Assembly (NCBI GenBank): GCA_000004985.1
Contig: GG738847.1
From: Naegleria gruberi
Taxonomy: Eukaryota
DNA: 64,000 bases
Reading direction: 5' to 3' (one strand)
How positions within the stretch are numbered: the stretch's first letter is position 1; each line of letters opens with the position of its first letter. This document shows, in pieces, positions 1-64,000 of this stretch. Below the pieces are notes generated by a model, which was not told the DNA's origin, made no database searches, and was given only the letters and a program-made list of their open reading frames with translations. The position numbers were made by a program, and so were the translations under genes.

Positions 1-2943
1 TTGATTGAGAACATCAAAGAGACCATTGATGCTGTCTTGTCACCAGTTATTGGCAGAAATATTATTCAAAGCGGTTCTTCGAAACTTATCAAACTGGGAA
101 ATAACGAAATAGACTATCACGAAAATTTTAAACTTATTCTCCATACAAAACTTAATAACCCTCACTACAATCCAGAAATTCAAGCAGAAACAACCCTCAT
201 CAACTTCTCTGTCACAGAAGAAGGCTTAGAGGAACAATTACTTGCCCTTGTTGTCCAAAAAGAAAGATCTGACCTCGAAGAGAAGAAATCAGAACTCAAC
301 ACCAAGAAGAATGAATTCAAGATTAAACTGAAAGAATTGGAAGATAACTTGCTAGAAAATCTTAAGTACAAAGGTGATTTGCTTGGAAATGTTGAACTAA
401 TTACAGGTTTAGAAAACACAAAGAAAACAAGTGAAGAAATCAAGATTCAAGTTTTAGAATCTATTGAAACAGAAAAGGATATCAATGCTGCAAGAGAAAA
501 TTACAGAAAAGTTGCTAAGAGAGGAGCTATTCTTTATTTCCTTTTGGACCAACTTCAACTTGTAGAACATATGTACAAATATTCTTTAGCAGCTTTCAAT
601 GTTGTTTTCAACAGAGCAATTACTAAAACAGAAAAAGTTGAAAATGAGGACCTATTTGTGAGAATTGGCAAACTCATTGACTCTATTACTTATGCTTGCT
701 ATGAATACACTGAACGTGGTTTGTTTGAAAGACACAAACTCATTTTCATGACCAACCTTTGCTTCACTATCCATAGAGACATATTTAAACCAGAGCATTT
801 GAATTTCCTCATTAATTGTCCAGCAGATCCAAACACTCCAAAGGAAAATCCATTTGCTGACTGGCTTTCTGAATCTTGTTTCAAGGCAATTTACAAATTA
901 AGTCAATTAGAAGGTTTTGAAAAGTTATATGACGATATCTACAACTCAGGTAAGCGTTGGAAGCAATGGTCAATGCTTGAAGCCCCTGAAAAAGAAGGTT
1001 TACCACAAGATTGGAAGAAGAAGACAAACTTTGAGAAGTTGTTAATTATTAGAGCTTTAAGACCAGACAGAATTACACAGGCATTGAAGGAATTTGTTGG
1101 TGAGATTATGGGTGATAAGTTTGTTCAGTCCATTCCATTCTCTCTTGATAAGATATTTGCCGAGTCGAGACCTAACACTCCTCTCTTCTTCATTCTCTTC
1201 CCTGGTGCTGATCCAATCAAGAATATTGAAGCTTTGGGTAAAAGACTTGGTTTCTCTGAAGAAAATGACAAGTTTGTAAACATTTCTATGGGTAAAGGTC
1301 AAGAAGAACATGCAGAAAAGACATTACGTAAATCCTATGAAATTGGTGGATGGGTGGTGTTGCAAAACATTCACTTGATGCAGAAATGGTTGCCAACTCT
1401 TGAACGTACTCTTGAAAAGCTTTCTGAAGGCTCTCACAAAGACTTTAGAGTGTTCCTAACAGCTGAACCAACTCTTAATCCAGTTATTCCACAAAGTATT
1501 CTTCAAAACTCTATTAAGATCACAAACGAACCACCTCAAGATCTCTCAGCAAATCTCCACAGAGCCCTTTCGAACTTTTCTCAAGAATTCTTTGAGTCCT
1601 CAATCAAGCAAAGCGAATTCAAGACTATATTATTTGCTCTCTGTTTCTTCCATGCAGTTGTATTGGGTAGAAGAAAGTTCGGCTCTCAAGGATGGAGTAG
1701 AAACTATAGTTTTAACAATGGAGATTTGACAATCAGTGCAGACGTCTTGTATAACTACTTGGAAACCAATGATGCCATTCCATGGGAAGATATCAGATAT
1801 ATCTTTGGTGAAATTATGTATGGTGGTCATATTACTGATCACTGGGATAGAAGAACATGTACAACCTATCTCAAATGTTTACTTAAAGAACAATTATTCG
1901 ATGAAACAGAGTTAGCCCCTGGATTTAATGCTCCACCTTCAATGAACACTCTTGATGAATACCATGAATTTATCAATGAAAAACTTCCAGCAGAATCCCC
2001 ATTGCTGTTTGGCCTGCATCCAAATGCTGAAATTGACTTTTTGACAAACCAATCTGAAAGTTTATTCAAAGCCATAATCAAGATTAGAGGTGAAAGTAGT
2101 AATACATTTGTTAGTGATCATGTTGAAGATACACTTGCTCTCCAAATCGATGAATTATACAATACCCTCCCTGAAAACTTTGATTTGGATGAAATCTCTG
2201 GAAAGGCTGATAAGAAGATACCATTCGTTGCTGTCTGTTTGCAAGAATGTGAAAGAATGAACATCTTACTCAGTGAGATTAAGAATTCATTGACAGAATT
2301 GAAGATGGGTCTGAATGGTGAATTGACAATGTCAGAGCAAATGGATAAGTTGAAAAAGAGCTTGTCTTATGACCAAGTTCCAGCTCGTTGGGAGAAGGTT
2401 GCATATCCATCTGTTAAACCATTATCCCTTTGGTTTGAAGATCTTATTAAGAGAGTGAGACAATTAGAAGAATGGAGTTCAGAGCTGACTCTCCCAAAGG
2501 TACTTTGGTTATCAGGTCTTTTCAATCCGATGGCTTTCTTGACAGCCATTATGCAAACATCTGCCCGTAAGAATGGTTTCCCTCTTGATAGAATGTGTAT
2601 TCAAACAGAAGTCTTGAAAAAGACCAGATCTGAAATTCAACCTGTACCTCCAAGAGATGGTTGTTATGTTGATGGTTTTATTTTAGAAGGTGCAGGATGG
2701 GATATCAAGAGCAATGTTCTCAAAGATAGTGACCTTAAAGTTCTTCATTCACCAATGCCAGTCATTCACATCAAAGCTGTTCCAATTGATAAGAGAGACA
2801 CAAAGAATATTTATGAATGCCCTGTCTATGTTACTCCTCAAAGAGGTCCAACCTATATCTTTACTGCCCAATTAAAGACCAAACACGATGTATCCAAATG
2901 GGTATTAGCAGGAGCTTGTTTACTCCTACAAACATACAAATAA
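1..2943 (+). CDS. Dynein heavy chain, C-terminal ~980 aa (5'-truncated by window edge). One uninterrupted ORF ending TAA at 2941-2943.
   Basis: ORF track 1..2943. The translation has a typical dynein heavy-chain distal AAA region and C-terminal domain (e.g. LFFILFPGADP, GGWVVLQNIHLM, dynein-type terminal sequence). No introns in the ~2.9 kb present. Confidence 0.85.
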   Translation: MIENIKETIDAVLSPVIGRNIIQSGSSKLIKLGNNEIDYHENFKLILHTKLNNPHYNPEIQAETTLINFSVTEEGLEEQLLALVVQKERSDLEEKKSELNTKKNEFKIKLKELEDNLLENLKYKGDLLGNVELITGLENTKKTSEEIKIQVLESIETEKDINAARENYRKVAKRGAILYFLLDQLQLVEHMYKYSLAAFNVVFNRAITKTEKVENEDLFVRIGKLIDSITYACYEYTERGLFERHKLIFMTNLCFTIHRDIFKPEHLNFLINCPADPNTPKENPFADWLSESCFKAIYKLSQLEGFEKLYDDIYNSGKRWKQWSMLEAPEKEGLPQDWKKKTNFEKLLIIRALRPDRITQALKEFVGEIMGDKFVQSIPFSLDKIFAESRPNTPLFFILFPGADPIKNIEALGKRLGFSEENDKFVNISMGKGQEEHAEKTLRKSYEIGGWVVLQNIHLMQKWLPTLERTLEKLSEGSHKDFRVFLTAEPTLNPVIPQSILQNSIKITNEPPQDLSANLHRALSNFSQEFFESSIKQSEFKTILFALCFFHAVVLGRRKFGSQGWSRNYSFNNGDLTISADVLYNYLETNDAIPWEDIRYIFGEIMYGGHITDHWDRRTCTTYLKCLLKEQLFDETELAPGFNAPPSMNTLDEYHEFINEKLPAESPLLFGLHPNAEIDFLTNQSESLFKAIIKIRGESSNTFVSDHVEDTLALQIDELYNTLPENFDLDEISGKADKKIPFVAVCLQECERMNILLSEIKNSLTELKMGLNGELTMSEQMDKLKKSLSYDQVPARWEKVAYPSVKPLSLWFEDLIKRVRQLEEWSSELTLPKVLWLSGLFNPMAFLTAIMQTSARKNGFPLDRMCIQTEVLKKTRSEIQPVPPRDGCYVDGFILEGAGWDIKSNVLKDSDLKVLHSPMPVIHIKAVPIDKRDTKNIYECPVYVTPQRGPTYIFTAQLKTKHDVSKWVLAGACLLLQTYK

Positions 2944-2995
2944 ATGAATAATGTTAATGAATAAAAAAGTTGTAAGATATCTTTTGAAATCTAAT

Positions 2996-5014
2996 TTATT
3001 CCTGTTTTCTTTTCTTTTTTTCCTTCTTTTCCTTTTTATGCTTCTTTCTCTTCTTCCTTTCCTCATCATCTGAGGATGAGTCCAACATTTTGCGAATATC
3101 TGAAATTCTTGACTCTAATTGAGCAATATAACTTGTTGTCGAATCTCTTTTCATTGGATAAACATTAAAATCCAATTTCTTTTTCTCCTCTTTCTTTTCT
3201 ACAACTTCTACCTCTTTCTTTTCTTTCTTTTCCTTTGACTTCATGCTCTCTAGCACAGCCTTTCTCTTCTCAATTAGAGAATGAGACGACACCTCTCCTT
3301 TAGATTCCTTCATTTCTTTTACTATATCCTTGAGGGAATTTACGCTATCAAAAGAGAGAATATCTTCAGACTTTTCATTACTCTTTGTTTGTTGAGGCGT
3401 GTGAATTCTATTAGAAGGTACCACTTCGTCATCGTGTTCTATAATATTCCTCACTTTGGTCTCAAATACTTGTTTGAATAAATCAATAGAAGGTCTAGCT
3501 CCATCTTCCATCTTGTCTTGATTTTTCACAGATTGATCTGGATTTTGCTCCACAATGAAATCTTTTGCCAATACATGCGATTGCTTTTGTGTTGTTTCAG
3601 TTGTGGTATTTACAGGAATAGATATTGGATTACATCCAAAACGTTTGGAGAGTAATGGTTCTGGTCTCCAATCTGAGATAGTTCTAGACTTTTCTCGATT
3701 CACTCGAGTAGTACTACTTTTTGATGCCTCAGTACTACCATTGTCAGATGAGGAAACAAATCTATTAGACATAGATTTGGCTAAATGTTGTTGCATTTCT
3801 TTGGATTTCTCGCTTTGTCTTGAAGATTCTACCGACTTTTGATTGAGATTTGTAGATTCAAAAAGCTTCTTTCGTCTCTCTTCTGCAGCCATCAAGTGCA
3901 ATTGAATTTTGTGGTCTAATTTTTTGTATTCCTTCTTGATAGCTTCTGTATTAAAAATGTGATTTGGTACAAAATCCTCAGGAACCTTTGGAGGCAAGTA
4001 TTTGGTTTGATTGAGGAAAGGTTGTTTTGATTTAATGAAAATCAACTTCTCATCCCACGTATTTTCCTCACTCTCTTGGGTTGTTCTCAGATCTATATCA
4101 TAATTACTCATATCATCTTCTTGGTAATACTCTTCTTCTGTGGTATTCTTCTTATTATTATGTACAGGTTTTTGAATATTTAATATATCATTAAGGGTTG
4201 AATGTTTGTATCCAATACCACATTTATCTTCCTTAATAATAACAGTCGATAATTTAGAATCTGTGTGCAATTCCACAGAATCTGTCTTGCTATATGATTT
4301 GACTCCAATACCTTTCGAAGGAATCCATCCCATTTTCTTCAATAAGGAATATCCTATATTTGTTTCATTTGAATCATAACTCCTATCATTCAAACTAATC
4401 AATTTTTCAGAACTGCCGAATAATGCTTCCAAATGTCTTTGATCTGAAGAATTAATCTTTCCTCCAAATAAATCAGAAATTGGATCAGCAATTACCTTGT
4501 TTGTCACTTTCATAAATTTATCTGTTGCTTGAACCTGTTTCGAACCACTCAATCCAAAAATCTCTTTCATATCCTCTTCATCCATAAAATCAGTAATCTT
4601 CCTCTCTAATCTAAAATCATTAGATGGATTCCAACCCTCCTTTGATCCAACAGTGTTGAAATAACCAGCAGAATAACCACCTGTAAAGGCTCCATGAAAT
4701 CTTCTTCTTCCCTTTTCATCGGTTGCATATTGTTGATGTTCGGAAGTGTATCTTTCTTGATTATGGGCTTTTAATTCTCTTTCATTCTCTTCATCACCAT
4801 CAAAGATTGGTGTTCCGAATAGAGTTTGATTATTTCTTCTTCTATTATGTGATGAAGAAGAATTGATTTGAGAATGTCCTAACCCTGCCCTTGATTCATG
4901 ATGAGAAGAAAACCCACCATGATGATTATTACTACTGGTTCCTTGTTGATGTGCTCGATTATTCCGCTGCTGATATTGTTGATGATTATTGTGCTTACTA
5001 TGATGATTAAACAT
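2996..5014 (-). CDS. GPATCH1-like protein (DUF1604 N-domain plus G-patch), 672 aa with a K/E-rich tail.
   Basis: ATG at 5012-5014 (minus). The N-terminal motif FHGAFTGGYSAGYFNTVGSKEGW is the GPATCH1/DUF1604 signature. The G-patch is GYSLLKKMGWIPSKGIGVK. His/Asn/Gln-rich N-terminus and Lys/Glu-rich C-terminus. Convergent with the dynein gene, 52 bp between stops. Confidence 0.6.
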   Translation of the reverse strand: MFNHHSKHNNHQQYQQRNNRAHQQGTSSNNHHGGFSSHHESRAGLGHSQINSSSSHNRRRNNQTLFGTPIFDGDEENERELKAHNQERYTSEHQQYATDEKGRRRFHGAFTGGYSAGYFNTVGSKEGWNPSNDFRLERKITDFMDEEDMKEIFGLSGSKQVQATDKFMKVTNKVIADPISDLFGGKINSSDQRHLEALFGSSEKLISLNDRSYDSNETNIGYSLLKKMGWIPSKGIGVKSYSKTDSVELHTDSKLSTVIIKEDKCGIGYKHSTLNDILNIQKPVHNNKKNTTEEEYYQEDDMSNYDIDLRTTQESEENTWDEKLIFIKSKQPFLNQTKYLPPKVPEDFVPNHIFNTEAIKKEYKKLDHKIQLHLMAAEERRKKLFESTNLNQKSVESSRQSEKSKEMQQHLAKSMSNRFVSSSDNGSTEASKSSTTRVNREKSRTISDWRPEPLLSKRFGCNPISIPVNTTTETTQKQSHVLAKDFIVEQNPDQSVKNQDKMEDGARPSIDLFKQVFETKVRNIIEHDDEVVPSNRIHTPQQTKSNEKSEDILSFDSVNSLKDIVKEMKESKGEVSSHSLIEKRKAVLESMKSKEKKEKKEVEVVEKKEEKKKLDFNVYPMKRDSTTSYIAQLESRISDIRKMLDSSSDDEERKKRKKHKKEKKEKKKRKQE

Positions 5015-5301
5015 TTTTTTGTAATTTACCTATTTTTATCATCTAATTTAAATAAAAAAATAAACAAAGTGTTTGTTAAAGGCTACTATTTCTTCTTGTT
5101 CAACAGTTTTGTTTTCTCGTGAAATGTACATTAATGTTAGAATTTATTGTTGTTGTTGGGTTGCTTTGGAAGAGAAATTCTTCATCATGAAAGGAAAGCG
5201 CCAAACTCGAAAAATATTAAAAAAAAATTGGAAACTAAAAAAACCGTTTCCTTGTTTTTTTGCCCATCACATCATCATCATTTGTTTTATTTATTGTTAT
5301 C

Positions 5302-7011
5302 ATGTCTGATTCATCATTATCTTTCTTTCAGAAGGAGACGATTCAAGTGATCGCTCAATCTGTGGGCATTACTAAATTAAAAGATGAAATTGCTCAAGCT
5401 TTGGCTCTTGATGTTGAATATAGAGTGAGAGAAATAATACAAGATGCTTCAAAGTGTATGAAACATGCTAAGAGAGGAGTTTTAACTACAGATGATATTA
5501 GTAATGCCTTGGCAATGAAGAATATCGAGGTAGGTAACTTTGTATATTATTTGATGATCATGAATGTTGTTTTAGCCACTTTACGGATTCAAAGGACAAT
5601 CATCACAACCAAATAGATTTAGGAGAGTTAAACAAACGAAAGATTTATACTTTTTGGAGGATGTAGAACTTGATTTGAAGGATTGTTTGGAAAAACCTCT
5701 TCCAAAGATACCAATAGGACCATCAATATTTACACACTGGTTGGCCATTCAAGGTATTCAACCAAAGATTCCTCAAAATCCTACTATTGAAGAAACAGAA
5801 TCGGAAAGAAAGAAGGAATCAAAAGATAAGGATCAATCCAAGAAAGTTTCATCATCACACGATCCTAATGTAGAATTTAAACCACTTGTCAAACATATAT
5901 TATCGGAAGAACTCCAAATGTACTTTGAAAAAGTTACAGAAGCTATCAAAGATACTACAAACCAAAAGAAAGAACTAAGAAAAGCTGTCATTGAAAGCTT
6001 GGCAACTGATTCTGGTATTAATCAACTCGTCCCTTATTTTACTCAATTTATTGCTAGTGAAGTCACAAATAATATGAGAAATTTGACTCTTCTTTATAGA
6101 TTGATGGAAATGACAAAAGCACTTCTTGTCAACCCAAATATTCATATTGAACTTTATGTATGTACTGCTTTGAATCATTTTAAATCTTATCATAGTATTA
6201 GCTTCATCAAATAATGCCTTCAATTCTGACTTGTATTGTTGGTAAAACTTTATGTGAAAATCCATATGAAAACCATTGGGGACTTCGAGACTTTTCAGCA
6301 AATACTATTGCCTATATTTGTCGCAAGTAAGTTTCTATTATATTTTTGAAACAGTATTCATCAAATATTTAAAGATTTGGCTCCTCATATCATACCCTCC
6401 AACCCAGAATTACTAAAACATTGCTTCATGCATTTTTAGATCCAAAAAGGTCAAGGGCAACTCATTATGGTGCTATTGTAGGAATTACAGCTCTAGGATC
6501 ACATGTAACACAACTCTTGCTCTTGGAACCTCCTAAGAATTCTAACCTTAAAATATTTTGCAATTTACTCCTTCCTGAACTTGTTTCCTCTGACATGAAC
6601 ACTAAACACCAGGCCTTTATGTGTTACAAAGCATTATTAACAGCCCCTGGAAACTTTTTCACTCAACTTGCTAGGTTTTTCAAACTTGAACAACAGGAAC
6701 GTGTGAGAGATCTTGGAGAAAATTCAAATGTTATTGAAGAGGATGATAATTATTACGAATCTCCTCAACTTGATTCATCAAAGAAGAGAGATTCCAACAA
6801 ATCAGAGGAGGTTCTAAAGATTGAACAATTGACCAGAGAAATGAGAGAAAGAATGAATTCATCCAATATTCCAGAAGATGTTTCTGAAAGATATTCAGAA
6901 TTCTTTGATTTGTTTGGTGAATCAGTATTTTCCTTCATTGACTATGATGTTTATAACAAGAAACCTGACAACTCTCCTGATGCATTCCTGCTTCGTGACT
7001 TGATTTTGTAA
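5302..7011 (+). CDS. TAF6: TFIID subunit TAF6 homolog, 4 exons: ~5302-5529, 5576-6157, 6202-6326, 6408-7011. Introns ~46, 44 and 81 nt.
   Basis: Exon 1 MSDSSLSFFQKETIQVIAQSVGITKL...TTDDISNALAMKNIE joins PLYGF... after a GTAGGT...TTTTAG intron. This matches the TAF6 histone-fold N-terminus (ESIKVIAESVGI...DVEYR...KRxxLTTxDIDxAL...NVEPLYGF). Downstream exons give LHQIMPSILTCIVGKTLCENPYENHWGLRDFSANTIAYICRK and ITKTLLHAFLDPKRSRATHYGAIVGI, the TAF6 middle domain. Junctions are GTATGT...TATTAG and GTAAGT...CCCAG. Confidence 0.75.
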
Positions 7012-7275
7012 TTAAACTTTTTAATGTACATTTCAACATAACTGGTCTGGATGACATTGTTGGTTCAAATGAGCAAACAGACAATTATTCTACCTCAACC
7101 ACAGTAAAAAAACAAAATTTCATTCCACAATTTCATCTTACAAAGAATGGAATTAAGGATGTTAATTTAAAATCAGTATCGTGATCGAGCTAGATCACAG
7201 TTTTGTGTTCAATTGTAAACTCTCGGTTTTTCATATTCAGAATGCAATTGTTTTATTTATAGAAAAACAAAAAAA

Positions 7276-8373
7276 ATGCAAACAAGAAACATACTCGTGT
7301 CCGGACTGGGTGGTGGTCTCGATATTCAAAATGCTCTTTTATTATTTAAACTTTTAAAGAATACACAAAAACACTCGAGTGAGCTTTCTGATGATTTTCA
7401 ATTTAATATTGCTAATGTATACCTTGGTTCAGTGAGACCTTGTCGCCAAGAAAATATCAATGATCCGATTGATACAACAATTTCACCATTTGTAACTGTG
7501 ATCGGAGCAAATAGTACAATTTCTATCAAGGGAAGATATTTTGAACCAACAATTGCAAAAGAATTAAATGAAAATGTAATCATGATGACAGGTTCAGTGG
7601 ACAAGACACCTACTGTTGACACTTTGGCAATTGACAATTTGAAAGAAGGATTGAAAGCACTTACAGAAAAGTATCAATTGACTGATTTGATATTTGTTGA
7701 TGGTGGTGGAGACTCTTTGATACTAGACAGTAATGACACAATTGATAAGGTAGGTCTATAATTGGAGTAATATTGATTCAATTTACAAAAAAAGATTCAT
7801 AACAATGTATTTATTGGTGGAGATGCTGTATGCTTAGCTGCTCTCCATAAATTGTCTTTGGAATTACCAAATATCAATATAATTCAAGGAATTATTGCTG
7901 TTGGATTGGATGTTAACAGGAAAGCATTCAAAAAGAATGTTAAAGAAATTGGAGAACGTGGAGGATATTACGGAAGAGTAAATTTTTCAACAGGAAAATC
8001 AGTTGACACAAGAAATCATACCAATGTTTTTGTAAACTCTCTCACACGTTACATATTTGAAAATCAAATTGTAAGAGAGGCAACTTTACAGGAATTCTTT
8101 GAAGTTGCAGAAAAATATCTTGTCCTCACACCAGAGCACTGTAAAATCAAAGACGATCCAAAAGCAACAGAGAAGAGATTTATGAGTCATACTGCAGTTG
8201 TGACCTATCATGCTTTGAAGAATAATTTTGGACTTCAAAGGACATTTGTTCCTTGGGAACCAAAATTGAAGGAAGGAAAGGGAGTAGTTGTAGATGTTGA
8301 CCATCAGTGGCTCTACCTACTCAATCCAGCCACTGCTGAGCAAATTAAAATTGACAAATTTAACACTGAATAA
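7276..8373 (+). CDS. Conserved hypothetical protein (~350 aa), 2 exons: 7276-7749 and 7795-8373, with a 45-nt GTAGGT...AAAAAG intron.
   Basis: ORFs 7276..7761 and 7852..8373 join in phase 0 (...SNDTIDK|IHNNVFIGGDAVC...). Gly-rich motifs LVSGLGGGLD and IFVDGGGDSL; no family recognised. Confidence 0.4.
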
Positions 8374-8419
8374 AAACTTTCCCGCCAAATAAATTGTTCA
8401 ATTTTTAAATTTAAAAAAA

Positions 8420-11400
8420 ATGAAAAGAAAACAAAAAGAAGCTCAAATCATTTCATCATCGGATGAAGCAGATGATGAAGTTGTTGTTGTGATTAATTCG
8501 AGTGATGAATCGGAAGAGGATGATAACGATTATGGTTATTCACTAGTAAAGGGTAGTGGCCAATATAAGTCTCTTTATGATTTTACTATTGTGTCAAATC
8601 CTGATTATTTGGAGAATGGAGATAAACCAAGGTTCTTTTCTATTGAAGGATTGACTTCGGTTGGAAAGGAATTATTTGCTTGTGGAATGTGCTTTAGTCA
8701 TGACAAGAAAACTGACAGCAAAGTTGGCTCACGTTCAGTATTTGGACCTATTAAAGAATGGGCAATAGAATATAGATTCTTGCCTGTTGTTAGTATTTTG
8801 GTTGAAACTTCGTCAAAGGATACCGAGTGGATTGAACTTATTTCTCCAACAAAAGAATATTTTCACATATTCAATTCTACATATCAGACGATTGCTGTGT
8901 GCCATGCTTTGATTAATCTTGTTCAGAGACATCCAAAAGAGTCGTACGAATCTATTATAGAAATGGTAGGTTTATTGGAATTATTCAGTCTTTAACATTT
9001 AAATAGCTCAAAAAAGCACAATTGGCTTTTATTTACCACCCAACCATAAGAAATACTAAACCCATTGTAAGCGAGGATTACATTCTTGAAAAATCAAAAT
9101 TTATTTCAGAACAATTCAATAGTTTACAAGAGACGAGGGTTTTAAACTCTTCATTCTTTTCACAACTAGTAAGTGTCTTCTTAAATTAATTCTAACGCAT
9201 TTATAGGAGGACATAATGATGAGAGGGGGAGTTCTTGCTGAACTTATTACTTCATCTGAGGAGGAAGAGGATGACACTCAATCAACAAGCTCAGAAGAAG
9301 AGTTTGTTCCAAAGGGTGCTCACTCTGATCCAAGTGATGAATCCATGTCAGAAGTTGTCTCAGAATCATCAGATTCTTCTGACTCTTTTTATAAACCAAA
9401 ATCTGTGAAAACTAAAAAGCAAACAAAATCTAAGAAAACCCTCTCTACTGTATCAACTAAAAAGGAAAATTTAATTAATGACGATTATTCGAGTGGCTCT
9501 GAGGAAGAAACTAAGACTAAGAAAACTAAAGCAAAATCCTTGAAGAAAACAACAGTCAAAAAAGAAAAGAAGGAGAAGGAAATTGTAAATAAGAATTTAG
9601 AACAAATTAAAGCCCATGACCTTGAAGATATCAAATGGGGAAAGCCAATCAGTAAGAAAATTGACGAATCAGGTCGAAAATATTTCAAGTCTTGTAAAAT
9701 TTCAAAAGAGGAATATAATATTGGCGATTTTATCTACTTGAAAACTCCATATCTCAATCATGAAATGCCATACTATATTTGTATGGTTGATTCATTCTTT
9801 GAAAATTGGAAAGGTCAGCGTCAGATGCGAGTGAGATGGCTTAGAAGATATCAAGATATTAAGATACTTACTACAGGAGAATATCATAATGTACTTTGTT
9901 ATGATCACCAGGAGTTGTACTTGACAGACGAATATGATGATGTGAGTATACTTACTTTAATTAATTACAAACATAATATTTTAGAACTTTATCAAGAACA
10001 TTAAGGGAAGATGTGCTGTATTTTTTGTAAGAAAGACTGAAGATTTTGAAAAAATTGAAGGATCACGAGATAAGAAGGATATTTTCTATTGTAAAAGCAA
10101 GATTGTAATTGTTGGAGAACAGATTTCTCTGTTAGAGTTAAGTCCACAAGAAATTGAACTCACATTCAAATGTATGGAAAATAACTTGAATGCCATTAAG
10201 GACCAATTCATTCCAAAAGAAAAAATTACAGCTCTTGACATATTTTCTGGTTGCGGTGGGTTGAGCCTAGGGTTGGAAAGAGCAGGTATCCATGTTAAAT
10301 ACAGCATCGAATTTTGGAAACCAGCAGCTGATACTCATCACTATTATTTCAAAGATTGCCACACCTTTTGTAAGAATGCCGAAGAGTTCCTCAAGCACAT
10401 TAAGGTGGCTAATGAATTGAAAAAAAGGTTTGGTCTTTTAGATAAAAAGTGTCAAATCAAAGGTTCACCTGGTAAGAGAAGAGTGATCCACATCAAAAAT
10501 GCCAAAAGAAAGAAGGATGGATCTCTTTGGTTAATGGTTGAGAAACAGGGTCAAGATTTGTGGATGGATGTTGAAAAAATGGATAGTTATAGAGCAGAAA
10601 TTGTACATTTTCTATCAACAAAATATGCAAACATACCAGCACCTGACGAAATTGATTTAATTGCTGGAGGACCTCCTTGTCAAGGATTCAGTTTACTGAA
10701 TAGATTCAAAGAAACAGATTCATCAAAGTTCTTATCACACGATAAGAATCGTTTAGTTTTAGTGTTTTTGGATTATGTGAAATACTTTAAGCCTAAATAT
10801 GTACTGATTGAAAATGTGACAGGTATTCTTAACACGACAGTATTTGATGTACCATCAGCAATCATTGAAAAGTTGGATGCAAGAGGTTATGAAGCCAAAT
10901 TCTCAACAGTTAACGCACAACACTTTGGAGTAAGTTTTTAATATATTTCAATAACGTAATTTATCGTTAAAGTTACCACAAACAAGAACAAGAGTAATTT
11001 TCTTTGGTGCAAGAAAGGATGAAAACCTTAAAGTTCCAGATTTCCCAAAGAATACTCATGCTTCCCATAAAGTTAGTGCTGTTCTTGACAATGCCAGTCA
11101 GGTAAAACTTGTAGCAAATGTAAGAAAGATTGTTGCAGGACCTCTTCCTCCTGTTTCACTCAGAGATGTTATTAGTGATCTGATTCCTTTTGAGGATTCA
11201 TCAGAATCAACTGCTGAATATCTACCTCCAAAGACAGTCTATCAAAAGCTCTATAGAAAGGATAGCGATACTTGCATTGATCACATTTCACAATCATATG
11301 GAGAGGTAACCTCAGCACTTATCAAATGTTTACCTAGATATCCTGGTTGTAATTTTAGAGATTTGGCAGAAAGTGCAAGACCACTTTTAAAAGAGGGTTA

Positions 11401-12193
11401 TTTGACCTATAGAGACTTTTCCAAGAATATTCTAGCTAGATTGCAGTGGAGTAAGAGTTGCCCAACACTTGTCACTCACTTGAACCCATATAGTATGAAG
11501 GTAATTCATCCCAATCAACATCGAGTTATTTCTGTAAGGGAGGCTGCTAGATGTCAGGGCTTCCCTGACGATTTTATATTTACTGGAAGCATTCACGATA
11601 AGTACAAACAAATTGGTAATGCTGTTCCTGTGAATATGGCCAAGGCGTTGGGAGGTGAAATTATTAAGGCCTATACAAATCATCTTTTAGACAAGAATGG
11701 AAATAGAAGAGAGGTTGAAGCAACAACAACGAAGAAATTGAGAGAAAATATGTACAAATGGTTTTCAGATCTGAAGTCATGGGCCAGTAAGGACTATGAA
11801 CCAAAACCTTTACTCAAGGAACTCATAGATATTCTAAAACCAATTGACAAATCTCTATGTGATGGATATCTAGTTCCACCGACAGACGAGGATATTCAAT
11901 TCTTGAAAAAAGAAATACCGAGACTGGTTCAGAAACATGCCAGTGATACAGAAGAGGTTATTACCCAAGAAGTCAAGGTCATTTATAATGATTCGTCAGA
12001 TGACGATGAAGCTGATGCAGAATGCTCAAATTCAGAAGAATCTGACAATCAAGACGAAGAAACTGAAATTCAAAAAGCTGCTTCTCAAAGAAAATCAAAG
12101 AAAGCTCCAGCCAAAAAGAAACCTGTTCTATCTGAAAGCTCTTCTGAAGAAGAAGAAGCTATCATTAGTATTTCTGATTCTGATTCTGATTAA
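8420..12193 (+). CDS. DNMT1-like maintenance-type C5 cytosine DNA methyltransferase (RFD - acidic/Ser-rich linker - BAH - MTase), ~1200 aa in 5 exons. Exons ~8420-8965, 9007-9168, 9207-9941, 9985-10929, 10973-12193; introns 41, 38, 43, 43 nt.
   Basis: Exon 1 has a replication-foci-domain-like region (…FGPIKEWAIEYRFLPVVSILVETSSKDTEWIELISPTKEYFHIFN…). Exon 3 has a BAH domain (YFKSCKISKEEYNIGDFIYLKTP…RVRWLRRYQDI…CYDHQELYLTDEYDD, continued by IKGRCAVFFV…DIFYCKSK). MTase motif I is DIFSGCGGLSLGLERAG, IV is GGPPCQGFS, VI is LIENV, VIII is AQHFG|LPQTRTRVIFFGA (across an intron), IX-X is RVISVREAARCQGFPDDF…GNAVPV. Junctions are GTAGGT, GTAAGT, GTGAGT and GTAAGT donors with YAG acceptors. Acidic SDSDSD C-terminus. 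Confidence 0.8.
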
Positions 12194-12392
12194 AACATTT
12201 TTATTTCAGATAAATATCACATAACTTTAGTTTTCTTGTCATTTATCTATTAAGGCAGCGAAATTGAATTGGTTTATCATTCAACATATATAGCTTCCTC
12301 AAAGAGTGTTATATCGAAAGCTTATCAAACTGTCAAACGTTTGATGAATTTAACATTTAATATTTAAACACATTTTACAATAATTAAAAAAA

Positions 12393-12650
12393 ATGGAACA
12401 AGACAAATTACAACCACTCTCACCAGGTACACTCACTCAATTTACCTTGAACATGATTGAAGATTGTTTTGATGTTTGCAACAAGAAACAAACTACAAGT
12501 AATAATTCATCATCATCATCACTCCACAAGGAATGTATCGGAAATTGTTATCAACTCTATCAACAAGGCTTTATCTATTTATTAAATCATTATCAAAATA
12601 ATAACAATCAATCTAATTCTATCAATAATAATAATAATAATATTAATTAA
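12393..12650 (+). CDS. Small Tim-like (twin CX3C) protein, 85 aa with a poly-Asn C-terminal tail.
   Basis: Two C-x3-C motifs, CFDVC and CIGNC, spaced as in Tim8/9/10/13 family members. The tail is encoded by an (AAT)n microsatellite. Confidence 0.4.
   Translation: MEQDKLQPLSPGTLTQFTLNMIEDCFDVCNKKQTTSNNSSSSSLHKECIGNCYQLYQQGFIYLLNHYQNNNNQSNSINNNNNNIN
12611..12650. repeat. (AAT/AAC)n microsatellite encoding a poly-Asn tail.
   Basis: aataataataataataatattaattaataat at the 3' end of the Tim-like ORF. Confidence 0.6.
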
Positions 12651-12677
12651 TAATTATTACAACAATAATTTCAACAA

Positions 12678-13310
12678 TTAAAGGCTAAAAACAAGAGTGA
12701 AATTATTAGCTGGCATACTCACTCTCTCAATTAATTTCAATCCGAATTGATTGGCTTCCTTTTCTACTTGTTCTACATCTCTAATGCCCCACAATGGATT
12801 TCTCAATTTTAAATTCTCATCAAAGTTTCTATTGCCTTCACTTGTAAATTCACCATTAACATTGAAAGGACCATACAAGAATAGATAACCATTGCCAGTA
12901 GCAGCAGATGATGATGATGATTTTAAAATCTCACTCGCATGCTTCATCAACATGGTACAACACTTGAACGGCGAAATGTGTACAAGATTAATGGCAATAA
13001 TGGCTTTAAATTTGCATTCAAAGGGCAATGATTCCTCTCTGGAAATATCAATAATGGTGGGTGTTAAAACATTGGATAGTGATGAGGTTCTTTCCTTGAT
13101 AATTGCAAAATTCTCATCAGTCATTTCGGAAGGATGAAAAATCAGGTTTTGGAACTCTTTGGCAAAGTGTGAAACATGTTGACCATAACCTGAGGCAATT
13201 TCCAAGATTTGCTCTCCAGAATCTTTTTCATTGGAGAGGTATTTGAGGAGAACTTGCAAGATTGGTTCCTTGTTTCTTTCAGCTGCTTCACTATAGTTTG
13301 GCAAGGACAT
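12678..13310 (-). CDS. Class I SAM-dependent methyltransferase of the DUF938/METTL26-like family, 210 aa.
   Basis: EIASGYGQHVSHFAKEF…IINLVHISPF…GYLFLYGPF pattern. Convergent with the Tim-like gene, only ~27 bp between stops. Confidence 0.45.
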   Translation of the reverse strand: MSLPNYSEAAERNKEPILQVLLKYLSNEKDSGEQILEIASGYGQHVSHFAKEFQNLIFHPSEMTDENFAIIKERTSSLSNVLTPTIIDISREESLPFECKFKAIIAINLVHISPFKCCTMLMKHASEILKSSSSSAATGNGYLFLYGPFNVNGEFTSEGNRNFDENLKLRNPLWGIRDVEQVEKEANQFGLKLIERVSMPANNFTLVFSL

Positions 13311-13372
13311 TTGTAATGTGTGTATTTTTTTTATTGTAAACTTGAATTGGGAATCGAATCTTTCCAGTTGAC

Positions 13373-14233
13373 TTATGGTAAGGCATGGATGGATGAAGGT
13401 GGATTCTTCATTTTCTTACAAACTCTTCTTCTTGCATTAATGAAATAATTATTAACTTGAGCAACTGTGATGTTTGCTAATTTAGATAAATATTGTTTGT
13501 CGCTTTGATCTGGATATGGATTGTGCCAATTATCATACAACCACTGTTTTAGAATTAAATTTGCTGTTTCTGAAAGATATCTGGTTGACTTTTGTTTACA
13601 TATTTTCTTATTTCCGAAAGTGGTAATTCCCTTATTGTCAAAATGGTTGGTGTTGTAACGAGTATTTGTATTTTCAACCCTAATAGAGTTTGAAATTCTG
13701 TGATGTGTTGTAATTTGATTAGTAGTTGATTCGTTTCTCTCTCTTTGGTTTTCGTTGTGAATAGTTTGATCGTTGATGGAGAGTGATGTTATTTTATCTG
13801 GTATTGTATTGTCAACATTGATACTCTCTTCTTTACGAACAGTAACTTCAATCTCTCGCAATAATTCTTTAATTGAAGGAAGTTTCGATTGGTTAATATT
13901 TGGTAGATGTTGGTAGTGTTGTATTGAAGAAGGTTGGTTAATTATTTGTTGCTCGTGAGGAGGAGTGGAAAATTGTGTAGAATGAGCTGTCGAGTAAGAA
14001 TTAAAGGTTTGAAAGTTATCATGGTTGAGTAGTCTATTGTTTCCTTCAAAATATGTTTGATTACTGCCATATCCTGTATTCAAAGTGTAGGTGGGGTATT
14101 GTTTACTGTTTGAAGGAACACTTCTTGCTGAGATGGGAGTAGCATTGAGTTGACTAATATGCCAAGCTTTTGAAAATGTAGTATGGTCAAAGCATGCAGT
14201 TGAAAAGTTAGTGTTTTGATGTTGAGGTTTCAT
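13373..14233 (-). CDS. TALE-class homeobox transcription factor, 286 aa.
   Basis: C-terminal homeodomain with the three-residue loop insertion and YFINARRR recognition helix (LKQWLYDNWHNPYPDQSDKQYLSKLANITVAQVNNYFINARRR). The N-terminal two thirds is low-complexity and Asn/Gln/Thr-rich. Confidence 0.75.
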   Translation of the reverse strand: MKPQHQNTNFSTACFDHTTFSKAWHISQLNATPISARSVPSNSKQYPTYTLNTGYGSNQTYFEGNNRLLNHDNFQTFNSYSTAHSTQFSTPPHEQQIINQPSSIQHYQHLPNINQSKLPSIKELLREIEVTVRKEESINVDNTIPDKITSLSINDQTIHNENQRERNESTTNQITTHHRISNSIRVENTNTRYNTNHFDNKGITTFGNKKICKQKSTRYLSETANLILKQWLYDNWHNPYPDQSDKQYLSKLANITVAQVNNYFINARRRVCKKMKNPPSSIHALP

Positions 14234-14483
14234 GTTGTTTTTTTGTCTTTTGATTTAGAATGATGGTTCTTCATATCGCAATTTATCAAAACCCTTTTAG
14301 AATTATTCCTGCTCAATTCCCAAAGGAGCTTAATTTGTATTTTGACAAGTGCTATGAAATTAAAATTGGAGGGAATCAGATTAAAGACGGAACGATACAT
14401 GATCCCATTTCCAAACTTGAGCTATCAATAAAGACATGAAAAGTTCATAAATTTAAACATTTAAAAGTTTACAATCAGTTTAT

Positions 14484-15840
14484 TTAGAAGAAGAAACAAA
14501 CAATAGCAACAACAGCCATTAAAGCAAATGAAACAGTTGAAGTAACAGCAGAAGAGGTCTTGACATAAATGCTGTTAACAACAAATCCAGTTTCAGAAAG
14601 GAGAGACTTCCATGAGTTAGCATTAGCATCATAGAACTTTAAGAAGTTTTGGCCACCAACAGCTACTGATCCAGACTTGCAACCAGTAATTGTGTATTGA
14701 CTGAAAAGACCACAAATATCCATACCGAGAACAGTTTCTTTAGGATAGTTAGTACCAATGACAGCATAATCGCCAGTACCATCACGTCTCTTAACAGAGG
14801 ATTCACTGTTTGATACTTGACATTACCACCAGCAAAGATAGAACCAACATTTGAGGCAGACAATCCCTTAATGTATCTAATCTTGTTAACTGCACCAGTG
14901 GTAACTGAACCAGCATCAGCAGACCAAGCAGCAGACTTGTGATTATAGTTACAGACACCCTTACATTCAGTCTTAGCGAAAGAAGTAGCAGCAACGAAAA
15001 TGTTATCAGTGCTGAAAATATTTGGATTATAATAGATATCAGTAACACCAGTGGCTCCATCAACAAGAGTCCAAACACCAGGGGAATTAGTAGTGTCATA
15101 GATGGCAAGACCAAATTCCTTACCATTAGCATCGTAGAATTTACCACCATAATAAACCTTATTGTATGTGATTAATTGGTATTCATTTTTGGCAACAACT
15201 GTTACAGAAGTAGCATTCACAGCAGTTTGTGTTTCCCACTTCTTATTCTTGTTGTGATAATACAAGAAGTTTGTGGCAGTACTACCGGAGACAGAGGCCT
15301 TGAAATTACCACCAACAAAAATGTCACAAGGGAAAAGACCAGAGATAGACATTGAGTCAGGAAGGGATGTACAATCGGTATCAATAGCAGTAACAACAGA
15401 TCCAGCAACGAAATCTGATGAAGAAAGACCAGTATCAATCCAAGCAGCAGTGTAAATGTTCCAGATAGCAACTGGACCAGTCTTCTTAGTTCCGACTTGA
15501 GTGAAAGCACCACCAATATAAACGTTTCCGTATACATCAACATTGACAACCTTAACTTCACCATCAGTACCATTTTCCATGGCCTTCAAAGCAGATTCCT
15601 TCAAATCATAGTAAGCAATATTGTTGTATTTAGTACCGTTCAAGGTATTGAAAGAACCACCTGCGTACAATAATGATACAAAGATGATGATATTGAAAAA
15701 ATAAATAAATTTCATCACGTGTTATCTTTCTACATACCAAGATAAATTCTTGTGGTCAAAGGAGTTGCTGGAAGAGTAATGGCAGTAACCATGCAAGCGA
15801 AGAACAAAACGCAAGCAGCAGATAACAATGTCTTATACAT
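14484..15840 (-). CDS. Secreted, probably GPI-anchored Kelch-like beta-propeller surface protein with repeated GGxF motifs. The gene is frame-disrupted near 14663-14823.
   Basis: Likely 5' exon 15738-15840 (MYKTLLSAACVLFFACMVTAITLPATPLTTRIYLG) spliced by GTATGT…TACGCAG (77 nt) to the 351-aa ORF body starting ~15660. Repeated IGGAFT, VGGNFK, YGGKFY, AGGN motifs. The C-terminal part continues in another frame (ORF 14484..14723: …VAVGGQNFLKFYDANANSWKS… then hydrophobic tail SFALMAVVAIVCFFF, a GPI/TM signal). The ORF track shows two different reading frames overlapping at 14663-14723 with no GT-AG intron to join them. Confidence 0.5.
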
Positions 15841-16558
15841 CTTGTGTTTTTGTTTTTTTTTGATCTGAGTTGGGAGAGAGTTAGGCAGCCCACAATTTAA
15901 CGAGTGTATGAACAAGCACACCAATACAACCAACGTGAAGCTATCTGTTGGGCGGGAAAGAAATTACAAAATAAAGTTCAAAGTTGAGGAATTTGTTAGC
16001 CAATAACCATACAAAATCGACATATTCAACGTTCAACACCTCTTAAGGAATATTCAACACCTTGTGAGGCTGGAGAGAACTTTTAATCCCTTATTTCTCA
16101 GCTTGTTTTAAAAAATCTCTAATTCGTTGAAGGAGGAAGAGAAGAATGAACTTTTTCATCCTAATTGAATTGAAACAAGGTGATGTTTATGATACTGTGT
16201 TTAAATACATCATTTATTAAATATTCGGTGGTGAGATGTGGTGACTCAGTGCATGACTGACTGCTAGTTAGAAAGAGTCCCCTTTGCTTGTGTGTTGAAA
16301 TCGAAACAAAAGGAAGAATAAATTTTTTAGGGCAATCGTTTACCTGGCGCAAATTTCACTTCCTAAAATGTAGCTTGAGTAAGACATTAAATCATTACAA
16401 TATGTATATTATTAAACACAACTACGGTTCGGGTGGTGGTACTCGTGCAAGTTTTGTGGTGATTTTGGGACACAATAACTCCAACAAAAAAAAGAGGCAA
16501 AATTGTCAACTTGTTATTAAATTGCTGTGTTAACTTTATTGAAGAAAATATTCATGAT

Positions 16559-16975
16559 TTACAATAAGGCATACTCCTTACTGATCATTCTTTGATACAA
16601 GTAGTAACCATTCATCATGTGAACTGTCATGTCAAAGATAGTGAGGAAGAAATCAATAGTTACGTGTTTTTCTTTACGATATTCAACAGAACTCCAATCA
16701 CGAATTCTCTTTGCATAATAACCATCTGTCCAAGTGATGACATAAAACAAATGACCAATTAAATGGAGTACAACAATGATAGAGTAAAAGCTTCCCATCA
16801 AATCACTCAATATAAAAAGAATAGAGAAACCACTCAATCCGTCATAGAGAAACCACTTTCCCATTCCTTTTAACTTGGCATTGGACGGTTGATAAACTCT
16901 GGTAAGAACCAAACCATGTGTGAGAAATAGGTAGATTTCAGAGAGGAAAAGAATTGGGTAGAGGATTTCAATCAT
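16559..16975 (-). CDS. Small polytopic membrane protein (~138 aa), family not recognised.
   Basis: ORF 16559..17062 with the first ATG at 16973-16975. About 4 hydrophobic helices and a His-rich segment, HLIGHLFYVITW. Confidence 0.3.
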   Translation of the reverse strand: MIEILYPILFLSEIYLFLTHGLVLTRVYQPSNAKLKGMGKWFLYDGLSGFSILFILSDLMGSFYSIIVVLHLIGHLFYVITWTDGYYAKRIRDWSSVEYRKEKHVTIDFFLTIFDMTVHMMNGYYLYQRMISKEYALL

Positions 16976-17419
16976 GTTGTTTTTTTGTGAGGTGTTTATA
17001 AATTGTTGGAGGGGATTTGAATTGAATAGAAATGGCTTGGTTTTGATTCTTGTTGGTGACAATTATGTAGTGTGCATGGATGATCTATGAACTAATTCTA
17101 TTTGCCATCACCTTGTTTAAATACCCTCCAACATGTTTAAACACCCTCTGAAAGGGAAAACTGAAGAAAATGAGATTTTAAAAGATTGGGTTGACTGGTT
17201 TTTTCAACACGTTTACAATGAGACGATTTTTCAACCAACTCAAACTGTAACATGAAATTGTTGAGGACTTAGACCTCAATTTGTAAACTATCTATCACAT
17301 AAAAAACCTTCAGGTAGGACGACACAACAAATCTCCGTACAAATTTCCATTGCTAATTCGCGCCAATGTTGGTTGCGCTTTTCCTCCAAATAATTTTAAA
17401 TCAAGGAAAATAAAAAAAA

Positions 17420-18187
17420 ATGTCTACGACTGCAAGCTCTCCTTATAAATCTGCCATCAATTTTATCAACCAATTCCAAACATTGACCAACTCTGGTCTT
17501 GGTAGAGACAAGGCAACAAAAATTATTCAATATGGATGTAAAATTATTGAGGAAATTTTAGAAAAATCAGCTTCTCCAGCCAATGATTATAAAGATTTGA
17601 TTGTCCGTGTTCAAAGAACAAGTGCCGGATTAGCAACTGCTCGTAGAGTGATGCGTTTCTGGAAACCATTCCAAGGATATGTTGCACTCCTTCAATTTAT
17701 TGAAAGTTTGATCAATGGAAAGAAACAAACAGTGATTGGTATTTTCGAACTTGTATCTAAATTATGTATGGCACACTACTTTTTGATGGATCACTTGACA
17801 TGGTTATCTAAAGAAAAGATTTTATCGGAATTGCCTTTAGAATTAGCAGAAAAGAGTCAATCATTTATTGCAACTACTTTCAACAACAATAAGAATGCTG
17901 ATTACTCTCGTAGCAGTTCTAATTTCTGGTTTTATGGAGTAGTCTTTGCTTTGGTTGCTCACGTTTTGAAATATTCCGAATATTTGACAAAGGAAAAGAA
18001 AGAATTTGATATTACTAGAGACGTCAATCAACAAAAGATGTTTAGAACATTTATTGCTCTCGTTTGTGATTTGGGAACAGCAGCCATTCTTGCCAAGAAG
18101 ATTAGCTACCAAAATAAGGCTGCACTTGGTGTTTTCGGTGTTGCTTCTTCATTAATCTCAATTTATGACAATTGGCCATCTCAATAA
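17420..18187 (+). CDS. PEX11: Peroxisomal membrane protein PEX11 homolog, 255 aa.
   Basis: N-terminal amphipathic region with GRDKATKIIQYGCK (PEX11 signature GRDK…QY), size ~250 aa, C-terminal hydrophobic helices. Confidence 0.55.
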   Translation: MSTTASSPYKSAINFINQFQTLTNSGLGRDKATKIIQYGCKIIEEILEKSASPANDYKDLIVRVQRTSAGLATARRVMRFWKPFQGYVALLQFIESLINGKKQTVIGIFELVSKLCMAHYFLMDHLTWLSKEKILSELPLELAEKSQSFIATTFNNNKNADYSRSSSNFWFYGVVFALVAHVLKYSEYLTKEKKEFDITRDVNQQKMFRTFIALVCDLGTAAILAKKISYQNKAALGVFGVASSLISIYDNWPSQ

Positions 18188-18577
18188 TTATTTTTAACTG
18201 TAAATTAAATGTATATTTTAACTGTAAATGATTCGTTAGTAATATAGGAAACTATGTTAAATTAAGCTGAATTAATTTATTACGAAATAAGAATGTCCTT
18301 AGCTATAGAAACGAAACAGTATCGTATTGATACCACATTTTCAAAATCTCACCATATGGTAATCTCTGAAATATATTGTATTGACACCAAAAAGTAATTT
18401 ATCAAATATTTGTTATTTAAAAACTTATCTGAAAAATCATTAAATGTGATTTTAGAGATAAAGATAATGAAAATATTGGATAATTTATAAGATAAAATAT
18501 TAATTCTTCAAAAGTTTATTGAATTTTGAAATTTAGATTAAGACCTTAACAAAGAAATATATAAAAATCTTCATACG

Positions 18578-19012
18578 TTAGTAATGGTTCCGTGTGGTGA
18601 TTGTTTGGGTGGAAATGTTTCTCTCTTTAATTTTGTACACTGTTTTCATGTAACACTCTTGGAAAGTTAAATGAGGTTTTGTCTGATTACTAACAGAAAA
18701 TTTCTCTTGGATGGCCAGCAGCTTCTTCTTCATGGATTGGGAAACGTGTGGTTCATTCAATAAAAACGAAACAACGCTGCAAATATCTAATCGCACCAAC
18801 AAATCTACTAATGTCTTGTTTTCAACTACACTAGGATCATAAAATTTTGTGAGCAGTGATGGTAACCATTTGATTGGATCTGAATATTCAGCTTTTTGTA
18901 AATTACACAATAAAGAACTTGTACTGAGAGTTTGTTCTTCATACCTGACGGGAAAGGAACGGAATTCATAGGCAAAAATTAAAACCAATAGTACAATACT
19001 GTGTTTGGACAT
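18578..19012 (-). CDS. Small secreted protein (144 aa) with an N-terminal signal peptide.
   Basis: MSKHSIVLLVLIFAYEF hydrophobic leader; no recognisable domain. Confidence 0.3.
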   Translation of the reverse strand: MSKHSIVLLVLIFAYEFRSFPVRYEEQTLSTSSLLCNLQKAEYSDPIKWLPSLLTKFYDPSVVENKTLVDLLVRLDICSVVSFLLNEPHVSQSMKKKLLAIQEKFSVSNQTKPHLTFQECYMKTVYKIKERNISTQTITTRNHY

Positions 19013-19373
19013 TTTTTTCTGTTGGATTTTATTCCATTATTAGGTTCCATTTGTAAACTTTTAATGCTAGTTCAAGATGATAAAACACAAATTCAATAAC
19101 AATGTAATAAGAGAATGGTGGGTTTCAAAACATTACCTTGAACACATAGACTTTTTCAAAATGGTTTTGCAGGACCATGGTATAGATTTGGATAGGAAGA
19201 ATAGAAACGTTGCACTGACCCCAATATTTTGAAGGATTGCAAAGAAGAGCTTAATGACTTTTGGTGGTACAATTTGATTGTTGTGATGAAATTAATCATA
19301 CCTATGATATGGGTGGTGAGAAAAGAGTCAAAAAAACAAGATAATATTTGTGGTGTCTACTAAAGTTATTTAT

Positions 19374-20342
19374 TTATATGAAATAAGAATTTTCCTGTTC
19401 TTGAGCTTTCTTTTGGTTAAGAAGATCAACTATGACTTTTTGTAGATCGCCATTATATTTCCTTAAATACTTTAAATTTTCATTCTTGTCCACGAACCCC
19501 ATATCAATCAGAATTGCTAGTTCCTTCTCGTATGTAGTAGCAAGGGTATTTACATCACTAGCAGAGGTAGTAGGAGTGTTAGAGTTGAGTGTTGAGAGGC
19601 TCTTTTCAAATGATTGACTGAGCAATTGTAAATTTACATTTTCATCATTTGCATCTGGAACTTTTGGTAGTATATGAGGATTGAATGTGTGATGGCCTCC
19701 ATAATGTTGATCTCTAATATCAGAATTATTATAACATTCCTCACAAAGGTCAAAATTTTCACAATCAGCACACTTGTATCTTTTTCCAACAAAATCTCTA
19801 ATCTGACAACCATCACAAACAGTTCCATAATGTGGTCCATTTTCACTATCTGGTATTACTAGAGAATCCTGTTGTTGTTGCAAATTTGGTAAAAATCGAT
19901 TCATTAATCCAAGTATTTCAGGAATAACTTGATGAGCATTACTAGGTGTAATATCTCTTCTAACAGTTGTATATGGTGAATATCTATTATTTGAGGTGGC
20001 ATCTCTTCTCTTTGATTCTATTGTTTTTTTAATCAATTGAATTTTGAGAAGAGCCATCTGATTCGTGTGACACATATGTAAAGCTGTAACCCATTCTAAC
20101 TCACTACTAAAATCAATCCAATCTTTTTCATCATCCTGATATCTAAATACATAAGTATCCAATGAAACACTTTCTTTGAAACTTGTATTAAAATCTGAAA
20201 TAAATTTATCCAACGATAATAAACCATAGGGAATCAACATTCTTCTCACTTGTGTTGGTGAACACTCAACTCCATTATTATGAATAAACACTTTGCTGTT
20301 GATATTTCTAATCAGCTTGCTTTCCGAATTATCAGTCTCCAT
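19374..20342 (-). CDS. p62/SQSTM1-NBR1-like selective-autophagy receptor (PB1 - ZZ zinc finger - UBA), 322 aa.
   Basis: The N-terminal PB1-like fold ends …YVFRYQDDEKDWIDFSSELEW. ZZ finger is CDGCQIRDFVGKRYKCADCENFDLCEECY. C-terminal UBA is ELAILIDMGFVDKNENLKYLRKYNGDLQKVIVDLL. ATG at 20340-20342 (minus). Confidence 0.7.
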   Translation of the reverse strand: METDNSESKLIRNINSKVFIHNNGVECSPTQVRRMLIPYGLLSLDKFISDFNTSFKESVSLDTYVFRYQDDEKDWIDFSSELEWVTALHMCHTNQMALLKIQLIKKTIESKRRDATSNNRYSPYTTVRRDITPSNAHQVIPEILGLMNRFLPNLQQQQDSLVIPDSENGPHYGTVCDGCQIRDFVGKRYKCADCENFDLCEECYNNSDIRDQHYGGHHTFNPHILPKVPDANDENVNLQLLSQSFEKSLSTLNSNTPTTSASDVNTLATTYEKELAILIDMGFVDKNENLKYLRKYNGDLQKVIVDLLNQKKAQEQENSYFI

Positions 20343-20598
20343 GATCGTCCTATTAATGCAATGGTTAGTATCTTGTTGAATTGTTTTTTTTAAATTCTAT
20401 TTTTTGTCTGGCTTCCTTTTTATCCTCTTTGGTGGAACAATTTCATTTTATTGCTTGTACCACAATGATGAGCATGGAAAAACTGAAAGGCATTCAACCA
20501 GGATGAAAGTGCGCCTCTTCAACAATCAAATTGCAGCATACCGCTGATCACTTTGTTTTTAACGTTTTATTTTTAATTAAATTTGCAATTCATAAAAA

Positions 20599-23500
20599 AT
20601 GAGCATACAACCCAGCCAAAATGTTACACTAGAAGAGAAGGTCCACGAGAGGGTTGTGCAGCACGTGCATCTTCCTAAACGTATTTCTCAAATTAAATTT
20701 AGTGTTTTTACTCCGGAAGATATTAGAAGAATGTCTACTGTACAAATTTATAATCAACATTATTATACACCTGATAAGAGAGGTTTTCCTCATGGTCCTC
20801 TTGATCCTAGGTTAGGTACCGGAACAAAAAAGGATATTTGTGAGACTTGTGGATTAGGTGTTGCTGATTGTATTGGACACTATGGATATGTAAAGTTAGA
20901 ATTACCTGTTTTTCATATTGGTTTTATTTCTAATGTTGTGGAAGTTTTACAAAGAATTTGCAAGGATTGTTCTCGTGTTTTACTATCAGACTCTGAAATT
21001 CAATCATTCAGAAACAAATTCAAGAGGCCGATGGACAACCAACAAAAGAAAGCTTTATATAAGAAAGTTGGTGAATTATGTAAAAAATGTTCTCAATGTC
21101 CTCATTGTGGATCATTGAATGGAAAAGTAACCAAATTGAATGCAATTAAAATAGTACACGAAAAGTACAAAGTTGCCTCAACAAGAAAAGGAAAGGATGA
21201 CATTGATCAACAATCAAGAGAATTCCAAAGTGAATTTGGATTGGCTGTTCAATTAAACCCTGAAATCGAGCCATTTTTAGGAGAGGCACAGGATGACATT
21301 AATCCAATTAGATGTCTTAGATTATTTAAAAATATTTCTGATACAGATGTGGAAGTTTTGAACATGAATCCTAAGGTTGTAAGGCCTGAAAACTTTATTC
21401 TTACACACATTCTTGTTCCACCACTTGTTATTAGACCAACTGTTAATACTGACGGTGGTACTAATGAAGACGATCTGACAGCACAAATGAAGAAGATTAT
21501 TGAAACAAATATTATTTTGAGAGAAAGTGTTGAACAAGGTGCAATTGTTCAAAATTTTATGGAAAAATGGGATACTTTGCAACTTGAAACAGCACTTTAT
21601 ATTAACAGTGATACAAGAAATATTCCATCATTTGTAACAAAGAAGAAGGTTAGTAAGACTCTCTGCCAAAGACTTAAGGGTAAGCATGGTAGATTCAGAG
21701 GTAATTTGAGTGGTAAAAGAGCCAACTTTACTGGTCGTACTGTCATTTCACCTGATCCAAACTTGGAAATTAATCAAGTTGCCATTCCAGAGTTGGTTGC
21801 TAAGGTACTTACTTATCCTGAAGTTGTGAACAGAACAAATAAGAAATTATTACAGTCATTAATTTTGAACGGCCCAGAGGTTCACCCTGGTGCAAACTTT
21901 GTTATTAAGAGTGATGGTATTAGAAAGAACCTTGCTTTTGCCAAAGATAAGATGGAAGTTGCTAAAAATTTAAAGTTTGGTGATATTGTCGAACGTCACG
22001 TAATGAATGGAGACTATGCTCTTTTCAACAGACAACCTTCATTGCACAGACTCAGTATTATGTGTCACCGTGTTAAGGTTTTACCTTACAGAACATTCAG
22101 ATTTAACGTTTGCGACTGTGCTCCATATAACGCTGACTTTGATGGTGATGAAATGAACGTTCACATTCCACAAACAGAAGAAGCAAAGGCTGAAGCTGGT
22201 ATGCTTATGGATATTCTTAAAAATCTTATTACTCCAAAGAACGGTGACCCAGTCATTTCTTGTAACCAAGACTTTTTGACTGCTGCCTGGAAAATGACAA
22301 GAAAAAATACTTTCTTTGATAGAGCAGAATTTTGTATGCTTTGTTCTTATATGGGTATTGAGGATAAGAAGATTGATCTTCCTCCTCCAACTATTTTGAA
22401 ACCAATTGAGTTATGGACAGGAAAACAACTTTTCTCACTTTTAGTTAAACCAAACAATAATACTAATGTATTTGTCAACTTTGAAACAAAGGCTAAAAAC
22501 TACCTTAAAGATGAAACAATGTGTCCTAATGATGGTTATGTTTGCTTTAGAAACAGTTATTTGATTTGTGGTAACTTGGATAAGAAAATTCTTGGTGACG
22601 GCAGTAAGAGTTCATTGTTTTATGTTTTAATTAGAACTGTAGGTCCTGCTTATGCTGCAGCTTGTATGGCCAGAGTAGCTAGAGTTGCATCTAGATGGTT
22701 GATGAATTATGGTTTCTCAATTGGTATTGACGATGTCATGCCATCTGCACAACTTACAGAAAAGAAGAAGATGATTTTATCTGAAGGTTATGCTGTTTGT
22801 GACGAATATATCAAACTCTATAAGGATGGTAAATTAGAACCTCAACCAGGTTGCAATATGGAACAAACTCTTGAAGCAAAACTTAACAGAGAACTTTCAG
22901 AAATCAGAGGTAGAGCTGGTAGTATGTGTTTGGATGAGTTGCATTGGCTTAATGCTCCACTTACCATGTCTGTCTGCGGTTCTAAGGGTTCCGTTATTAA
23001 CATTTCACAAATGATTGCTTGTGTAGGTCAGCAAACTGTCGGTGGTACTCGTATTGCTAACGGTTTTATGAACAGAACACTTCCTCACTTCCCAATGTTT
23101 GCCAGAGATCCAGCTGCTAAGGGATTCGTTTCAAACAGTTTCTTTACTGGTCTTACTCCAACTGAATTCTTCTTCCACACTATGGGTGGTAGAGAAGGTA
23201 TCGTCGATACAGCTGTCAAGACAGCCGAAACTGGTTATATGCAAAGAAGATTGATGAAGGCTTTAGAAGATTTGTTTGTTGCATATGATGGTTCTGTAAG
23301 ATCAGCTGACAATACTGTTATTCAATTCAAATATGGTGACGACGGAATGGACCCTCATAGAATGGAAAGTGAAGAGAGTGGTAGACCTCTCAATTTCACA
23401 TTTGTTATGATGCATGAGAAGAATATAAATCTTCCAACCAAGGATGAAAAAGCTCTTACACCTGATGAAATTAGACAAAAGCTTGATTCCTTCCTCAAAG

Positions 23501-24879
23501 AAAAGGAATCTAATATATTTTCTGATAAGTTCATTGATGAATTGAGTACCTTCACAAACAATTATATTTTCAAGTTGGAAAATTTATTGAAGGGTGTTGC
23601 AGCAGCCAATAGTATTAGAGATGAAAATGAAAATAATGCATGGGAAAAGGTTGTTCACTATATTGAAAAGATTACAGATAGACAACTTACTTCATTCTTC
23701 CGTGCTTGTAGAAGCAAGTATTTCCGAGCTCTTGCTGAACCTGGTGAACCTGTAGGCGGTATTGCTGGCCAATCTATTGGTGAACCAACCACACAAATGA
23801 CATTGAAAACTTTCCACTTTGCTGGTGTTGCCAGTATGAACGTTACTTTGGGTGTTCCTCGTATTAAGGAAATTATCGATGCTACCAAGAATATCAGTAC
23901 TCCTATTATTACTGCTTACTTGGATACTCCACTTACAGCAACTAAGAAACAAAAAGAAATGGCTGCTCGTGTTGTTAAGGGTAGAATTGAAAAGACCACT
24001 CTTGGTCAAGTTGTCAACTACATTCGTGAAGTTTACAATTTGGGAATTTGCTACATTGAGATTGATTTGGATGTGAAACAAATTTCTGCACTTCAACTTG
24101 ATATTACACCTGAAACTGTCAAGAATAGTATATTGTACTCTCCTTTAATGAAATTTGAAAAGGGTAAAGAAAAATCAAAGGATAAGACCAAACTTTCTGA
24201 TGAACCAAATCTCGTACAGATTCAAAAGGGTAAAGTAAGAGTTTATCCACCATCTGTAGATAGAGATCGCATGTACTTCAATATTCAAAAATTGAAGAGA
24301 TACTTACCTGAAGTTATTGTTGCTGGTATTCCAACTACCAACAGAGCTGTCATTAACGAAGAAAAAGGAAATGTTTATCTTTTGGTTGAAGGTACTGACT
24401 TGTTGGCTGTTATGGGCACCCCAGGTGTTCTAGCCAAGACAACCAAGACCAACAATATTATTGAAATTTCACAAACTCTAGGAATTGAATCAGCAAGACA
24501 ACTTATCATGGATGAAATCAAGTACACAACTGGTAGTTATGGTATGAATATCGATACCAGACACATTAAGCTCTTGGCTGACATTATGACATTTAAGGGT
24601 GATATTTTCGGTATTCAAAGACACGGTATCATTAAGATCAGAGACAGTGTATTGAAGATGGCCTCTTTCGAACAAACTACAGACCATCTCTTTGAAGCTG
24701 CTTCTCATACTCGTGTTGATGATGTCAATGGTGTTTCTGAATGTATTATCATGGGTGTTCCAATTCCAATTGGTACAGGTTTATTCAGATTATTACAAGA
24801 TGCTCATGTTGATAAGAAACGTTCATTACCAATCAATAGAAAGAAGCCTATTTTTTCAACTAAATCATTACTTTCATAA
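20599..24879 (+). CDS. RPC1: DNA-directed RNA polymerase III largest subunit (RPC1/C160), 1426 aa in a single exon.
   Basis: Universal YNADFDGDEMN metal-binding motif, clamp, zinc ribbon CETCG…C…HCG, trigger loop and bridge helix. No heptad CTD and a size of ~1400 aa favour Pol III over Pol II or Pol I. Confidence 0.85.
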   Translation: MSIQPSQNVTLEEKVHERVVQHVHLPKRISQIKFSVFTPEDIRRMSTVQIYNQHYYTPDKRGFPHGPLDPRLGTGTKKDICETCGLGVADCIGHYGYVKLELPVFHIGFISNVVEVLQRICKDCSRVLLSDSEIQSFRNKFKRPMDNQQKKALYKKVGELCKKCSQCPHCGSLNGKVTKLNAIKIVHEKYKVASTRKGKDDIDQQSREFQSEFGLAVQLNPEIEPFLGEAQDDINPIRCLRLFKNISDTDVEVLNMNPKVVRPENFILTHILVPPLVIRPTVNTDGGTNEDDLTAQMKKIIETNIILRESVEQGAIVQNFMEKWDTLQLETALYINSDTRNIPSFVTKKKVSKTLCQRLKGKHGRFRGNLSGKRANFTGRTVISPDPNLEINQVAIPELVAKVLTYPEVVNRTNKKLLQSLILNGPEVHPGANFVIKSDGIRKNLAFAKDKMEVAKNLKFGDIVERHVMNGDYALFNRQPSLHRLSIMCHRVKVLPYRTFRFNVCDCAPYNADFDGDEMNVHIPQTEEAKAEAGMLMDILKNLITPKNGDPVISCNQDFLTAAWKMTRKNTFFDRAEFCMLCSYMGIEDKKIDLPPPTILKPIELWTGKQLFSLLVKPNNNTNVFVNFETKAKNYLKDETMCPNDGYVCFRNSYLICGNLDKKILGDGSKSSLFYVLIRTVGPAYAAACMARVARVASRWLMNYGFSIGIDDVMPSAQLTEKKKMILSEGYAVCDEYIKLYKDGKLEPQPGCNMEQTLEAKLNRELSEIRGRAGSMCLDELHWLNAPLTMSVCGSKGSVINISQMIACVGQQTVGGTRIANGFMNRTLPHFPMFARDPAAKGFVSNSFFTGLTPTEFFFHTMGGREGIVDTAVKTAETGYMQRRLMKALEDLFVAYDGSVRSADNTVIQFKYGDDGMDPHRMESEESGRPLNFTFVMMHEKNINLPTKDEKALTPDEIRQKLDSFLKEKESNIFSDKFIDELSTFTNNYIFKLENLLKGVAAANSIRDENENNAWEKVVHYIEKITDRQLTSFFRACRSKYFRALAEPGEPVGGIAGQSIGEPTTQMTLKTFHFAGVASMNVTLGVPRIKEIIDATKNISTPIITAYLDTPLTATKKQKEMAARVVKGRIEKTTLGQVVNYIREVYNLGICYIEIDLDVKQISALQLDITPETVKNSILYSPLMKFEKGKEKSKDKTKLSDEPNLVQIQKGKVRVYPPSVDRDRMYFNIQKLKRYLPEVIVAGIPTTNRAVINEEKGNVYLLVEGTDLLAVMGTPGVLAKTTKTNNIIEISQTLGIESARQLIMDEIKYTTGSYGMNIDTRHIKLLADIMTFKGDIFGIQRHGIIKIRDSVLKMASFEQTTDHLFEAASHTRVDDVNGVSECIIMGVPIPIGTGLFRLLQDAHVDKKRSLPINRKKPIFSTKSLLS

Positions 24880-24933
24880 TTTATTAAAGATTAAATAATT
24901 TTTAAATAATGTTAATTTTTTTTAATAAATAAA

Positions 24934-25233
24934 ATGCAAACAAGTGATCAGCAAGAAACAACACCATCATCGGAGGAGCAATCAAACATTGCCGATCAAA
25001 ACACTTCTGATAATAATAATACCACAACAACAACAACAACAACAAATACAAGCACTTCGGAAGATGTACAACAAGCCAATCAAGAATTATCAAAAGAATT
25101 AAAGTTGGCAATTTCCGAATTGTCCTTTGGATTTCAATCGATATTTAAACCAGAATTTGATTCTATTTGTTCCCATTTACAAGAGTTGAGGTTGGTTTTT
25201 AAAATTAATGGTGATGAATTTAAAACAATTTAA
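24934..25233 (+). CDS. Hypothetical small protein (99 aa) with poly-Thr/Asn-rich N-terminus and a helical C-terminus. A short downstream 2-exon ORF (MQEIEQV|LSLMPQYINKLHHLKSEMNAVQEKTTKIKVRSDKLLK) may be the same gene or a neighbour.
   Basis: ORF track. The (ACA)n tract is at ~25020-25045. A GTAAGT…TGTTAG junction lies at ~25351/25398 downstream. Confidence 0.25.
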   Translation: MQTSDQQETTPSSEEQSNIADQNTSDNNNTTTTTTTTNTSTSEDVQQANQELSKELKLAISELSFGFQSIFKPEFDSICSHLQELRLVFKINGDEFKTI

Positions 25234-25520
25234 TAATTGGAATGTCAAAGACAATCACAACAAATAATACACGATATTGTCAAGGAAAGAAATCAGGATC
25301 TTTCTTCAGTTCCTCACATGCAAGAAATTGAACAAGTTGTAAGTAATTATCAGGAATTGGGATTGTATTAATTTTTTGATGTTAGTTATCACTCATGCCA
25401 CAATATATCAACAAATTACATCATTTGAAGAGTGAAATGAATGCTGTGCAAGAAAAGACAACCAAGATAAAAGTTAGATCAGATAAATTATTGAAATAAA
25501 GTCAATATTGAGTGACTAAT

Positions 25521-27896
25521 TTATTTATTTAATTGATCTCTGATCCAATTTAAAGCAGAACCAGCTCTGAACCATTCAATTTGAGCATTATTCATTGTGT
25601 GTTGAAGTGGAATTTGAATTTCTGGCTTTCCTTTTACAGTTAAAGTGAGTGGAGAATTTGGCTTTAAGTTTTCAACACCAATAACTGAAATTAAATCAGT
25701 TTCTGGATTAATCAAATCATAATCATTTGGATTGACAAAAGTTAATGGCAAAATACCTTGCTTTTTAAGATTAGTTTCATGGATACGAGCGAAACTTCTT
25801 GTAATGACAGCAACACATCCCAAGAAACGTGGTTGTAAGGCAGCATGTTCACGAGCACTTCCTTCACCATAGTTTGAATCACCAATAGCAATCCATGATT
25901 TCTTATATTCTCTTTGATAACTCTTGGCAACTTCTGGAACTGTATCTTCCTTTCCATTGAAAACATTCTTAACCTTATTAATCTTTCCATTCATGGCATT
26001 AACAGCACCAATTAGAGTACAATTACTGATATTTTCCAAGTGACCCTTATAATTAAGCCATTTACCTGCTGGTGAGATGTGATCAGTTGTACATTTACCT
26101 GCAACCTTAATTAAAACAGGAAGTTCAATAAAGTCCTTTCCATCCCATGCATTCCAAGGTTCCAAAATTTGTAAACGATTACTCTTTGGATCAACGTTAA
26201 CATCAATCTTTTTTGCTTGTTCAATATTAGTGAGAGGTTCCAAATATCCACCATCAACCTTTTCATAACCCTTAGCTGGCAATTCATCACTTTGTGGAGG
26301 TTGGAATTTGAATTCCTTTCCATCTGATCCAACCAAAGAATCAGTAATTGGATTAAAATCAATTCTACCAGCAAATGCCATAGCCATTACAAGCATTGGT
26401 GATGTTAAAAAGTGACTAGTCAGTAAATTACCATCATTTCTTCCACTAAAGTTTCTATTAAATGATGAAACAATTGAATTCTTTTCACCTTGCTTATCAG
26501 TTCTATTCCATTGTCCAATACATGGTCCACAAGCATTGGCCAAAACCTTTCCTCCAACTTGTTCAAAAATATCTAACAAACCATCTCTCTTCATGGTTGC
26601 AAAGATTTGTTCTGAACCAGGTGAAATGAATAAATCAGATTTACATTTCAATCCATGTGCAATTGCTTGTTTAGCAATAGATGCAGCACATGTATAATCT
26701 TGATAACTTGAATTTGTACAAGAACCAATCAATGCAGCACTCAATTCAGGTGCCCAATCATTTTCCTTAATACTCTTAGAAAATTCAGAAATTGCATGAC
26801 TTCTGTCAGGTGTTGCTGGACCATTAAGCATTGGTTGCAATTCATTCAAATTAATTTCAATAATTTCATCATACTTTGCACCTTCATCAGCTTTCAAAAC
26901 TTGAGCATAACGATCAGCGTTTTCAGCAATTTTACCACGATTAGTGGCACGTAAATATCTTGACATGGCTTGAGTGTAAGGGAAAATACTGCAAGTTGCA
27001 CCAACTTCAGCACCCATATTACAAATAGTTGCCATACCAGTACAAGATAAAGATTCAACACCTTCTCCAAAATATTCAATAATATAACCAGTACCTCCCT
27101 TGACAGTTAATTTACCTGCCAATTTCAAAATGACATCTTTAGCACTTGCCCATTCATTCAATTTTCCAGTTAATTTAACACCCAAAATCTTTGGTCTTTT
27201 CAGTTCCCAAGGAATTCCACTCATAACATCAACTGCATCAGCACCACCAACACCAATTGCAACCATTCCCAAACCACCTCCATTTGGAGTGTGTGAATCA
27301 CAACCAATCATCATACCACCTGGGAATGCATAATTTTCCAATACAATTTGGTGAATAATGCCACTTCCTGGTTTCCAAAATCCAATTCCATATCTCTGAG
27401 AGGAAGATTCTAAAAAGTTAAAAACTTCACCACTTTCTTGGAATGCTTTTTCAACATCTCTTTTAGCAAGTGTTGGTTTATCACTTTTAATATCGAGAGA
27501 TCCCTCACCAACAATTAAATGGTCACAATGGACACTTGTAGGAACAGCTGTTTTATCCATTCCAGTAATCATAAATTGGAGAATTGCTGTTTGTGCTGAA
27601 GCATCTTGTAAAGCAACACGATCTGGTTTAAAATTCAAATAACTTTCCTTTACACTTTGCAGTGTTTCACTTTCATTGAAGAGGTGAGATTGAAGAATTT
27701 TCTGAGCATAGGTCAATTTATCTTTACCTGATTTCATTCTTTCATAAATTTTAGCTTGTTGTTGAGTTGTATATTCAATGTCACTTTGTGGTGGTAAACT
27801 GGTAAATTTACGACAAGTTTGACTTGTTACAAAACACTTGTTGACCTTTTTCAAATTTCCAACAAGTTTTCTACTATTAGTTTTGTTCATTAACAT
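25521..27896 (-). CDS. ACO: Mitochondrial aconitate hydratase (aconitase), ~791 aa from the ATG at 27894-27896.
   Basis: Full-length aconitase family match including the Fe-S ligands and substrate-binding region (…GGMMIGCDSHTPNGGGLG…, …ANACGPCIGQWNR…, swivel domain …GDSNYGEGSAREHAAL…). The N-terminal presequence is MLMNKTNSRKLVGNLKK…. Confidence 0.9.
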   Translation of the reverse strand: MLMNKTNSRKLVGNLKKVNKCFVTSQTCRKFTSLPPQSDIEYTTQQQAKIYERMKSGKDKLTYAQKILQSHLFNESETLQSVKESYLNFKPDRVALQDASAQTAILQFMITGMDKTAVPTSVHCDHLIVGEGSLDIKSDKPTLAKRDVEKAFQESGEVFNFLESSSQRYGIGFWKPGSGIIHQIVLENYAFPGGMMIGCDSHTPNGGGLGMVAIGVGGADAVDVMSGIPWELKRPKILGVKLTGKLNEWASAKDVILKLAGKLTVKGGTGYIIEYFGEGVESLSCTGMATICNMGAEVGATCSIFPYTQAMSRYLRATNRGKIAENADRYAQVLKADEGAKYDEIIEINLNELQPMLNGPATPDRSHAISEFSKSIKENDWAPELSAALIGSCTNSSYQDYTCAASIAKQAIAHGLKCKSDLFISPGSEQIFATMKRDGLLDIFEQVGGKVLANACGPCIGQWNRTDKQGEKNSIVSSFNRNFSGRNDGNLLTSHFLTSPMLVMAMAFAGRIDFNPITDSLVGSDGKEFKFQPPQSDELPAKGYEKVDGGYLEPLTNIEQAKKIDVNVDPKSNRLQILEPWNAWDGKDFIELPVLIKVAGKCTTDHISPAGKWLNYKGHLENISNCTLIGAVNAMNGKINKVKNVFNGKEDTVPEVAKSYQREYKKSWIAIGDSNYGEGSAREHAALQPRFLGCVAVITRSFARIHETNLKKQGILPLTFVNPNDYDLINPETDLISVIGVENLKPNSPLTLTVKGKPEIQIPLQHTMNNAQIEWFRAGSALNWIRDQLNK

Positions 27897-28155
27897 TTTT
27901 CTAATTTTACAAAGGTTATTATTTCCAGAGTTTTTAGTGAAACAAAAAAGAATCAATTATTGAATTGTTTAAAGTGTGGTGTGGAAGGAGTAACACAATT
28001 CGCTTATTTTTTTTCGTGTGCTAGTTACAAGTTTGTTGCTTGTTGTGAATCATCTGCTTCCGGAGAATTATAAAGCGAAATGAATATGGGAGATGTTACG
28101 AAAATGGAAAGAATGCTGATTTGAGGACAATTTTACAGTAGATTTGTTGTAAACT

Positions 28156-31100
28156 TTATTTACTTTGTGTGGCAGCAAATGTCTCATTGGACTTGACATT
28201 GTCTACTTTTGGTGTTGGAAGAGGTAATTTGATATTGTTTCTATGTAAAACGTATTGAATTAAATCCTTTCCTTCATCAATATCTTCATCAACAAGGAGG
28301 TCACTAACTGTTTGGACAATTTCATTCAATTTACCATTATTGACAGCAACTTGTAAAATGCAAGAGCATGCAGCAATAAATACCTTTGAATTGTACTTGT
28401 CAATCTTGGTGGCGAATTTATAAACCTTATCATCATTGAATTCCTTATCAAATGCTGCAATAGTTTCCAAGAGTCTCAACAACCAGACCAATACAGATTC
28501 GTCCATTGAACATTCGGTAACCTTTTCAATAATGGTATTAATCAAGTCTTCATATTCACCATTCAATGCCTTATTCTTGCTCAACAATTGAGACAAAACA
28601 AATGCGTACTTGGTAATGTTTTCGTCTTCTTCATCTTGAATGCTGTTATTCAATGAGTCAATAAGGGCATCTTCTTCAACATCACCATTATTAATGGTAT
28701 TAATAATAAGGTTTTCATTATAGTATGGGCTGGTGATGTTATCGCAAATGTCAGCTCCATTATTGTTAACTCCACCTCCAATGGACATGACATTATCCAA
28801 AATAAATAACTTGGCATCTTCACTATCATTTTCTACTGGAACTTCCATATCTTCAAGTGATTCCATCAAGTCATCTACTTGCAATTTTGGTACAGTTGGG
28901 TTCAATTCATAGAAATTGTGTTGAGAGCCAAACAATGATGCCAAATATGATACATGCTTAACATTGGCTTCAGTTTGTTTGTACAATCCCAAAATGGTTT
29001 TGATTGCATTAAAGTAATCAATCAGCTCTGGTTCAACATTCAAAATAATGTCAACAATAACCTTGCAACGTTGGGCATTAATCTTGGATGAAGAAAGCTT
29101 GCCTGGGTATTTCAATTCCAAATCTTCCTTTTCATCTTCACTATCTTCTTCGCTTTCATCTTCTTCATCAAAATCAACTTCATAATCAAATGACTTCTTG
29201 TTTGCCAGCAAGTTAATCAACAATAACATAATATGATTGGTATGTTTGAAAGTCTTGAATTGCATATTCTTTGACAATTCTCTCAATAACAACAAGCAGT
29301 TGGCTTGGATAACCTTACTTTCTCTGTTATCTTCGAGTAATAAACCCTTAGCAACAATTGTGAACAACTTCTTCAAAACATCACCACTTAAAGATGTTAA
29401 ATGAGCTGGGTGAGAAGCCAAGAACTTCAAGACCATACTTGAAGCAATTCTCTTATCTTCATCAACATCGTCGTTCAAAATTTCAGCAGAGAGAGATTTA
29501 CAAATGTTAACAATCTTTTCAGTATTAACAGATCCAATCATACTAGTTCTCAATGGCAAGGCATTGTACTTGATTTCATCATCTTGATCATAAGACAAGC
29601 ACAAAACACTTCCATACAAGCTGGTCATATCTACATTATAATTTTCGTTATTGTACCATAAATCAATTACTCTTGCAAGCTTGATACTAGAAATGACAAT
29701 GATCATTTCTTCTTCACCAATAATGGTGTTCAACAATTTGATGATGAGCTTCAATTGGTTCTTGATAATGAACTTATCAATTTCTTGGCTGTACTTGTTG
29801 ATATAAACCAAGTAGCTTGATAAAGCATTAATACAAGCACTTCTTGGATAATCAGAATTTGAGCCACATGACTTGTCGGTACAGTTCTTAATCAATACGT
29901 CAAAGATGATATTCATGAGTTCCAAATTAGTGATTGGTTCCAAAGACTTGGTCTTTGTGAATAAATCTTCCATTGCCTTGAAAACTGATTCCTTAACTTC
30001 ATAATTGTTGGTATGCTTAGATTCTTCCACAAGCACGTTAACAATATTGGCAGTTAAAACAGTAATCAAATCTTGAGTATCAGCCAATTTCATACATTCA
30101 ACTGCTCTACTCAATGAAAGCATAGCACCAGACTTGATTGGATAAGAAGCGTGGAAGGTATTCTTGTAGACCAAGGACAACAAGTTGTTCAATTGAGTAT
30201 TGTTGGCAGTAGTGGTAGAATTATAGAACTTGGTAATTAATTGAATAACGCTATAGTTACCAGCATCCAACAACAATGGATCGTCACTCTTTAACATGTG
30301 AATGATCATGTCTTGGACATATTGTAATTGATCCACAATATTGTACTTGATAGATTGTAACATGAAGAAATTGCAAATACTTTTGGCTGCAATAGCGTTA
30401 CCATTACTTCCAGCCTTATCTTGTTCCTTCTTCTTCATTTGTTGTTCCAAAACTGGGTACAATTGTTTAACAATTTCAACAATATTGATGGTGTGATTGG
30501 TGGCAGTAGAGTCATTGTTAAAGATTTGGGTGTTCAATGACATGGCTTCAAAAGCAAGACAAACACCGTGTCTTTGTTGCCATTGAATATTATCTTGATT
30601 CAAGGTTTGAATCAAGTCACTGATGACTGATTCAACAGAAATAGAGTCAACAACACCTCCAACTTGAATCAAAGTCATTAAGAATTTGATAAATAATTGA
30701 CCATTAGCTCTTCTTACATCAATATCTTGATCTTTGAAAGTAGTGAAAATAGATTCCGTATATCTATTCAACAATTGTGTTGATCCTAAAATAATTGGTG
30801 ATTCTAATGATTTAGTCAAACTTCTAACAGCATATCTTCTAACATAGGAAGAATAAGAACCGAATTGAGAATCAGTAGCATGATTGAACAAAATATCAGT
30901 CATGAAAGTAAATTGTTCGTGTGTAATGATAGAGCAATTTCTCAAAATATATCCTAAAGTATTCATCATACCTTCAACGGATTTGTATGGTTCCTCAGGT
31001 TGTTTCTTCTTTGGATTATTCAAAATATCCAAAATAAAGTCTTGCTTTAAAAAGTCAGCACCAATAACTTTAGATAAACCTCCTAATGATTGTGATGTAG

Positions 31101-31532
31101 CATCTCTGACTTCTCTCTTTGAATCAGTAATGTTTTCCAAAATTAAATTCAACAAATCCTCGTTTTCATTAATTAACAATTTAATCAATTCTTGTTTTTC
31201 GAAAATAAAGTAGAAATGTACAAGAGCAAAAGCAATTGATTGTTTGAAGGACCAATCATCAAAATGAGACAATAAATCCTTGAATAAATTAAAAACTTCT
31301 TGGGCGTTTTGCAAAAGTGATGAACCACTGTGGTTATATTCTCCCGATTTAATTTCATCAAAAACTCTATCAAGAGCATTGATTAAATTTTGTTTCTTTT
31401 CTCTGTTTGGCCTATAAATATAGTTATCAATATTTAGAGTGATTGAAGAAAAACTTACTTATCAGCCTTGGAAACTTCAATAGTTTCCCTGAGGTTATCA
31501 AGAAGTGGTCGCCAACAGTCGTGTGTAGCCAT
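28156..31532 (-). CDS. Large HEAT/ARM-repeat protein (~1075 aa), family unassigned. 2 exons: 31459-31532 (MATHDCWRPLLDNLRETIEVSKADK) and 28156-31411, with a 47-nt GTAAGT…TATAG intron.
   Basis: A 1052-aa ORF of all-helical HEAT-like repeats (e.g. …TDSKREVRDATSQSLGGLSKVIG…). The upstream exon begins with an ATG at 31530-31532 and joins in phase. Confidence 0.55.
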
Positions 31533-31952
31533 TTTTTCAATTCCGAAATTTGATGATTCCTCTCCCAATTATTCAATTTATTTATCTTTATTGAAAGAAT
31601 TCTTTGAGAAGGAATTCAACGATGCTACAAGTAAATTTTGTTTCTTTTCAAGCACACTGGGATGAAAAACATGAGATATTCACTCTCTGATTTATTCGGT
31701 AAATTATCATCAATATACTTATTATTTCCCTGAATAAAATAATAACCTAATAACCAACATCAGTGCTCTTTGATATCTCTGTTTGAATGTCTCCCGCCCT
31801 CACAAACTGTAAACAAAAAAGAAAAAAAATGAAATTGTTGATGATTGTATTTTAAAAAAGTCGAAGAGGAAAAACATCATTCAACATTAAATTTTCATCA
31901 TCAATTCAAATTTTTGTTTGTATTAATAATCAAGTATTATTGAGAGAGGAAA

Positions 31953-34900
31953 ATGTTGTTAAACTCCTCACCTAAAAAGATGAGGAAGAAAAAAGTAAAG
32001 GAGAAAAAGTCAAGTGGAGGTGAGACAAAAACGAAAAAGAAATCCATACCTGTTTCTTCCTCTCTTGAAAAATTAAGCATCACAAGTAATGCAAAAGAAA
32101 ATGTAAATAATTCAACATCTAAAAAAACACAAAATGTGGATCCAATCACTATTCCAATCACTCCTCCGAAAAAAAGAATAGTAAGCTCAACAAACTTTCA
32201 ATAGTATTGACAAATCTTCATTGATTTCTCCAAGAAATTCAGGAAGATCTTCTTCAACTGGAAAACGAGTACCTACTACTGCTGTAATTAAGAGAGAGGA
32301 GCAACCTCAACCTCCAATTGCTAGAGCCATTAGACCTTCTACATCTCAATCCTTATCAAAAAGTCCATTCGCTAAGCAAGCCAGTATGAGCGGATTAAAG
32401 TTTCCAAGACAATCGGAGGAATCTTTTGCCACAAGCTCTTCTCGAAAAAGCTCATCAGATGAAAGCTCTTCCGAAGTGGAATCAGAAATGGAAAAACAAC
32501 CAGAAAAACTAATAGAAAAACCAGTGGAGAAACCTATTGAAAAACCTCCAACACCAATTGTACAGGAAAATTATGTTTCATTGTTCCAAAATACTGAAGC
32601 GCTTAATCGTGTCTTTGCAAAGAGCAAGGAAGTCTCACAAATTCCTGATTTTTGGTTTTACACACCAACCTTTATACCGATGACTCAGTGGGAACAGCCT
32701 AACACTTCAAAGTTCAATTGTCCAAATTATGGGACTTTGGACACTTTGAGCTTTAATACTTTAACTAGTAGCTATAATTCAATAAGGCAAAATTGCCCTT
32801 TAGTGGTTTTGGAAAAGAAGAAATTTTGTAATCCTGTACCATTTATTGATTCATTTAACAAATATTATGGAGAAAAATATAAGACCATGTTGGCCGAAAA
32901 CATGAGACAAGAAGTTAGACAGCGAGAGTTTGAGGTTGATAAAGTGCTCAACTATTTGAAGCACAAACGAGAAAAGGAAGGTTCAAGAACATCCAATAAT
33001 GAGGGGAAACACAAATCTAAAACATCTAAGGCCTTTTCCCTTGTAACACATGGAAAACCATCATCTGATACATCCAAGAAAGCAAAAATTAAGGTGGATC
33101 CAAAAAAGAAACTTAAACCAAAAGCAAAACCTGAAGTTGAAAAGAAGCAACCTACCCTTTTCGAAACAGTTAAACCTTCATCTAAATCCGAAAAGAAACC
33201 ATTTGATGTGGAACAGATTCCAACCTCTGACAAGCTGAAGAGCTCGTCTGATTTAAACAATGCTCCTGCTATTACATCTCGTTCATCTTCAAAGAGATCA
33301 ATTTCAAGAGCAGATTCCCCTATCACTACTACCAATTCCAGACCTGTTTCTCGAACTGGACAACTTAATGATGCTCCAAAGAGAGAAACGCCTGATCCAA
33401 GAGTGAACAAGTCTCGATCTCTTACCTCTTCCCCTGTATTTCAATTCGAACCAAGTTATGTTATGGATGTTAAGAAACCAGTTGATGTGAAAATATCAGA
33501 ATCCAGAACAGCCATAATATCCCTACTTGCAGACAGCTCTAACACCGACTTTGTAAAAACAATGAATCATCTAGGACCACTGCTGGAAGAAACAGTACAA
33601 AAGAAGGAAGAAGAATTAGAAAATATTTCCGCCCTCTACGCTTTGATGAAATCTATGGAAAAAAAGAATGTGGAACAATATAGAAGTATATGTCAGGCTA
33701 TTCTATCCAACAATATTTTCTTGGACTATTTAAAAGCAACAATAACCAATATTTCTTTGAACTTTCCAGAAGTATTCCAATTTATAATGAAAATTGTAAG
33801 AAAGCTTTGTGAATATTCGTTCCAAATTTTGGGGCAATCATCAGTAACTGGAATTCACCATCTCTTGAAATTCATCAAGATTTCTGTCATTAATAATAGA
33901 TTGCAAGAATTGGGATTTTCTGACTGTATCATTGAAAAAATGGATGCCCTTAATGATCACCTCAAACAATTGCAGGATGACTCAAGCCCTGTCCAACCAA
34001 ACGAAAACTCTTCCTCTCCAGACCATGTTCCTGAAAAAGCTATATATAATATTATGAGGGATATGTTCCATTCTGTGACATGTATATCCTTCTGTAGCAC
34101 AGAGGTGAGGACGAAGCTCCTCATGAATACTCCATTTTTTGGAATTACCTCAAGTATTTTCAAGATGAAAAGAGCTCCAATTTTGAAAACAAATGTCTTA
34201 CTGTGTTTGGAAAAAATAATTTTATCGGGTACCAGATGCAATGATAATGAGGAATATCATGACGATAGCACAACAAGTATTCTTTTGGATATGGGATTAA
34301 TGAGCCTAATTATTGCAGATTACAACTCTTTGACCATCAAGGTGAGAAAAAGCTCAAACCAAAAGAAAAAGAAGCAAGCTATCAGTTTAAAACAGGCGTT
34401 ATATCAGTTGATCAGAGCCCTCTCGTTTCATGAAAAAGCGAGAGAAGAAATGTACAAAACAGGTTTTTTCCATAATTTACTATCTGTTATGAAAGAGCTA
34501 GGAGCCAATGGAGAGGAATTTGTTGAGGAAGATGTCAATACCCTAAAGGGGTTGATTCTTGAAGCCATTTCAAATTTTGTTCCCTCTTCAAGTATTCACA
34601 GGGATAGTTTAATTCTGAAATATATTTTCGATACTGTTGTTGAAATGTTCATTTCAGTGCCTGTAACTGCAACCACTAACCTTTTACTCGAGACAAGAAC
34701 ACTACACATTCTTTCACAACTTAGCGACTATACAAGAACCCACCAAATTATTTATGAAGCTAGAGTAGTAGAGCATGCTTTTAATCTCCTTCAAAGGGAT
34801 CTCAATCAACAGCAGGTCCCTCCAGATCAGGGAGCCTTTGTTTTTTCAATGACTTCCTCAACATTCCTTAGCATGCTTCTAATGAGCAACCTCAGTAAAT

Positions 34901-35748
34901 ACAAGGAAGGACAGCGGCATATTTATGATAACGGTCTCAATCCAATAATACGATTACTTAAACTGTCTTCCTCCATATCAGAGTACAAGTCAAAATTAGA
35001 GGCTGCCAAAACAGAAATGAATATTATATTTACTCCTTTTGCTATGAGTTTTGATGAATATGAGCTTTTACCTAAAGTAATTAGCAGAACATTGGCAAAT
35101 ATAAGCACACTTCCAGAAAGTCATTTTACTTTTTTCAAAGAAATATTTCTGGATTCATTGGCATCAATGATTTTATGCATGAATGGTGAGAGGACTGTAA
35201 TATGGAACTGTCTTTGTACACTCTCTAACCTTTGTGAAGCTGATACTATGCTCCAACGAAAGCTTATTTCAAAGAGTGCAATAAGAGACTGTTTGTTAAA
35301 ATATTTATTAGAGAATGATCACAAACTTCAAAGTAGATCCATTCGGTGTATATCAAAGCTGGCTAGAAATGAATCAATTTTGACTCAGATTCATGACACG
35401 TTCAAGATTTCAAATATTGTTCGGGCTATGGAAACCAATTCGATGGATGAATGTAAATTGGATGGTTTAAGGATTTTATTCCATTTTTCTCAATTTGAAC
35501 AGTTTCATCCATCTTTCCTCAAGTCTGGAGCAATTGAATTTATGGTCAAAATAACTCATTCATCAGTAGAAAGTATTGTTGTTGAAAGTTTGAAGAATTT
35601 ATTGAATCTAATATTTGCTAATGACAAGAGCATTAAGGATACTTTGATACAGGCAGGCACAGTAGATCGCCTTTGGGAATTAAAGAAATGTGAGAAAAGC
35701 TCTGAAAAGGTGAGAAGATTATGTCTAAGTGCATTGAAAGCAATGTAA
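31953..35748 (+). CDS. Lys/Ser-rich low-complexity N-terminal region plus a C-terminal ARM-like helical repeat domain (~1250 aa). The two ORFs (31953-32204 and 32221-35748) are in different frames with no phase-compatible GT-AG intron.
   Basis: ORF A ends at TAG 32202-32204. ORF B is open from ~32189 and has no ATG for ~55 codons. Both parts are S/K/P-rich. A GTAAGC donor sits at 32181 but no in-phase acceptor follows. Confidence 0.45.
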
Positions 35749-35894
35749 TATGTAATAAATTGAGTATTCACTTTCATTGGTAATCATTTTCCGAATCAAC
35801 TTGTACAATAAAAGTTGGCGCCTAAAATTATTCAAATAAAACAACATTAAAAAAAACCTTAGCTTACCGAGTATAGATTACTTATCATCATCAA

Positions 35895-38800
35895 ATGTTA
35901 TCGGGATTTAAAACCTCAATAATTCATATCAACATTGTAACATTGTGTTTGTGTAGTATTACTCTTCTCTTCATATCAACTATATCGGGTGTGAGTTGTT
36001 CGTTATCAGAAGAGTTTGTTCCTGCACTAAAAAACCACAATTCAACTTCAATCCTTTATCAAAGCAAGTATGGCCACCTATCGGATAGATGCTACAATCA
36101 GTTCATCAAGAATTTCATATTCAATCAGACGATTCTTTCCTTTGATAGAAGGACTATGATACTTGGATGTTTCTCAGGAACTTTTGCAGAAATGAAATCA
36201 TGCCACGATAGAATGGAAACACAATTCAGAAAGAGTACTTTCAAAGAGTGCTCATATTCAGATCAGTGCTTACTATTTGGTGACAATCCTTCATTGGTTT
36301 TCAAAATGTATTCAGAACGGGCAAGAAGAAGTGGAAAAGATGAATACGCCACCTTACTTGGAACATTTCCTTCAAAATGCTCGCAAACCATTGTTGAATC
36401 ACTAATTGGAAGAGAGGCAATTATATTCTTCTTTAAACAATCAAATGTGAGCGTTGAACTCACAAAAGAGCTTGTAAGGGGGTTCTTTAAGGAAAACCTC
36501 CAAAATCAATGCGGAAATTACACTGAAAATGCTTTAGAAGCATTAAGAATATTTGTACAGGAGATGCCAAAAGGAATGTTCAATTTTCTTTCCTTTTTAG
36601 AGTTTCAAGAAAGGGTCGAAAAGGATACAGTTTCCTTTCGGTTATTGTTTGATTTATCGATACTCATATCTCTTATCATTAGCACTCTTGTCGTAATAAG
36701 CAGAAAATCTAACAATACCAATCCTGTCTCAAACTCCCAGCCACAATCACAGAAAATGTTCCAACTTGTGAAAAATATATTCTTAAAACTGGACAATCAT
36801 AATCAGAACATTTTGCAAGCAGAATCTTTGATTAAAGCTAGAATAGAAAAAAGTGAAAAGCTTAAATTAGCCATCAATGATCAAGAGAATAGAATATCTG
36901 AATTGACCAATAACTTCAATAGGATGCTAAATGGCTCAAAAGCAAAAGATAATACAATCGCTAAAACAATGGAATTACTGAATGAAATCAAAGATGCAAT
37001 TCAATCCGAAAAAGGTAGAGAACCATTAGATGTATTTAATATGCCCTATTATTTGAAGCAATTGTTTAAAGAGAAATCCGAATCTGAAACTGCTTGTAAG
37101 GAGAAGAATGTTAAGGTTCTCGCAGAGAAAAAACAGCTTGAAGCGTTGAACAAGGAACTAAAGGATAGAATTGAGTTTATTGTTTCAGACAATGAGGATT
37201 TAGGATTAAAAGTAGGTCTACTTGAAGAATCATTGGGCAATCAGAAGTCAATTACTCATTCATTGGAAGACTCTGTGCTAAGCCAGTCTGAACAAATAAG
37301 CAAACTTCTTCACTCTTTGAAGATGAAAGAGGATCAGGAACAAAAAGTGGGAACAGAATTGGAAATTTCAAGAAATGACGTGAAGTTATTGGAGAAACAT
37401 CTGAATCAAACCTACTCTTATTTTGGGATTTTAGAAGAGAAGAATCCTGAATCAATACGTTCATTTGTTGAAAGTCTGAGAAATGAATCAGAAATTAAAA
37501 CAAGAGAAATTGAGAAACTCCAGGAACAAATAGCTAACATTGAAGAGATCTCAGACGAAAAAATTGCCAAGATACTAGAAATCGAGTCAAGAGTTACATC
37601 CTTGCAAGATGAAAATAACTCCCTGAGGTCTCAATTGCATATCGCAACAAAGAAGATCGAGTCAAAATATGAGAAAGCTTCCGATAATCATGAAATTCTT
37701 CTAAAAGATCTAGAAACTGTTAAAAGAGACCTCGAGAAAACGAAATTGGAGCTTGCTTAAAAATCAGATTTGCACAATTCTCTCCAGCTGGAAATTCAAC
37801 AAGCAAAAGAACAACAGAGCAGATATCAACAAAAAATTGCAGAAATAACTGAAATATCCGAAAATCATTTAAAAAAGATAGAATCAATTACGGATCAAAA
37901 TGATTTTATGGCAAAAACCATCGAATTGTTAAAAGAAGAATCCAAAGTGGAAGCAATTGGAAACAAGTGTGAACAATTGGAAAAAGACAATGCCCAAACA
38001 CTTATTGATCTGGCAAAAACAAGGTCAGAACTTTCTGCATTTAAACTAAAATATGAAGAGAGATGTAAAGTTTTAAGCAATGAAAGATCAATCATGGAAG
38101 AAAAGGTTAGAGATATTTCCCAAAAATATGAGAAACTGTGTGCAACAGTTTTAGAACGAAAGAAAGTTTTTGAGGAAGCAAAATCAATCATTGAGGAAAA
38201 ATCAAAGAGGGTGGAAGAGCTTTCTGTTATTGTTGAAACATTAAACGAGAGTATGGAGCAGAAGAATTGTGAACTTGTTTTGAAAGAAAAGAATATTGAG
38301 GAGCTAGTAGATATTGTAAACCAAATCAAGTCATGTTTCTCATCTGCACAGATTGAAGGTGACAATTCAATTACTTCTATTGTTAAAGAAATGATGGAAA
38401 AGCAACGAGAAACTGTAAATTGTTTGGAAGTGGAGGTAGAAGGGTTGAGAGGAACTCTGAGTAGTAAATCACAGATATTTGTTGATTATCAATACAAGAT
38501 TGATGAAATAACAGAAATATTAGAAGTTAGGTCAAAGAGAATAGATGAGTTAGATATTGAACTACAATTTCTTAAGAAGGAAAAAAGTAATTTAGAAAAT
38601 GAAATTATTGAGCTAAAGAAATTAATGGAAGAAAAGGAGGTAAAGTTGAAGGAACTAGCAGTTAGTTTGAAAAAGCTCGCTTTAGAAAAGCTTAGCAGTG
38701 AAACTTGTCTGAATGATGAAATAGAGAGTCTTTCTAATGAAAACCTATTGATGAAAGAGAAAATAGATAAGATGAATGAAGCCCTGTCAAAGAAAGTTAA

Positions 38801-39080
38801 CAAAATTGATGATGCCTATAACTATATTGAAGTTCTCAACTCTGAAAGTGAGAACCTGTGTTCTTTGAATAAGGCAATGGAAGATAAATATCTGAAAGTT
38901 CTATTTGAAAAGAAACAATTCAATGAACAAAAGGACAAGTATGAAAGAATTATCGAAGCATTAAAATCACAAAACGAAAAATTACTTGATGAATTGAACA
39001 ATCAACAAATGATCCTACTCAAAATGGAAAAATCAAATAAGAATGCATTCGAAAAGGAATCCAAAAACCAAACAAAATAA
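35895..39080 (+). CDS. Membrane-anchored long coiled-coil protein (signal/TM - Cys-containing lumenal domain - TM - ~800 aa coiled coil). The reading frame is interrupted by an in-frame TAA at 37758-37760.
   Basis: ORFs 35895..37760 and 37770..39080 are in the same frame and separated only by TAA plus 3 sense codons (…TKLELA*KSDLHNSLQLEIQQAKEQ…). Heptad-rich K/E/L composition runs throughout both parts. No convincing intron spans the stop; the only GT upstream is a weak GTTAAA. Confidence 0.5.
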
Positions 39081-39180
39081 ATTAATACTGTTGTGACAGC
39101 AGTTCAACAAAATGAAAATGCAATTAAATATTGAAAAATGATAAAGAAAATGTATTGTATGCGAAAAAGATTTAAGTAAA

Positions 39181-41260
39181 TTAATAATAATCATGATAAT
39201 CTCTAATTTGACCATTCCAAAAAGAGCACAAATCTCTAAAATCCTCTTGAGTGGCAAACATCTGAGCTCCCCTAAATCCCTCGTTCGAATCAGTAGAATG
39301 AACAATAGTTACATTCGGTAAAATTTTAGAAACTTCTTCAGCCCATCCATTTTCTGATCCTACCAATATTACATTTTTTACCTGTTCAATAACATCCATC
39401 CTCTTGGCCCTCAATACTTCTTTTAATCCTTTTTTGAACTCCTTTTCTATTGTCCTGTTTGAATCCACTTCATAAATGTCTCCAGCAAATGAGAAGAAAT
39501 TCAAAACCACACTGATGGTAATTGTGTTTACATCCTTCTCTATTACTATACAATGACTAATACTGTGATAGTATGCTATCATAGTATGTCTTGAAAGTAA
39601 ACAAACTGCAGGAACTTGCGTTTTCAATACCAAATCAATAAAATTGCTCAATTTTTTCATTTTCAGATATTTTGGAGGGATTGAGATTAATAATGGATGG
39701 CTTGGTGTGAAATTAATTTCTTCACAAACTTTGGAGAAAAATGTTCCAATGTTCATGGCTGTTACACGATAATCTTCTGCAGTTAAATAATCAAATACAT
39801 TTCTCTGGTCAGAACCCCTTCTACCAAGCATGGCATCTGAATAGCTGTAAAAGTTAAAGCTATTAAGGTATTGAGATATTGAGAAATTTCAACTCGTATA
39901 ATACTTACTGGCCTCCTGTATATCTACCCACATAGGGCTCAGTCGTTTTTGGAGTTTCATCACTGAAAAATCCAAAAGTTGCAACCTCACTGGTTATATC
40001 AATACAGATAGGTTTAAAATTGCGTTCAGTGAAATTTCTAACTCTAGCAGCATGATACCAATCTGTGAGTGGTTCTTTTTCACATAATTTAAGATAGGTA
40101 TTTCCATTCCAATATTTCTTGTACACTGCTTTCCATAAAATGGGCGATCTTGCAAGATGATTCAAATATCTACTCAATTGCAAACCAACAGAACATATTT
40201 CACTCTCTGAAAGAAAAGTGAATATGTTTAAAATAATCTCCTCTGGTAGAACTGTCAGATTATCATTCTTGTCGTTTTCAACTGGACCTTCCAATATACA
40301 GTATTGCCTATTTAACAAATATTCAAAGGTTTTACCACTCTTCACAAGCAGCCTCTGCCCAGCAAAATACTTTTCTGAAGATCCATAAACATCCCCACTC
40401 TTTTCAAGAGTTTCACTTTCCTTAAAAGCTTGCCCAATTTGTTGGTAAGTTTCTGATTGTTCAAAATTGTTATCTCTTGGAATTGAATTATTATCCACTC
40501 TGAGATACATAATTTCAGTTCTTAAAATATACTTGATTCCACTAATTACAGAACATCCTTCATGATAAAAATCTTGATTAAATAGAGCCAATTTACCAAC
40601 TGAAGGTTTCAAAGTATGATGAAGGTTGAAAGTATCGTCGTTTGGATCAGAGAAGAATTTGGTTTCTCCACCATTGAAATCCTGATTCAAATAGATCAGT
40701 AATGTGTAAATACTTCTCTCATTTTCACTTCTTCTAAACTGACCGTCGGTATGAATTTTGAAATATTCTCCCTTTTCATACTTGCTAAATCTCATACATT
40801 CATTAACTCCACAAGCTACCCATCTTCCTCTGCTGTCCAACCCATACGGGGCAATTGATTTTCCAATCTGATCTAGATCAATCTTGTTCTTTAGTCTATT
40901 AAATATCAAATCGGCCAACTTGTTATCTGTAACCAGTTCTCTCATGGCATTTCTGTGTTCCTTTGGATATTCATCTTCAAGAGATTGAAAATTGGAACAC
41001 TTTTTAATCAAATCTCTGCATTCATCATCGGAAAAGAAATTCGGAATGACCATCAATCTATTCAATGAATCTTCATAGAAAGGACCGGAAATCTCTAAAG
41101 GCTTCAATTCAAATGACTGTCTATCGTAGGAAAACATTTGCCTGACTTTAATAGAATCATCCGGTTCAATCACTGAATATTTAGATTTAATTCGTTGTTG
41201 TTGGAGATGGTCATTGTTATCATTTCTGGAAGAACTTGAAGCACTGTGTTTATTACCCAT
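39181..41260 (-). CDS. Multidomain protein of ~673 aa: N-terminal MGNKHS (myristoylation consensus) - 2OG-Fe(II) prolyl-4-hydroxylase-like domain - F-box - uncharacterised C-terminal domain. 2 exons: 39909-41260 and 39181-39844, with a 64-nt GTAAGT…TTTTACAG intron.
   Basis: P4H-type motifs are HTDGQF…RSIYTLLIYLNQDFNGGETKFF…FYHEG (HxD…H facial triad). The F-box is LPEEIILNIFTFLSESEICSVGLQLSRYLNHLARSPILWK. The junction …GRYTGG(H)|YSDAMLGRRG… is in phase, with the split codon CA|C. Confidence 0.6.
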
Positions 41261-41660
41261 TCTTCCCTTTCTTTACAATGATGGTGGCAACAGTGTTATT
41301 TTTTTTGAATGGAAATATTGTAAAAATTGTAAAGTGAACTTGGAGTTCATGATGAAAGCTTTGATTTGGTGTGCCTTGTGATGTGGATAGTTAATGTGCG
41401 CTGTTATGCAATTATAATAACTGTTGGTAATAATAATTTGTAATTGTTTTTTAATAGTTCACAATATGAAGTTTCTCTTCAATATAATGATCTGTAAAGC
41501 AATTAGTGAAAGTGGAGTTTAAAGAATTAAAGGAATTAGCGGAAAGGTGGAATACTGATTCTAAAAAAAAGGAAGCCAAAAGATTATCACCAAAGTGTCA
41601 ATATCCAAAAAGAAAACCAAACAGAATCTCCATTAATAATTAATTATTAAAATTCTAATA

Positions 41661-41984
41661 TTATTTAAGATAATCTTCAAAAATAGAATTGAAAATCTCA
41701 TCCTCATTATGAATTGTTTCCGTGACTGAATATTTTACAGGTGATGATGAAAGATCAATTATTGGTGTAATAGTATTACTACTTGATTGATTAGAAGCCA
41801 ATTCTTTTGGATGATGACCACTCTCCAATTCTTCTTTATTTTCCTCCATCAAATATTCTGTAAAATTTGTTGTATGAAAAGGAAAAACACAATTTTCATT
41901 CGGACACATCAGGAATGAGTGTGTCGAGTCGAGATCATATCTAAATTTTCTAAGAGGTTGACCACATTCTCCACAAATTAGCAT
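41661..41984 (-). CDS. Small C4 zinc-ribbon protein (107 aa) with an acidic tail and a SIM-like hydrophobic patch (IIDLSS).
   Basis: CGECG…17 aa…CPNENC arrangement. ATG at 41982-41984. Confidence 0.3.
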   Translation of the reverse strand: MLICGECGQPLRKFRYDLDSTHSFLMCPNENCVFPFHTTNFTEYLMEENKEELESGHHPKELASNQSSSNTITPIIDLSSSPVKYSVTETIHNEDEIFNSIFEDYLK

Positions 41985-42346
41985 TTTTTTTTGTGTGTTT
42001 TTTGAACCTGCAGATTATAAATAGGCTCTTAATAAATGTGTTGTTGTAAAAAGTAAATAATTTGGTCTGACCTCTATTTGAATCGATTTTGTAAAGAACT
42101 CCATCTACACTTTATGTGCTCTTTTCTCAAACTCAATGAGTGAAAGGAATAATCTGTAAACTCTGTTTTGGTGTGCTTTTTTTTTCGCGTTATTGTTTTT
42201 ATTGGTTCTTCTTTTCTTCTTGCTTGACCATCAACAGAAGGCTTTTGGCAAAAGAAATTTTTGCGAATTAAAAAAATAGCGAAATATTTTCCATTCACAC
42301 CCCTTGCTGCACGTGCATGAAAAGAAAAGCTGAACAACCACAAGAA

Positions 42347-43298
42347 ATGAGCGAACAAAAGACTGTTAAATTCTCTGAAGACACCAAGGATAACACTGAA
42401 GTTACTCCTAGTGTTGCTTTCCCTCACATGATCATTCACGCGTAGGTTTTGCAAATAATTGAAAAAATATATTTAATAATAATATTGGTGATGATTAAAT
42501 ATTAATTTGATGAAAATAGTTGGCATGATCTTGATGTCGGTTCATCAGAGCTCTTTAACGCCCTTATTGGTAGGTATTATTATATTTTGAATAATTAGTG
42601 GTAGAAGATAAATTTGTTTATAATTCCGTTATTGTTAGAAATTCCAAAAGGATGTAAAATCAAGTATCAATATGATACCAAGTACGGTCTCTTGAAGGTT
42701 AGCCACATTCTTAGCAGCTCGTAAGTAGAAATAGAAATATTCACAATTTATGAATTTGGATAGTTTGCTTTATCCAGCAAATTATGGTTTCATTCCACAA
42801 ACCTTGGGTGAAGATAATGATCCAATTGACGTTTTGGTTTTGATGCAAGCCCCTTGCCATCCAATGAGTATTCTTCGTTGCCACCCTATTGGTGTTATGC
42901 CATTGATTGACAATGGTGAACTCGAATATAAGATTATTGGTATGTAGAAGGAATTTAATAATTGTGGCTAAAACATGTCACTAATAGCTGTTCACGCTGA
43001 TGACCCAGAATACAGAGGAATTAACGAATTGACCGATCTTAGACCACACATTTTGAACGAAATTAAGATTTTCTATGAAGATTATAAGAAATTGAATAAG
43101 GATAGTGTTTCTGTTGTTGTGAAGGATATGTTACCAAGGGTTGATGCTTTGAAGATTCTTGAAGAAGGTATTGAACGTTATAAGGATTACGTTAGACAAC
43201 AAAAGAAGTCATTGACTTGTACAAGATATGGTTCTTATCAAAACTTGTTCAGAGGTGGTGCTGATTTGAGCAGTTTTGTTGATGAAGATGATGAATAA
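42347..43298 (+). CDS. Soluble inorganic pyrophosphatase, family I (plant/bacterial-like type), 5 exons: ~42347-42441, 42520-42569, 42639-42720, 42774-42939, 42988-43298. Introns 78, 69, 53 and 48 nt.
   Basis: The spliced product reads …[142 protein letters not shown]…. All catalytic Asp/Lys/Tyr positions of family I PPases are present. Donors are GTAGGT, GTAGGT, GTAAGT and GTATGT. Confidence 0.9.
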
Positions 43299-43363
43299 AT
43301 CCTCTCTCTCCGATAATTATTAGAATTAAATTAACAATTTCACTTTGAAAAAAAGAAACAAAA

Positions 43364-44142
43364 ATGAAAGTTCTCTTCATGGCGTAGGTAAATGATTGTC
43401 TTTAACATATCAATGACTCACTCTAAAAAGAATCAATATAGCATGTCAAGTGCTGACATGTTGTTTTACATTAGGATTTGCTATAGGAACTTTTGTTATT
43501 TACATGGAAAATTATTCAACATCAGAGAATATTGCCTTCTGCTCGGAAAGAACATTATTAACTTTACTTGTTGCTTGGTCGGGATTGGATTTCCTCTCTG
43601 TTTTATTTAGCTTATGTATTATAGTGAGTGCATTCTTTGAAAATTGTTTGCAACAACCAAAACGTCGGAGGAGAAGATTGGATGATAATATTAATCAATT
43701 TACATCAATTACTTTTCTCGGATTGAAAATATTAACATTTATTGGTTCATTGGGGATATTATGTTATTTAACTTGGTTATTATTTGTAGAAGATTGTGAA
43801 AGTATTAATAATTCACTCTTTGTTTCCATCACCATTATTGTAGTTTGTCAATGGTTTTGCATTACAGTAATGGCTTGTTGTTTATTCTGTTCATTGACTG
43901 GATTATTAGGATATTTAATTTTCATTGGATTGACGGCAACTCAATTAGATAATACTAGATATTTCTCAAATGACGACTCTAAAACTTTAGGAGCCTCCAT
44001 TATGGAAGATCACAATAGACATGAAGAGGAAAAGAAACTTCTCAAAAAAGAAAAGGACTATAAGGACAAAATTAGGAAAATATATGACCCCTATCAGAGA
44101 CATTACATTCCTGGTACAAACATTCCAGATCCCAAATATTAA
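43364..44142 (+). CDS. Four-helix membrane protein (~244 aa), family not recognised. Probable short first exon 43364-43383 (MKVLFMA) and second exon 43431-44142, with a 47-nt intron.
   Basis: ORF 43450..44142 has four hydrophobic segments and a basic RRRRR loop. The upstream ATG exon joins via GTAGGT…CTAAAAAG in phase. Exon 1 assignment is tentative. Confidence 0.4.
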
Positions 44143-44522
44143 TATTAATTGGACATCTGACTCACAAGTTGACTTCCAACTATTATAATTTTGTAACACC
44201 ATTGTACATTACACTATTACAACAACCATCGATTGGGGAATTAATGATTACACTTTCCTTAATGAAAGGACTTCCAACTGCTCCTCTCTATCTAATCTCG
44301 TATTGTTCATTTTCAATGAGAGAACAATGCACTTGAGGAAGGAGGTGGACTGTCTAAGGCTCTACGACAACAAATGAGATGATTATTTTTGAAAGAAGAA
44401 CGAAAAGGAGTTTGCAAGTTCGAATTGGAAATTAGAGAAAATCATCGAACCAGGTTTGTGTTCGCACAAATCAAACTCTCTTATGAATAAAAGGTGATGA
44501 AAACAAGCCACAATACAAAAAA

Positions 44523-47505
44523 ATGAGCAGTGGTGGTGGACATGTTTCATTCTCTAACCAGCAGCAACCAGCAAATAATCAACATCAGCAACAATATCTT
44601 GCCAACTCCTTTTCGTCAACAATAACACCAAATAATAACAATAACTATGGCAATCAAGGAAATAGAACCATGTTCGGAAATGGATTGAGTGGTGCTGTAT
44701 CAACTTCATCACCAAATGCGTCCAAACCACTTCCTACTCTTCCTCTTTCCCAACAACAACAACAACACACAACAACACATTCCAAATAATAGAGCAAGCA
44801 TGTCCTTCTTCAATCCGCAACCTACCCCTCCTTTTAATCAACAATCAAATATTTTAGATAGTAGTGGTGGTTCTCAATTTCCTCCACCTCTTAAACAACA
44901 ATCATCCCTCAATAACTTAATGTATCAACAACCTGCAAATACTCAGCAACAACAATGGAATAATCAAAATTCTGAAATGTTTTATAGTAATTCTCTAAAT
45001 TCAATGATTAATAATAATTTGAATGATCAACAGTTTGTTCCAGTAACTGCCATGCCTAATTCATCAAATAATTTCAATAACAAAAATGTTCCGAGTGTAG
45101 CCCAAAGTTTTGATTTTTCAGTGGAGAAAAAGAGATCAAAGAGTGTCAGTTTTGGACGATCAAGTCCACTATTATCGGATGAAGAACCAATAGTCAACAC
45201 AAATGAAACACAAACAGCCAAGCCAATTCCTCAAGTAGTTGAACATACCAAAACTGTTTCATTCTTCGAGTCACCTATTTATTCCACTATGGCAGAGGAT
45301 GATATGAGAGACGATGCATTTCCTGCTATTACTTTTGATATTCCTGTACGTTCTGGAGAAACGAGAGATTTTTCAAATGTTTTTGAAAGATGGCAAAATA
45401 TGGGATTGGGAAGTAATGATATGCGTCATTCGTTTGTTGCCACAACATCGAGCCACAACTTTGGATTTGAGGATGATTTTGGTACATCCAACAAACCAAC
45501 TGAATCAATCCTTAACAAGGGTACTGCCAATACTACTGTAATATATCCAAATCCAAATGCACCAACACCATCAGAGCTACAAAGTGATACCAGATCAGAA
45601 TTGTACAATCCAAATGCCATACCAACTCCAATAAGTGCTAATGATGATCAAGATGATGAGGATGAGTCAGAGGAAAACCAACAGGAATCATTTGATATGA
45701 TACAATTAGGACTATTGGATCCAAAAGAGTTAAAAATTCTATGTGAAAATATTTCTTCCATGCTCAACATTCTGTACAAGTATCTGGGAACAATACCAAC
45801 TGAATGTTCACTGGTTTTACTTGAAAAACATTGTGAATCAAACCTTAAAGATTTGAGCAAAATAACAAACAAGCATTCTGTTGAGACCTTGATATCACTA
45901 CTCATTTCCAGGTTAGATCTTCACAAAAATAAGGGATCCCTTTCAAAGTTGACATCTGTAGATTTTCTTGAACAACAAGTTAGAGAAATTGCTAGGACAA
46001 GTTTAATCAATCTCAGAGAAGATATGGAAGGATTTCAGAGAAGCAAAAGATCATCAACACCAAACGATTCAAGTGATGAGGTTAGTGTTGCTTCTAATAA
46101 CGAGCCAGAACTTCCAAATATACCAAGAAAAATGGTGGAGAAGAAGAAATTAATAGACAAGTTACTGAAACAAATCAGCAGTATTAACACACCACTCAAT
46201 GATAATGGAGATACTATCGTACATGCATGTTGTTGGTATGGATTGAAATCTGTTCTGGAATATGCACACAAGGTTAAAGGAGCCCTTTTATCTATCAGAA
46301 ACAAGGATGGAAAACTTCCATTAGAATACGCCATCAATCAACACAGAATTTCATCTACAGTCTACTTGATTGGTAATTCTATTGGCCATTCACTCCATTT
46401 ATTTGCAGATGGAAGACTGAGAGAAACCTTTAACAGAGATTTAATTTTGGAAGGAAAGAAAAAGAACCTTACAAAAGCTCTTCGCCAATGCATTTCTTCA
46501 TCCTCAAGGGTTAAACCAAATGTAAAGGATGAGTATGGTATGACACCTCTTCATTACTCTGTTCTACTGAGGTATGATTCAACTATCAAAAAACTATTAC
46601 AAATGTCCAATATACGAGTGAATGAAAGAGATAAGCTCAAGAGAACATGTCTTCATCTTGCTGCTATTTCCAATAATACTGAGGTGATAGATATGCTTTG
46701 TAAACGTGTTGATATTGATAGATTGGCCAGAGATGATATCGGAGATTCATTCCTTCATACATACATTAGATATATCTATGCTGAAGAAAATGGACCAAAA
46801 TATGAAAATCCAATTTTAGTAATGAACAAAATTCAATCCCAATTCAAGTGGTTCAGAAGCCCTATTGTTGATTGTGGGTTAATTCTTGCTCATGCCGGTT
46901 GTTTAGAAAAACTCAATCATTATCACGACTTTGTGATTTCATGTTGGAATCAAATTGTAAAATATGGATTATCAGATAGTTATATTATTGTAGAAAACAG
47001 TTTATTGGAGGGAATTGTTGACCCAGAAGTTGTAAAAACAGCAATTATTACATCATTTAAACAATTCATCATTCCACCAAAGAGAAATGACAAACGTCCG
47101 CTCAGACTTCAACTTGTGAATGTTGTCCATCAACAAGAGAAACAAAAGAAAGGATTATTCAGCTTTGGAAGAGAAACCAAATCATTATTGGGAATGAAAA
47201 ATAAGGAACAACCACCTGTCAACACACAACCACCACAAAATACTCCTCCTCAAGTCACTCAACAAATTATTGATGTTATGAGCAAAAAGATTTATAATTT
47301 CTCCATGATTGACTTTAAGGATTTACAATATCTTTTCACAGACAATCAAACTCACCCACAAGATTCTTACATTTCATGGATGGTCAACAATCAAAAACAA
47401 ACTCCACTATCATTGGCAATAGTATTAATTAGAGCTCTTGTTAAGGAAAAGAAAGTTCAAGCCAAATCAATTGTTACATTACCAATCAGAGCTTTTAAAA
47501 TTTAA
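44523..47505 (+). CDS. Prion-like Gln/Asn-rich protein with C-terminal ankyrin repeats (~1000 aa). The N-terminal ORF (44523-44789) and the main ORF (44689-47505) are in different frames overlapping across a (CAA)n tract.
   Basis: The 88-aa ORF (…LPLSQQQQQHTTTHSK*) ends at AAA-TAA 44784-44789. The 938-aa ORF continues in the +1 frame (…NNRASMSFFNPQ…). Ankyrin repeats follow (…GDTIVHACCWYGLKSVLEYA…, …GMTPLHYSVLLRYDSTIKKLL…, …RTCLHLAAISNNTEVIDML…). No GT-AG intron in the overlap. Alternatively the gene starts at the ATG at ~44800 and the upstream ORF is a uORF. Confidence 0.5.
44750..44768. repeat. (CAA)n trinucleotide repeat inside the Q/N-rich coding region.
   Basis: caacaacaacaacaacaac at the frame-transition point of the ankyrin gene. 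Confidence 0.6.
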
Positions 47506-47760
47506 TTCTATTTTATAAATTATCAACCACTAAACTCATTCTCTTATCAACACAACTTTATTCTCTTTGGGGACGAAACAGTATGGATTACGAAACTAGA
47601 AACAATGTTGGCATGCTTTCTCAATTACTATCCTCTTACCAATTATTATTAGTTCGATGAGAATCTTATAATTGTCCTCACTGTTCTTAGTTAAATTATC
47701 CATAAAACGAAATTTAAATAAATTTAAAAAAAATACAGAAAATCCAATCATCGGACCAAA

Positions 47761-48841
47761 CATGTTGGCAACACTTGAAAATTCACCATCTGAAGTAGCT
47801 TCCCCCCACAAGGATTTTGCAATTGTTTTTGATATTGATGGAGTTTTAATTCATGATGGTACAGTGATAGAAGGAGTACCTGAAATGTTAAAATCACTTC
47901 ATGAGCATCATATTCCCTTTGTTTTTGTTACTAATGGAGGAGGTGAAACTGAAGAATCACGTGCTGAAAGGCTTTCTAAATTATTCGGACTTGAAATTGA
48001 TAATTCTAAAGTTTTAATGTGTCATACTCCATTAAATAGAAAATCAAAATTCTCATCACTCACTCAAGCCTATGAAAAGAGAGTTTTATATATTGGAAGA
48101 AATGATTCAAGTTGTGATAAAATTATGGAAAATTATGGATATGATAATAGAATTTCATTGAGACAATTTGCTGAAAAGTATCCATTTCTGTTACCTTACT
48201 CTATGAAAGATCATGAAAATTATTACAAATTTAGTCATGAAGAACAGTTGAAATTATCTGAAAATGATGAACCTATTGATAGTATTGTATTTTTGGATAC
48301 TCCAGTTGATTGGTGTGAAACTTTACAAGTTTGTTGTGATTTGGTTTTAAGTAATGGAAAGGTTGGACATAATTTGGATTTTTCAAAAGAAACTCAACAT
48401 GTTAAAGTGAATGTTTGTAATCCTGATTTGGTTTATCAAGGTGTTTCAAAACATCCAAGATTTACAATGGGTGCTTTCTTAGAAGCTTTGGATACTTTAT
48501 TTTTCATTTCAAATGGAAAGAGACAACATTTACAATATGAATTATTTGGAAAACCACACAAAGTCACCTATGATTATGCAAAGAAAGTTTTAATTGACCA
48601 ATTGAGATCCTCACATGCTGGTCATGAAGATAGAGATAATGTCGATGATATGACTATTTATGCAATTGGTGACAATCCATTGAGTGATATCAAAGGTGCA
48701 AATGGTGCTGGATTTGTTTCCATGTTATTGAGAACTGGAGTTTGGCAATCAAGTGAAGAAAATGATTCACAAAATCCTGCAACTCACGTATTTCCATCTG
48801 TTAGGGAAGCATTTAAATTTATTTGTGATAAACATTTATAA
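47761..48841 (+). CDS. HAD-superfamily hydrolase of the CECR5/YKR070W-like (HAD-IIA) type, ~360 aa.
   Basis: Motif I is FDIDGVL, followed by …PFVFVTNGGGETEESRAERL… and C-terminal …AIGDNPLSDIKGANGAGF…. The ORF track starts at TTG 47672; the first ATG is at 47761. Confidence 0.6.
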
Positions 48842-49236
48842 TCGAATTATTTTACAACAATATTTACAAAATTGGAAAGGCTATACATATTCAGTGATCA
48901 ATTCTCTTGGCATTCAGTCTGCAAAATAATCTTTCGCTTTTTGTTTTGGATAACTTTGATCTGATCCATTCTGTTTTCACTGTTGACAGATATTCGTGTA
49001 AATCAGTTGTGGTTGACTTTATGTGTGAGTTTTGCAAAGTGATGAGTCTGGCAGGCATTTTGTTGTGTGTTTCTTGTTGAGGTATTTTATTTTGAATTAA
49101 TTGTAAATTGCATGTGGGATCTATTTAAAGATTTTTTACCTGTTCCAATATTTTATGTAATTCCAAAAAACAATGGAATTTTTTAATACACGGACGCAAC
49201 GCTAAGAAGAGAGCAGGTCGTAGATATGTATGACAC

Positions 49237-49452
49237 ATGGGAGGAGCTGTGCCTCAATTCCAACATATGGGACAAGGTGCTCAACAAGTTCCTCAAATTC
49301 ATAACCAATACTATAACCAACAATCTCAAGCTCAACAAGGTAGGATAAACCAACTAGCCAACTCAAATAATGGCATGGGTCATTTTCAAGTTCCAATGAA
49401 CAATCAATCACAAACCCAAGGAGGTGGTCATCAACCTCACTATAACTTCTAA
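49237..49452 (+). CDS. Speculative small Gln-rich ORF (71 aa).
   Basis: ORF track only. An overlapping alternative frame, MYDTWEELCLNSNIWDKVLNKF…, is equally plausible. There is no homology anchor. Confidence 0.12.
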   Translation: MGGAVPQFQHMGQGAQQVPQIHNQYYNQQSQAQQGRINQLANSNNGMGHFQVPMNNQSQTQGGGHQPHYNF

Positions 49453-49615
49453 GCTAGATTCCATATGTGTATACTAAATTATTAAATAACAAATAAATAA
49501 CAAATAAATTATTATTCCTCTTCGTGTAACAACTCATTCATTGTCATTGGTTATTTTAAGGCAATGAAATATATATTATAGGAAATGTTTATGTTTATTG
49601 TTACGTAATCTAATT

Positions 49616-52600
49616 CTAAAGGAGTAAGAAATTACAAATCATCACAACCATGACGAATACTGATGCAACAATCTTACCAGAACCATTAACATCAGTACTA
49701 TGTATTGGAACAGTACCATTGTTATTATTGTTATTGTTATTATTATTGTTATTGTTTGTAGGAGAACCTGAGCTAGTAGCAACAATCACTTGTTTTGATT
49801 CGTCCACAACAACCAAATCTGTTGTAGCAGCAACAGATGAAGTTGAGAACAATGAAGCAGTTGGTGTGAAAGTAAATGAAGTCTTAACCACTGCTGCACT
49901 ATCTTTCTTCACCAAATTAATTTGGAGCAATTGATCAATGGTTGAAACAGTACATGCACTAACAGTGTACAATGTCGTCAAATCAGTTGACCCACTCTTA
50001 ATCATATCAAAGATCTTACTTGGATTTGCATTAATATCAGCAATTCCCTTCACATCAAATGGATGGTCAGGATTACTATTGTAAACCATAAATTCGGTAT
50101 TTCCAGCTGTTGCTTGATTAATCCAAACCATGTCGACAGTTGTTGGTTTCAAATCTTCCAAAGTCAATTTCAAAGCACATTTTGAAAGTAAATTGAATTG
50201 AACTAAGGTACCAGTTGTCTTGGAGAAGGCAATTGGCAATCTCTTAACTGTTGAAGTATAGGAATAACTTGAAGTGGCAATTGAGTTGACATCAGTAATT
50301 GATGGAGTTGCCTTTACAGTATTGGAATTGACAGACATGTCATAGACACATGTGGCATCGGTACTTTCAGCAATGAGAACAAGACCAATTTTGTTGGCAG
50401 TTTTGGCATTGTTCAAGTCAGCTGCCAAATCCAAATAAAAGTTTCCATTGATGGCTGGATCCATTGTAATGGAAGTTGCGTCAATTTCTCTTCTTGCAAT
50501 GGTCAAAGTTCTAGGAAATACTTGCTTCCAAAAAGATGGAAACTGAACTTGTCTTCTTGTTGGTGACCTTAATTTGAATAAACCTTTCGGCTGTTCCAGT
50601 ACAAACATTCGAAATGTCAATACTAAACAGTGCAACCTCACCTACCTTTTCAGCAACCAAATTATTGATTGATTTGGTATCTCTACTCATTTCTTTAGAA
50701 TCAACAACAATATTAGAATCATAACTCATTACAACACCTGTTGCACTATTCACAATTCTCAAATATAAAGTCTTGGCATTGATATCTGTCATCCTGACAG
50801 CTGAACACTTCATACCATAATAGCTAAAATCAGAATTTGGACCAATAACCTTAGTTTCAGATGGAACACCACTATTAAGAATATCATTGTAAACAAATTG
50901 AAGATTAATTTGATTGGTTGACATCATTGACACATCACCCTTATTCAAATATTCATCAGCAATTGGAAAAATTGTTTCACCAACTCCATAATTAACCATG
51001 AATGAACTACCATCATTGAGAATATTGGTATAGAAATCATTTGCAAATTTGAGTTTACCAGCACCTTCCAAAGAAGTCATTGACAAATATGGATAAGTAT
51101 ATCTATTCAAATTAATGATTAATCTTCCAGAACGGAATGGATTTACAATCTTGGAATTGAAATCCATGATATTGTAAGGAGCCATACCAATTTGCTTAAT
51201 TGTGAAACTTTCATCAAGTGGAATGACAGTTGCCAATAAAATCTTATCAGTATTTCCAATATTCATATTTTCCAAAGTCAAGTGGAAAGTATATTCAGTT
51301 TCCTTATCAATATAATTGAACTTGGCACCATTTGACATCTTGTACATGTTTCCAGATGTCCATGCTTCTGACAAGGTCAAACTAAATTTACCCCAAGCTT
51401 GCATTGAGAAGGCATAACGTGGATAATTAGCAGCAGTATCCAAAATCTTCATAAAGATAATTGGGTTTCCAACCTTTTAGTAAGTATATGAGAACCAACC
51501 ACCATAAGTTGTTGTGCTTAATTCAAAATCAGTTGTCACTATTTTTTGATCTGTGAGAATTGACATGAAAACAACATCACTTTCACGTGGGGCATCATAT
51601 CTGAGAATAAAATCGACTTCACCTTCAATGATATTTTCCTTAGTTGGATCAGGAGTTGAAGTAAAGATGAAAATTGGAGTTTGAGCTGTTTTGTAAACAA
51701 CCTTAATAAAAGTGCCATCCTCCATGACTGTTCCATCATTGACAGTTTGAGTGACATCATAATCACCTTGAGTAATAAGAACGTCATTTTGAGCAGTATT
51801 GGTATTCAACATATTCTTATAAACTTCAAATTTAAAATATTTCTTTGTAGTTCCTCCATTTGGAATACTAATTGTGGCCAAAGTGACTCCTTGGACAGAT
51901 TTAGAAACAGTGAAAGGTAATAGCATCTCCTTTGGCAGCTACATAACCATACTTGACATAGTAAAAGTTATTATTGGCATTCTTAATATTAAATTCATAG
52001 AATGCTGGAGTTGACTTGAACTCTGGTTGAACAACGACTGGAACTGGAACAGGATCTGAGGCTGGATCTGCTTTACCAACATAGTTATTGGCTCCTGGAA
52101 CTAAGTTACCATTACTATCTGTAGTAGATTCAGCATACTTTGGTTTTGGTGGACTCATGGTCTTGAATTTACCACTCATTGAGGCAATTTCAGTTTTACC
52201 AACTAATTCTAATTCCTTACTACCACCAAATTTCTCAGATTCATAATAGAAAATTAAATTGTAATAGGCGCTCAATTTACAATAAGCTGAAACTGAATCA
52301 CCTTCAATCAATCCTTCGCCAATCAATTCAATTCTGAAACGAGGAGCAATACCAACATAAACAGAGGCCAATTCCTTAACACCCAAAATCTTAACATTGA
52401 CTTCAACACCTGGAATCAATCCAAAGTAAACATTGGTCACAGCATTTACTTCAATCTTTGGTGGATCAGATGAGAAAGTAATTCCATCTCCTTCCTTTAC
52501 AGTACTATAAGTTCCATCATTGTACTCATAACCCAATGTCTTTTGGATGAGTAATTCAAAGTTTCTACGATAGGAAATTGTACCAGTGGCTTCGATTTTA

Positions 52601-53849
52601 CCTTTGAATTTAAGACTTGGAAGTACGGAGACAGTTAATACTGGAACAGCACTAATCATGATTGGAATGGTAACAGCTGGAGCTTTGAGTAAGAGTTTTT
52701 CAATATCCTTTTCGTATTTTGCTGTGACTGCCAGTCTGACATAACCAGATGTCTTCCAACTACCACCAACTGTTGCACGCAAGGTCTTTAAAGTGATCAA
52801 TTTGATATTGACCTTCAATGAGAATTCCATAAAGATTCTAGAGATACAATCTTCACAGGCAACTTCAAGAGATTCAGCCTTATAAATTGGAATGTTATTA
52901 TTAATTGGTGTTCCAGAACTATCACAATTAATATTTAACATTGGAGTGGTGTAACTTGCGGATCCTTCATAAGTTGGATCTGGAAGAGCAGCCTTGACAG
53001 TTTGATAGGCATTGTTGACAGCACCACCAACAGCAGCACCTGCCTTCTTGACTGAATTCCAAGCATCACTCAATCCCCAGAGAACTTTTCTAGAGATTGG
53101 TGTAACTCCTCTTGAGTTAACTCCAATTTCTGCCTCCATGAACAATTCAGCAGGAGACATGGAACGAGTTTGGAAACGAACTCTCATCATATTTCCTTCA
53201 TGAGCTATGATTTCACGCGTGAGGACAACATTGGTTGTGGCAGGATTCTCAGCACGATCTTCTTGACCTCTGAAACAATTCCACTTTTCACTAATGATGA
53301 ATCTTGTACCAGGAATGAAACGAGAGGCAGTACGCGCGTGATCTGAAAAGTCAATGGTGATGGAGTCATCAGTTGGATCACACTTGACGTCCCATACATT
53401 GAGTTCTCTATCAAGATTAACAATACCAGAGAGAGCTGTACCTTCAACTGAATAAATCTTCATGGTGTTACCTTCTACTCGACCAACATTATGTCTAATT
53501 GGAGCATAGTCGACATTTCTCTTCAATTTATTGATACTTCTCTTGTTGGTTCTCAATTCAATTTCAGAAGCACCCAAAGTATAGGTATTTCTCAAGTGGA
53601 ATGGATCTCTTCTCAAAGCTTGAAACAATTCCTCACCGGAAATGAAAGGACTGATGGTAGCGGAAGTTGTGGAAAGTCGATACCTTCAAAATTCATCTCA
53701 AGGAAGGATGAGGAGTGAAGGGATCTTTTGGCTTGTCCCTTCAATCCAAACATTCTCTTGGAGGGAAAGACAGTCATCTTGGATGTTGGTGTGTTTGCCA
53801 TGGCTAACACACTCATCACCACCAACAAGACGAAACTTGTGAATAGCAC
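49616..53849 (-). CDS. Giant secreted, GPI-anchored surface (adhesin-like) protein of ~1400 aa, assembled from 5 ORF segments. The gene is disrupted: two unresolved frame changes and one in-frame TAA.
   Basis: Segments on the minus strand are a signal-peptide ORF 53613-53849 (…FVLLVVMSVLAMANTP…), 51901-53628 (575 aa), 51477-51926 (149 aa), 50511-51452 (313 aa) and 49616-50641 (341 aa). The last ends in N13 (PTNNNNNNNNNNNNNGT) and a hydrophobic GPI-type tail IVASVFVMVVMICNFLLL. A clean 55-nt GTAGGT…GGAACAG intron (50591-50645) joins the 313- and 341-aa parts in phase (…NLVAEK|PKGLFKLRSP…). The 149- and 313-aa parts are in the same frame, separated only by TAA 51477-51479. The signal->575 and 575->149 transitions change frame with no usable intron. 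A further upstream ATG micro-exon (~53940) is possible. Confidence 0.5.
49728..49757. repeat. (AAC/AAT)n microsatellite (minus-strand sense) encoding the poly-Asn13 stalk.
   Basis: gttattattgttattgttattattattgtt on the plus strand. Confidence 0.6.
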
Positions 53850-54425
53850 GAGTTTAAGTGATTTTAATTAGCCAATTTCATTACCCTTATTAGGACTTTT
53901 TGTGATTGCGAAACAAGAGTTCGTTTCACAAATTTGAATATTTTCAGTTCCTACCTTACTTTAAACAAACTTTGAACATTCAAGTGGATGAACTATTTCA
54001 ATGCATGCGTGATTGATTCAACTATATTTCTGTAGGACTTTAAACAGCACTACAACATTCCAAGCGAAAAAAGTGACTTCGCTATTATCGTAGAAATAAA
54101 GTTTGTTTGTGAGCATTCTCTGAGTGGGAGATTCATCTAATAGTAAATAACAGTAAAACCATGCCTTAATTGAAATTGCCTTATTTCTTTTCCTCTTTTC
54201 TTCTTCTTCCCCGATATAGTGGAACTTACACTCAATTTGTAAAGAAAGAAAGTCGACTTATCATTGAAACAATGCAGTGGACCTTCTCAAGTTTATGACA
54301 AAAAACATAATAAGCAACTCGAACAAATATCTGAGTAAAGACTTTACTAAACATTGATAATATTCTTCTTCCGTAGTGAAGGTGAATTTTAAATTGCCTT
54401 CTTCTTCATTCGGAATAAAATCACA

Positions 54426-54905
54426 ATGGGTAGAATCAATATTCAACAAAAAATAATTTCGATTGTAGATGAAACCCAACGAGTAAAGGAAAAGATTAAG
54501 AAGCAAAATTTCCTGTCAACAACAATGAAAAGTAGAAGGTTGAGGAAAGCCTTGCAAAATGATAAATTATTGATGAATTATTTTCAATGGAATGAAACCT
54601 CTGTATCAGCAGACTTAACTGTGTATAAATTGGAGCAAACTAATTCTGAGGTATTTTGTGAAAAGTGTCCAATTTTGAATTCTAATAATGAAATATGTTG
54701 TTCAAATAGAAAACAACCAGAATTGACAAATCCAAGCAATGTTACTTTCATATCAAGCAAAAAGGTTAAGGTAAATACACCTAATTGTACTCCAAAGAAA
54801 ACACTATTATCGGATAATTCTACAAATGGTGGACGTCCACCCCTGGTCCCGAACGAAACATTACTATTACTGCTGCTTCAAGCATGCACTTCCCAACAAT
54901 ACTAA
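54426..54905 (+). CDS. Hypothetical ORF (159 aa), Cys/Asn-rich with a hydrophobic LLLLLL C-terminus.
   Basis: ORF track only; no signal peptide or recognised domain. Confidence 0.2.
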   Translation: MGRINIQQKIISIVDETQRVKEKIKKQNFLSTTMKSRRLRKALQNDKLLMNYFQWNETSVSADLTVYKLEQTNSEVFCEKCPILNSNNEICCSNRKQPELTNPSNVTFISSKKVKVNTPNCTPKKTLLSDNSTNGGRPPLVPNETLLLLLLQACTSQQY

Positions 54906-54954
54906 TTATTCTTTTATGTACAATAAATCAAACAATATTACTGACACTTGTTTC

Positions 54955-55758
54955 CTATTGTTCTTGCCATCTCTTGAAGACATCAAAGAGAAGGTTTTGA
55001 ATCACAACGTTTTCCAGCTCGTCAAACAAGTCAATTTCACCCAATAATCGTTGAATATTGAATGAATGAACTTGTAGCTCTTCCTTTGACATGTTCAATT
55101 GTTTGTTACTACCATTCTTAATAAACTGTGAATAAATCTCAGTTTGAAGCTTGACTCTGTCTTGAATCTTTTTCAAGCTCTTATAATAACTGACATCTTC
55201 AAGGAAAAGTATCCATTCGTTCATTTCTTTGGCACAGAAATCTTTAAAGTTGTTTCTCTTGTCAATGTTGTGGAAAATTTCTTTGAAGTTGATTTTGTCT
55301 TGCAACTTGTAATACATGACTTCCTTTTCTTTAAGTTCTTTAAGCATATTCTTAATTGTAAGATGATGAATCAGAATGACAATAACAGTAGACATTTCAG
55401 ATTCAGCTTTTACAACAGACGTAAGGTCATACGTACACTTGCTGAATGACATTGAAATTCTAACTTTCATTTCTTGACCGAGTTTGTTGATAGCATTTAT
55501 CTCTCTTCCAGTGATACAAGTGTCATCATGGAGAAGCACAGCTGAACCTCTAGAGTCAGCCAATTCCTTTTGAATATCCAAAGTAGGAAGAATGGATGTA
55601 ATGTCAACCATTCCACCTCTATGCGTCAGTATCGTTGAAACCAAAAGTCTTTTGGAAGGCATAGTTTGAAGAATCAACATAGATAGGTTACAATTTGCGA
55701 AGTCTATAACAGCAATTAATTTCTTTACTAACTGGAATACAGCCATGATTGAAGCCAT
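54955..55758 (-). CDS. RGS (regulator of G-protein signalling) domain protein, ~267 aa.
   Basis: C-terminal RGS box: …FKDFCAKEMNEWILFLEDVSYYK…IYSQFIKNGSNKQLNMSKEE…LFDELENVVIQNLLFDVFKRWQ, matching RGS consensus positions (EFsxENLxFW…IYxxFI…xxVNxd…LFxxAQxxIyxLMxxDsyxRF). ATG at 55756-55758. Confidence 0.6.
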   Translation of the reverse strand: MASIMAVFQLVKKLIAVIDFANCNLSMLILQTMPSKRLLVSTILTHRGGMVDITSILPTLDIQKELADSRGSAVLLHDDTCITGREINAINKLGQEMKVRISMSFSKCTYDLTSVVKAESEMSTVIVILIHHLTIKNMLKELKEKEVMYYKLQDKINFKEIFHNIDKRNNFKDFCAKEMNEWILFLEDVSYYKSLKKIQDRVKLQTEIYSQFIKNGSNKQLNMSKEELQVHSFNIQRLLGEIDLFDELENVVIQNLLFDVFKRWQEQ

Positions 55759-55830
55759 CACTGTTCTTTCTAATTTGAGTGAAGATTCTTACCATGTATA
55801 TTGTTGATTATTGTAACTATATGTTTATTG

Positions 55831-56430
55831 ATGATATCAGGTCAAAAAAGAGCCATTGGAAGTGCTGCTTACGCTGCCCATACAATGTCCTATGAAGTTC
55901 TTTTACAATTTTTGCAATCACAAGCAAGAGCATCATATAATTATGATATATTATTCAATCATCTTTTTGGTATACCAAAAACTAATGATTTGAAAATGAG
56001 ATTTTCATTGTATCTTGAAAAGAAGCACATTTCCATGATTTGTGTGAAATTGGAAGGTCTTGAACATATTATTTCAACGACACCTCCCAATGAAGTTGTG
56101 GAGATTTTGCAAGACTTCTTTGAGAGAGTTGAATTTGTATCAAAATCTACTAGTAGTTTAATGGAACCTTCAGACAATTTCACAATTTCAATTGCATTCA
56201 ATGCATCCAAAGAACAATCAATGCATGAGGAAAGAGCAGTCAAAGCTTGTGTAGATTTGAGCTCAAGGTTGGCAGACTTACAAAAAAACAAATGGAATCA
56301 GATGGCCAATAGTCACTCTTTGAATACTTGTCAGTTTAGGTTAGCTATTTATGTTCAACAATGTTTGTGTGGAAATGTGGGGACTAATGATAAAAGATTG
56401 TTCAAAATTTTAGAAAATCTAAATATATAA
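55831..56430 (+). CDS. Degenerate adenylyl/guanylyl-cyclase-homology-domain (pseudo-cyclase-like) protein, ~199 aa.
   Basis: The pattern aligns to the class III cyclase catalytic core: MICVKLEGLEHIIS…PNEVVEILQDFFERVEFVS…HEERAVKACVDLSSRLA…FRLAIYVQQCLCGNVGTNDKRLF matches FADIVGFTxLxS…AxELVxLLNELFxxFDELA…HAxxxVExGLDM…xRVGLHTGxVxxGVxG. The metal-binding Asp positions are replaced (K/E). Head-to-head with the RGS gene, ~72 bp between the two ATGs. Confidence 0.35.
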   Translation: MISGQKRAIGSAAYAAHTMSYEVLLQFLQSQARASYNYDILFNHLFGIPKTNDLKMRFSLYLEKKHISMICVKLEGLEHIISTTPPNEVVEILQDFFERVEFVSKSTSSLMEPSDNFTISIAFNASKEQSMHEERAVKACVDLSSRLADLQKNKWNQMANSHSLNTCQFRLAIYVQQCLCGNVGTNDKRLFKILENLNI

Positions 56431-56604
56431 CAGATTACGCAAGAAAATTCCAAATAGGAGTGGTTTGTGATCTAATATTTTGCTAGTAAGGTTGCTCGAT
56501 TCTCTTTCCATACAAGATTTGTTTCATTTATTAATCTTCAAAATGATAATAATACTGTGAAAAATAGAAAAGTGTTTGAAATAGGAGCAAAAATTAAAGT
56601 GTCT

Positions 56605-57460
56605 CTATGAATTAGCAAATAAATCAATTAGATTGTGGAATGGCTTTACAATTTTAAATGAAGAGAATACACCAAGAAGAACTCCCATCACAACAATAAC
56701 AATAGATGATGCCAGAGCTGCAATGATAGCAATAATCATGGTTCCTAGATAGTTCCATTGAGGAACTGAAAATACAAATAACCTGTCAAGAAGCAGTGTC
56801 ATTGGGAAAATAAGGAATCATCATACTTACCAATTTACATTAGCAGAATTACATAACCTGTACATTAAAAAATCTGTCCCCGAAAGATAAAAACTTGAAT
56901 GAATCGCAGCTAAGTGAGTCCAACTTGCTTTGATACCTCGTATATATAAAGTTACCAACAGTTTCTACTTCTAAAACACCAAAATTTGTTGCCTTCTTAC
57001 GCTCTTGATTTCCCTTATCATCCCACTTGGCTACAGGAACTTCAGGATAACTAGAGGCCACGATAAACTCAGTTTCAATTTCAATGACAAAGGCAAGTGA
57101 ACCAGTTATTTAACTTGTGATTTCCTTCAGATAGCTACTAATTGTAGCCACAGAAATATCAAAACCAAAATACCAATCAAAGTTGAATCCTGTGGCCGTT
57201 TGATTTCTAGATGGTCTTGAATTGACCAAACTCATAAAGGTAATGGAAGGAAGTGTTGGGTCAGTGTAGGAGAGCGTAAAAGTTGGTTTGTTCACTTGGT
57301 CCGATGCCACTCCTAGAATGTAACTCATATCAAATGGTGGTAACTGTACATCTGGTTCCCTAGATTGTGTATGACAATATTCATACAATGTCATATTATC
57401 ACAATAGGTCCAAAACTGACCTGTTGAATTCACAAACAATATGCTTGGAATTCTCACCAT
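56605..57460 (-). CDS. Predicted single-pass membrane protein assembled from 3 ORF segments (57110-57460, 56849-57061, 56605-56802). It is interrupted by an in-frame TAA at 57110-57112 and has an unresolved 3' junction.
   Basis: The 116-aa and 70-aa ORFs are in the same frame with 16 open codons between (…KEITS*ITGSLAFVIEIETEFIVASSYPEV…). The last segment encodes a TM helix GTMIIAIIAALASSIVIVVMGVLLGVF plus a short tail. GTGAGA and GTAAGT candidate donors are nearby, but no phase-consistent splice model is found. Confidence 0.35.
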
Positions 57461-58170
57461 TCATCATCTTTCCCTTATTTCCTTCGTATGGATCTCCAAC
57501 ATACGAATCTATCATTAAAGTGGAGAGGAATTGGTATTAAGATTTGAAAATCTTGTAGGTGATCAGGTTAATCCAATCAGTGTTCGCATAATCCAAGTCC
57601 CACTAAAAGTTTACATCCTTTTAAATCATACTTGGGTTTTCGGGAGATTTTACCAACATTCAATATAAAATAAAAAATAAATACAGACACTTAGATTTGA
57701 GAATCCAAATTATATATTTTATCTTGAGATAATCTCTTATTTGTTATTCCAAGAGATGATCCTCGCCAAAAACTACACATTAATATTGCGAGTCCCAAAG
57801 CATGACATTTGACAGTTGCTGAGGGATGTGTTTGACTTGTATACGTGAACATCATTCTATATTACCTTATAATATCGTTGGTTCATGTATTGCTCTCTTT
57901 ATCACTAAATAAAAAGTTGAATGATGTATAGACAACTTTCGTGTAAAAACTTGTTCTCCAGACATGCTCATCTCCTAAATGAAAAGATAAAAATCTTTGA
58001 ACAAAGTGCGCCAGGTTTCGAGATGAAAAAGTTGTCAATATTTCATTATTCTGTTATCTCTAATGATGGCAGGTTTTGGGATAACAATTTCAAGGATTAG
58101 GAAATTGAGTGTGTTTGCATAGAATCACAATACATCAACAAGCAAAGTTCTTTTAGTTGCAGCAAACATT

Positions 58171-60288
58171 TTAATTCAATTTTCTTACAATTAAGGGCCA
58201 ACCAACTTGTATCACTGCATACTTATGAATGCTTTTTGATTTGTCAGCATCATTTTCATATTGAGCATATTGTTTGACTTGAGAAATTGCAGAATTCAAA
58301 ATTGATCTGGCTACAACTTTCTCTTTGGCATGAGTAAGTACTTCCATTTCTAATAATTCTTCATCAGTTTGTTTAGATAAATCTTTAAATATATTTTTAA
58401 AAATTTGCGGATTCCAATATTCAATATTGGAATATTTTGTTAAAGAATTTGGTCTAATACGTTTGAATTCAATTATTAATACTTTTTTAGAAGTTCTTAT
58501 CACAAGATCAGCACGTTTGATGTATTCCTTATTGTTAGAATTCTTTACATGATATTCCTTTTCAGCTTGAATTTTCAATTCTTTGTTTCTAAATAAACAA
58601 TATGCTCTTAATGCAGATTCAATACTTGCTTGTAAACCTCCTTCAGACATTGAATTGTCATAAATAGTTTCTTGTTTTTCTAAAATATTATTGAGTAACA
58701 TTCTCAAATTATCTTGGGTAGGTTCATTAATAAAAGTTGATACATCATTTTCATGTAGAGATATAAGTCTACGTAACTGCTCTAAATATTGGACTTTTGC
58801 AATTTCATTTGGAATTAACAATTGTTTTGGGTTCATCTGTTTTGATGATTCTTTTGTGAAGGTAACCATACCGTGATAATACATGAATGATAAAGCATTA
58901 TCACGAATCTTTTGTATATCTTCTTCATTGGATGGTGGATCAATAATCTCTCTTAATTTCAGTGAAGGATAAATTGACTCTGTTACTTCTACATAATCTT
59001 TTGAAAGTAATTGTTGAATAATATCATTCGATACAACTGATGATGCCAAAGTTGCAAAAACGTTCTCACTGATCATTGTGTTGGTATCTGTTAATATTGA
59101 TAATGGAATTTCTTGTTTTTGTAGAACAGCATTTCTGAAAGGTTCATCTTTTACAAGTTTGTTCAAAAAGAACATTGAAAGAGTTGTGTTGAATAGAGCA
59201 TGTTTTGAACCAGGAAAATGATAACCTTTATAATACTTTTTCATGGTTGAAATGGTAATATCTTGATCATTTCCAATAATATCAATGTTATTTAATGCCA
59301 TTCTCAGATCATTTTCTGTAAAACCAACCAAACCACCAAATATCTTATCAAAGGAAATATTACTGGAAACATTATATCCAGATGCATCTGCAAGAGCAAT
59401 AGGAGTGATACCAGTGATGATACTACGAAAATCTTGTAAACCAACACCGGAAGACTCTTTCAATCTTTCAAAGAAAGAACGAATTGGTGAAGATGTTGGA
59501 TCTCCTCTCTTTCCTTCAACTATTAATTGATATTTTTCAGGATTTTCAAACATTAATTTGTTTGCAAATCTATCATATTCATCAATTAATATCATTAATT
59601 TGGCTCCTTTTTCTATTAATATAGCCACCAGAGTTGCTAAAGTATCGAACGAATTTTTGTGATTAATATCCATCTCTTTAGTTAATTCATAGTAACGTAA
59701 AAAACCATAAATGGATGTGTTTACTTTCTCATGAAGCCGTTGATTAATATCTTCCGTTGTACCATCAACTTGAATAGAAAAATCTAACTTTAAAACATGA
59801 TATTGATTCTTTCCAGGTGTCCAATTATTTTCATCACCAATCCATAAACCAGAAAATAATTCATCAAATTCATCTTTCTTGTTAATATCATAATATGATG
59901 AAAGCATTGATAATAATAGTGATTTTCCCCATCTCGGAGGACGAACAAAAAATAATTGTTTTCCACTTTCTTCTAATAGAGGAATTAAATTAGTTTTATC
60001 AACATAAAATTGTTTACTTCTTCTGATGGAAGCAAAATCTGATTCACCATATGGAAAATATGGCACCAACAAATTTCCGTCACCAATATTTTTAAATTTA
60101 ATATTTTCAACATTATTTGTTGTTGGTTTTAATGTATTTGAATAGTTTTTAGTTTGATTCACTCTATTAATTGTAAACTTGTTAATATCATTAGTTAAAT
60201 TATTAATTTTTAATATTGATCTATTGATTTTGGGTGATGCAGTAAATAACTGCAATCTATTGATTTTACGAAGGAAGGTATGTTTCAT
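58171..60288 (-). CDS. Predicted AAA-ATPase-like (PF09820-type N-domain) plus PD-(D/E)XK nuclease-like (PDDEXK_9-type C-domain) protein, 705 aa in a single exon.
   Basis: The N-domain signature is FYVDKTNLIPLLEESGKQLFFVRPPRWGKSLLLSMLSSYYD…HVLKLDFS… (consensus …RPRRFGKSL…). The C-terminal …NKEYIKRADLVIRTSKKVLIIEFKRIR… is the PD-(D/E)XK core (D…(I/V)EFK). It is preceded by an ~100-aa Asn/Lys-rich low-complexity leader. It is flanked by the two largest ORF-free intervals in the window (~57.5-58.2 kb and 60.3-61.6 kb). Confidence 0.75.
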   Translation of the reverse strand: MKHTFLRKINRLQLFTASPKINRSILKINNLTNDINKFTINRVNQTKNYSNTLKPTTNNVENIKFKNIGDGNLLVPYFPYGESDFASIRRSKQFYVDKTNLIPLLEESGKQLFFVRPPRWGKSLLLSMLSSYYDINKKDEFDELFSGLWIGDENNWTPGKNQYHVLKLDFSIQVDGTTEDINQRLHEKVNTSIYGFLRYYELTKEMDINHKNSFDTLATLVAILIEKGAKLMILIDEYDRFANKLMFENPEKYQLIVEGKRGDPTSSPIRSFFERLKESSGVGLQDFRSIITGITPIALADASGYNVSSNISFDKIFGGLVGFTENDLRMALNNIDIIGNDQDITISTMKKYYKGYHFPGSKHALFNTTLSMFFLNKLVKDEPFRNAVLQKQEIPLSILTDTNTMISENVFATLASSVVSNDIIQQLLSKDYVEVTESIYPSLKLREIIDPPSNEEDIQKIRDNALSFMYYHGMVTFTKESSKQMNPKQLLIPNEIAKVQYLEQLRRLISLHENDVSTFINEPTQDNLRMLLNNILEKQETIYDNSMSEGGLQASIESALRAYCLFRNKELKIQAEKEYHVKNSNNKEYIKRADLVIRTSKKVLIIEFKRIRPNSLTKYSNIEYWNPQIFKNIFKDLSKQTDEELLEMEVLTHAKEKVVARSILNSAISQVKQYAQYENDADKSKSIHKYAVIQVGWPLIVRKLN

Positions 60289-61631
60289 ATTTTTGATGAT
60301 TTTTTTTTTAAGCTATTTGATGGCACCGTTGTGATGATTGATGATTGTGATGGTGTGGAAGAGGAAATCCTACAAAGTTACATTGTTGGTTGGGTTCTAA
60401 TGTTTTGCTTGTGATTCTGAAATTGTCTCATTGCCGGTTTTGAGATGAGTAATGTTTGGTAACGTAATTGTGTTTGGACTTCAAGAAGATAAACAACCAG
60501 GTATGAAAGTAAACTTATCTCTGTAAATTTAAGGTAACAAATGATCATTTGATAATGTGAACTTGGACATCTTCATTTCTTAAATCAAGAATGTAGTTTT
60601 AAAGTATGACAACCACAGAAAACTAATTTTTGCTCTAGTGCCATATTGTTATTGGTTACCATAAACAACCACTCATGGTTTCATGCTTGTTTGTTTAGTT
60701 AGTTGGAAGTTCATGCAGTGATTGAACATTAATGGCATGGTGAGGGTTGTTAACCACACTTTTATGTATAGTTCCCAAAACTTCCATCATATTGACATTA
60801 TCCAATGGACCAATGTGTAATAGGAGGAAGCTTGCTAGTTAATTCAAATGGTTTATTTAAATTTAAGACTTGAAATAAATCTATCCCTCACATAACTTCG
60901 GCAGAAATCTTGTCTGACTCATCAGAACATCCTAATTCAGGAACTTCGCTTACATCCTCATCAAAAGACGTATCCATGATGTCAAAATCCTGAAGTGAAA
61001 TAAATCTCAATGAATCTAGATTTTTCAAAAATTAATGGGAGACGCAACTCAAGACGCAGTCTGACTAGGCTCCAGCGTGTTGTTTTATTAAAGTCCTACA
61101 GATATTAAATCAACAATGGAATCTCTCAAGTTATTCTCAGAACTTGTAAATAGAAATGCTTTGGGATCCCATTCTTTTTGATCTTCACACTAAAAAATTA
61201 GTAATGGAAGAGAAACTCAAATTGTATGAGATTCAAATATCTACCAAATGCCAGTGCAAAGAAAATAATTGAGGAAATATAAATCACCACTACATTTCGC
61301 AAAATTAGTAAAATTGAAAAGAATGTTGTTTTATCAAATATTAAAGATTGTTCATGTAAAATTTACATTCATATCATTGTCCATTCACAATCGCCATGGA
61401 AACAATGTGGACAACTATCATTTTTGACACAAGAGACTTCAGTCCATCCTTCTTCACACATGCAAGTCGATTGTTCCGTTAAAACAAGTTTCTTTCATTG
61501 TTCAACATGATAACAGTTCTTGTTGTACAGTCAAAAACAAGATACTCAACCATAATTTGATGTCAATTAACATTGACCTTGCAAGGCCAATTGAAAAGTC
61601 TTGATATGGAAAACATCAAGTGAATCCTACT

Positions 61632-62729
61632 CTACCACCATTTTTTCTTTCTCTGTTTCTTGATCAATGCCTTGGTTGACTTTGAATCTAGCTCCACAAC
61701 TTGATGTAATAATTTCAAATCGTTTTCATTTGAAAATCGTACCATTCGCTCACTTTCTTCAAATAATAAATTAACACATTCTCCACTTTTTGCACTCGTT
61801 ACAATAATTTTAGTATTTAACAAATGATAGGCCTCAATTAGTGACTCAATCACCTTTCTAAATTCTTCAATTTTCCTCATTCTTTCCTTGTAATCTTGCA
61901 ATAAATCAACCTTATTGAGTACAAATATTATTGGTATGTCATTGATTGATTGATAATTGGAACCAATTGAGTTCAAGAAAGATACACATTCTTCTACTGT
62001 TTTTATATTTTCTAAAGAGGAAACCAAAATGAAGCAATCAGTATTTCTATGATGATACTGACCTCTCAGTGGTCTGAATTCTTCCTGTCCAGCTGTCAAT
62101 TGTCGTGAAATATTTCTTTTTTTGAATTAATTGCTTACCTGTATCGAGAATATCAAATAAAATTGGAATTCCATCAACATTATATTGTTTAGAATAATTA
62201 TCTTCTATCGTTGGATCATTATTCTCAAATGCATAATTATTTGTCACAAATCGAAGTGTCAAAGATGATTTTCCTTCATTATTTTGTAAAATTTCAAACA
62301 CAGAAATATTTCATACTCACCAACATACTCCAATCCATTCAATGTCACATTCAAAGTTTTAATTTCCTTCTTATTTTTTGGAATTATTGAGATTCGGTTC
62401 AAATATCTGATTAATAAAATCTTTCGTTTCAATTCATTCTTTTCAATCATTTTAATTTTTAATTCATCAAATTGATTCAAATAAATTTGGCGAATATTAA
62501 ATTCAGTGATGAATAATTTCCAATAATAATTGTTGAAATAATTTTTCATTTCTTCCATTTCGTTTAATTTGTTAGAAAGTGAGTTGAATTTGCAAATATT
62601 GTACAGAGATAGCTTTCTAATATTCGAATCTAAACTATCCAAATGATCGGAATCAACAACCAAGAATGATAAGATGAGAAAAAGCAACTCTTGTGGAAGT
62701 TGTGAAAACTTGGTTTTGTGTGGGCGCAT
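61632..62729 (-). CDS. Ras-family small GTPase with an ~140-aa F-box-like N-terminal extension, ~331 aa in 3 exons: 62331-62729, 62139-62274, 61632-62092. Introns are 56 and 46 nt.
   Basis: Exon junctions are GTGAGT…AATGAAG and GTAAGC…TGACAG, in phase. The G-domain has a P-loop NGLEYVG|GKSSL (G-x5-GKS, one residue longer than canonical), switch I DPTIEDNY, G3 DTAGQEEF (split across an intron), G4 NKVD and G5 SAK. The C-terminus is polybasic KKQRKKKWW without CAAX. The N-terminus is LPQELLFLILSFLVVDSDHL (F-box-like). Confidence 0.7.
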
Positions 62730-62802
62730 TTTTTATTGTAAAAAATTACATAAGTTAAATTAAAATCAAAAAGGAAATATTTTGAGTTTAAAGAGGTTAA
62801 GG

Positions 62803-62806
62803 AAAA
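62803..62806 (-). terminator. RNA polymerase III terminator T-run (TTTT), 4 nt downstream of the tRNA-Val 3' end.
   Basis: The minus-strand sequence after discriminator A73 is ACC-TTTT-CC. Confidence 0.5.
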
Positions 62807-62809
62807 GGT

Positions 62810-62883
62810 TACAGCGAGCGGGGCTTGAACCCGCGACCTTAAGCGTGTTAGGCTTACGATCTAACCAACTGATCTATCGCTGC
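62810..62883 (-). tRNA. tRNA-Val (anticodon AAC), 74 nt, no intron, CCA not encoded.
   Basis: Reverse complement GCAGCGATAGATCAGTTGGTTAGATCGTAAGCCTAACACGCTTAAGGTCGCGGGTTCAAGCCCCGCTCGCTGTA folds as a canonical cloverleaf. The 7-bp acceptor stem has G1·U72. D-stem is GATC/GATC, anticodon stem TAAGC/GCTTA, loop CUAACAC (U33, AAC, A37), T-stem GCGGG/CCCGC, T-loop TTCAAGC, discriminator A. Confidence 0.9.
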
Positions 62884-62995
62884 TTGCATTAACTGTTAAA
62901 CGCGTGTTTATTTTAATTTTTGTTGGTACCAATAAACAGCTTAGAGTCAACCAAAATATGAATAAGAGTTCATTACTTGATCAACCAAAAAAAAA

Positions 62996-64000
62996 ATGCC
63001 ACAAACAATTTATTATAGAGGCAACACGCAACTCATGGAGATCATGACGAAGGCTCTATCCTCCGAAGATAAACAAATCATAGAGAAATCACCAAACAAA
63101 TCTTCAAAAAAGAAGAGAAAACTTGAAAAGACAATCAAGACAAATGTTCCTTTTCGTTCCGATCAATTCTACAAAATTCCATTATGTATTCAGGGAAGTT
63201 TTTCCAAGAAATTGGGAATTTTAAATACGGAATTGCAATTGATGAGATCGTGTAAGGATAGCATTATTTTCTTATTGTGGAATGATGATATTTATTTTCC
63301 AAGTCAGACGTTGGTAATTGTTGGATCATTGGCAAGATCAATTCAATCGAAAACAAAGGATCCGATGAGTAGAGATGGGTTTTGTGTTTTGGAGTTAACA
63401 GAAGAGGGATTATTGGACGGATTTGTAATTAATATTGAAATGGGAGACGGATTTTTACTGATTCAAACTCGTGAGCATTCATTATATGGATTGGGAGATA
63501 ATACTGTCTGTCAGCTGGGAATAGTTTCAAAAAATCAGAATTTCTATCATGAAATTACTGATATACCCTTTGAACATGGACAATTGGATTTTATCAAATG
63601 TGGACTAACATATAGTATTGCATTTACTAAATCTAAAGAAATTTATATTACTGGAGAGTATGAATATGTTGGTCGCCACTCTCCTTGGACTCCGTTTTTA
63701 GAATTTGCTAATATTGGAGACAAATCTTGTACAATTACCGATTGCCAACCAGGGCATCTCTCAATGTATTGTCTAGTCAAACCAATAAGTGATGTTTATG
63801 TTCATAATTCATATGTCTTTGATTGGTATTTGGGATCCATTAGAAGATCTGGTTATTTTCAAAAGCTGAAAGACATGCTCCAACAAGGATTAACAATTCA
63901 ACGAATAGAATCATGTAGTGAATCATTTGTATTGCAATTTGATGACAATGAATGGTACTGGGCGCATTTCTATTTGACAGTACACGGCTCTTATCGAGAA
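62996..64000 (+). CDS. RCC1-like repeat protein, N-terminal 335 aa (3'-truncated by the window edge).
   Basis: Open from ATG 62996 to the window end. RCC1-type blade motifs such as HSLYGLGDNTVCQLGI and …ITGEYEYVGRHSPW…. It is not in the ORF track because no stop is reached. Confidence 0.45.
   Translation, partial: MPQTIYYRGNTQLMEIMTKALSSEDKQIIEKSPNKSSKKKRKLEKTIKTNVPFRSDQFYKIPLCIQGSFSKKLGILNTELQLMRSCKDSIIFLLWNDDIYFPSQTLVIVGSLARSIQSKTKDPMSRDGFCVLELTEEGLLDGFVINIEMGDGFLLIQTREHSLYGLGDNTVCQLGIVSKNQNFYHEITDIPFEHGQLDFIKCGLTYSIAFTKSKEIYITGEYEYVGRHSPWTPFLEFANIGDKSCTITDCQPGHLSMYCLVKPISDVYVHNSYVFDWYLGSIRRSGYFQKLKDMLQQGLTIQRIESCSESFVLQFDDNEWYWAHFYLTVHGSYRE

What the first reader, a model, noticed from the sequence alone, without database searches (positions are those of the whole stretch)
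1..64000. Pattern: coding disruptions are confined to surface, coiled-coil and low-complexity genes while ~15 kb of housekeeping CDS is intact
There are three in-frame TAA codons, all followed by A, at 37758, 51477 and 57110. There are at least five frame changes, around 14663-14823, 32181-32221, 44689-44789, 51901-51926 and 53613-53628. Dynein, RPC1, aconitase, the DNMT1-like gene, TAF6, PPase and the HEAT protein are all clean, and RPC1 alone is 4.3 kb. Random consensus errors would not be this selective. Candidate explanations are relaxed selection or pseudogenisation of fast-evolving surface genes, strain-variable contingency loci, homopolymer or microsatellite-biased assembly errors, or an unrecognised recoding mechanism. 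Three frame changes coincide with a stop codon in the upstream frame (AAA-TAA-T, CAA-TAG-T, TTC-TAA-A), which is expected by chance once an indel occurs upstream.
Basis: inference. Interest (0 to 1): 0.55.

Follow-up and report, generated by a model that had tools for sequence, protein, structure and literature searches.

The report
Decaying non-essential genes in Naegleria gruberi
The stop codons and frame breaks are real, but they look like ordinary gene decay in dispensable, amoeba-specific genes, one of which is a demonstrably dead surface-protein gene, and not like a new decoding mechanism.

Summary
The window is Naegleria gruberi nuclear DNA; RPC1 and seven other ORFs match the NEG-M proteome exactly. 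All eight flagged disruptions are present, and I found three more. None fits an intron. Confident introns here are 38-77 nt, 19-29% GC, GT[AG][AGT]GT...AG.

Three flagged sites (TAA 51477, shifts 51901-51926 and 53613-53628) lie in one ~1,410-codon surface-protein gene (49616-53869, minus strand). An independent metagenome contig, 98.5-99.8% identical, reads straight through all three. Relative to it the window lacks 1 nt, 2 nt, and 120 nt; the 120-nt deletion junction creates the TAA. It also lacks 266 nt that include the ATG. Paralogues retain the missing 40 residues and reveal a fifth frameshift. Substitutions run 11 nonsynonymous to 2 synonymous, against 6:8 in neighbouring genes. This gene is a pseudogene.

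A second gene (56608-57540) carries the TAA at 57110 and also a further frame break. The other four sites are single lesions I could not check independently: real mutations, draft-assembly errors, or (G2, G3, G4) gene boundaries as currently annotated.

Nothing supports recoding. Selectivity is what purifying selection predicts. Low interest.

The parts
49616..53869 (-). G5: pseudogene of a Heterolobosea-specific ~1,450-aa secreted surface-protein family. It has an N-terminal signal peptide and a C-terminal hydrophobic tail, about 1,410 codons broken into five reading-frame pieces.
   Evidence: Stop-free segments are. Family members are N. gruberi NAEGRDRAFT_79262 and _75303, N. lovaniensis C9374_006138, Willaertia ABK040_014697 and a Percolomonas protein. 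tblastn collinearity across all pieces is. There is no Pfam domain.
53868..53870 (-). G5 lesion 0: a 266-nt segment is absent relative to contig L002. That segment holds the ATG (MFNQ...), so the signal-peptide exon has no in-frame ATG upstream.
   Evidence: Alignment of the window against L002. The ORF listing finds only a GTG start.
53660..53662 (-). A 1-nt deletion: CTTCC-GCTACC here versus CTTCCAGCTACC in L002. It is not in a homopolymer.
   Evidence: The L002 ORF of 365 aa is continuous across it. The conserved family motif LP..HPF.S.EEL spans the site.
51917..51919 (-). A 2-nt deletion: ATTACACC in L002 becomes ATTACC here. It lies 14 nt upstream of the TTC-TAA-A stop.
   Evidence: The L002 ORF of 763 codons is continuous across it.
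51474..51479 (-). This is the junction of a 120-nt deletion: 126 nt (42 codons) in L002 are replaced by TAAAAG.
   Evidence: All four aligned family members have sequence at the missing ~40 residues, so the deletion is derived in the window lineage.
50497..50517 (-). A frameshift with no intron.
   Evidence: tblastn of N. lovaniensis and N. gruberi paralogues runs in frame -3 down to 50517/50493 and in frame -1 from 50497/50470. That contradicts the otherwise good-looking 55-nt GTAGGT intron candidate at 50645..50591. L002 ends at 50657 and does not cover the site.
56608..57540 (-). G6: a small membrane-protein gene (about 200-aa ectodomain plus a TM exon). It has an in-frame TAA at 57112-57110 and a second frame break within 56964-56852. 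The most economical repair is one T fewer in the T6 run at 56867-56872. A canonical intron lies at 56830..56783.
   Evidence: No in-frame intron can remove the TAA. Coding potential is +0.07 and +0.28 bits/codon in the two pieces. No Pfam hit. No independent sequence was obtained.
35895..39080 (+). G3: a signal/TM region plus a long coiled-coil ORF interrupted by TAA at 37758-37760. The reference annotation calls the distal part a separate 390-aa gene starting at ATG 37908.
   Evidence: EFC49524.1 matches 37908-39077 exactly. The 49 codons between the TAA and that ATG are stop-free. They are purine-rich like the flanking coiled coil (purine fraction 0.61 against 0.44-0.52 in three of four true spacers) and weakly coding (+0.09). 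No in-frame intron fits.
14487..15963 (-). G1: a Rax2-like beta-propeller surface protein with a GPI-like tail. It has a 5' intron at 15737..15661 and one frame break located at about 14822-14790.
   Evidence: Pfam Rax2 E=1.7e-10. Strong coding potential on both sides, +0.81 and +0.64 bits/codon, with the switch right at 14822. The only short frame-restoring GT..AG candidates have non-consensus donors (GTCAAG 32 nt, GTATCA 29 nt). The 5' intron is.
31953..35748 (+). G2: an ARM-like protein with an S/K-rich N-terminus. The frame change is confined to 32185-32201. The annotated protein starts at ATG 32386.
   Evidence: EFC49522.1 equals 32386-35745. The 61 codons upstream of that ATG are strongly coding-like (+0.48 bits/codon) but contain no ATG. 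The 83-codon upstream ORF scores only +0.07, no better than 39% of antisense ORFs. The GTAAGC donor at 32181 restores the frame only with 112-196-nt introns, the shortest of which would remove coding-like sequence. No credible first exon was found.
44523..47505 (+). G4: an ankyrin-repeat protein with a Q/N-rich N-terminus. The frame change lies in 44689-44787, most likely within (CAA)5CAC(ACA)3 at 44750-44787. The upstream ORF ends AAA-TAA-T. The annotated protein starts at ATG 44800.
   Evidence: EFC49526.1 equals 44800-47502. The upstream 88-codon ORF has an ATG and is coding-like (+0.23 bits/codon; only 8% of antisense ORFs reach that). No candidate intron has a donor matching more than 3 of 6 consensus positions.

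Best explanation
The window is a gene-dense stretch of the Naegleria gruberi nuclear genome. The disruptions are loss-of-function lesions in the DNA itself: small deletions, one 120-nt deletion, point nonsense changes and loss of a start codon. They sit in genes, or in N-terminal low-complexity extensions, that the amoeba can do without. Purifying selection removes such lesions from RPC1, aconitase, dynein, the DNMT1-like gene and the other conserved genes. It tolerates them in lineage-specific surface, coiled-coil and low-complexity genes, and that produces the apparent selectivity.

Shown: the surface-protein gene G5 (49616-53869, minus strand), which holds three of the eight flagged sites, is a dead copy with at least five lesions.

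Inferred: G6 (two lesions) is also decaying. G1, G2, G3 and G4 each carry one real lesion that truncates or splits the protein. For G2 and G4 the lesion leaves a product that could still be made from a downstream ATG. No special decoding is involved. Ribosomes simply stop at these stops and read the shifted frames as written.
For: Organism:
- RPC1 is 100% identical to the N. gruberi protein.
- Seven of ten guessed ORFs equal NEG-M RefSeq proteins exactly.

G5:
- Paralogues and orthologues of 1,298-1,472 aa are collinear with all five pieces.
- ENA metagenome contig L002 is 98.5-99.8% identical. It has open frames across J1, J2 and J3.
- L002 shows the window to lack 1 nt, 2 nt, 120 nt, and 266 nt that include the ATG.
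- Family members retain the 40 residues deleted in the window.
- The N. lovaniensis paralogue is one uninterrupted 3,897-nt exon.
- Window-versus-L002 substitutions are 11 nonsynonymous to 2 synonymous in G5, against 6:8 in two neighbouring genes from the same metagenome strain. G5 has six indels; 2,007 nt of control coding sequence has none (Fisher P=0.046 for N:S).

Not introns:
- Confident introns in the window are 38-77 nt, 19-29% GC, with GT[AG][AGT]GT donors.
- No such intron restores any flagged junction or removes any TAA.

Other:
- Lesions cluster by gene: 5 in G5 and 2 in G6.
- Both sides of the G1, G2 (proximal part), G3 and G4 breaks score as coding in their own frames.
Against: - Independent sequence was obtained only for G5. 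For G1, G2, G3, G4 and G6 I cannot separate a real mutation from a consensus error in a draft assembly, or from one disrupted allele of a heterozygous polyploid strain.
- Six of about 30 genes disrupted is a high fraction for a free-living organism.
- G1 has very strong codon bias on both sides of its single break. That fits a working gene plus a sequence error about as well as a very recent pseudogene.
- For G3 the distance from the TAA to the annotated ATG (147 nt) equals the typical intergenic spacer here, so two genuine genes is a live alternative.
- For G2 the upstream ORF is not distinguishable from a chance ORF.
- L002 carries its own 20-nt frameshifting deletion, and its provenance is unknown.
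- The N:S contrast rests on small counts (P=0.046, or 0.10 if clustered changes count as single events).
Confidence: 0.6

Rival explanations
1. The single-lesion cases are consensus errors, or one allele of a heterozygous site, in the draft reference assembly. These cases are G1 at ~14800, G2 at 32185-32201, G4 at 44750-44787, the G3 TAA, and the G6 TAA and T6 run. Under this reading the genes are intact in the organism.
For: - G1 has strong codon bias on both sides of one break.
- The G6 second break can be repaired by one T in a T6 run.
- The G4 break lies in CAA/AC repeats.
- Exact look-ups of six ORF pieces from G1, G2, G4 and G6 found nothing in the collection, so no independent assembly confirms them.
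Against: - Errors should be spread over all ~50 kb of coding sequence, yet RPC1, aconitase, HEAT, dynein and seven exactly matching RefSeq proteins are clean.
- Where an independent contig exists, the differences are real strain differences. They include 120- and 266-nt indels and a nonsynonymous excess, not error-like noise.
- The G5 1-nt deletion is not in a homopolymer.
Confidence: 0.2
2. G2, G3 and G4 are not disrupted at all. The reference gene models are right. G3 is two adjacent genes, with stop at 37758 and next ATG at 37908. G2 and G4 start at ATG 32386 and ATG 44800. The upstream open frames are untranslated leader, uORFs or chance ORFs.
For: - Exact matches to EFC49524, EFC49522 and EFC49526.
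- The 147-nt G3 gap equals typical spacers of 146-166 nt.
- The G2 upstream ORF has coding potential no better than 39% of antisense ORFs.
Against: - The 61 codons before the G2 ATG score +0.48 bits/codon, as high as bona fide exons.
- The G4 upstream ORF scores +0.23 (top 8% of the null) and has the same Q/N/S/P composition as the annotated N-terminus.
- The G3 gap is stop-free for 49 codons (about 2% by chance) and has the purine bias of the coiled coil, unlike three of four true spacers.
- These models would imply unusually long non-coding leaders, about 660 and 1,070 nt from the neighbouring gene, against about 150-260 nt elsewhere in the window.
Confidence: 0.25
3. The breaks are decoded. 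This would mean +1 ribosomal frameshifting at a 0-frame stop (AAA-UAA-U in G4, CAA-UAG-U in G2) and readthrough of UAA-A in G3 and G6, giving full-length proteins.
For: - Both the G2 and G4 shifts are +1, and the downstream frame is open at the 0-frame stop.
- AAA-UAA is the motif used for +1 frameshifting in Euplotes (my own knowledge).
- Coding-like sequence continues after every stop.
Against: - The one comparable site that could be tested (TTC-TAA-A at 51904) is explained by a 2-nt deletion 14 nt upstream, absent in a near-identical strain.
- The one TAA that could be tested is a deletion junction, not a conserved codon.
- The organism uses the standard code with ordinary stops in all clean genes.
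- UAA followed by a purine is the strongest terminator context in eukaryotes (established knowledge).
- No suppressor tRNA lies in the window.
- An overlap window as short as the one in G2 arises by chance about 9% of the time under a random-indel model (my calculation).
Confidence: 0.03
4. The frame changes are unrecognised spliceosomal introns with unusual splice sites, for example a 32-nt GTCAAG...TTAAG intron in G1 or a 112-nt GTAAGC...TTAAG intron in G2.
For: - The genome has many tiny introns.
- Frame-restoring GT..AG pairs exist at every junction.
Against: - All confident introns here have G at +5 and T at +6, are 19-29% GC and at least 38 nt long. The candidates fail on donor, on composition (34-40% GC), or both.
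- The G2 candidate would excise sequence scoring +0.44 bits/codon.
- The best-looking candidate of all (G5 50645..50591, AAG|GTAGGT) is refuted by paralogue alignment.
- G5 J1 and J2 are shown to be deletions.
- The N. lovaniensis paralogue has no introns.
Confidence: 0.05

Closest known systems
Unitary or duplicated pseudogenes in lineage-specific surface-protein families of protists (gene decay under relaxed selection)
   Same: G5 is homologous to intact ~1,450-aa family members. It carries several independent ORF-breaking lesions and has lost its start codon. The lesions are absent from a near-identical strain, and nonsynonymous changes are in excess.
   Different: The family itself has no Pfam domain and no described function. 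Expression status is unknown. The comparison strain carries a different frameshifting deletion, so the locus may be decaying in more than one lineage.
Euplotes-type +1 programmed ribosomal frameshifting at AAA-UAA/UAG
   Same: The G4 upstream frame ends AAA-TAA-T and the downstream frame is +1. G2 and G5 J2 are also +1 at a 0-frame stop.
   Different: Only one of the sites has the AAA motif. The site that could be tested is a plain 2-nt deletion. N. gruberi uses the standard code, and UAA is a normal, frequent terminator in this window. No recurrence or conservation was shown.
Reference gene models NAEGRDRAFT_62294, _45700 and _45703 (JGI/NCBI annotation of N. gruberi NEG-M)
   Same: They are identical in sequence to the distal parts of G2, G3 and G4.
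   Different: The models begin at the first ATG downstream of each disruption. They omit coding-like sequence upstream: 61 codons in G2, 49 plus 621 in G3, and about 88 plus 12 in G4.

Membership tests
Pseudogene (non-functional copy of a protein-coding gene family), applied to G5 | Clear homology to intact protein-coding family members over the whole length | tested here: met
   phmmer E-values run from 4e-50 to 4e-32 against 1,298-1,472-aa proteins of N. gruberi, N. lovaniensis and Willaertia. tblastn is collinear over all pieces.
Pseudogene (non-functional copy of a protein-coding gene family), applied to G5 | ORF-disrupting lesions that cannot be removed by splicing | tested here: met
   There are five lesions. 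No consensus intron fits. The N. lovaniensis paralogue is intronless.
Pseudogene (non-functional copy of a protein-coding gene family), applied to G5 | Lesions are derived: the ancestral or sister sequence is intact at those positions | tested here: met
   L002 is open across J1, J2 and J3 and has the ATG. Family members keep the 40 deleted residues. J4 is not covered by L002.
Pseudogene (non-functional copy of a protein-coding gene family), applied to G5 | Relaxed selective constraint (dN/dS near 1; indels tolerated) | tested here: inconclusive
   N:S is 11:2 against 6:8 in control genes, P=0.046 (0.10 counting events). Indels are 6 against 0, P=0.09. The direction is right but the counts are small.
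Pseudogene (non-functional copy of a protein-coding gene family), applied to G5 | No full-length protein product | not testable with these tools
   Needs RNA-seq, Ribo-seq or proteomics.
N. gruberi spliceosomal intron | GT..AG with a GT[AG][AGT]GT donor, 38-77 nt, AT-rich (19-29% GC), as in the confident introns of this window | tested here: not met
   Reference set. Candidates at the flagged junctions have donors such as GTCAAG, GTATCA, GTATTT, GTAAGC and GTTCGG. None spans a TAA in frame.
Programmed +1 ribosomal frameshift | Shift site with a slippery codon followed by a 0-frame stop | tested here: inconclusive
   AAA-TAA-T is present in G4. CAA-TAG-T in G2 and TTC-TAA-A in G5 are not known slippery motifs.
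Programmed +1 ribosomal frameshift | The shift is conserved in close relatives, i.e. required for expression | tested here: not met
   At the only testable site (G5 J2), L002 has two extra bases and a continuous frame. G2 and G4 were not testable.
Stop-codon readthrough or reassignment | The in-frame stop is conserved at the orthologous position | tested here: not met
   At 51477 the relative has sense codons plus 40 more codons. G3 and G6 were not testable.
Stop-codon readthrough or reassignment | A cognate suppressor tRNA or a leaky stop context | tested here: not met
   The only tRNA in the window is tRNA-Val(AAC). That covers this window only; the rest of the genome was not available. The context is UAA-A, a strong terminator by established knowledge.
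Phase-variable contingency locus | The frameshift lies inside a long, mutable simple-sequence tract | tested here: not met
   G5 lesions are in unique sequence or ACAC. G1 and G2 have no repeat. Only G4 has a short (CAA)5/(ACA)3 tract, and G6 a T6 run.

The most novel reading that the evidence does not exclude
The most novel reading not excluded is that the G4 AAA-UAA-U site (and perhaps the G2 CAA-UAG-U site) is a genuine +1 ribosomal frameshift site, and that the UAA-A in the G3 coiled-coil gene is read through. N. gruberi, a standard-code heterolobosean, would then use stop-dependent recoding to make long isoforms of low-complexity proteins.

A milder novel reading is that the axenically adapted NEG-M laboratory strain has specifically lost surface and membrane genes needed only in the wild.
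Probability: 0.04. Interest if true: 0.6.

Novelty: new member of a known kind. Interest (0 to 1): 0.15.

Why it matters
The value is mainly practical. It shows that the N. gruberi NEG-M region contains at least one unrecognised multi-lesion pseudogene of an uncharacterised, Heterolobosea-wide family of ~1,450-aa surface proteins. It also shows that several reference gene models start at a downstream ATG and so step around a disruption. Anyone counting gene families, surface antigens or 'orphan' genes in Naegleria should expect such decayed copies. It removes a possible false lead about recoding in this organism. No open biological question turns on it.

Tried and rejected
1. Exact-protein look-ups of window ORFs in the contig collection failed for N. 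gruberi itself. That assembly is not held there.

2. Two long chimeric queries to the search for homologous proteins returned nothing useful. They missed even the self-matches later proven to be in the database. Those negatives are therefore meaningless, and the searches were wasted.

3. Synteny with N. lovaniensis around RPC1 (L001) and around the G5 paralogue (L005) does not extend to the disrupted genes.

4. Exact look-ups of ten short ORFs and neighbours found only the PPase exon. Its contig, and the contig of the P4Hc gene (L004, L003), do not reach any junction. They served as controls instead.

5. Two last guesses also failed: the G1 signal-peptide exon and the G4 upstream neighbour.

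6. Two scans of JGI metagenomes found nothing: a protein-pattern scan over six junctions and a DNA pattern across the G3 TAA.

7. Brute-force enumeration of GT..AG pairs gives dozens of frame-restoring candidates per junction and is uninformative without a splice-site model.

8. The 55-nt AAG|GTAGGT...ACAG candidate in G5 looked convincing and was rejected only by paralogue alignment.

9. I first misread the DNMT1-like intron donor as the non-consensus GTTTCA. The scan showed it is GTGAGT.

10. My impression that ORF 55801-56430 is a nucleotide-cyclase domain got no Pfam support.

11. Literature searches gave no data on NEG-M pseudogenes or on project PRJEB11402.

Full report
**Identity of the window.** The 4,281-nt ORF at 20599-24879 is 100% identical to the RPC1 protein of Naegleria gruberi. 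It is 89% identical to N. lovaniensis and 80% to Willaertia magna. Exact-sequence look-ups show that seven further ORFs equal NEG-M RefSeq proteins on a 941,567-bp scaffold. The region is 29-39% GC (mostly 31-37%) and gene-dense. It contains many very short spliceosomal introns. In TAF6, the DNMT1-like gene, a PPase gene and others, the confident introns are 38-77 nt and 19-29% GC. They start GT[AG][AGT]GT and end (C/T/A)AG.

**Checking the observation.** All eight flagged sites are present.
- In-frame TAA codons, each followed by A, lie at 37758-60 (+), 51479-77 (-) and 57112-10 (-). Coding-like ORF continues in the same frame after each one.
- The five frame changes are real. Stop-to-stop mapping narrows them to 14822-14666, 32185-32201, 44689-44787, 51938-51904 and 53685-53616.
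- The sites belong to six genes, which I call G1 (14487-15963, -), G2 (31953-35748, +), G3 (35895-39080, +), G4 (44523-47505, +), G5 (49616-53869, -) and G6 (56608-57540, -).
- The 'clean' genes are indeed undisrupted. Those that change frame do so only at canonical introns.

**Are the breaks introns?** No.
- I listed every GT/GC..AG pair that restores each junction and every in-frame intron that could excise a TAA.
- None combines a consensus donor, the right length and AT-richness.
- The G2 candidate (GTAAGC, 112 nt) would remove sequence that scores +0.44 bits/codon as coding.
- The only candidate with a perfect donor is G5 50645..50591. It is contradicted by paralogue alignments, which run straight through it.

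**G5 is solved.**
- A full HMMER search with the largest piece found a family of 1,298-1,472-aa proteins. Members occur in N. gruberi (NAEGRDRAFT_79262 and _75303), N. lovaniensis, Willaertia and Percolomonas. The search also found a 365-aa protein that is 100% identical to the query.
- That protein comes from a 4-kb ENA metagenome contig (ERZ929261, L002). L002 aligns to window 54289-50657 at 98.5-99.8% identity.
- L002 has an ATG, and its reading frames run across all three flagged sites.
- Relative to L002 the window lacks four things:
  - 266 nt that include the ATG;
- All four aligned family members have sequence where those 40 residues are missing, so the deletion is derived in the window lineage.
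- Paralogue tblastn shows a fifth lesion, a frameshift at about 50517-50497.
- The N. lovaniensis paralogue is one uninterrupted exon.
- Between the window and L002, G5 shows 11 nonsynonymous and 2 synonymous substitutions and six indels. Two neighbouring genes from the same metagenome strain (L003) show 6:8 and no indels in 2,007 nt (Fisher P=0.046).
- L002 has its own 20-nt frameshifting deletion at window 52850.
- G5 is therefore a pseudogene. Three of the eight flagged anomalies are ordinary deletions.

**G6.** The TAA at 57110 lies between two coding-like pieces. About 240 nt downstream the frame breaks again, just before a canonical GTAAGT...GACAG intron that leads to a transmembrane exon. 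One T fewer in the T6 run at 56867-72 would repair it. Two lesions in about 0.9 kb suggest a second decaying gene, but I have no independent sequence for it.

**G1.** This is a Rax2-like propeller surface protein. It has a signal-peptide exon, a canonical 77-nt intron and a GPI-like tail. It has one break at about 14822-14790, and coding potential is very strong on both sides (+0.81 and +0.64 bits/codon). No consensus intron fits. A 1-nt deletion near 14800 would give ...IFAGGNVKYQTVNPSVKRRDGTGDY... (inference). Whether this is a recent real mutation or a consensus error cannot be decided here.

**G2, G3 and G4.** The reference annotation sidesteps each disruption. EFC49522 starts at ATG 32386, EFC49524 at ATG 37908 and EFC49526 at ATG 44800.
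- G2: the 61 codons before the annotated ATG are strongly coding-like yet contain no ATG (+0.48 bits/codon). The further-upstream 83-codon ORF is not distinguishable from chance, and no credible first exon exists.
- G4: the 88-codon upstream ORF has an ATG, is coding-like (+0.23) and has the same Q/N/S/P-rich composition as the annotated N-terminus. The switch falls in (CAA)5CAC(ACA)3.
- G3: the 49 codons between the TAA and the annotated ATG are stop-free. They share the purine bias of the coiled coil rather than that of true spacers. However, the 147-nt distance also equals a normal spacer.
- I therefore rate 'one ancestral ORF with a single lesion' as more likely than 'annotation is right'. 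The margin is not large.

**Recoding.**
- The +1 geometry and the AAA-TAA-T motif in G4 recall Euplotes frameshifting.
- The single +1-at-stop site that could be tested (G5 J2) is a 2-nt deletion. The single TAA that could be tested is a deletion junction.
- UAA is the ordinary terminator of clean genes here, and UAA-purine is a strong stop context.
- The only tRNA in the window is tRNA-Val.
- Coiled-coil codons are only about 1.3 times more prone to nonsense mutation than housekeeping codons, so mutational bias contributes little.

**Why the pattern looks selective.**
- Lesions cluster by gene: 5 in G5 and 2 in G6 (P about 0.015 after correction). That is the signature of decay after a first inactivating hit.
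- Lesions are absent from genes under strong constraint.
It recognised introns as such only in genes it could name.
- The pattern is real but ordinary.

**Limits.** Independent evidence exists for G5 only. The origin of the metagenome strain is unknown. No reads, transcripts or orthologues were available for G1-G4 and G6.

Noticed in passing
window 39860-39908 (- strand): The stop codon of the annotated 451-aa P4Hc/F-box protein (EFC49721) is the TAA inside a consensus GTAAGT donor. A 49-nt GTAAGT...AATAG intron (27% GC) would join this ORF in frame to the following 216-aa ORF (39181-39831). The two are probably one gene with an unannotated intron.
   Followed up: partly
window 31367-31458 (- strand): The HEAT-repeat ORF (28156-31314) has no ATG at its start. 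A 92-nt GTAAGT...GATAG candidate intron upstream suggests a short 5' exon, which would shrink the HEAT-G2 intergenic region.
   Followed up: no
L002 (ENA ERZ929261 k127_52016), L003, L004: A public metagenome assembly (run ERR1078381, project PRJEB11402) contains contigs 98.5-99.8% identical to this N. gruberi region. This is a second, near-identical strain that could be mined to check the whole reference. No paper mentioning the project was found.
   Followed up: partly
L002 positions ~1705 (window 52831-52850): The metagenome strain has its own 20-nt frameshifting deletion in G5 at a different place from the window's lesions. The locus may be inactivated independently in both lineages, or this may be an assembly artefact in the metagenome contig.
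   Followed up: no
window 58171-60288 (- strand): The 705-aa AAA-ATPase-like protein has at least two paralogues at >=90% identity on the same 941-kb scaffold (EFC49512, EFC49683) and a partial copy on a 7.6-kb scaffold. This is a recently amplified gene, possibly linked to a mobile element.
   Followed up: no
window 55801-56430 (+ strand): A 209-codon ORF without an ATG start sits 40 nt from the start of the divergently oriented RGS-domain ORF (54955-55761). To my eye it resembles a degenerate class III cyclase domain, but it has no Pfam hit at E<0.01. It may be another gene relic.
   Followed up: partly
window 15661-15963 (- strand): G1 has an upstream exon encoding a signal peptide (MYKTLLSAACVLFFACMVTAITLPATP...), joined by a canonical 77-nt GTATGT...CGCAG intron. 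The 'MKFIYFF...' start suggested by ORF listing lies inside that intron.
   Followed up: partly
window 53869 versus L002 422-687: The 266-nt segment present only in L002 carries the G5 start codon and upstream sequence. I did not determine whether the window deleted it or whether it has repeat or mobile-element character.
   Followed up: no
window 62810-62883 (- strand): tRNA-Val (anticodon AAC) is the only tRNA gene in the window.
   Followed up: no

What the first reader, a model, noticed from the sequence alone, without database searches (positions are those of the whole stretch)
8420..12193. Complete DNMT1-like RFD-BAH-MTase gene with five exons and 38-43-nt introns
This shows the organism has a maintenance-type 5mC methyltransferase, not only a Dnmt2-type enzyme. 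All ten C5-MTase motifs are present, including the catalytic PCQ and ENV, and motif VIII is split by an intron. Only one BAH domain is recognisable; canonical DNMT1 has two. The protein has long acidic/Ser-rich linkers and a (SD)n tail. All four introns were hand-resolved with in-phase GT-AG junctions, which gives a good calibration set for this genome's splice signals.
Basis: partly seen in the sequence, partly recalled or inferred. Interest (0 to 1): 0.5.

Follow-up and report, generated by a model that had tools for sequence, protein, structure and literature searches.

The report
Naegleria DNMT1-like DNA methyltransferase gene
This is the already published DNMT1-family cytosine DNA methyltransferase gene of the amoeba Naegleria gruberi; the hand-built five-exon model is correct, but the enzyme is a DNMT1/chromomethylase hybrid, not a textbook maintenance DNMT1.

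Summary
Window 8420-12193 (+) holds a five-exon gene with four phase-0 GT-AG introns of 41, 38, 43 and 43 nt. It encodes 1,202 aa with DNMT1-RFD, one BAH and a complete C5-MTase domain. All four junctions are supported by three orthologous loci.

The window is Naegleria gruberi NEG-M. The gene is already public as XP_002682263. Funabiki et al. 2023 list it under 'other DNA methylases'. Sarre et al. 2025 call it a DNMT1 orthologue and published the methylome: 0.28% 5mC, no CpG preference, weak CpG symmetry, on H3K9me3/H3K27me3 repeats. The public model places the MTase domain 325 residues later.

The 'maintenance-type DNMT1' reading is only partly supported:
- There is one BAH and no CXXC.
- A roughly 90-aa module between motifs III and IV folds as a chromodomain, at the site where plant chromomethylases (CMTs) carry theirs. 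The methyl-lysine cage residues are not conserved.
- In my NJ trees the heterolobosean clade lies inside the DNMT1/CMT superfamily but outside both DNMT1+MET1+fungal and CMT.

The gene and family are already known. The hybrid architecture is a modest, apparently unreported addition.

The parts
8420..8965 (+). Exon 1 (aa 1-182): acidic N-terminus and most of the RFD.
   Evidence: ORF from the first ATG after an in-frame stop. The start peptide MKRKQKEAQIISSSDEADDEVVVV is conserved in L001 (MSKNNKRALPSSSEEEDDDDVVIV) and L002 (MKRKKQETCENISSSDFDDDRVVVIV).
8966..9006 (+). Intron 1: 41 nt, GTAGGT...ATAG, phase 0.
   Evidence: L001 changes frame and L002 breaks its HSP at the same residue. The Willaertia protein is ungapped at the junction.
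9007..9168 (+). Exon 2 (aa 183-236): C-terminal part of the RFD region.
   Evidence: The mouse RFTS alignment extends to aa 226.
9169..9206 (+). Intron 2: 38 nt, GTAAGT...ATAG, phase 0.
   Evidence: L001 carries a 42-nt insertion at exactly this position (TL[14 aa]EE against QL|ED).
9207..9941 (+). Exon 3 (aa 237-481): K/S/E-rich disordered linker (237-373) and the first two thirds of the BAH domain.
9942..9984 (+). Intron 3: 43 nt, GTGAGT...TTAG, phase 0. It lies inside the BAH domain.
   Evidence: L001 has no intron here and reads DVDENYITNIKG against DEYDD|NFIKNIKG. L002 breaks at 481/482. Willaertia reads DD|N.
9985..10929 (+). Exon 4 (aa 482-796): end of the BAH, MTase motifs I-VII and the chromodomain-fold insert.
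10930..10972 (+). Intron 4: 43 nt, GTAAGT...AAAG, phase 0, at G796|L797 just before QTRTR (motif VIII).
   Evidence: L001 has a 39-nt stop-containing interruption at the same place. L002 breaks there too. Willaertia reads HYG|LPQSRTR.
10973..12193 (+). Exon 5 (aa 797-1202 plus TAA): motifs VIII-X, the TRD, a conserved C-terminal region and the acidic/(SD)n tail.
8648..9138 (+). Replication-foci (RFD/RFTS) domain, aa ~77-226 (Pfam core 95-184); spans intron 1.
   Evidence: PF12047, E 3.7e-12 and 1.4e-14. It aligns to the mouse DNMT1 RFTS.
9708..10098 (+). Single BAH domain, aa 404-519 (AF2 barrel ~aa 378-533); spans intron 3.
   Evidence: PF01426, E 4.1e-19, one stretch. The AF2 model shows it at pLDDT ~90.
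10219..11689 (+). C5 cytosine methyltransferase domain, aa 560-1035: motif I 10243-10260, PPCQ 10672-10683 (Cys713), ENV 10810-10818, QTRTR 10979-10993, motif IX 11537-11569, motif X 11615-11629.
   Evidence: PF00145, E 2.4e-57. AF2 pLDDT is 90-98 over the core.
10372..10647 (+). Inserted module between motifs III and IV, aa 611-702: a long helix (613-629), a loop, three beta strands (650-656, 662-668, 671-676) and a helix (681-694). This is a chromodomain fold without the aromatic cage.
11702..11959 (+). C-terminal region aa 1040-1125, conserved with Willaertia; no known family.
   Evidence: The BLASTP alignment to P0137 runs to aa 1123. The alignment is shown. Pfam gives only noise.

Best explanation
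Window 8420-12193 is the Naegleria gruberi gene for its DNMT1-superfamily DNA (cytosine-5) methyltransferase, public as XP_002682263.

Protein layout (1,202 aa):
- an acidic N-terminus
- an RFD/RFTS domain
- a disordered K/S/E-rich linker
- one BAH domain directly upstream of the catalytic domain
- a complete C5-MTase domain carrying a roughly 90-aa helix-plus-chromodomain-fold module between motifs III and IV
- a lineage-conserved C-terminal region
- an acidic tail

Catalysis is expected to follow the standard C5-MTase mechanism. Cys713 of PCQ makes the nucleophilic attack, assisted by Glu757 of ENV and Arg801/803 of QxRxR, with SAM bound by motifs I-III and X. This follows from established knowledge of the family.

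The enzyme belongs to a separate heterolobosean lineage (Naegleria, Willaertia, Acrasis) of the DNMT1/MET1/CMT superfamily. It combines a DNMT1 hallmark (RFD) with CMT hallmarks (one MTase-proximal BAH and a chromodomain-fold insert at the same site).

Inferred, not shown: it is the enzyme, or one of two, that lays down the sparse, context-independent 5mC found on N. gruberi heterochromatic repeats. The RFD would couple it to a UHRF1-type, replication- or ubiquitin-dependent recruitment. It would therefore work as a chromatin-targeted de novo plus perpetuating methylase, not as a strict hemimethylated-CpG copier.
For: Organism: eight flanking ORFs are 100% identical to N. gruberi NEG-M proteins on a 941,567-bp contig.

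Gene model: the spliced ORF is clean, and three orthologous loci support all four junctions and the start codon.

Domains and motifs.

Similarity ranking in the PDB: DNMT1 2.6e-67, MET1 8e-61, ZMET2 1.1e-56, DIM2 5.9e-27, DNMT5 2.5e-4.

Structure: the AF2 model of aa 374-1039 has pLDDT 86.5 and pTM 0.89. Its best Foldseek E-value is ZMET2 (2.5e-49); DNMT1 gives the best TM (0.68-0.73).

Insert:
- The motif I-to-IV spacer is 142 aa here, against 75-79 in animal DNMT1, ~90 in fungal DNMT1, 97 in MET1 and 163-196 in CMT.
- It aligns onto the CMT chromodomain, including the preceding helix and the 'TWEP' Trp.
- No CMT sequence was in either MSA and no templates were used.

Lineage: Willaertia has the same RFD + one BAH + split MTase architecture. 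Among 150 representatives, RFD together with a long spacer occurs only in this lineage.

NJ bootstraps: Het clade 96%, all-eukaryote DNMT1/CMT superfamily 89%, DNMT1+MET1+fungal without Het 91%.

Literature:
- N. gruberi 5mC is 0.28%, in all CX contexts, on repeats and silent genes carrying H3K9me3/H3K27me3, and is attributed to DNMT1 orthologues (PMC12344493).
- UHRF1, CDCA7 and HELLS homologues are listed for N. gruberi (PMC10538959).
Against: - No expression, junction-read or enzymatic data were available to me.
- Sarre et al. speak of 'two DNMT1 enzymes', although their Table S1 lists one. A paralogue outside this window may therefore share or carry the activity.
- The chromodomain assignment rests on predicted structure. 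Pfam Chromo does not hit, and hhalign against CMT chromodomains is only marginal (P 0.0066, probability 5.8%).
- The CMT cage residues F/W/Y correspond to R/L/E here, and the WxGY hairpin is missing.
- The BAH cage is Y/W/R and varies among orthologues. Histone-mark reading by these modules is therefore doubtful.
- Profile scores of the catalytic core are not specially CMT-like: fungal DNMT1 367 bits, animal 348, MET1 330, CMT 309.
- NJ does not resolve the lineage's position: Het+CMT 29%, Het+DNMT1 13%, CMT+DNMT1 53%.
- My trees are distance-based, lack DIM-2 and haptophyte CMT-like sequences, and cannot settle deep branching.
Confidence: 0.75

Rival explanations
1. This is a canonical maintenance DNMT1. 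The RFD targets it to replication foci through UHRF1-made ubiquitin marks, and it copies hemimethylated CpG.
For: The RFD, BAH and full MTase domains are present. The best PDB sequence hits and the best global TM-scores are DNMT1. UHRF1, CDCA7 and HELLS homologues are listed for N. gruberi. Sarre et al. call it a well-conserved DNMT1.
Against: The methylome has no CpG preference, CpG symmetry of r = 0.25 and few fully methylated sites. The protein has one BAH instead of two and no CXXC. It carries a chromodomain-fold insert that is absent from all DNMT1, MET1 and fungal DNMT1 representatives. DNMT1+MET1+fungal form a clade without it in 91% of NJ bootstraps. Funabiki et al. score DNMT1 as not detected in N. 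gruberi.
Confidence: 0.15
2. This is a true chromomethylase-type enzyme. Its BAH and chromodomain read H3K9 methylation on nucleosomes and direct non-CG methylation to heterochromatin, as ZMET2 and CMT3 do.
For: ZMET2 gives the best Foldseek E-value. A single phmmer stretch covers BAH through MTase against ZMET2 and plant CMTs. The chromodomain fold sits at the same insertion site with the same preceding helix. The BAH scores best against CMT BAH domains, at 16.6 mean bits against 8-13 for DNMT1 BAH1 and BAH2. N. gruberi 5mC is non-CG and coincides with H3K9me3.
Against: The aromatic cages are not conserved in the chromo-like module (R/L/E for F/W/Y) and only partly in the BAH (Y/W/R, variable in orthologues). 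Pfam Chromo gives no hit. An RFD is present, which none of the three CMT representatives scanned with Pfam has and none of the long-spacer CMT-class representatives matched with my RFD profile. Het+CMT is recovered in only 29% of bootstraps, and the CMT profile scores lowest on the core.
Confidence: 0.2
3. The public, longer gene model is right. The protein would be a DUF1152-DNMT fusion whose mRNA splices out the upstream stop codon and ATG 8420.
For: Funabiki et al. place the MTase domain of XP_002682263 at residues 885-1357, against 560-1032 here, an offset of 325 aa. In-frame fused models with an extra 121-nt intron (8307-8427) exist and give offsets of 318 or 326 aa. The intergenic gap is only 46 nt.
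Against: The upstream ORF has its own stop at 8371-8373. It is a separate DUF1152-family protein. The Willaertia orthologue is 1,188 aa and starts with the RFD. In L001 the DNMT gene directly follows TAF6 with no DUF1152, and in L002 the upstream ORF is unrelated. All three loci keep an ATG at the same conserved N-terminal peptide. A 121-nt intron would be three times the size of the four verified introns.
Confidence: 0.1
4. This is an inactive relic or non-catalytic scaffold.
For: No direct evidence. Global 5mC is very low at 0.28%.
Against: The 1,202-codon ORF is intact, all catalytic motifs are present, and the MTase profile score is strong. Conservation with Willaertia and two further relatives covers the insert and the C-terminal region. 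The organism does have 5mC.
Confidence: 0.03

Closest known systems
DNMT1 / MET1 / fungal DNMT1 (RFTS-[CXXC]-BAH1-BAH2-MTase maintenance methyltransferases)
   Same: It has an N-terminal RFD/RFTS, a BAH and a full C5-MTase domain with a large TRD, at similar overall length. These give the best sequence scores (230 bits to mouse DNMT1) and the best global TM-scores (0.68-0.73). Sarre et al. 2025 class it as a DNMT1 orthologue.
   Different: It has one BAH, not two, and no CXXC. The motif I-IV spacer is 142 aa and holds a chromodomain-fold module, against 75-97 aa with none. It lies outside the DNMT1+MET1+fungal clade in NJ (91%). The organism's methylome is not CpG-specific or symmetric.
Plant chromomethylases (CMT3/ZMET2, CMT2)
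   Same: A single BAH sits immediately upstream of the MTase. A chromodomain-fold module with a preceding long helix is inserted at the same point before motif IV. ZMET2 gives the best Foldseek E-value. A colinear alignment runs from the BAH into the TRD. The organism's non-CG, H3K9me3-associated methylation matches the CMT pattern.
   Different: An RFD is present, which the scanned CMT representatives lack. Pfam Chromo is not detected. The insert is ~30 aa shorter and lacks the WxGY hairpin and the F/W/Y cage. The BAH cage is incomplete. No phylogenetic support for inclusion in CMT.
Haptophyte 'CMT-like' DNMTs (e.g. Emiliania huxleyi XP_005774311)
   Same: In the Funabiki et al. ML tree, XP_002682263 is sister to this sequence (support 78/97), next to chlorophyte sequences and the CMT clade.
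   Different: I could not retrieve that sequence, so its architecture and insert were not compared. None of the 20 representatives whose source names I looked up was a haptophyte; the other 130 were not identified.
Fungal DIM-2
   Same: It belongs to the DNMT1 superfamily, carries BAH domains and performs heterochromatin-directed non-CG methylation.
   Different: It is much more distant: 97 bits against 230 in the PDB sequence search, and Foldseek 3e-33 against ~1e-45.

Membership tests
C5 cytosine DNA methyltransferase (PF00145) | Conserved motifs I-X, including FxGxGG, PCQ (catalytic Cys), ENV, QxRxR, RExxRxQxFPD and GNAVP. | tested here: met
   PF00145 scores E 2.4e-57 in two stretches, the best covering profile positions 57-324 of 324. 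The key motifs I, IV, VI, VIII, IX and X are located at aa 568-573, 711-714, 757-759, 799-803, 985-995 and 1011-1015.
DNMT1/MET1 (sensu stricto) | An RFD/RFTS domain N-terminal of the catalytic domain. | tested here: met
   PF12047 scores E 3.7e-12 on the whole protein and 1.4e-14 on the excised region. It aligns to the mouse RFTS.
DNMT1/MET1 (sensu stricto) | Two tandem BAH domains (BAH1, BAH2) between the RFD and the MTase. | tested here: not met
   Pfam finds one BAH stretch and the AF2 model shows one barrel. The animal, plant and fungal representatives each show two stretches.
DNMT1/MET1 (sensu stricto) | Catalytic domain nested in the DNMT1+MET1+fungal DNMT1 clade. | tested here: not met
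   In NJ on 394 columns that clade excludes the heterolobosean sequences in 91% of 300 bootstraps, and Het+DNMT1 is recovered in 13%. Published ML trees disagree: 'other DNA methylase' against 'DNMT1 orthologue'. Because my method is distance-based, this is a weak 'not met'.
DNMT1/MET1 (sensu stricto) | Preference for hemimethylated CpG (maintenance activity). | not testable with these tools
   Only indirect evidence exists. The published methylome shows no CpG preference and symmetry of r = 0.25.
DNMT1/CMT/DIM-2 superfamily (broad 'DNMT1 family') | A eukaryotic BAH-linked C5-MTase that is monophyletic against bacterial MTases. | tested here: met
   Het+CMT+DNMT1+MET1+fungal form a clade in 89% of bootstraps against the closest bacterial MTases. 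The top PDB hits are all DNMT1, MET1 and ZMET2.
Chromomethylase (CMT) | A chromodomain embedded in the MTase domain before motif IV. | tested here: inconclusive
Chromomethylase (CMT) | Aromatic cages in the chromodomain (ZMET2 F441/W466/Y469) and the BAH (Y203/W224/F226) that bind H3K9me2. The residue numbers are from memory; I checked the register on the Paspalum orthologue. | tested here: not met
   The chromo positions are R/L/E and the WxGY hairpin is absent. The BAH positions are Y/W/R in N. gruberi, H/F/L in Willaertia and Q/W/Y in L001.
Chromomethylase (CMT) | Placement in the CMT clade, with the BAH-chromo-MTase architecture and no RFD. | tested here: not met
   The CMT clade has 100% support without the heterolobosean sequences, and Het+CMT is recovered in 29%. 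An RFD is present here and absent from CMT representatives.
DIM-2 | Closest similarity to fungal DIM-2 catalytic domains. | tested here: not met
   DIM2 (9bap) scores 97 bits against 230 for DNMT1. Foldseek gives 3e-33 to 3e-26 against ~1e-45.
DNMT5 | A C-terminal SNF2 ATPase (plus RING) and a DNMT5-type MTase domain. | tested here: not met
   No SNF2 or RING Pfam hit. DNMT5 (7r76) scores only 22 bits.

The most novel reading that the evidence does not exclude
Heterolobosean enzymes (Naegleria, Willaertia, probably Acrasis) may form a third, so far unnamed branch of the DNMT1/CMT superfamily. They would keep the DNMT1-type RFD and also carry a cage-less chromodomain inserted at exactly the chromomethylase site, next to a single CMT-like BAH.

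If the insert is homologous to the CMT chromodomain, a chromodomain-bearing, context-flexible enzyme predates plants and may be close to the ancestral eukaryotic state. Animal, plant and fungal DNMT1 would then have lost the insert and duplicated the BAH. This architecture would also give a structural reason for the unexplained CX (non-CpG) methylation of N. gruberi.
Probability: 0.3. Interest if true: 0.6.

Novelty: already known. Interest (0 to 1): 0.3.

Why it matters
Naegleria is a discoban near the proposed root of eukaryotes. Its DNMT1-family enzyme, together with UHRF1, CDCA7-HELLS and TET-like homologues, is used to argue that 5mC silencing was present in the last eukaryotic common ancestor. 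That role is already in the literature.

This check adds three things:
1. The hand-built 1,202-aa model and its start codon are well supported. The public model appears to be a chimera with an unrelated DUF1152 gene, which affects domain-architecture and phylogenetic work that uses XP_002682263.
2. The protein should not be treated as a proxy for a CpG maintenance enzyme.
3. It carries a chromodomain-fold insert at the chromomethylase position. This gives a testable lead for why N. gruberi methylates all cytosine contexts in heterochromatin, and for how DNMT1 and CMT architectures are related.

Tried and rejected
- The whole-protein homologue search was swamped by the low-complexity linkers and returned only 2 hits. 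I repeated it with the MTase domain alone.
- Neither the word-index search nor the exhaustive search returned N. gruberi's own protein, and exact look-ups failed. For a while I thought the gene was unannotated. The supplement of Funabiki et al. showed it is XP_002682263, so I dropped the 'unannotated gene' idea.
- Bacterial ~700-aa MTases outscored eukaryotic DNMT1s. This is not bacterial affinity, because they are tandem double MTases whose two domains add up.
- Pfam on the excised insert found no chromodomain. Profile-profile comparison with CMT chromodomains is only marginal. The chromodomain claim therefore rests on predicted fold and position.
- I considered arguing from a 'short TRD' against maintenance function. 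I dropped it because MET1-type enzymes align across the TRD in one stretch with only ~18 extra residues.
- I could not reproduce the exact 325-aa offset of the public model. The nearest in-frame fusions give 318 or 326 aa, so the fusion is inferred and not shown.
- The afdb50 structure library was unavailable.
- The E2F-like motif upstream of the ATG is shared with L001 but not exactly with L002. I kept it only as a side note.
- Hashimoto et al. 2014 could not be read.


Full report
**1. What is in the sequence**

Window 8420-12193 (+) was read directly. The four introns are 41, 38, 43 and 43 nt, all GT..AG and phase 0, with 19-26% GC against 35% for the CDS. None is a multiple of three, so retention would break the frame. 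ATG 8420 is the first start codon after an in-frame stop.

Pfam finds DNMT1-RFD (aa 95-184, E 3.7e-12; 1.4e-14 on the excised region), one BAH (404-519, E 4.1e-19) and DNA_methylase (E 2.4e-57, two stretches, the best covering profile positions 57-324 of 324). The catalytic motifs are intact: FSGCGG 568-573, PPCQ 711-714 (Cys713), ENV 757-759, QTRTR 799-803, REAARCQGFPD 985-995 and GNAVP 1011-1015. Intron 4 lies at G796|L797, two residues before QTRTR. The linker at aa 237-373 is K/S/E-rich, and the tail ends in SISDSDSD.

**2. Organism and comparative support for the gene model**

Eight neighbouring ORFs are exact matches to Naegleria gruberi NEG-M proteins on one 941,567-bp contig. Examples are EFC49713 at 2996-5014(-) and EFC49714 at 12678-13310(-). 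Three orthologous loci were recovered:

- The Willaertia magna protein KAL9657727.1 (P0137, 1,188 aa). It is colinear with aa 48-1123 of the model and has RFD + one BAH + a split MTase.
- A JGI metagenome contig, L001.
- A syntenic Logan contig, L002, with the gene order G-patch gene, TAF6, RFD-BAH-MTase.

Willaertia aligns without gaps across all four junctions, reading DD|N and HYG|LPQSRTR at junctions 3 and 4. L001 is interrupted exactly at introns 1, 2 and 4 and reads straight through junction 3. L002 breaks its HSPs at aa 180/183, 481/482 and 796/797. The start codon and the first ~25 residues are conserved in L001 and L002. The hand-built model is therefore well supported without RNA-seq.

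**3. The gene is already known, but the public model is probably chimeric**

My database searches did not return N. gruberi's own protein. The supplement of Funabiki et al. (eLife 2023, PMC10538959) contains it as XP_002682263. It has identical sequence across the MTase domain, numbered 885-1357 there against 560-1032 here.

The extra ~325 residues match the size of the two upstream ORFs, 7276-7761 and 7852-8373. These encode a DUF1152-family protein with its own stop codon 46 nt before ATG 8420. In-frame fusions through a hypothetical 121-nt intron (8307-8427) give offsets of 318 or 326 aa.

No orthologue carries this extension. In L001 the DNMT gene directly follows TAF6.

**4. What the literature already says**

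Funabiki et al. list XP_002682263 under 'Other DNA methylases' and score DNMT1 as 'ND' for N. gruberi. They also list DNMT2 (XP_002681354), UHRF1 (XP_002680882), CDCA7 and HELLS homologues. In their ML tree the protein is sister to Emiliania XP_005774311 (support 78/97), outside the DNMT1/MET1/DIM2 clade and next to chlorophyte sequences and the CMTs.

Sarre et al. (MBE 2025, PMC12344493) call it a 'well-conserved DNMT1' and determined the methylome:

- 5mC makes up 0.28% of cytosines.
- All four CX dinucleotides are methylated equally.
- CpG symmetry is r = 0.25, and few sites are fully methylated.
- There are 447 hypermethylated regions on repeats and silent genes, coinciding with H3K9me3 and H3K27me3.

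The authors note that non-CpG and probably de novo activity is unexpected for 'only two DNMT1 enzymes' and leave the reason open. Their Table S1 lists one DNMT1 and one DNMT2. The finding is therefore not new, and 'maintenance-type' conflicts with the published methylation pattern.

**5. Architecture: a chromodomain-fold insert at the chromomethylase position**

The distance from motif I to motif IV falls into clear classes:

| Group | Spacer (aa) |
|---|---|
| N. gruberi | 142 |
| Willaertia, Acrasis, P0138 | 138-145 |
| Animal DNMT1 | 75-79 |
| Fungal DNMT1 | ~90 |
| MET1 | 97 |
| CMTs | 163-196 |

An AlphaFold2 model of aa 374-1039 was built from an MSA with no CMT sequences and no templates. 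It is confident (mean pLDDT 86.5, pTM 0.89). The insert appears as a long helix (613-629), a loop, three beta strands (650-656, 662-668, 671-676) and a helix (681-694), at pLDDT ~90.

HP1, Chp1 and CHD1 follow.

MAFFT aligns the insert onto the CMT chromodomain, sharing the helix before it (AEEFLKHIKVANELKKRF against ADEFLALLKEWAVLCKKY) and the structural Trp of 'TWEP'. For the whole model, ZMET2 gives the best Foldseek E-value (2.5e-49) and DNMT1 the best TM-score (0.68-0.73).

The sequence evidence is weak. Pfam Chromo does not hit, and hhalign against CMT chromodomains gives P 0.0066 and probability 5.8%, although in the right register. The CMT methyl-lysine cage (F/W/Y) corresponds to R/L/E, and the WxGY hairpin is missing. 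The BAH cage positions are Y/W/R here and vary among orthologues. The fold and the site are CMT-like, but canonical H3K9me reading is not supported.

**6. Classification**

Labels for the representative sequences were checked by Pfam and source names:

- CMT: BAH + Chromo + MTase, no RFD.
- Animal DNMT1: RFD + CXXC + 2 BAH.
- MET1: 2 RFD + 2 BAH.
- Fungal DNMT1: RFD + 2 BAH.

Among 150 exhaustive-search representatives, 48 have an RFD and 27 have a long spacer. Only Willaertia has both.

I built NJ trees on 394 trimmed catalytic-core columns with the insert excluded. Bootstrap support in the 51-taxon set (300 replicates) was:

| Grouping | Support |
|---|---|
| Heterolobosean clade | 96% |
| CMT | 100% |
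| DNMT1+MET1+fungal, without heteroloboseans | 91% |
| All of these against bacterial MTases | 89% |
| Het+CMT | 29% |
| Het+DNMT1 | 13% |
| CMT+DNMT1 | 53% |

The 130-taxon tree agrees. Profile scores of the core are not specially CMT-like: fungal 367, animal 348, MET1 330 and CMT 309 bits. The BAH, by contrast, matches CMT BAH domains best. DIM-2 and DNMT5 are far more distant.

The protein is thus a member of the DNMT1/CMT superfamily. It is best described as a separate heterolobosean lineage with mosaic features. It is not a strict DNMT1, CMT, DIM-2 or DNMT5.

**7. How it most likely works**

*Shown.* The gene is intact and conserved, with a complete C5-MTase catalytic apparatus, an RFD, one BAH and a chromodomain-fold insert.

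*From established family knowledge.* Catalysis is SAM-dependent C5 methylation through Cys713, Glu757 and Arg801/803.

*Inferred.*
- It is responsible, alone or with a reported paralogue, for the sparse context-independent 5mC on heterochromatic repeats.
- The RFD couples it to a UHRF1-type recruitment or autoinhibition mechanism.
- The BAH and chromo-like modules contribute to chromatin targeting by an unknown, probably non-canonical, interaction.

The strict hemi-CpG maintenance reading is the less likely one.

**8. Verdict**

The gene and its family assignment are already published, so novelty is low. Two points may be useful to specialists: the chimeric public model, and the previously unremarked chromodomain-fold insert. 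The insert makes this a DNMT1/CMT hybrid and offers a testable lead for Naegleria's non-CpG methylation.

Noticed in passing
window 7276-8373 (+): A two-exon gene for a DUF1152-family protein (Pfam E 2.3e-06) ends 46 nt before the DNMT start codon. It is absent from the orthologous position in L001, where TAF6 directly precedes the DNMT gene, and it is unrelated to the ORF at that position in L002. The public model XP_002682263 appears to fuse it to the DNMT gene, giving a 325-aa offset.
   Followed up: partly
window 8377-8386 (+); L001 ~126-133: A CTTTCCCGCC motif matching the E2F consensus TTTSSCGC lies ~30 nt upstream of ATG 8420. L001 has TTCCCGCC 13 nt before its ATG, and L002 has only TTGCGCAAAA. 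TTYCCGCC occurs 3 times in the 64-kb window against 0.48 expected. Other TTTSSCGC sites are at 5198 (just upstream of TAF6) and 15952. This may be an S-phase promoter element, as reported for mammalian DNMT1 (from memory).
   Followed up: partly
window 11702-11959 (+), aa 1040-1125: A C-terminal region beyond motif X is conserved between N. gruberi and Willaertia (for example LCDGYLVPPT against LCDSVTLPKT). It has no Pfam family and its function is unknown.
   Followed up: no
window 12393-12650 (+): A small 85-aa ORF 200 nt downstream of the DNMT stop codon has a borderline Tim10/DDP zinc-finger match (E 1e-4, 22.2 bits against a 22.3 cutoff) and an Asn-rich tail. UniProt numbering leaves room for only two annotated genes between D2V0G0 and D2V0G3, so this ORF may be unannotated.
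   Followed up: no
window 58171-60288 (-): A 705-aa AAA-ATPase-like protein (EFC49725) shares a 90%-identity cluster with two further copies on the same scaffold (EFC49512, EFC49683) and a partial copy elsewhere. This is a recently duplicated or repeated gene family, the kind of target reported to be methylated in N. gruberi.
   Followed up: no
proteins P0019-P0136, alignment A1: Many metagenomic ~700-750-aa 'DNA cytosine methyltransferases' are tandem fusions of two complete C5-MTase domains. Their summed scores made them outrank true DNMT1 homologues in the word-index search.
   Followed up: partly
window 5260-7011 (+): A TAF6 gene (TAF and TAF6_C domains in the L002 orthologue) is split into at least three ORF blocks, 5260-5616, 5654-6214 and 6421-7011. 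It therefore contains further short introns that could extend the splice-signal calibration set. Synteny G-patch/DUF1604 - TAF6 - DNMT is conserved in L002.
   Followed up: no
window 62810-62883 (-): A single tRNA-Val(AAC) gene is the only tRNA in the window.
   Followed up: no

What the first reader, a model, noticed from the sequence alone, without database searches (positions are those of the whole stretch)
37758..37760. In-frame TAA inside a ~1050-aa membrane-anchored coiled-coil protein
ORFs 35895-37760 and 37770-39080 are in the same frame and have identical heptad-rich composition on both sides. They are separated only by TAA plus KSD. No canonical intron spans the stop. Possibilities are a real nonsense allele or pseudogene, a base-call error, two adjacent genes, or translational readthrough.
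Basis: seen in the sequence. Interest (0 to 1): 0.5.

Follow-up and report, generated by a model that had tools for sequence, protein, structure and literature searches.

The report
One Naegleria gene split by TAA
A single premature TAA stop codon cuts one membrane-anchored coiled-coil gene of the amoeba Naegleria gruberi into two pieces that the public annotation lists as two separate genes; it is most likely an ordinary young nonsense allele or a base error, not recoding.

Summary
A TAA sits at 37758-37760. A 621-codon ORF lies upstream and a 439-codon ORF follows at once in the same frame. The window is Naegleria gruberi NEG-M. The public annotation ends one gene (NAEGRDRAFT_62295) at this TAA and starts the next (NAEGRDRAFT_45700) at the first downstream ATG, 37908.

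Four results indicate one gene:
- The 49 codons between the TAA and that ATG score as coding in frame.
- The heptad register runs unbroken across the stop.
- The only detectable orthologue, N. lovaniensis C9374_008040 (801 aa), is one uninterrupted ORF. It aligns through the stop position and carries the conserved C-terminal motif of ORF2.
- The ORF2 ATG has a poor start context.

Alternatives tested and not supported:
- No canonical intron spans the stop. The available donors are GTTAAA and GTCAAA, against GTRAGT/GTAGGT in the window's real introns.
- No downstream RNA structure is present.
- TAA is the normal terminator of nearly all genes in the window, so it is not a sense codon.

The best reading is a recent single-base nonsense change, one step from CAA, GAA or AAA. 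It may be a real allele of this heterozygous lab strain or a consensus error. Reads are needed to separate these. Interest is low.

The parts
35895..37757 (+). ORF1, 621 codons: N-terminal half of the gene (signal-like segment, ~220-aa Cys-containing luminal/extracellular domain, one TM, ~350 aa of coiled coil). The public model NAEGRDRAFT_62295 (P0001) covers only aa 100-621.
   Evidence: Homology to N. lovaniensis starts at aa 75, upstream of the annotated M100.
35895..35999 (+). Signal-peptide-like N-terminus (aa 1-35; hydrophobic core aa 9-27)
   Evidence: Kyte-Doolittle peak of 2.38. Inferred from the sequence only.
36642..36698 (+). Transmembrane segment (aa 250-268, LLFDLSILISLIISTLVVI)
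   Evidence: Kyte-Doolittle peak of 2.63. The equivalent TM is present in P0004.
37758..37760 (+). In-frame premature TAA (codon 622). It falls at heptad position 'c' and is one substitution away from CAA (Q), GAA (E), AAA (K), TTA, TCA and TAT/TAC.
37761..37907 (+). 49 stop-free codons between the TAA and the first in-frame ATG. The stretch is coding-like in frame 0 and is treated as intergenic by the public annotation.
   Evidence: Codon log-odds are +0.165 in frame 0 against -0.54 and -0.40 in the other frames. Only 4% of non-coding windows score this high, and the value is the 12th percentile of coding windows. The heptad register is continuous.
37908..39080 (+). Remainder of ORF2, identical to the public model NAEGRDRAFT_45700 (P0002, 390 aa): the C-terminal coiled-coil half of the gene.
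   Evidence: The start context has T at -3, and an out-of-frame aaaATG lies 8 nt upstream.
38940..39041 (+). Conserved C-terminal motif (YERIIEALKSQNEKLLDELNNQQMILLKMEKSNK). It is shared with N. lovaniensis P0004 aa 655-688 and with the environmental fragment P0003.
   Evidence: BLASTP E = 1e-4. The ungapped score is 78 against 45.2 +/- 5.1 in heptad-aware shuffles, with 0 of 300 shuffles reaching it. Alignment A3 shows 59% identity to P0003.
37719..37787 (+). Rejected candidate intron (69 nt, GTTAAA...TCTCTCCAG, in frame)
   Evidence: The donor lacks the purine at +3 and the G at +5 found in all six intron donors read in the window. GC is 0.38, against 0.19 in the three introns whose composition was measured. 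Removing it would delete 23 residues and break the heptad register.

Best explanation
ORF1 (35895-37757) and ORF2 (37761-39077) are the two halves of one Naegleria gruberi gene. The gene encodes a lineage-restricted protein with a signal-like N-terminus, a ~220-aa luminal/extracellular domain, one TM helix and ~790 aa of cytosolic coiled coil ending in a conserved motif. In this assembly, codon 622 has become TAA through a single-base change from a typical exposed coiled-coil codon (CAA, GAA or AAA).

The most likely case is a genuine, evolutionarily very young nonsense allele. It may be carried by only one haplotype of the heterozygous, long-cultured NEG-M strain. Translation would stop at aa 621 and give a membrane-anchored stump without the conserved C-terminus. 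ORF2 would not be expressed as an independent gene. The public two-gene annotation (NAEGRDRAFT_62295 + NAEGRDRAFT_45700) is then an artefact of the stop.

Shown: one gene ancestrally; no intron; no recoding signal. Inferred: that the stop is real rather than a consensus error, and that the truncated product, not ORF2, is what the cell makes.
For: Organism and annotation:
- P0001 and P0002 are 100% identical to the window. They end at the TAA and start at ATG 37908, respectively, and carry consecutive accessions.

One gene:
- The post-stop 49 codons are stop-free (P = 0.022) and coding-like in the same frame.
- Heptad register 3 runs from about aa 573 to 664, straight across the stop.
- An exhaustive HMMER search of 1.84 billion proteins finds a single non-gruberi full-length relative, N. 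lovaniensis C9374_008040. It is one intronless 801-codon ORF.
- phmmer aligns N. gruberi aa 75-664 to N. lovaniensis aa 5-602, through the stop, and aa 891-1050 to aa 570-724.
- The C-terminal motif match is significant against heptad-aware shuffles.

Young event:
- ORF2 has no second disabling mutation, although 6.6% of its possible substitutions create stops. If ORF2 is unconstrained, this bounds neutral divergence since the stop at about 1-3.5% or less.

Plausibility of a heterozygous allele:
- Naegleria is described as mainly a heterozygous diploid (PMC9928731).

Against independent ORF2 expression:
- The ATG has T at -3 and an upstream out-of-frame aaaATG, whereas most ATG starts checked in the window, including all the best-supported ones, have A at -3.
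Against: - No read-level or second-strain data could be reached, so a consensus error is not excluded.
- The complete intactness of ORF2 fits equally well with an error or with continued selection on ORF2.
- Only one orthologue was available. It is divergent (28% identity), and its alignment right at the stop is of moderate confidence.
- A gapped whole-length comparison of ORF2 with the N. lovaniensis C-terminal half is not significant over coiled-coil background. Homology of that half rests on one 34-aa motif.
- The neighbouring genes are not syntenic between the two species.
Confidence: 0.52

Rival explanations
1. Base-call or consensus error in the reference assembly. The real NEG-M gene would have a sense codon (CAA/GAA/AAA-like) at 37758-37760 and encode an intact 1061-aa protein.
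For: Everything that shows a single gene applies here too. ORF2 is perfectly intact with no second lesion. The public protein models come from the same assembly, so they give no independent confirmation of the base.
Against: From my own knowledge, not tested here: the reference is a JGI Sanger assembly at roughly 8x, where substitution errors are rare, and only about 6-7% of substitutions in this gene create a stop. Two further in-frame TAAs with coding-like sequence on both sides lie in the same 64 kb, which seems too many for a random consensus error rate. This gene is a large mutational target for real nonsense changes.
Confidence: 0.2
2. Genuine gene fission. After the stop arose, both halves are expressed as separate functional proteins, as the public annotation implies, with ORF2 translated from ATG 37908.
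For: The JGI annotation calls two genes. The 147-nt spacing from the TAA to the ATG equals typical same-strand intergenic distances in the window (for example 35748 to 35895). ORF2 remains intact.
Against: The 'intergenic' 147 nt is coding-like, stop-free and in heptad register. An old fission would have let it decay. The ATG context is poor, with an out-of-frame upstream ATG in good context. ORF2 would be a soluble coiled coil cut off from its membrane anchor. The orthologue is unsplit.
Confidence: 0.1
3. Programmed or tolerated UAA readthrough. Ribosomes sometimes decode the TAA as sense, giving a short 621-aa isoform and a long 1061-aa isoform.
For: The downstream frame is open and coding-like immediately after the stop. 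ORF2 is intact. Other in-frame TAAs with coding-like flanks lie at 51477-51479 and 57110-57112 on the minus strand, and the first of these has the same TAA-AA context.
Against: From general knowledge, UAA followed by A is among the tightest termination contexts. No known leaky motif (UGA-CUAG, UAG-CAA-UUA) is present. The downstream 120 nt has no stable structure (z = +0.51). The stop is not conserved: the orthologue has a sense codon and a continuous ORF. TAA terminates most of the roughly 30 ORFs tabulated in the window (the rest end in TAG, one in TGA), and conserved genes such as RPC1, aconitase and dynein contain no in-frame TAA. A literature search found no report of readthrough in Naegleria.
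Confidence: 0.05
4. A non-canonical 69-nt in-frame intron (37719-37787, GTTAAA...CCAG) removes the stop from the mRNA.
For: The interval is a multiple of three. It has a pyrimidine-rich acceptor (TTCTCTCCAG), and its length is within the range of introns seen in the window, about 43-135 nt.
Against: The donor lacks the purine at +3 and the G at +5 that are present in all six intron donors read in the window. GC is 0.38, against 0.19 for the three introns measured. The interval scores as coding. Removing 23 residues would break the heptad register. The intronless N. lovaniensis ORF aligns through it without a gap.
Confidence: 0.04

Closest known systems
Unitary pseudogene or nonsense allele that automatic annotation splits into two adjacent gene models
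   Same: A single ORF in the orthologue. One disabling point mutation. Two consecutive 'predicted protein' models that end and begin around the stop.
   Different: There are no further disabling mutations and the coding signature is fully kept, so the event is very young or not real. Expression and allele state are unknown.
Programmed stop-codon readthrough genes (for example TMV replicase, Drosophila headcase and kelch, mammalian AQP4 and MDH1)
   Same: An in-frame stop followed by a long open, coding-like extension.
   Different: There is no leaky stop context, no downstream structure, the stop is UAA, and it is not conserved in the orthologue.
Membrane-anchored long coiled-coil proteins (golgins such as giantin, kinectin, CLIMP-63)
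   Same: The overall architecture: one TM helix plus several hundred residues of cytosolic coiled coil.
   Different: No sequence or profile similarity was found in Pfam or the PDB. Here the anchor is N-terminal, with a signal-like peptide and a luminal domain. Relatives were detected only within Naegleria. This is an analogy from memory, not membership.

Membership tests
Single gene disrupted by a nonsense mutation (young pseudogene or null allele) | The orthologue is one continuous ORF collinear with both halves | tested here: met
   N. lovaniensis C9374_008040 is an 801-codon intronless ORF. phmmer domain 1 runs through the stop position. The C-terminal motif match has 0 of 300 shuffles reaching it.
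Single gene disrupted by a nonsense mutation (young pseudogene or null allele) | Sequence directly after the stop is coding in the same frame | tested here: met
   Codon log-odds of +0.165, against negative values in the other frames and in intergenic controls. The heptad register is continuous.
Single gene disrupted by a nonsense mutation (young pseudogene or null allele) | The stop is really present in the organism's DNA (read support, allele frequency) | not testable with these tools
   No reads or second N. gruberi assembly could be reached. Exact-protein look-ups and metagenome scans found nothing.
Single gene disrupted by a nonsense mutation (young pseudogene or null allele) | Relaxed constraint downstream (further stops or frameshifts) | tested here: not met
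   ORF2 has no second lesion. This bounds the age at about 1-3.5% neutral divergence or less, or points to an error or to retained function.
Programmed stop-codon readthrough | Leaky stop codon and 3' context | tested here: not met
   The context is GCT TAA AAA TCA. It matches none of the known leaky motifs, which are recalled from the literature.
Programmed stop-codon readthrough | Stimulatory RNA structure downstream | tested here: not met
   MFE is -8.2 kcal/mol and z = +0.51 against shuffles.
Programmed stop-codon readthrough | Stop codon conserved in orthologues, with a conserved extension | tested here: not met
   The orthologue has no stop at or near the aligned position.
Stop-codon reassignment (TAA as a sense codon) | TAA is frequent inside conserved genes and rare as a terminator | tested here: not met
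   TAA ends 32 of 45 long ORFs. RPC1, aconitase and the dynein heavy chain have no internal TAA.
Spliceosomal intron containing the stop | GTRAGT-type donor, AT-rich body, acceptor AG | tested here: not met
   Only GTTAAA and GTCAAA donors are available, and GC is 0.35-0.38. Real introns have GTAAGT/GTGAGT/GTAGGT donors, and the three measured have GC 0.19.
Two independent adjacent genes (fission) | A non-coding spacer and a competent start codon for the downstream gene | tested here: not met
   The spacer is coding-like. The ATG has T at -3 and an upstream out-of-frame ATG. Transcript starts were not testable.

The most novel reading that the evidence does not exclude
Naegleria gruberi tolerates or uses low-level UAA readthrough at a subset of genes. 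This gene would then make a short membrane-anchored isoform and a long isoform carrying the conserved C-terminal motif. The other in-frame TAAs in the same 64 kb (51477-51479 and perhaps 57110-57112, minus strand) would be further examples.
Probability: 0.05. Interest if true: 0.6.

Novelty: new member of a known kind. Interest (0 to 1): 0.15.

Why it matters
The main value is for annotation. NAEGRDRAFT_62295 and NAEGRDRAFT_45700 should be merged, or flagged as one disrupted gene, and the model should be extended 5' to the ATG at 35895. This would stop two artificial orphan 'predicted proteins' from spreading through databases.

The case also illustrates that K/E/Q-rich coiled-coil genes in AT-rich genomes are large targets for nonsense mutation: 6.6% of substitutions in ORF2 give a stop.

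It would become biologically interesting only if reads confirm the stop and the downstream half is still translated.

Tried and rejected
- The search for homologous proteins with the full 1061-aa read-through gave no hit. The 8000 candidates were flooded by coiled-coil words, and even the identical public protein was missed.
- The same tool with a two-sequence N-terminal alignment also gave nothing, so the N. fowleri orthologue could not be retrieved.
- Exact-protein look-ups for ORF1, RPC1, P0001, P0002 and P0003 found no contigs.
- A metagenome DNA pattern spanning the stop with NNN, and a profile-based locus search with the C-terminal motif, both found nothing.
- The AlphaFold2 model of the luminal domain (aa 1-290) had pLDDT 45.6, so no fold search was attempted.
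- Pfam gave only a sub-threshold Dark_CARD match on ORF1 and nothing on ORF2; the PDB sequence search gave only two chance-level EscV matches (E about 0.1).
- Supplement searches of two N. gruberi expression papers for the JGI gene ids found nothing usable.
- A gapped Smith-Waterman comparison of ORF2 with the N. lovaniensis C-terminal half was not significant against heptad-aware shuffles.
- A profile of the C-terminal region hit several coil segments about equally.
- Only the ungapped 34-residue window test was clean.
- Synteny was checked and is absent.
- Rfam and tRNA scans of the window found only one tRNA-Val and no suppressor tRNA.

Full report
**The observation.** The sequence reads '...gag ctt gct TAA aaa tca gat ttg cac...', with the TAA at 37758-37760. 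The ORF finder lists 35895-37760 (621 aa, ATG start) and 37770-39080 (436 aa, TTG start) on the plus strand in the same frame. A stop-to-stop scan shows the downstream frame is open from 37761, giving 439 codons. The 'KSD' gap is therefore only an artefact of requiring a start codon. Read through, the product is 1061 residues.

Hydropathy gives a signal-like hydrophobic core at aa 9-27 and one TM at aa 250-268. The rest is E/K/L-rich, both before and after the stop and in the 49 codons between the stop and the first in-frame ATG at 37908. At the window's base composition, a 439-codon open frame has probability about 1.6e-15 and the first 49 codons alone about 0.022.

**Where the window comes from.** Neighbouring ORFs encode:
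- the RNA polymerase III largest subunit, aconitase, and a prolyl-hydroxylase/F-box protein;
- a dynein heavy chain, TAF6, and a BAH plus C5-methyltransferase protein;
- an RGS protein and others.

This is a compact eukaryotic genome of 33% GC with short introns. A search with the N-terminal 305 aa returned one protein at 100% identity, 'predicted protein [Naegleria gruberi]' (P0001).

P0001 is NAEGRDRAFT_62295 (EFC49523.1). It starts at the internal Met100 of ORF1 and ends at ...KTKLELA, that is, at this same TAA. The exhaustive HMMER search also returned P0002, which is NAEGRDRAFT_45700 (EFC49524.1, the next accession). It has 390 aa, is 100% identical, and starts at ATG 37908. So the public annotation of strain NEG-M already treats the two halves as two adjacent genes. 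The TAA is present in the reference assembly from which these models derive. This is not independent confirmation of the base.

**One gene or two?** Four independent lines indicate one gene.

1. Coding signature of the spacer. The 147 nt that the annotation treats as intergenic score as coding in frame 0: +0.165 bits per codon, against -0.54 and -0.40 in the other frames. All intergenic controls are negative. Only 4% of 370 non-coding windows reach this value, and it is the 12th percentile of 179 left-out coding windows.
2. Heptad register. The best heptad register (register 3) is constant from about aa 573 to 664 when the stop is counted as one residue. That places the stop at a solvent-exposed 'c' position.
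3. Start context. The ORF2 ATG has T at -3 and is preceded 8 nt upstream by an out-of-frame ATG in the preferred aaaATG context. Most of the ATG starts checked in the window, including all the best-supported ones, have A at -3.
4. Orthology. Scoring the read-through protein against 1.84 billion representative proteins gave only four hits:
   - the two N. gruberi halves;
   - a 130-aa environmental fragment, P0003, 61% identical to aa 924-1049;
   - one full-length relative, Naegleria lovaniensis C9374_008040 (P0004, 801 aa).

The N. lovaniensis gene is a single intronless ORF (L001 8001-10406). Local phmmer aligns N. gruberi aa 75-664 to N. lovaniensis aa 5-602, running straight through position 622. 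It aligns aa 891-1050 to aa 570-724. After the TM, N. lovaniensis has about 630 residues. ORF1 has about 350 and the read-through about 790. The orthologue therefore does not end at the equivalent position.

**How strong is the homology of the ORF2 half?** A gapped whole-length alignment of ORF2 against the N. lovaniensis C-terminal half is not significant over coiled-coil background: 11 of 300 heptad-position shuffles and 42 of 300 block shuffles reach the observed score. A small profile of the C-terminus hits several coil segments about equally.

A 34-residue motif is specific:
- N. gruberi YERIIEALKSQNEKLLDELNNQQMILLKMEKSNK
- N. lovaniensis YQQQFDELTSRNEKLLNDLNSHEMYIMALEKDAK

BLASTP gives E = 1e-4 with composition adjustment. 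The best ungapped 34-residue window over all ORF2 x P0004 positions scores 78. Heptad-position shuffles give 45.2 +/- 5.1 (maximum 71), and 0 of 300 reach the observed score. The same motif is kept in P0003. The order of domains is therefore collinear: luminal domain, TM, coil, C-terminal motif. Relative to N. lovaniensis, N. gruberi carries about 225 extra residues (aa 665-890), and N. lovaniensis has about 110 extra residues at its C-terminus. Flanking genes are not syntenic. Since each species shows only one copy in the exhaustive search, orthology is the simplest reading.

**Intron?** Six intron donors can be read in the window, from frame switches or stops inside ORFs (three lie in the TAF6- and methyltransferase-domain genes); the sixth is only a plausible call:

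| Location | Donor |
|---|---|
| 9942-9984 | GTGAGT |
| 10930-10972 | GTAAGT |
| about 6327-6374 | GTAAGT |
| prolyl-hydroxylase gene | GTAAGT |
| about 50645 (minus strand) | GTAGGT |
| about 51953 (minus strand) | GTATGG |

All six have a purine at +3 and G at +5. The three whose composition was measured (9942-9984, 10930-10972 and about 6327-6374) have GC 0.19.

Five in-frame GT..AG intervals span the TAA. All use GTTAAA (37719) or GTCAAA (37661) as donor. The best of them (37719-37787, 69 nt) has GC 0.38. Splicing it out would remove 23 residues and break the heptad register. The intron reading is rejected, with about 4% residual probability.

**Recoding?**
- TAA is the dominant terminator in the window: 32 of 45 long ORFs, including most of the likely genes tabulated. 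The conserved genes have no internal TAA, so reassignment is excluded.
- The context TAA-AAA matches none of the leaky contexts I know from the literature. It resembles ordinary terminators in the window.
- The 120 nt downstream has no structure beyond shuffles (z = +0.51).
- No suppressor tRNA or other RNA element lies in the window.
- The stop is not conserved in the orthologue.
- A literature search found no report of readthrough in Naegleria.

Readthrough cannot be formally excluded without ribosome or peptide data, but nothing points to it.

**What the stop most likely is.** TAA is one substitution from CAA, GAA and AAA, the commonest exposed coiled-coil codons. In ORF2, 260 of 3951 possible substitutions (6.6%) create a stop, so this gene class is a large nonsense target.

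ORF2 carries no second lesion. If it has been unconstrained since the stop arose, the neutral divergence accumulated is at most about 1-3.5% (95% bound, depending on the indel rate). The event is therefore very recent, or it is not real.

[quoted passage not shown] A nonsense allele on one haplotype of an old laboratory strain is plausible. My probabilities:

| Reading | Probability |
|---|---|
| Genuine young nonsense allele | about 0.5 |
| Consensus error | about 0.2 |
| Real fission into two expressed genes | about 0.1 |
| Readthrough | about 0.05 |
| Non-canonical intron | about 0.04 |

That the two ORFs were ancestrally one gene I hold at about 0.85-0.9.

**What the protein is.** Pfam gives only a sub-threshold Dark_CARD match on ORF1 and nothing on ORF2; the PDB sequence search gives only two chance-level EscV matches (E about 0.1). 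A single-sequence AlphaFold2 model of the luminal domain is unusable (pLDDT 45.6). The family was detected only within Naegleria.

The architecture is signal-like peptide, Cys-containing luminal domain with NxS/T sites, one TM, a long cytosolic coiled coil and a conserved C-terminal motif. By analogy only, this recalls membrane tethers such as golgins, kinectin and CLIMP-63. No membership is claimed.

**Verdict.** The finding is real and correctly described, and it is ordinary. One lineage-specific gene is interrupted by one premature TAA, and the public annotation has mis-split it into two 'predicted proteins'. The practical outcome is an annotation correction. The open question, real allele versus base error, needs reads.

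Noticed in passing
window 51477-51479 (minus strand), within the multi-exon orphan gene at about 49616-53685 (-): A second in-frame TAA ('...GGWFSYTY*KVGNPIIFMK...', context tac TAA aag). Both sides are strongly coding-like (0.44 and 0.45), and no GTRAGT-type donor spans it. It has the same TAA-AA context as the main finding.
   Followed up: partly
window 57110-57112 (minus strand): A third in-frame TAA with coding-like sequence on both sides ('YLKEITS*ITGSLAFVIEIE', DNA ACAAGTTAAATAACT). It lies in a region of small exons (56.6-57.5 kb) whose gene structure I did not resolve, so it may lie in an intron.
   Followed up: no
window 39181-41272 (minus strand): The apparent stop of the 2OG-oxygenase/F-box ORF (39905-39907) sits inside a GTAAGTA splice donor. 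A ~64-nt intron follows, and the gene probably continues into the ORF at 39181-39888.
   Followed up: partly
L001 7896-8000 (N. lovaniensis PYSW02000031.1): Homology to the N. gruberi protein continues 35 codons upstream of the annotated ATG of C9374_008040 and then hits a stop. The divergent neighbouring gene starts at 7809, which leaves no room for an exon encoding the signal peptide. The N. lovaniensis copy therefore looks 5'-truncated or mis-modelled.
   Followed up: partly
window 35895-36191: The public model NAEGRDRAFT_62295 starts at Met100. The ORF extends to an ATG at 35895, which adds a signal-peptide-like segment. Homology to N. lovaniensis begins at aa 75, so the model is probably 5'-short.
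   Followed up: partly
window 5239-7011 and 9207-12193 (plus strand): The TAF6 gene and a DNMT1-like gene (BAH plus C5 cytosine methyltransferase) are each split by very short introns (about 43-48 nt), with GTAAGT or GTGAGT donors and GC 0.19. They served as the splice-site reference here.
   Followed up: yes
window 62810-62883 (minus strand): A single tRNA-Val (AAC). It is the only RNA gene detected in the window.
   Followed up: yes
tool behaviour: The word-indexed protein search returned no hits for the full-length coiled-coil query or for a two-sequence alignment, although an identical protein (P0001) is in the database. Low-complexity coiled-coil words appear to saturate the candidate list. 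A null result from that tool on such proteins is not evidence of absence.
   Followed up: partly

What the first reader, a model, noticed from the sequence alone, without database searches (positions are those of the whole stretch)
39181..41260. Single gene fusing a prolyl-4-hydroxylase-like 2OG oxygenase, an F-box and an uncharacterised C-terminal domain, with an N-myristoylation signal
The N-terminus MGNKHS fits the MGxxxS/T myristoylation consensus. The oxygenase domain has the HxD…H iron triad, the RxS-type 2OG-binding region and the P4H-type YLNxxxxGGETxF block. An F-box follows directly, then a ~220-aa domain with no recognisable motifs, joined by a verified in-phase 64-nt intron. In several protists, cytoplasmic P4H-type enzymes hydroxylate Skp1 of SCF ligases. 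An F-box protein that itself carries a P4H-like domain would be an oxygen-sensing module physically recruited to SCF, an architecture I do not recognise as described.
Basis: partly seen in the sequence, partly recalled or inferred. Interest (0 to 1): 0.6.

Follow-up and report, generated by a model that had tools for sequence, protein, structure and literature searches.

The report
Oxygenase, F-box, actin-like fusion protein
This Naegleria gruberi gene encodes one 671-residue protein that joins a prolyl-hydroxylase-type oxygen-using enzyme, an F-box (the handle that plugs proteins into SCF ubiquitin ligases) and a stripped-down actin-like domain; the same three-part design, apparently undescribed, also occurs in slime moulds and chytrid fungi.

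The parts
39181..41260 (-). Whole two-exon gene encoding a 671-aa protein. The public model XP_002682465.1 covers exon 1 only.
39909..41260 (-). Exon 1 (residues 1-450 plus two bases of codon 451).
   Evidence: It is 100% identical to P0001.
39845..39908 (-). 64-nt phase-2 intron, GTAAGT...TTTTACAG. An in-frame TAA arises at the donor (CA|GTAAGT).
   Evidence: The same position and phase, with a 62-nt intron, occur in the related contig L001.
39181..39844 (-). Exon 2 (residues 451-671 plus the stop). It carries most of the actin-like domain.
   Evidence: tblastn to the C-termini of P0003, P0004 and P0007 gives E 1.3e-17, 6.6e-15 and 7e-7. dN 0.35 and dS about 1.3 against L001.
41243..41260 (-). 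N-terminal MGNKHS, a candidate N-myristoylation signal (Gly2 at 41257-41255).
   Evidence: Fits PS00008. It is kept in L001 (MGNKHAR) and in P0007 (MGNKSSK).
40484..41065 (-). P4H-type 2OG/Fe(II) dioxygenase domain (residues ~66-259). Catalytic codons: H170 40753-40751, D172 40747-40745, H233 40564-40562, K243 40534-40532, R247 40522-40520.
40256..40477 (-). Conserved helical linker (residues 262-335) with the motif ESxxLEKxGDxxxxxxxYxxxQ. It looks like a TPR-like hairpin.
   Evidence: Conserved in alignments A1 and A5. It corresponds to helices 312-350 in the P0003 model. The TPR-like reading is inference.
40118..40252 (-). F-box (residues 337-381, VLPEEIILNIFTFLS...ILWKAVYK).
   Evidence: Pfam F-box-like at 36.4 bits. 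PDB phmmer hits to the F-boxes of FBXL5, FBXO4 and FBXW7.
39911..40063 (-). Actin-like domain, first part (residues 400-450). It contains the first strands of subdomain 1 and a degenerate phosphate-1 loop (DITSE in place of DNGSG).
39184..39843 (-). Actin-like domain, second part (residues 452-671). It has HPLLISIPP, PAVCLL and NVILVGSE motifs. The phosphate-2 and adenosine motifs are degenerate and subdomain 4 is nearly absent.
   Evidence: The homologue model matches actin and Arps.

Best explanation
The locus encodes a tri-domain F-box protein of Naegleria gruberi. Its parts are an N-terminal, probably myristoylated, catalytically competent collagen-P4H-type 2OG/Fe(II) dioxygenase; a helical linker; an F-box; and a C-terminal degenerate actin-related (ARP) domain that has lost its nucleotide-binding motifs and most of subdomain 4. 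Shown here: the gene structure, the three domains, the conserved catalytic residues, purifying selection on both exons, and membership of a large family with the same domain order in Heterolobosea, Amoebozoa and chytrid fungi. Inferred: the F-box docks the protein on Skp1 in an SCF ubiquitin ligase. The ARP domain sits where F-box proteins carry their substrate-binding module, so it is taken to be the client-binding surface, most plausibly through the retained cleft between subdomains 1 and 3 that actin and Arps use to bind helices. The dioxygenase would then hydroxylate a residue, probably proline, of the captured client or a neighbouring subunit in an O2- and 2OG-dependent way. One polypeptide would thereby couple oxygen and metabolite status to ubiquitination or to its own turnover. 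Myristoylation would place this paralogue at a membrane.
Against: There are no transcript, protein, Skp1-binding, activity or substrate data. The structure model is of the N. lovaniensis homologue (33% identical), not of this protein, because the spliced sequence could not be submitted. The window protein's own C-terminal domain gets no Pfam Actin hit. For JcdI the F-box was dispensable for the O2 phenotype, so coupling of hydroxylation to ubiquitination of a client is not a given. Some family members have weak or undetected F-boxes (16 of 51). The myristoylation motif is absent from most family members.
Confidence: 0.45

Rival explanations
1. Regulated-enzyme model, as for JcdI. The protein is primarily a hydroxylase whose targets are chosen by the ARP domain. 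The F-box serves only to bind Skp1 for solubility or to have the enzyme itself ubiquitinated and degraded. It does not present clients to the SCF.
For: In Dictyostelium JcdI the O2-sensitising effect needed catalysis but not the F-box, and Skp1 association correlated with lower JcdI levels (PMC9485057). F-box detection is variable across the family while the oxygenase domain is universal.
Against: The F-box passes Pfam cut-offs in distant lineages, including chytrid, Physarum and Naegleria members. It is under purifying selection here (dN 0.19 against dS 0.93). The F-box-then-binding-domain order is the classic receptor layout.
Confidence: 0.25
2. The P4H-like domain hydroxylates Skp1 or another SCF subunit after being tethered to it by the F-box. 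This would be an in-complex version of the PhyA pathway.
For: An F-box brings the catalytic domain close to Skp1. Skp1 prolyl hydroxylation exists in several protists (papers listed).
Confidence: 0.1
3. The annotated model is right and these are two genes. Exon 1 would be a complete 451-aa protein, and the 216-aa ORF (39831-39181) would be a separate gene or a relic.
For: The public annotation and the metagenome gene callers call them separately. The second ORF has its own ATG.
Against: The actin fold would be cut after its first strands. Full-length homologues are continuous across the junction. The intron has consensus splice sites and a conserved position and phase in L001. Only 73 nt separate the two ORFs.
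Confidence: 0.04
4. The ARP domain is an actin mimic that joins or caps actin filaments or Arp-containing complexes. The enzyme would then hydroxylate actin-cytoskeleton proteins at the membrane, with ubiquitination secondary.
For: The fold is closest to eukaryotic actin, Arp4 and Arp3 rather than to MreB or Hsp70. Less degenerate relatives keep DxGS..TK and NxVLTGG motifs. There is a candidate myristoyl anchor. From my own knowledge, prolyl hydroxylation of non-muscle actin by PHD3 has been reported.
Against: In this protein the nucleotide motifs and subdomain 4 are lost, which argues against polymer-like contacts. There is no direct evidence.
Confidence: 0.15

Closest known systems
Dictyostelium JcdI/Fbxo13 (and, from my own knowledge, animal KDM2A/KDM2B)
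   Same: An F-box protein that is itself a 2OG/Fe(II), O2-dependent dioxygenase. JcdI binds Skp1 through its F-box and is conserved across protists (PMC9485057).
   Different: Those oxygenases are JmjC-type, lie C-terminal to the F-box in JcdI, and have no actin-like domain. Here the oxygenase is P4H-type, lies N-terminal to the F-box, and an ARP domain follows.
Arabidopsis ARP8 / SUSA2 (At5g56180)
   Same: An F-box followed by an actin-related domain. It binds the Skp1 homologue ASK1 (PMC7562919).
   Different: From my own knowledge, it has no oxygenase domain. [quoted passage not shown] Common ancestry with this family was not tested.
Collagen-type prolyl 4-hydroxylases (B. anthracis P4H, PBCV-1 vCPH, Chlamydomonas P4H-1, human P4H-TM)
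   Same: These are the best sequence and fold matches for the catalytic domain. They share the HxD...H triad and a Lys at +10.
   Different: Those enzymes are stand-alone, secretory or ER proteins acting on proline-rich repeats. This protein is predicted to be cytosolic or membrane-anchored and is fused to SCF and ARP modules. Its substrate is unknown.
Skp1 prolyl hydroxylase PhyA / animal PHD (EGLN)
   Same: A cytoplasmic 2OG prolyl-hydroxylase superfamily linked to SCF or VHL ubiquitin ligases and to oxygen sensing.
   Different: There is no significant sequence match to PHD-type chains. PhyA is a separate enzyme without an F-box.
Nuclear and orphan actin-related proteins (Arp4, Arp7, Arp8, BAF53)
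   Different: Those keep four subdomains and usually bind nucleotide. This one lacks most of subdomain 4 and the phosphate-binding glycines.

Membership tests
P4H-type 2OG/Fe(II) dioxygenase (Pfam PF13640, P4Hc) | Profile match above the curated cut-off | tested here: met
   46.9 bits against a cut-off of 27, E 5.5e-12. The family profile hits B. anthracis P4H at 2e-11.
P4H-type 2OG/Fe(II) dioxygenase (Pfam PF13640, P4Hc) | HxD...H iron triad | tested here: met
   H170, D172 and H233 are invariant in alignments A1 and A3 and nearly invariant in the 51-member A5.
P4H-type 2OG/Fe(II) dioxygenase (Pfam PF13640, P4Hc) | Basic residue binding the 2OG C5 carboxylate (Lys at +10 from the distal His in collagen-type P4Hs) | tested here: met
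   K243 is invariant and aligns with Lys203 of chain 3itq. R247 is also invariant.
P4H-type 2OG/Fe(II) dioxygenase (Pfam PF13640, P4Hc) | Double-stranded beta-helix fold | tested here: met
P4H-type 2OG/Fe(II) dioxygenase (Pfam PF13640, P4Hc) | Prolyl 4-hydroxylase activity on a defined substrate | not testable with these tools
   Needs a recombinant enzyme assay and mass spectrometry.
F-box protein / SCF substrate receptor | F-box motif above the curated cut-off | tested here: met
   F-box-like at 36.4 bits against 24.3. It aligns with the F-boxes of FBXL5, FBXO4 and FBXW7.
F-box protein / SCF substrate receptor | Binding to Skp1 and assembly into an SCF | not testable with these tools
   Needs co-IP or co-expression with N. 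gruberi Skp1.
Actin / actin-related protein superfamily | Pfam Actin (PF00022) match by the protein itself | tested here: not met
   No Pfam hit for the window C-terminal domain even at E<=10. Relatives do match: P0026 at 9e-36, P0036 at 8e-28, P0020 at 4e-10.
Actin / actin-related protein superfamily | Profile-level homology to actin | tested here: met
   Profile A2 against PDB: the top 60 hits are all actin or Arp4, with the best at 6.6e-7. hhalign gives 8e-6. An independent profile scores 156 bits on beta-actin and 50.5 bits on the window domain.
Actin / actin-related protein superfamily | Actin fold | tested here: met
Actin / actin-related protein superfamily | Nucleotide-binding motifs (phosphate-1 DNGSG, phosphate-2 DSGDG, adenosine GG) | tested here: not met
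   The window protein has DITSE, EKDVN and VGSE at these positions. Several relatives retain DxGS and TGG.
Actin / actin-related protein superfamily | Four subdomains | tested here: not met
   About 270 aa against 375 in actin. Alignments skip roughly actin residues 160-285, and only short helices replace subdomain 4.
Skp1 prolyl hydroxylase PhyA / PHD-EGLN type | Closest sequence relatives are PHD-type enzymes | tested here: not met
   No PHD2 or PhyA chain among PDB profile hits at E<=1. All significant hits are collagen-type P4Hs.
Skp1 prolyl hydroxylase PhyA / PHD-EGLN type | Hydroxylates the conserved Skp1 proline | not testable with these tools
Plant ARP8/SUSA2-type F-box-ARP proteins | F-box immediately N-terminal to an actin-related domain | tested here: met
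   The domain order here is F-box at 337-381 and ARP at ~400-671. ARP8 is described in PMC7562919.
Plant ARP8/SUSA2-type F-box-ARP proteins | Orthology (shared ancestry of the F-box-ARP module) | not tested
The last homology search returned only the query itself and an Arp-T3.
N-myristoylated proteins | Met-Gly start fitting G-{EDRKHPFYW}-x(2)-[STAGCN]-{P} | tested here: met
   MGNKHSA fits the pattern. The orthologue has MGNKHAR. Eight of the 160 retrieved sequences fit.
N-myristoylated proteins | Actual myristate attachment | not testable with these tools
   Needs metabolic labelling or mass spectrometry.

The most novel reading that the evidence does not exclude
An ancient eukaryotic family, found in Discoba, Amoebozoa and Fungi, forms a single-polypeptide 'hydroxylate-and-ubiquitinate' module. 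An ARP-fold receptor captures a client, possibly an actin-cytoskeleton or Arp-binding protein. A built-in P4H-type dioxygenase marks the client in an O2- and 2OG-dependent way, and the F-box delivers it to the SCF. On this reading, plant ARP8/SUSA2, currently thought to be plant-specific, would be a derivative of this family that lost the oxygenase.
Probability: 0.2. Interest if true: 0.8.

Novelty: new variant of a known kind. Interest (0 to 1): 0.6.

Why it matters
Oxygen sensing through prolyl hydroxylation normally needs two proteins: a hydroxylase (PHD or PhyA) and a ubiquitin-ligase component that reads or carries the mark (VHL or Skp1). Here both activities, plus a probable client-binding actin-like module, sit in one chain. 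That chain is conserved across three eukaryotic supergroups, so it is a tractable candidate for a third, independent oxygen-to-proteolysis route. It would also broaden the known uses of the actin fold to include an SCF substrate receptor outside plants. It contradicts the published view that F-box + actin proteins are plant-only. On the practical side, the N. gruberi reference models XP_002682465.1 and probably XP_002682240.1 are truncated at a conserved short intron and should be corrected.

Tried and rejected
I used the N. lovaniensis homologue P0003 instead.
2. A 51-sequence alignment fixed this.
3. The search for homologous proteins with the C-terminal alignment A2 and with the Physarum F-box + actin region returned almost nothing useful. 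The relation to plant ARP8 and the wider taxonomy therefore could not be pursued that way.
4. The afdb50 fold library was unavailable.
5. The locus of the N. gruberi paralogue P0006 was not on record.
6. Direct BLASTP of the window C-terminal domain against human beta-actin was only suggestive (E 0.3, collinear over actin residues 4-154). Profiles were needed.
7. NCBIfam gave only sub-threshold bacterial PKHD-type hits.
8. Six of my eight paper searches targeted this architecture or these accessions and found nothing describing it. The other two returned the Skp1/PhyA and ARP8 precedents.
9. I considered and rejected the two-gene reading, a PhyA-type identity for the oxygenase, and a pseudo-enzyme reading. 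The catalytic residues are invariant.

Full report
**Gene structure.** The finding lies on the minus strand. The ORF table shows a 451-aa ORF (41260-39905) and a 216-aa ORF (39831-39181). Reading the minus strand shows ...GGAGGCCA|GTAAGT...TTTTACAG|CTATTCAGATGCC.... Removing 39908-39845 (64 nt) joins the two ORFs in frame. The junction is phase 2 and creates His451. The result is a 2016-nt CDS encoding 671 aa, and the intron has stops in the continuing frame.

**Organism and existing annotation.** A homology search identifies the organism as Naegleria gruberi. The public model XP_002682465.1 / D2V0H5 ("P4Hc domain-containing protein", 451 aa) equals exon 1 only.

**Support for the two-exon model.** Four lines of evidence agree.
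- A metagenomic contig from a related Naegleria (L001) has an intron at the same codon and phase. It is 62 nt with the same GTAAGT/TTTTTACAG ends. Its spliced product is 654 aa, with 67% identity in exon 1 and 56% in exon 2.
- Nei-Gojobori estimates against L001 give dN 0.35 and dS about 1.3 for exon 2, so it is a coding sequence under purifying selection. Exon-1 segments have dN of about 0.19-0.20.
- Exon 2 aligns by tblastn with the C-termini of full-length homologues at E 1.3e-17, 6.6e-15 and 7e-7.
- The N. lovaniensis and N. fowleri homologues read GGHY(S) or GGH straight across the junction.

No transcript data were available. The ENA relative P0005 stops at the same point, and the paralogue XP_002682240.1 (P0006) stops a few residues further on. 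This suggests the same intron was mishandled by gene callers. That point is inference.

**Oxygenase domain.** Pfam gives 2OG-FeII_Oxy_3 at residues 156-245 (E 5.5e-12). Pox_C4_C10 also passes its cut-off. A profile of eight family oxygenase domains hits only P4H-type structures significantly:
- Bacillus anthracis P4H at 2e-11
- PBCV-1 vCPH at 7.5e-6
- P4H-TM at 1.4e-5
- Chlamydomonas P4H at 2.7e-5

No PHD2 or PhyA-type chain appears at E<=1. H170, D172, H233, K243 and R247 are invariant and remain nearly invariant across 51 diverse members. K243 lies +10 from the distal His and aligns with Lys203 of 3itq. This is the collagen-P4H arrangement rather than an RxS motif. The enzyme therefore looks catalytically competent. 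It is P4H-like but not of the Skp1-hydroxylase (PHD) class.

**F-box.** F-box-like matches residues 337-381 at E 4.5e-9 and aligns with the F-boxes of FBXL5, FBXO4 and FBXW7. It is separated from the oxygenase by a conserved helical linker of about 75 aa.

**C-terminal domain.**
- The window domain alone gets no Pfam hit, and BLASTP to beta-actin is only suggestive (E 0.3, collinear over actin 4-154).
- A 5-sequence profile of the domain hits actins and Arp4 exclusively. All of the top 60 are actin or Arp4, and the best E is 6.6e-7, with profile positions 15-163 matching actin 5-158. hhalign gives E 8e-6.
- Relatives match Pfam Actin far above cut-off, up to 9e-36. Several match human beta-actin directly by phmmer, down to 2.6e-19.
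- A profile built from 18 other members, excluding this protein, its orthologue and P0003/P0004, scores 156 bits on beta-actin (residues 2-372) and 50.5 bits on the window domain.
- An AlphaFold2 model of the N. lovaniensis homologue P0003 with a 51-sequence alignment is confident (pLDDT 84, pTM 0.80). P0003 and P0004 together form the sister group of the window protein and its L001 orthologue in an NJ tree of the oxygenase domain.
- Foldseek places the model on Arp3 and actin at E 5e-14.

Motif comparison shows that many relatives keep DxGS..TK, HPxLL, NxVLTGG and GG..AS. The window protein has DITSE, EKDVN and VGSE instead, and lacks most of subdomain 4. I read it as a degenerate ARP used as a binding module that probably does not bind nucleotide.

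**Distribution.** An exhaustive HMM search of 1.84 billion representatives found 10102 hits at E<=0.001 and 1151 at E<=1e-30. Many proteins of 600-1000 aa were covered across all three domains in a single stretch. Of 51 members scanned with Pfam, 51 have the oxygenase domain, 35 have F-box-like and 26 have Actin. A few carry extra WW, ankyrin, WWE or Macro domains.

Exact look-ups name the following sources, all annotated as hypothetical or merely "F-box domain-containing":
- Willaertia magna
- several Naegleria lovaniensis paralogues
- the chytrids Nowakowskiella sp. JEL0407 and Rhizophlyctis rosea
- Physarum polycephalum (two proteins)
- Dracoamoeba

All three domains pass Pfam cut-offs in proteins from Nowakowskiella, Physarum and N. 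lovaniensis.

**Literature.** Six of my eight paper searches targeted this architecture or these accessions, and none found a description of them. The other two returned the Skp1/PhyA and ARP8 precedents. Two precedents are relevant. Dictyostelium JcdI/Fbxo13 is an F-box protein with a JmjC dioxygenase domain. It binds Skp1 and has a Km(O2) of about 22% (PMC9485057). Arabidopsis ARP8/SUSA2 is an F-box + actin protein that binds ASK1, and its authors state that the combination is confined to plants (PMC7562919). The present family contradicts that statement. Whether ARP8 descends from this family was not tested.

**Mechanism (inferred).** The layout has a catalytic domain, then an F-box, then a binding domain. 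It resembles KDM2-type F-box proteins (from my own knowledge) and the classic F-box receptor plan. I therefore favour an SCF substrate receptor whose ARP domain captures a client and whose P4H domain hydroxylates it, or a neighbouring subunit, in an O2- and 2OG-dependent way. The MGNKHS start fits PS00008, is kept in the orthologue, and recurs in a handful of relatives. It may anchor this paralogue to membranes.

The JcdI-like alternative, in which the F-box only regulates the enzyme, is a serious rival. Tethered Skp1 hydroxylation is less likely, given the enzyme class and the unexplained ARP domain. The two-gene reading is very unlikely.

**Verdict.** The locus is a diverged member of a large, widely distributed family combining a P4H-type oxygenase, an F-box and an ARP domain, which appears to be undescribed. 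I class it as a new variant of known kinds (oxygenase-bearing F-box proteins and F-box-ARP proteins) and of moderate-to-good interest. The function remains to be tested.

Noticed in passing
window 32221-39080 (+): Three consecutive long ORFs (1175, 621 and 436 aa) separated by very short gaps. The last is rich in E/K/L and looks coiled-coil by eye; the others were not inspected. The first has a weak ARM_ARMC5-like match (33.8 bits, below the cut-off). They are probably one very large gene split by short introns, converging on the 3' end of the gene studied here.
   Followed up: partly
window 41661-41984 (-): A 107-aa ORF directly upstream of the gene. Its N-terminus is Cys-rich (CGECG...CPNENC) and resembles a zinc ribbon. 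It has no Pfam match.
   Followed up: partly
window 44689-47505 (+): A 938-aa ORF with ankyrin repeats (Ank_2, E 1.1e-15).
   Followed up: partly
N. gruberi paralogue P0006 (XP_002682240.1) and ENA protein P0005, outside the window: Both models end just after the first strands of the actin-like domain. That is at (P0005) or a few residues beyond (P0006) the point where the truncated model of this gene ends. P0005 ends in ...RQ, as expected for CA|GTAAGT. The same conserved intron has probably truncated several public models of this family.
   Followed up: partly
window 40484-41065 (-), oxygenase domain: Pfam Pox_C4_C10 (poxvirus C4/C10 proteins) passes its curated cut-off on the oxygenase domain (31.2 against 25 bits) and recurs in 13 of 51 family members. 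This points to a shared P4H-like core with those viral proteins.
   Followed up: no
L001 4007-4642 (-): The related Naegleria contig carries a glutathione S-transferase gene downstream of the orthologue, whereas the window has the large E/K/L-rich gene there. Local synteny therefore differs.
   Followed up: no
family members P0011-P0155: Some relatives add WW (5 members), ankyrin (3), WWE (2), Rhodanese (2) or Macro (1) domains to the oxygenase-ARP core. WWE and Macro hint at links to ADP-ribose signalling.
   Followed up: no

What the first reader, a model, noticed from the sequence alone, without database searches (positions are those of the whole stretch)
49616..53849. Giant poly-Asn/GPI surface-protein gene with one clean intron but three additional coding disruptions
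A signal-peptide exon, four large ORF blocks and a GPI-type tail make up a ~1400-aa adhesin-like protein. One junction is a textbook 55-nt GTAGGT…CAG intron (50591-50645). Another is an in-frame TAA (51477-51479). Two more (near 53613-53628 and 51901-51926) change frame with no usable splice sites. This could be a decaying pseudogene of a fast-evolving surface family, a variable contingency locus, or local consensus errors.
Basis: seen in the sequence. Interest (0 to 1): 0.5.

Follow-up and report, generated by a model that had tools for sequence, protein, structure and literature searches.

The report
Dead surface-protein gene in Naegleria gruberi
This is an unannotated, broken copy (pseudogene) of a giant secreted surface protein found almost only in Naegleria and related amoebae; the supposed intron is really coding sequence followed by one more frameshift, so the finding is ordinary gene decay.

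Summary
The minus-strand ORF blocks, the in-frame TAA, the two frame changes, the poly-Asn run and the hydrophobic tail are all real. The window is Naegleria gruberi: its aconitase is 100% identical to the NCBI protein.

The blocks are collinear, end to end, with intact 1,300-1,560-aa proteins. Named members come from N. gruberi (two paralogs, 23-25% identical), N. lovaniensis, Willaertia and Percolomonas. None has a Pfam or PDB match.

A 99%-identical metagenome contig (L001) shows what the disruptions are:
- a 266-bp deletion that removes the ATG and the upstream DNA
- a 1-nt deletion
- a 2-nt deletion
- replacement of 126 coding nt by TAAAAG, which creates the TAA

L001 has its own 20-nt deletion.

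The "clean intron" is not supported:
- Its 55 nt encode a conserved motif in frame 0.
- A frameshift model beats the spliced model by 32 bits.
- 95 alternative GT..AG pairs would also join the two frames.

So there is a fifth lesion near 50513. Substitutions between the two copies are 9 nonsynonymous to 2 synonymous. No annotated protein covers the locus.

Verdict: a recent unprocessed pseudogene. It is not a contingency locus, not recoding, and probably not assembly error. Low interest.

The parts
53865..53870 (-). Breakpoint of a 266-bp deletion relative to L001, flanked by AATT microhomology. The lost DNA holds the start codon and first codons (ATG TTC AAC C = MFNQ) and about 255 bp of upstream DNA, presumably 5'UTR and promoter.
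   Evidence: alignment. L001 reads MFNQLKSLKLVLFTSF...; the lost segment has no other copy in the window.
53662..53849 (-). Block 1 (frame 0): the remnant of the signal peptide (VLFTSFVLLVVMSVLAMA) and the N-terminal region. It has no ATG; the first in-frame ATG is at 53816. It carries a 3-nt in-frame insertion at about 53706 relative to L001.
53660..53662 (-). Lesion A: a 1-nt deletion (L001 CTTCCAGCTACC, window CTTCCGCTACC). It shifts frame 0 to frame 2 inside the conserved PF..P..HPF....EL motif.
51919..53660 (-). Block 2 (frame 2): the conserved N-terminal domain, with the VWDV.C, W(I/V)PGTR, FNY(D/N) and C..C motifs. AlphaFold2 models a meander of very long antiparallel beta strands.
   Evidence: E = 9e-57 to 1e-31 against homologs
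51917..51920 (-). Lesion B: a 2-nt deletion (L001 ATTACACC, window ATTACC). It shifts frame 2 to frame 0.
51480..51918 (-). Block 3 (frame 0): middle region.
51474..51479 (-). Lesion C: 126 coding nt of L001 (42 codons, RGPRGDRTMKGK...DGSRTGS) are replaced by TAAAAG. This creates the in-frame TAA at 51479-51477. Homologs have residues across the lost stretch.
50514..51473 (-). Block 4 (frame 0): beta-sandwich region.
   Evidence: 197.8 vs 165.6 bits; alignment; (block pLDDT 74-89 over residues 271-320 of the model)
50505..50530 (-). Lesion D: a frameshift from frame 0 to frame 1 (+1 nt or -2 nt) at or just before the TAG at 50513-50511. L001 does not cover it.
   Evidence: the frame-0 block aligns to the homolog profile through residue 320 of 321, and the frame-1 block aligns only from residue 48..
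49616..50512 (-). Block 5 (frame 1): C-terminal beta-sandwich domains, the poly-Asn run (49756-49718), small residues NGSG, a hydrophobic GPI-signal-like tail (49672-49619), and the TAG stop (49618-49616).

Best explanation
The locus is an unprocessed, recently inactivated pseudogene in the Naegleria gruberi genome. The ancestral gene was intronless across this region. It encoded a protein of about 1,440 aa with these parts, in order:
- an N-terminal signal peptide
- a conserved N-terminal domain built of very long antiparallel beta strands
- several beta-sandwich (jelly-roll-like) domains
- a low-complexity Asn/Ser/Thr stalk
- a C-terminal hydrophobic GPI-attachment-type signal

That makes it an extracellular, membrane-tethered, probably ligand- or substrate-binding surface protein. 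It belongs to a family seen almost only in Heterolobosea.

The window copy cannot make this protein, for three reasons:
1. A 266-bp deletion has removed the ATG and the upstream DNA.
2. Three frameshifts break the reading frame: -1 nt at 53661, -2 nt at 51918, and one near 50513.
3. A 126-nt coding stretch has been replaced by TAAAAG, which gives an in-frame TAA.

Shown here: the lesions, the homology, and the coding nature of the 'intron'. Inferred: that the lesions are real mutations rather than assembly errors, GPI anchoring, surface binding as the ancestral function, and lack of expression.
For: - Organism: the aconitase ORF is 100% identical to N. gruberi mitochondrial aconitate hydratase.
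- Family: phmmer against 1.84 billion representatives finds 20 relatives, with intact 1,298-1,560-aa members. Named members come from N. gruberi (x2), N. lovaniensis, N. fowleri, Willaertia magna and Percolomonas.
- Collinearity: a repaired protein (L001 plus window, 1,442 aa) aligns end to end with these homologs.
- Lesions: the alignment to the 99%-identical contig L001 defines four lesions as deletions in the window. L001 reads through each of them in one frame.
- Ancestral state: homologs have residues across the 42-codon gap.
- Intron refuted: the frameshift model scores 197.8 bits and the spliced model 165.6 bits against a homolog profile. The 'intron' encodes the conserved lf.id...C motif just ahead of rYiq. 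That stretch is the best-modelled part of the C-terminal AlphaFold2 model. 95 alternative GT..AG pairs would also restore the frame.
- Relaxed constraint: window-vs-L001 substitutions in the gene are 9 nonsynonymous: 2 synonymous. The neighbouring ZZ-domain gene is protein-identical, with indels only in intergenic DNA.
- Independent decay: L001 carries its own 20-nt frameshifting deletion.
- Annotation: no annotated N. gruberi protein covers the locus.
- Termini: signal-peptide and GPI-like ends are seen across the family.
Against: - No sequencing reads were available, so the 1-nt and 2-nt lesions, and the one near 50513, cannot be formally separated from consensus errors.
- Lesion D is placed by homology only, because L001 ends at 50657.
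- Each block is still free of point-mutation stop codons. The decay is therefore recent, and the case rests on indels.
- Substitution counts are small (11).
- The origin of the metagenome contig is unknown. It could be another strain or the other haplotype.
- Expression was not tested.
Confidence: 0.8

Rival explanations
1. The gene is intact in the organism, and the disruptions are errors of the assembly that the window comes from.
For: A near-identical sequence (L001) is continuous at four of the five lesion sites. No stop codons from point substitutions are seen inside the blocks.
Against: - Two lesions are large: 266 nt lost, and 126 nt replaced by 6 nt. These are not consensus-type errors.
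- The small indels are not in homopolymers (CCAGC to CCGC; ACAC to AC).
- L001 has its own independent 20-nt deletion.
- Substitutions are 9 nonsynonymous: 2 synonymous.
- Elsewhere the two sequences also differ by real-looking intergenic indels, while neighbouring coding sequence is clean.
Confidence: 0.08
2. The window and L001 are two haplotypes of one heterozygous N. gruberi clone (or population). Each is a null allele with different lesions, so the locus is a segregating loss-of-function polymorphism rather than a fixed pseudogene. Intact alleles may still exist in nature. This is a variant of the best explanation, not an exclusive alternative.
For: Nucleotide identity is 98.4-99.8% across the aligned L001 segments and 99.7% for L002. 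The lesions in the two copies do not overlap, so their union is an intact ORF over the stretch L001 covers. Heterozygosity and ploidy variation are reported in Naegleria strains (PMC9928731).
Against: The sample behind ERZ929261 is unknown, and no paper was found for the project. No intact allele was found in any database. Both observed copies are dead.
Confidence: 0.25
3. This is a functional gene expressed through one real intron plus recoding: programmed frameshifts, TAA read-through, or micro-introns.
For: GT..AG boundaries exist at 50645-50591. The frame-2 block ends in TTC TAA A, which would allow a +1 slip (read directly from the sequence).
Against: - L001 shows that the frames are simply continuous when 1 nt, 2 nt and 126 nt are restored.
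- The window has no start codon or upstream region.
- The 'intron' encodes conserved residues.
- Neighbouring genes are long, uninterrupted standard-code ORFs with strong Pfam matches, for example a 1,426-codon RNA polymerase subunit and aconitase.
- The TAA sits exactly on a deletion junction.
Confidence: 0.02
4. This is a contingency (phase-variable) surface-antigen locus that switches on and off by slippage.
For: It is a surface-protein gene with a poly-Asn tract. One lesion is the loss of one unit of an (AC)2 dinucleotide.
Against: No lesion lies in a long simple-sequence tract. The poly-Asn run is in-frame and is not a lesion site. Two lesions are large, irreversible deletions, one of which removes the ATG. 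There are no paralogous donor copies in the window.
Confidence: 0.02

Closest known systems
N. gruberi uncharacterized proteins NAEGRDRAFT_79262 (XP_002678783.1, 1,452 aa) and NAEGRDRAFT_75303 (XP_002669735.1, 1,399 aa), with relatives in N. lovaniensis (XP_044547433.1), Willaertia magna (KAL9643240.1), N. fowleri (XP_044569853.1) and Percolomonas
   Same: Collinear over the whole length. They share the signal peptide, the PF..P..HPF....EL...DPF motif, VWDV.C, W(I/V)PGTR, FNY(D/N), the C..C pair, the long-strand beta domain, the C-terminal beta-sandwich region and the hydrophobic C-terminal tail.
   Different: Only 21-25% identical over the full length, making it the most divergent of the Naegleria/Willaertia set. 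It has a poly-Asn stalk. The window copy is disrupted five times and is unannotated, whereas these relatives are intact gene models. None has a known function, a Pfam domain or a solved relative.
Unprocessed (non-retrotransposed) pseudogenes of lineage-specific surface-protein families in protists
   Same: It sits in place among ordinary genes. It has frameshifts, deletions, a premature stop and loss of the start codon. Substitutions look unconstrained. Lesions differ between close haplotypes.
   Different: It is very young. There are no point-mutation stops, the blocks are still hundreds of codons long, and two 99%-identical copies have entirely different lesions over the part that can be compared.
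Collagen-binding / pre-peptidase C-terminal (PPC) beta-sandwich domains of clostridial collagenases, and SID1 extracellular beta-sandwich domains (fold resemblance only)
   Different: Sequence identity is 4-10%, the model is of moderate confidence (pLDDT 66), and there is no sequence-profile match. This is a generic extracellular binding-module fold, not evidence of family membership.

Membership tests
Heterolobosean giant surface-protein family (NAEGRDRAFT_79262-like; unnamed, no Pfam) | Significant sequence similarity that is collinear over the full length (about 1,300-1,560 aa) | tested here: met
   E = 3.8e-50, 9.7e-43, 1.2e-41 and 1.0e-31 against full-length members; end-to-end alignment; C-terminal half scores 198 bits against the profile
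Heterolobosean giant surface-protein family (NAEGRDRAFT_79262-like; unnamed, no Pfam) | Conserved N-terminal motifs and cysteines (PF..P..HPF....EL...DPF, VWDV.C, W(I/V)PGTR, FNY(D/N), C..C) | tested here: met
   C83 and C118 are invariant, and C258 and C261 nearly invariant, in the 575-aa block..
Heterolobosean giant surface-protein family (NAEGRDRAFT_79262-like; unnamed, no Pfam) | An intact ORF that encodes the protein | tested here: not met
   five disabling lesions in the window copy. It is a pseudogene member, not a functional one.
GPI-anchored secreted protein | An N-terminal signal peptide | tested here: inconclusive
   Present in the L001 allele (MFNQLKSLKLVLFTSFVLLVVMSVLAMA, mean Kyte-Doolittle hydropathy 2.76 over 15 residues). 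In the window the ATG is deleted and the first ATG lies after the hydrophobic core. No dedicated predictor was available.
GPI-anchored secreted protein | A C-terminal hydrophobic stretch ending at the last residue, preceded by small omega-site residues | tested here: met
   ...DVNGSGK-IVASVFVMVVMICNFLLL, hydropathy 2.69, with 0 residues after it. Five of the eight homologs examined show the same pattern. Actual GPI attachment cannot be tested here.
Spliceosomal intron at 50591-50645 | GT..AG boundaries that restore the frame | tested here: met
   However, 95 alternative pairs do the same, so this feature does not discriminate.
Spliceosomal intron at 50591-50645 | The removed sequence is non-coding, meaning it is absent from or unalignable to homologous proteins | tested here: not met
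   the frame-0 translation of the 'intron' aligns to conserved homolog residues, and the spliced model loses 32 bits; this stretch is modelled with pLDDT 74-89.
Spliceosomal intron at 50591-50645 | Splice junction seen in transcripts | not testable with these tools
   No RNA-seq data were available.
Unprocessed pseudogene | Multiple disabling mutations relative to an intact ancestral frame | tested here: met
Unprocessed pseudogene | Relaxed selective constraint | tested here: met
   9 nonsynonymous: 2 synonymous (small sample). The neighbouring gene has 0 nonsynonymous changes.
Unprocessed pseudogene | Lesions are real in the DNA of the organism (not assembly error), and there is no functional product | not testable with these tools
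   This needs reads, PCR and expression data.
Contingency / phase-variable locus | On/off switching through length changes in simple-sequence repeats within or upstream of the ORF | tested here: not met
   the lesions are a 266-nt deletion, a net 120-nt deletion, a non-repeat 1-nt deletion and (AC)2 to (AC)1. None lies in a repeat tract.
Programmed recoding (frameshifting or stop read-through) | The frame discontinuity is conserved in close relatives | tested here: not met
   the 99%-identical L001 is continuous at the two covered frameshift sites and at the TAA site.

The most novel reading that the evidence does not exclude
Two copies that are about 99% identical (strains or haplotypes) of a giant surface-protein gene carry completely different inactivating lesions: at least four in one and one in the other. 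No lesion is shared over the 3.2 kb that can be compared. This would mean recent, repeated and possibly selected loss of one divergent member of an undescribed, largely Heterolobosea-restricted family. That family's N-terminal domain of 35-45-residue antiparallel strands has no sequence relative and only generic fold matches among solved structures. If an intact allele exists in wild N. gruberi, the locus would be a natural presence/absence polymorphism for a major surface protein.
Probability: 0.25. Interest if true: 0.4.

Novelty: new member of a known kind. Interest (0 to 1): 0.18.

Why it matters
The main value is for annotation.

First, this locus in the N. gruberi genome should be marked as a pseudogene. 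It should not be modelled with an intron that bridges a frameshift. The case shows how a plausible GT..AG pair can hide a frameshift.

Second, it draws attention to an uncharacterised family of 1,300-1,560-aa, probably GPI-anchored, all-beta surface proteins. The family is present in Naegleria, including the pathogen N. fowleri, and in Willaertia and Percolomonas. It has no Pfam model and no solved relative, so it could be worth defining and testing as an adhesion or surface-binding protein.

The pseudogene itself is ordinary.

Tried and rejected
- **Pfam:** scans of the four window blocks and of six homologs found nothing relevant. The only hits were a sub-threshold low-complexity match and EGF in one distant member.
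- **PDB profile search:** no hits.
- **Word-indexed protein search with the spliced C-terminal model:** no hits.
- **Paralogs in the window:** none.
- **Exact-product look-ups:** these were meant to recover the reference contig or its annotation, or more contigs of the metagenome strain. Eight of ten found nothing. Only L001 and L002 were recovered. I therefore could not extend L001 past 50657 to see whether lesion D is shared.
- **JGI metagenome scans:** two exact-pattern scans found nothing.
- **AlphaFold-database fold search:** unavailable.
- **Literature:** searches for the ENA project and for all homolog identifiers found no papers.
- **Micro-introns:** I looked for one around the TAA, where TACTAAAAG resembles a branch point plus acceptor. 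No upstream GT gives a length divisible by 3, and L001 shows the site is a deletion junction.
- **Alternative genetic code or Euplotes-like +1 frameshifting at TTC-TAA-A:** rejected, because L001 is continuous there and the organism is Naegleria with standard-code neighbouring genes.
- **Mobile-element insertions in L001:** I asked whether the 266-nt and 126-nt L001-only segments could be insertions. They have no other copy in the window. One supplies the ATG, and the other is in-frame coding sequence that aligns to homologs.
Full report
**What is in the sequence.**
The feature lies on the minus strand. Six-frame translation and the ORF list confirm five adjacent open blocks:
- 53849-53616 (frame 0, TGA at 53615-53613)
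- 53628-51904 (frame 2, 575 codons, TAA at 51903-51901)
- 51926-51480 (frame 0, TAA at 51479-51477)
- 51476-50514 (frame 0, TAG at 50513-50511)
- 50641-49619 (frame 1, TAG at 49618-49616)

The last block carries a 13-Asn run (49756-49718). It ends in an 18-residue hydrophobic stretch (IVASVFVMVVMICNFLLL) preceded by NGSG. The 55-nt GTAGGT...AACAG string at 50645-50591 exists.

**Organism and context.**
The window is about 33% GC and is packed with long, mostly uninterrupted eukaryotic ORFs. These include an RNA polymerase largest subunit, aconitase, an ankyrin protein and a HAD hydrolase. The aconitase ORF is 100% identical to 'mitochondrial aconitate hydratase [Naegleria gruberi]'. It is 78% identical to N. 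lovaniensis and 76% to N. fowleri. The window is therefore N. gruberi nuclear DNA.

**Family.**
Pfam finds nothing in any block. The word-indexed protein search found a single hit, P0001. A full HMMER scan of 1.84 billion cluster representatives with the 575-aa block found 20 relatives.

Intact members are 1,298-1,560 aa long. The named ones are:
- two N. gruberi proteins, NAEGRDRAFT_79262 (XP_002678783.1) and NAEGRDRAFT_75303 (XP_002669735.1)
- N. lovaniensis XP_044547433.1
- Willaertia magna KAL9643240.1
- a shorter N. fowleri model, XP_044569853.1
- Percolomonas transcripts

There are also environmental contigs and one Stenamoeba transcriptome entry. All are 'hypothetical'. They have no Pfam domain apart from an EGF in one distant member, no PDB sequence relative, and no paper that mentions them.

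Most members have an N-terminal signal peptide and a hydrophobic stretch at the very C-terminus with 0-1 residues after it. That is the pattern of a GPI-attachment signal.

**A near-identical second copy explains the disruptions.**
P0001 comes from a 4-kb ENA metagenome contig (ERZ929261, k127_52016 = L001). L001 aligns to window 54289-50657 at 98.4-99.8% identity across its three segments. A second contig from the same assembly (L002) matches window 20666-19201 at 99.7%. Its ZZ-domain protein is identical, and the only indels are intergenic.

The base-level alignment shows that, relative to L001, the window has:
1. Lost 266 bp at about 53869 between AATT microhomologies. The lost DNA contains ATG TTC AAC C (MFNQ...) and the upstream region. 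The window copy therefore has no start codon, and its first in-frame ATG (53816) lies beyond the signal-peptide core.
2. Lost 1 nt at 53661/53662 (CCAGC to CCGC). This is the frame 0 to frame 2 shift, and it falls inside the family's conserved PF..P..HPF....EL motif.
3. Lost 2 nt at 51918/51919 (ACAC to AC). This is the frame 2 to frame 0 shift.
4. Had 126 in-frame coding nt (42 codons) replaced by TAAAAG at 51479-51474, which creates the in-frame TAA. Homologs have residues across this stretch, so L001 holds the ancestral state.

There is also a 3-nt in-frame indel at about 53706.

L001 reads through all four sites in one frame. It carries its own 20-nt frameshifting deletion at window 52850-52831, where the window is intact. 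The union of the two copies is an open frame of about 1,110 codons. Joined to the window's C-terminal blocks, it gives a 1,442-aa protein that aligns end to end with the homologs.

**The 'clean intron' is not an intron.**
L001 stops at 50657 and so does not cover it, but the homologs decide the matter.
- In the multiple alignment the spliced protein needs large gaps. The frame-0 read-through...AEKVGEVALFSIDISNVCTGTAERFIQIKVTNKKTSSVSIFLEASIS*, matches the homolog pattern (G)LF.(I/V)D...C...(R/N)Y(I/V)Q(F/L).(V/I)...E.S.
- I scored both models against a profile of the four closest full-length homologs. Frame 0 read through to 50514 and then switched to frame 1 scores 197.8 bits. The spliced model scores 165.6 bits.
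- The frame-0 block aligns to the profile through residue 320 of 321. The frame-1 block aligns only from residue 48 onwards.
- In an AlphaFold2 model of the frameshift-repaired C-terminal half, the residues encoded by the 'intron' and the following read-through (271-320) have block pLDDT values of 85, 85, 74, 89 and 84. These are the best in the model. Confidence falls to 49 and 41 right after the lesion.
- A GT..AG pair that restores the frame is not special here. 95 such pairs exist between 50760 and 50400.

The frame 0 to frame 1 change is therefore a fifth lesion (+1 nt or -2 nt) at or just before the TAG at 50513-50511.

**Selection.**
The 11 substitutions between L001 and the window inside the gene split 9 nonsynonymous to 2 synonymous. 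That is close to the neutral expectation. Indels are as frequent as in the flanking intergenic DNA. No annotated protein from N. gruberi or any other source covers the locus. No block contains a stop created by a point mutation, which fits very recent inactivation at about 0.3-0.4% divergence.

**What the ancestral protein probably was.**

Taken with the signal peptide, the Asn/Ser/Thr-rich stalk and the GPI-type tail, my inference is a membrane-tethered extracellular binding or adhesion protein. This rests on architecture only. No function has been tested for any family member.

**Rivals.**
- Assembly error: unlikely, given two large deletions, non-homopolymer small indels, the independent lesion in L001 and the neutral substitution pattern. 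It cannot be excluded without reads.
- Recoding or micro-introns: contradicted by the continuity of L001 and by the loss of the ATG.
- Contingency locus: contradicted by the nature of the lesions.
- Two null haplotypes of one heterozygous clone or population: this remains open as a variant of the main explanation. Naegleria strains show heterozygosity and ploidy variation (PMC9928731). I could not establish where the metagenome sample came from.

**Verdict.**
This is an ordinary, young, unprocessed pseudogene of a poorly known heterolobosean surface-protein family. The interesting residue is the family itself and the independent lesions in two near-identical copies.

Noticed in passing
window 52831-52850 (versus L001 1704/1705): The metagenome copy L001 has its own 20-nt deletion here, plus an adjacent G-to-T change. 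This frameshifts that copy, while the window is intact at this point. The two near-identical copies therefore carry non-overlapping inactivating lesions.
   Followed up: partly
window 52702-52734: There is a cluster of three substitutions and a compensating -1/+1 indel pair three bases apart between the window and L001 (window GGATAT-TGAAAA, L001 GGA-ATATGAAAA). It changes KDIEK to KEYEK. This dense patch of differences within 33 nt could be a small complex mutation or a gene-conversion tract.
   Followed up: no
window 62810-62883 (-): tRNA-Val (anticodon AAC). It is the only RNA gene that ARAGORN and Rfam detect in the 64-kb window.
   Followed up: yes
window 39905-41260 (-): A 451-aa ORF combines a 2OG-Fe(II) oxygenase domain, which also matches the poxvirus C4/C10 family, with an F-box-like domain. 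This is an unusual domain pairing.
   Followed up: no
window 58171-60288 (-): A 705-aa ORF with a 'Predicted AAA-ATPase' domain (PF09820, E = 2e-41). No exact product is on record.
   Followed up: no
window 20343-20598 (versus L002): The intergenic spacer between the ZZ-domain gene and the RNA polymerase gene differs from the metagenome strain by two 1-nt indels and one substitution. The flanking coding sequence has only one synonymous change. Between these two genomes, indels are about as common as substitutions in non-coding DNA.
   Followed up: partly
protein P0015 (EukProt, Stenamoeba stenopodia transcriptome): One family member is filed under an amoebozoan transcriptome, while all other named members are Heterolobosea. 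This could reflect contamination or prey, or a wider distribution of the family.
   Followed up: no
window 49237-49452 (+): A short Gln/Asn-rich ORF (71 aa, ...QQSQAQQGRINQLANSNNGMGHFQ...) lies immediately downstream of the pseudogene on the opposite strand. It is probably the terminal exon of a neighbouring gene. I did not examine it.
   Followed up: no
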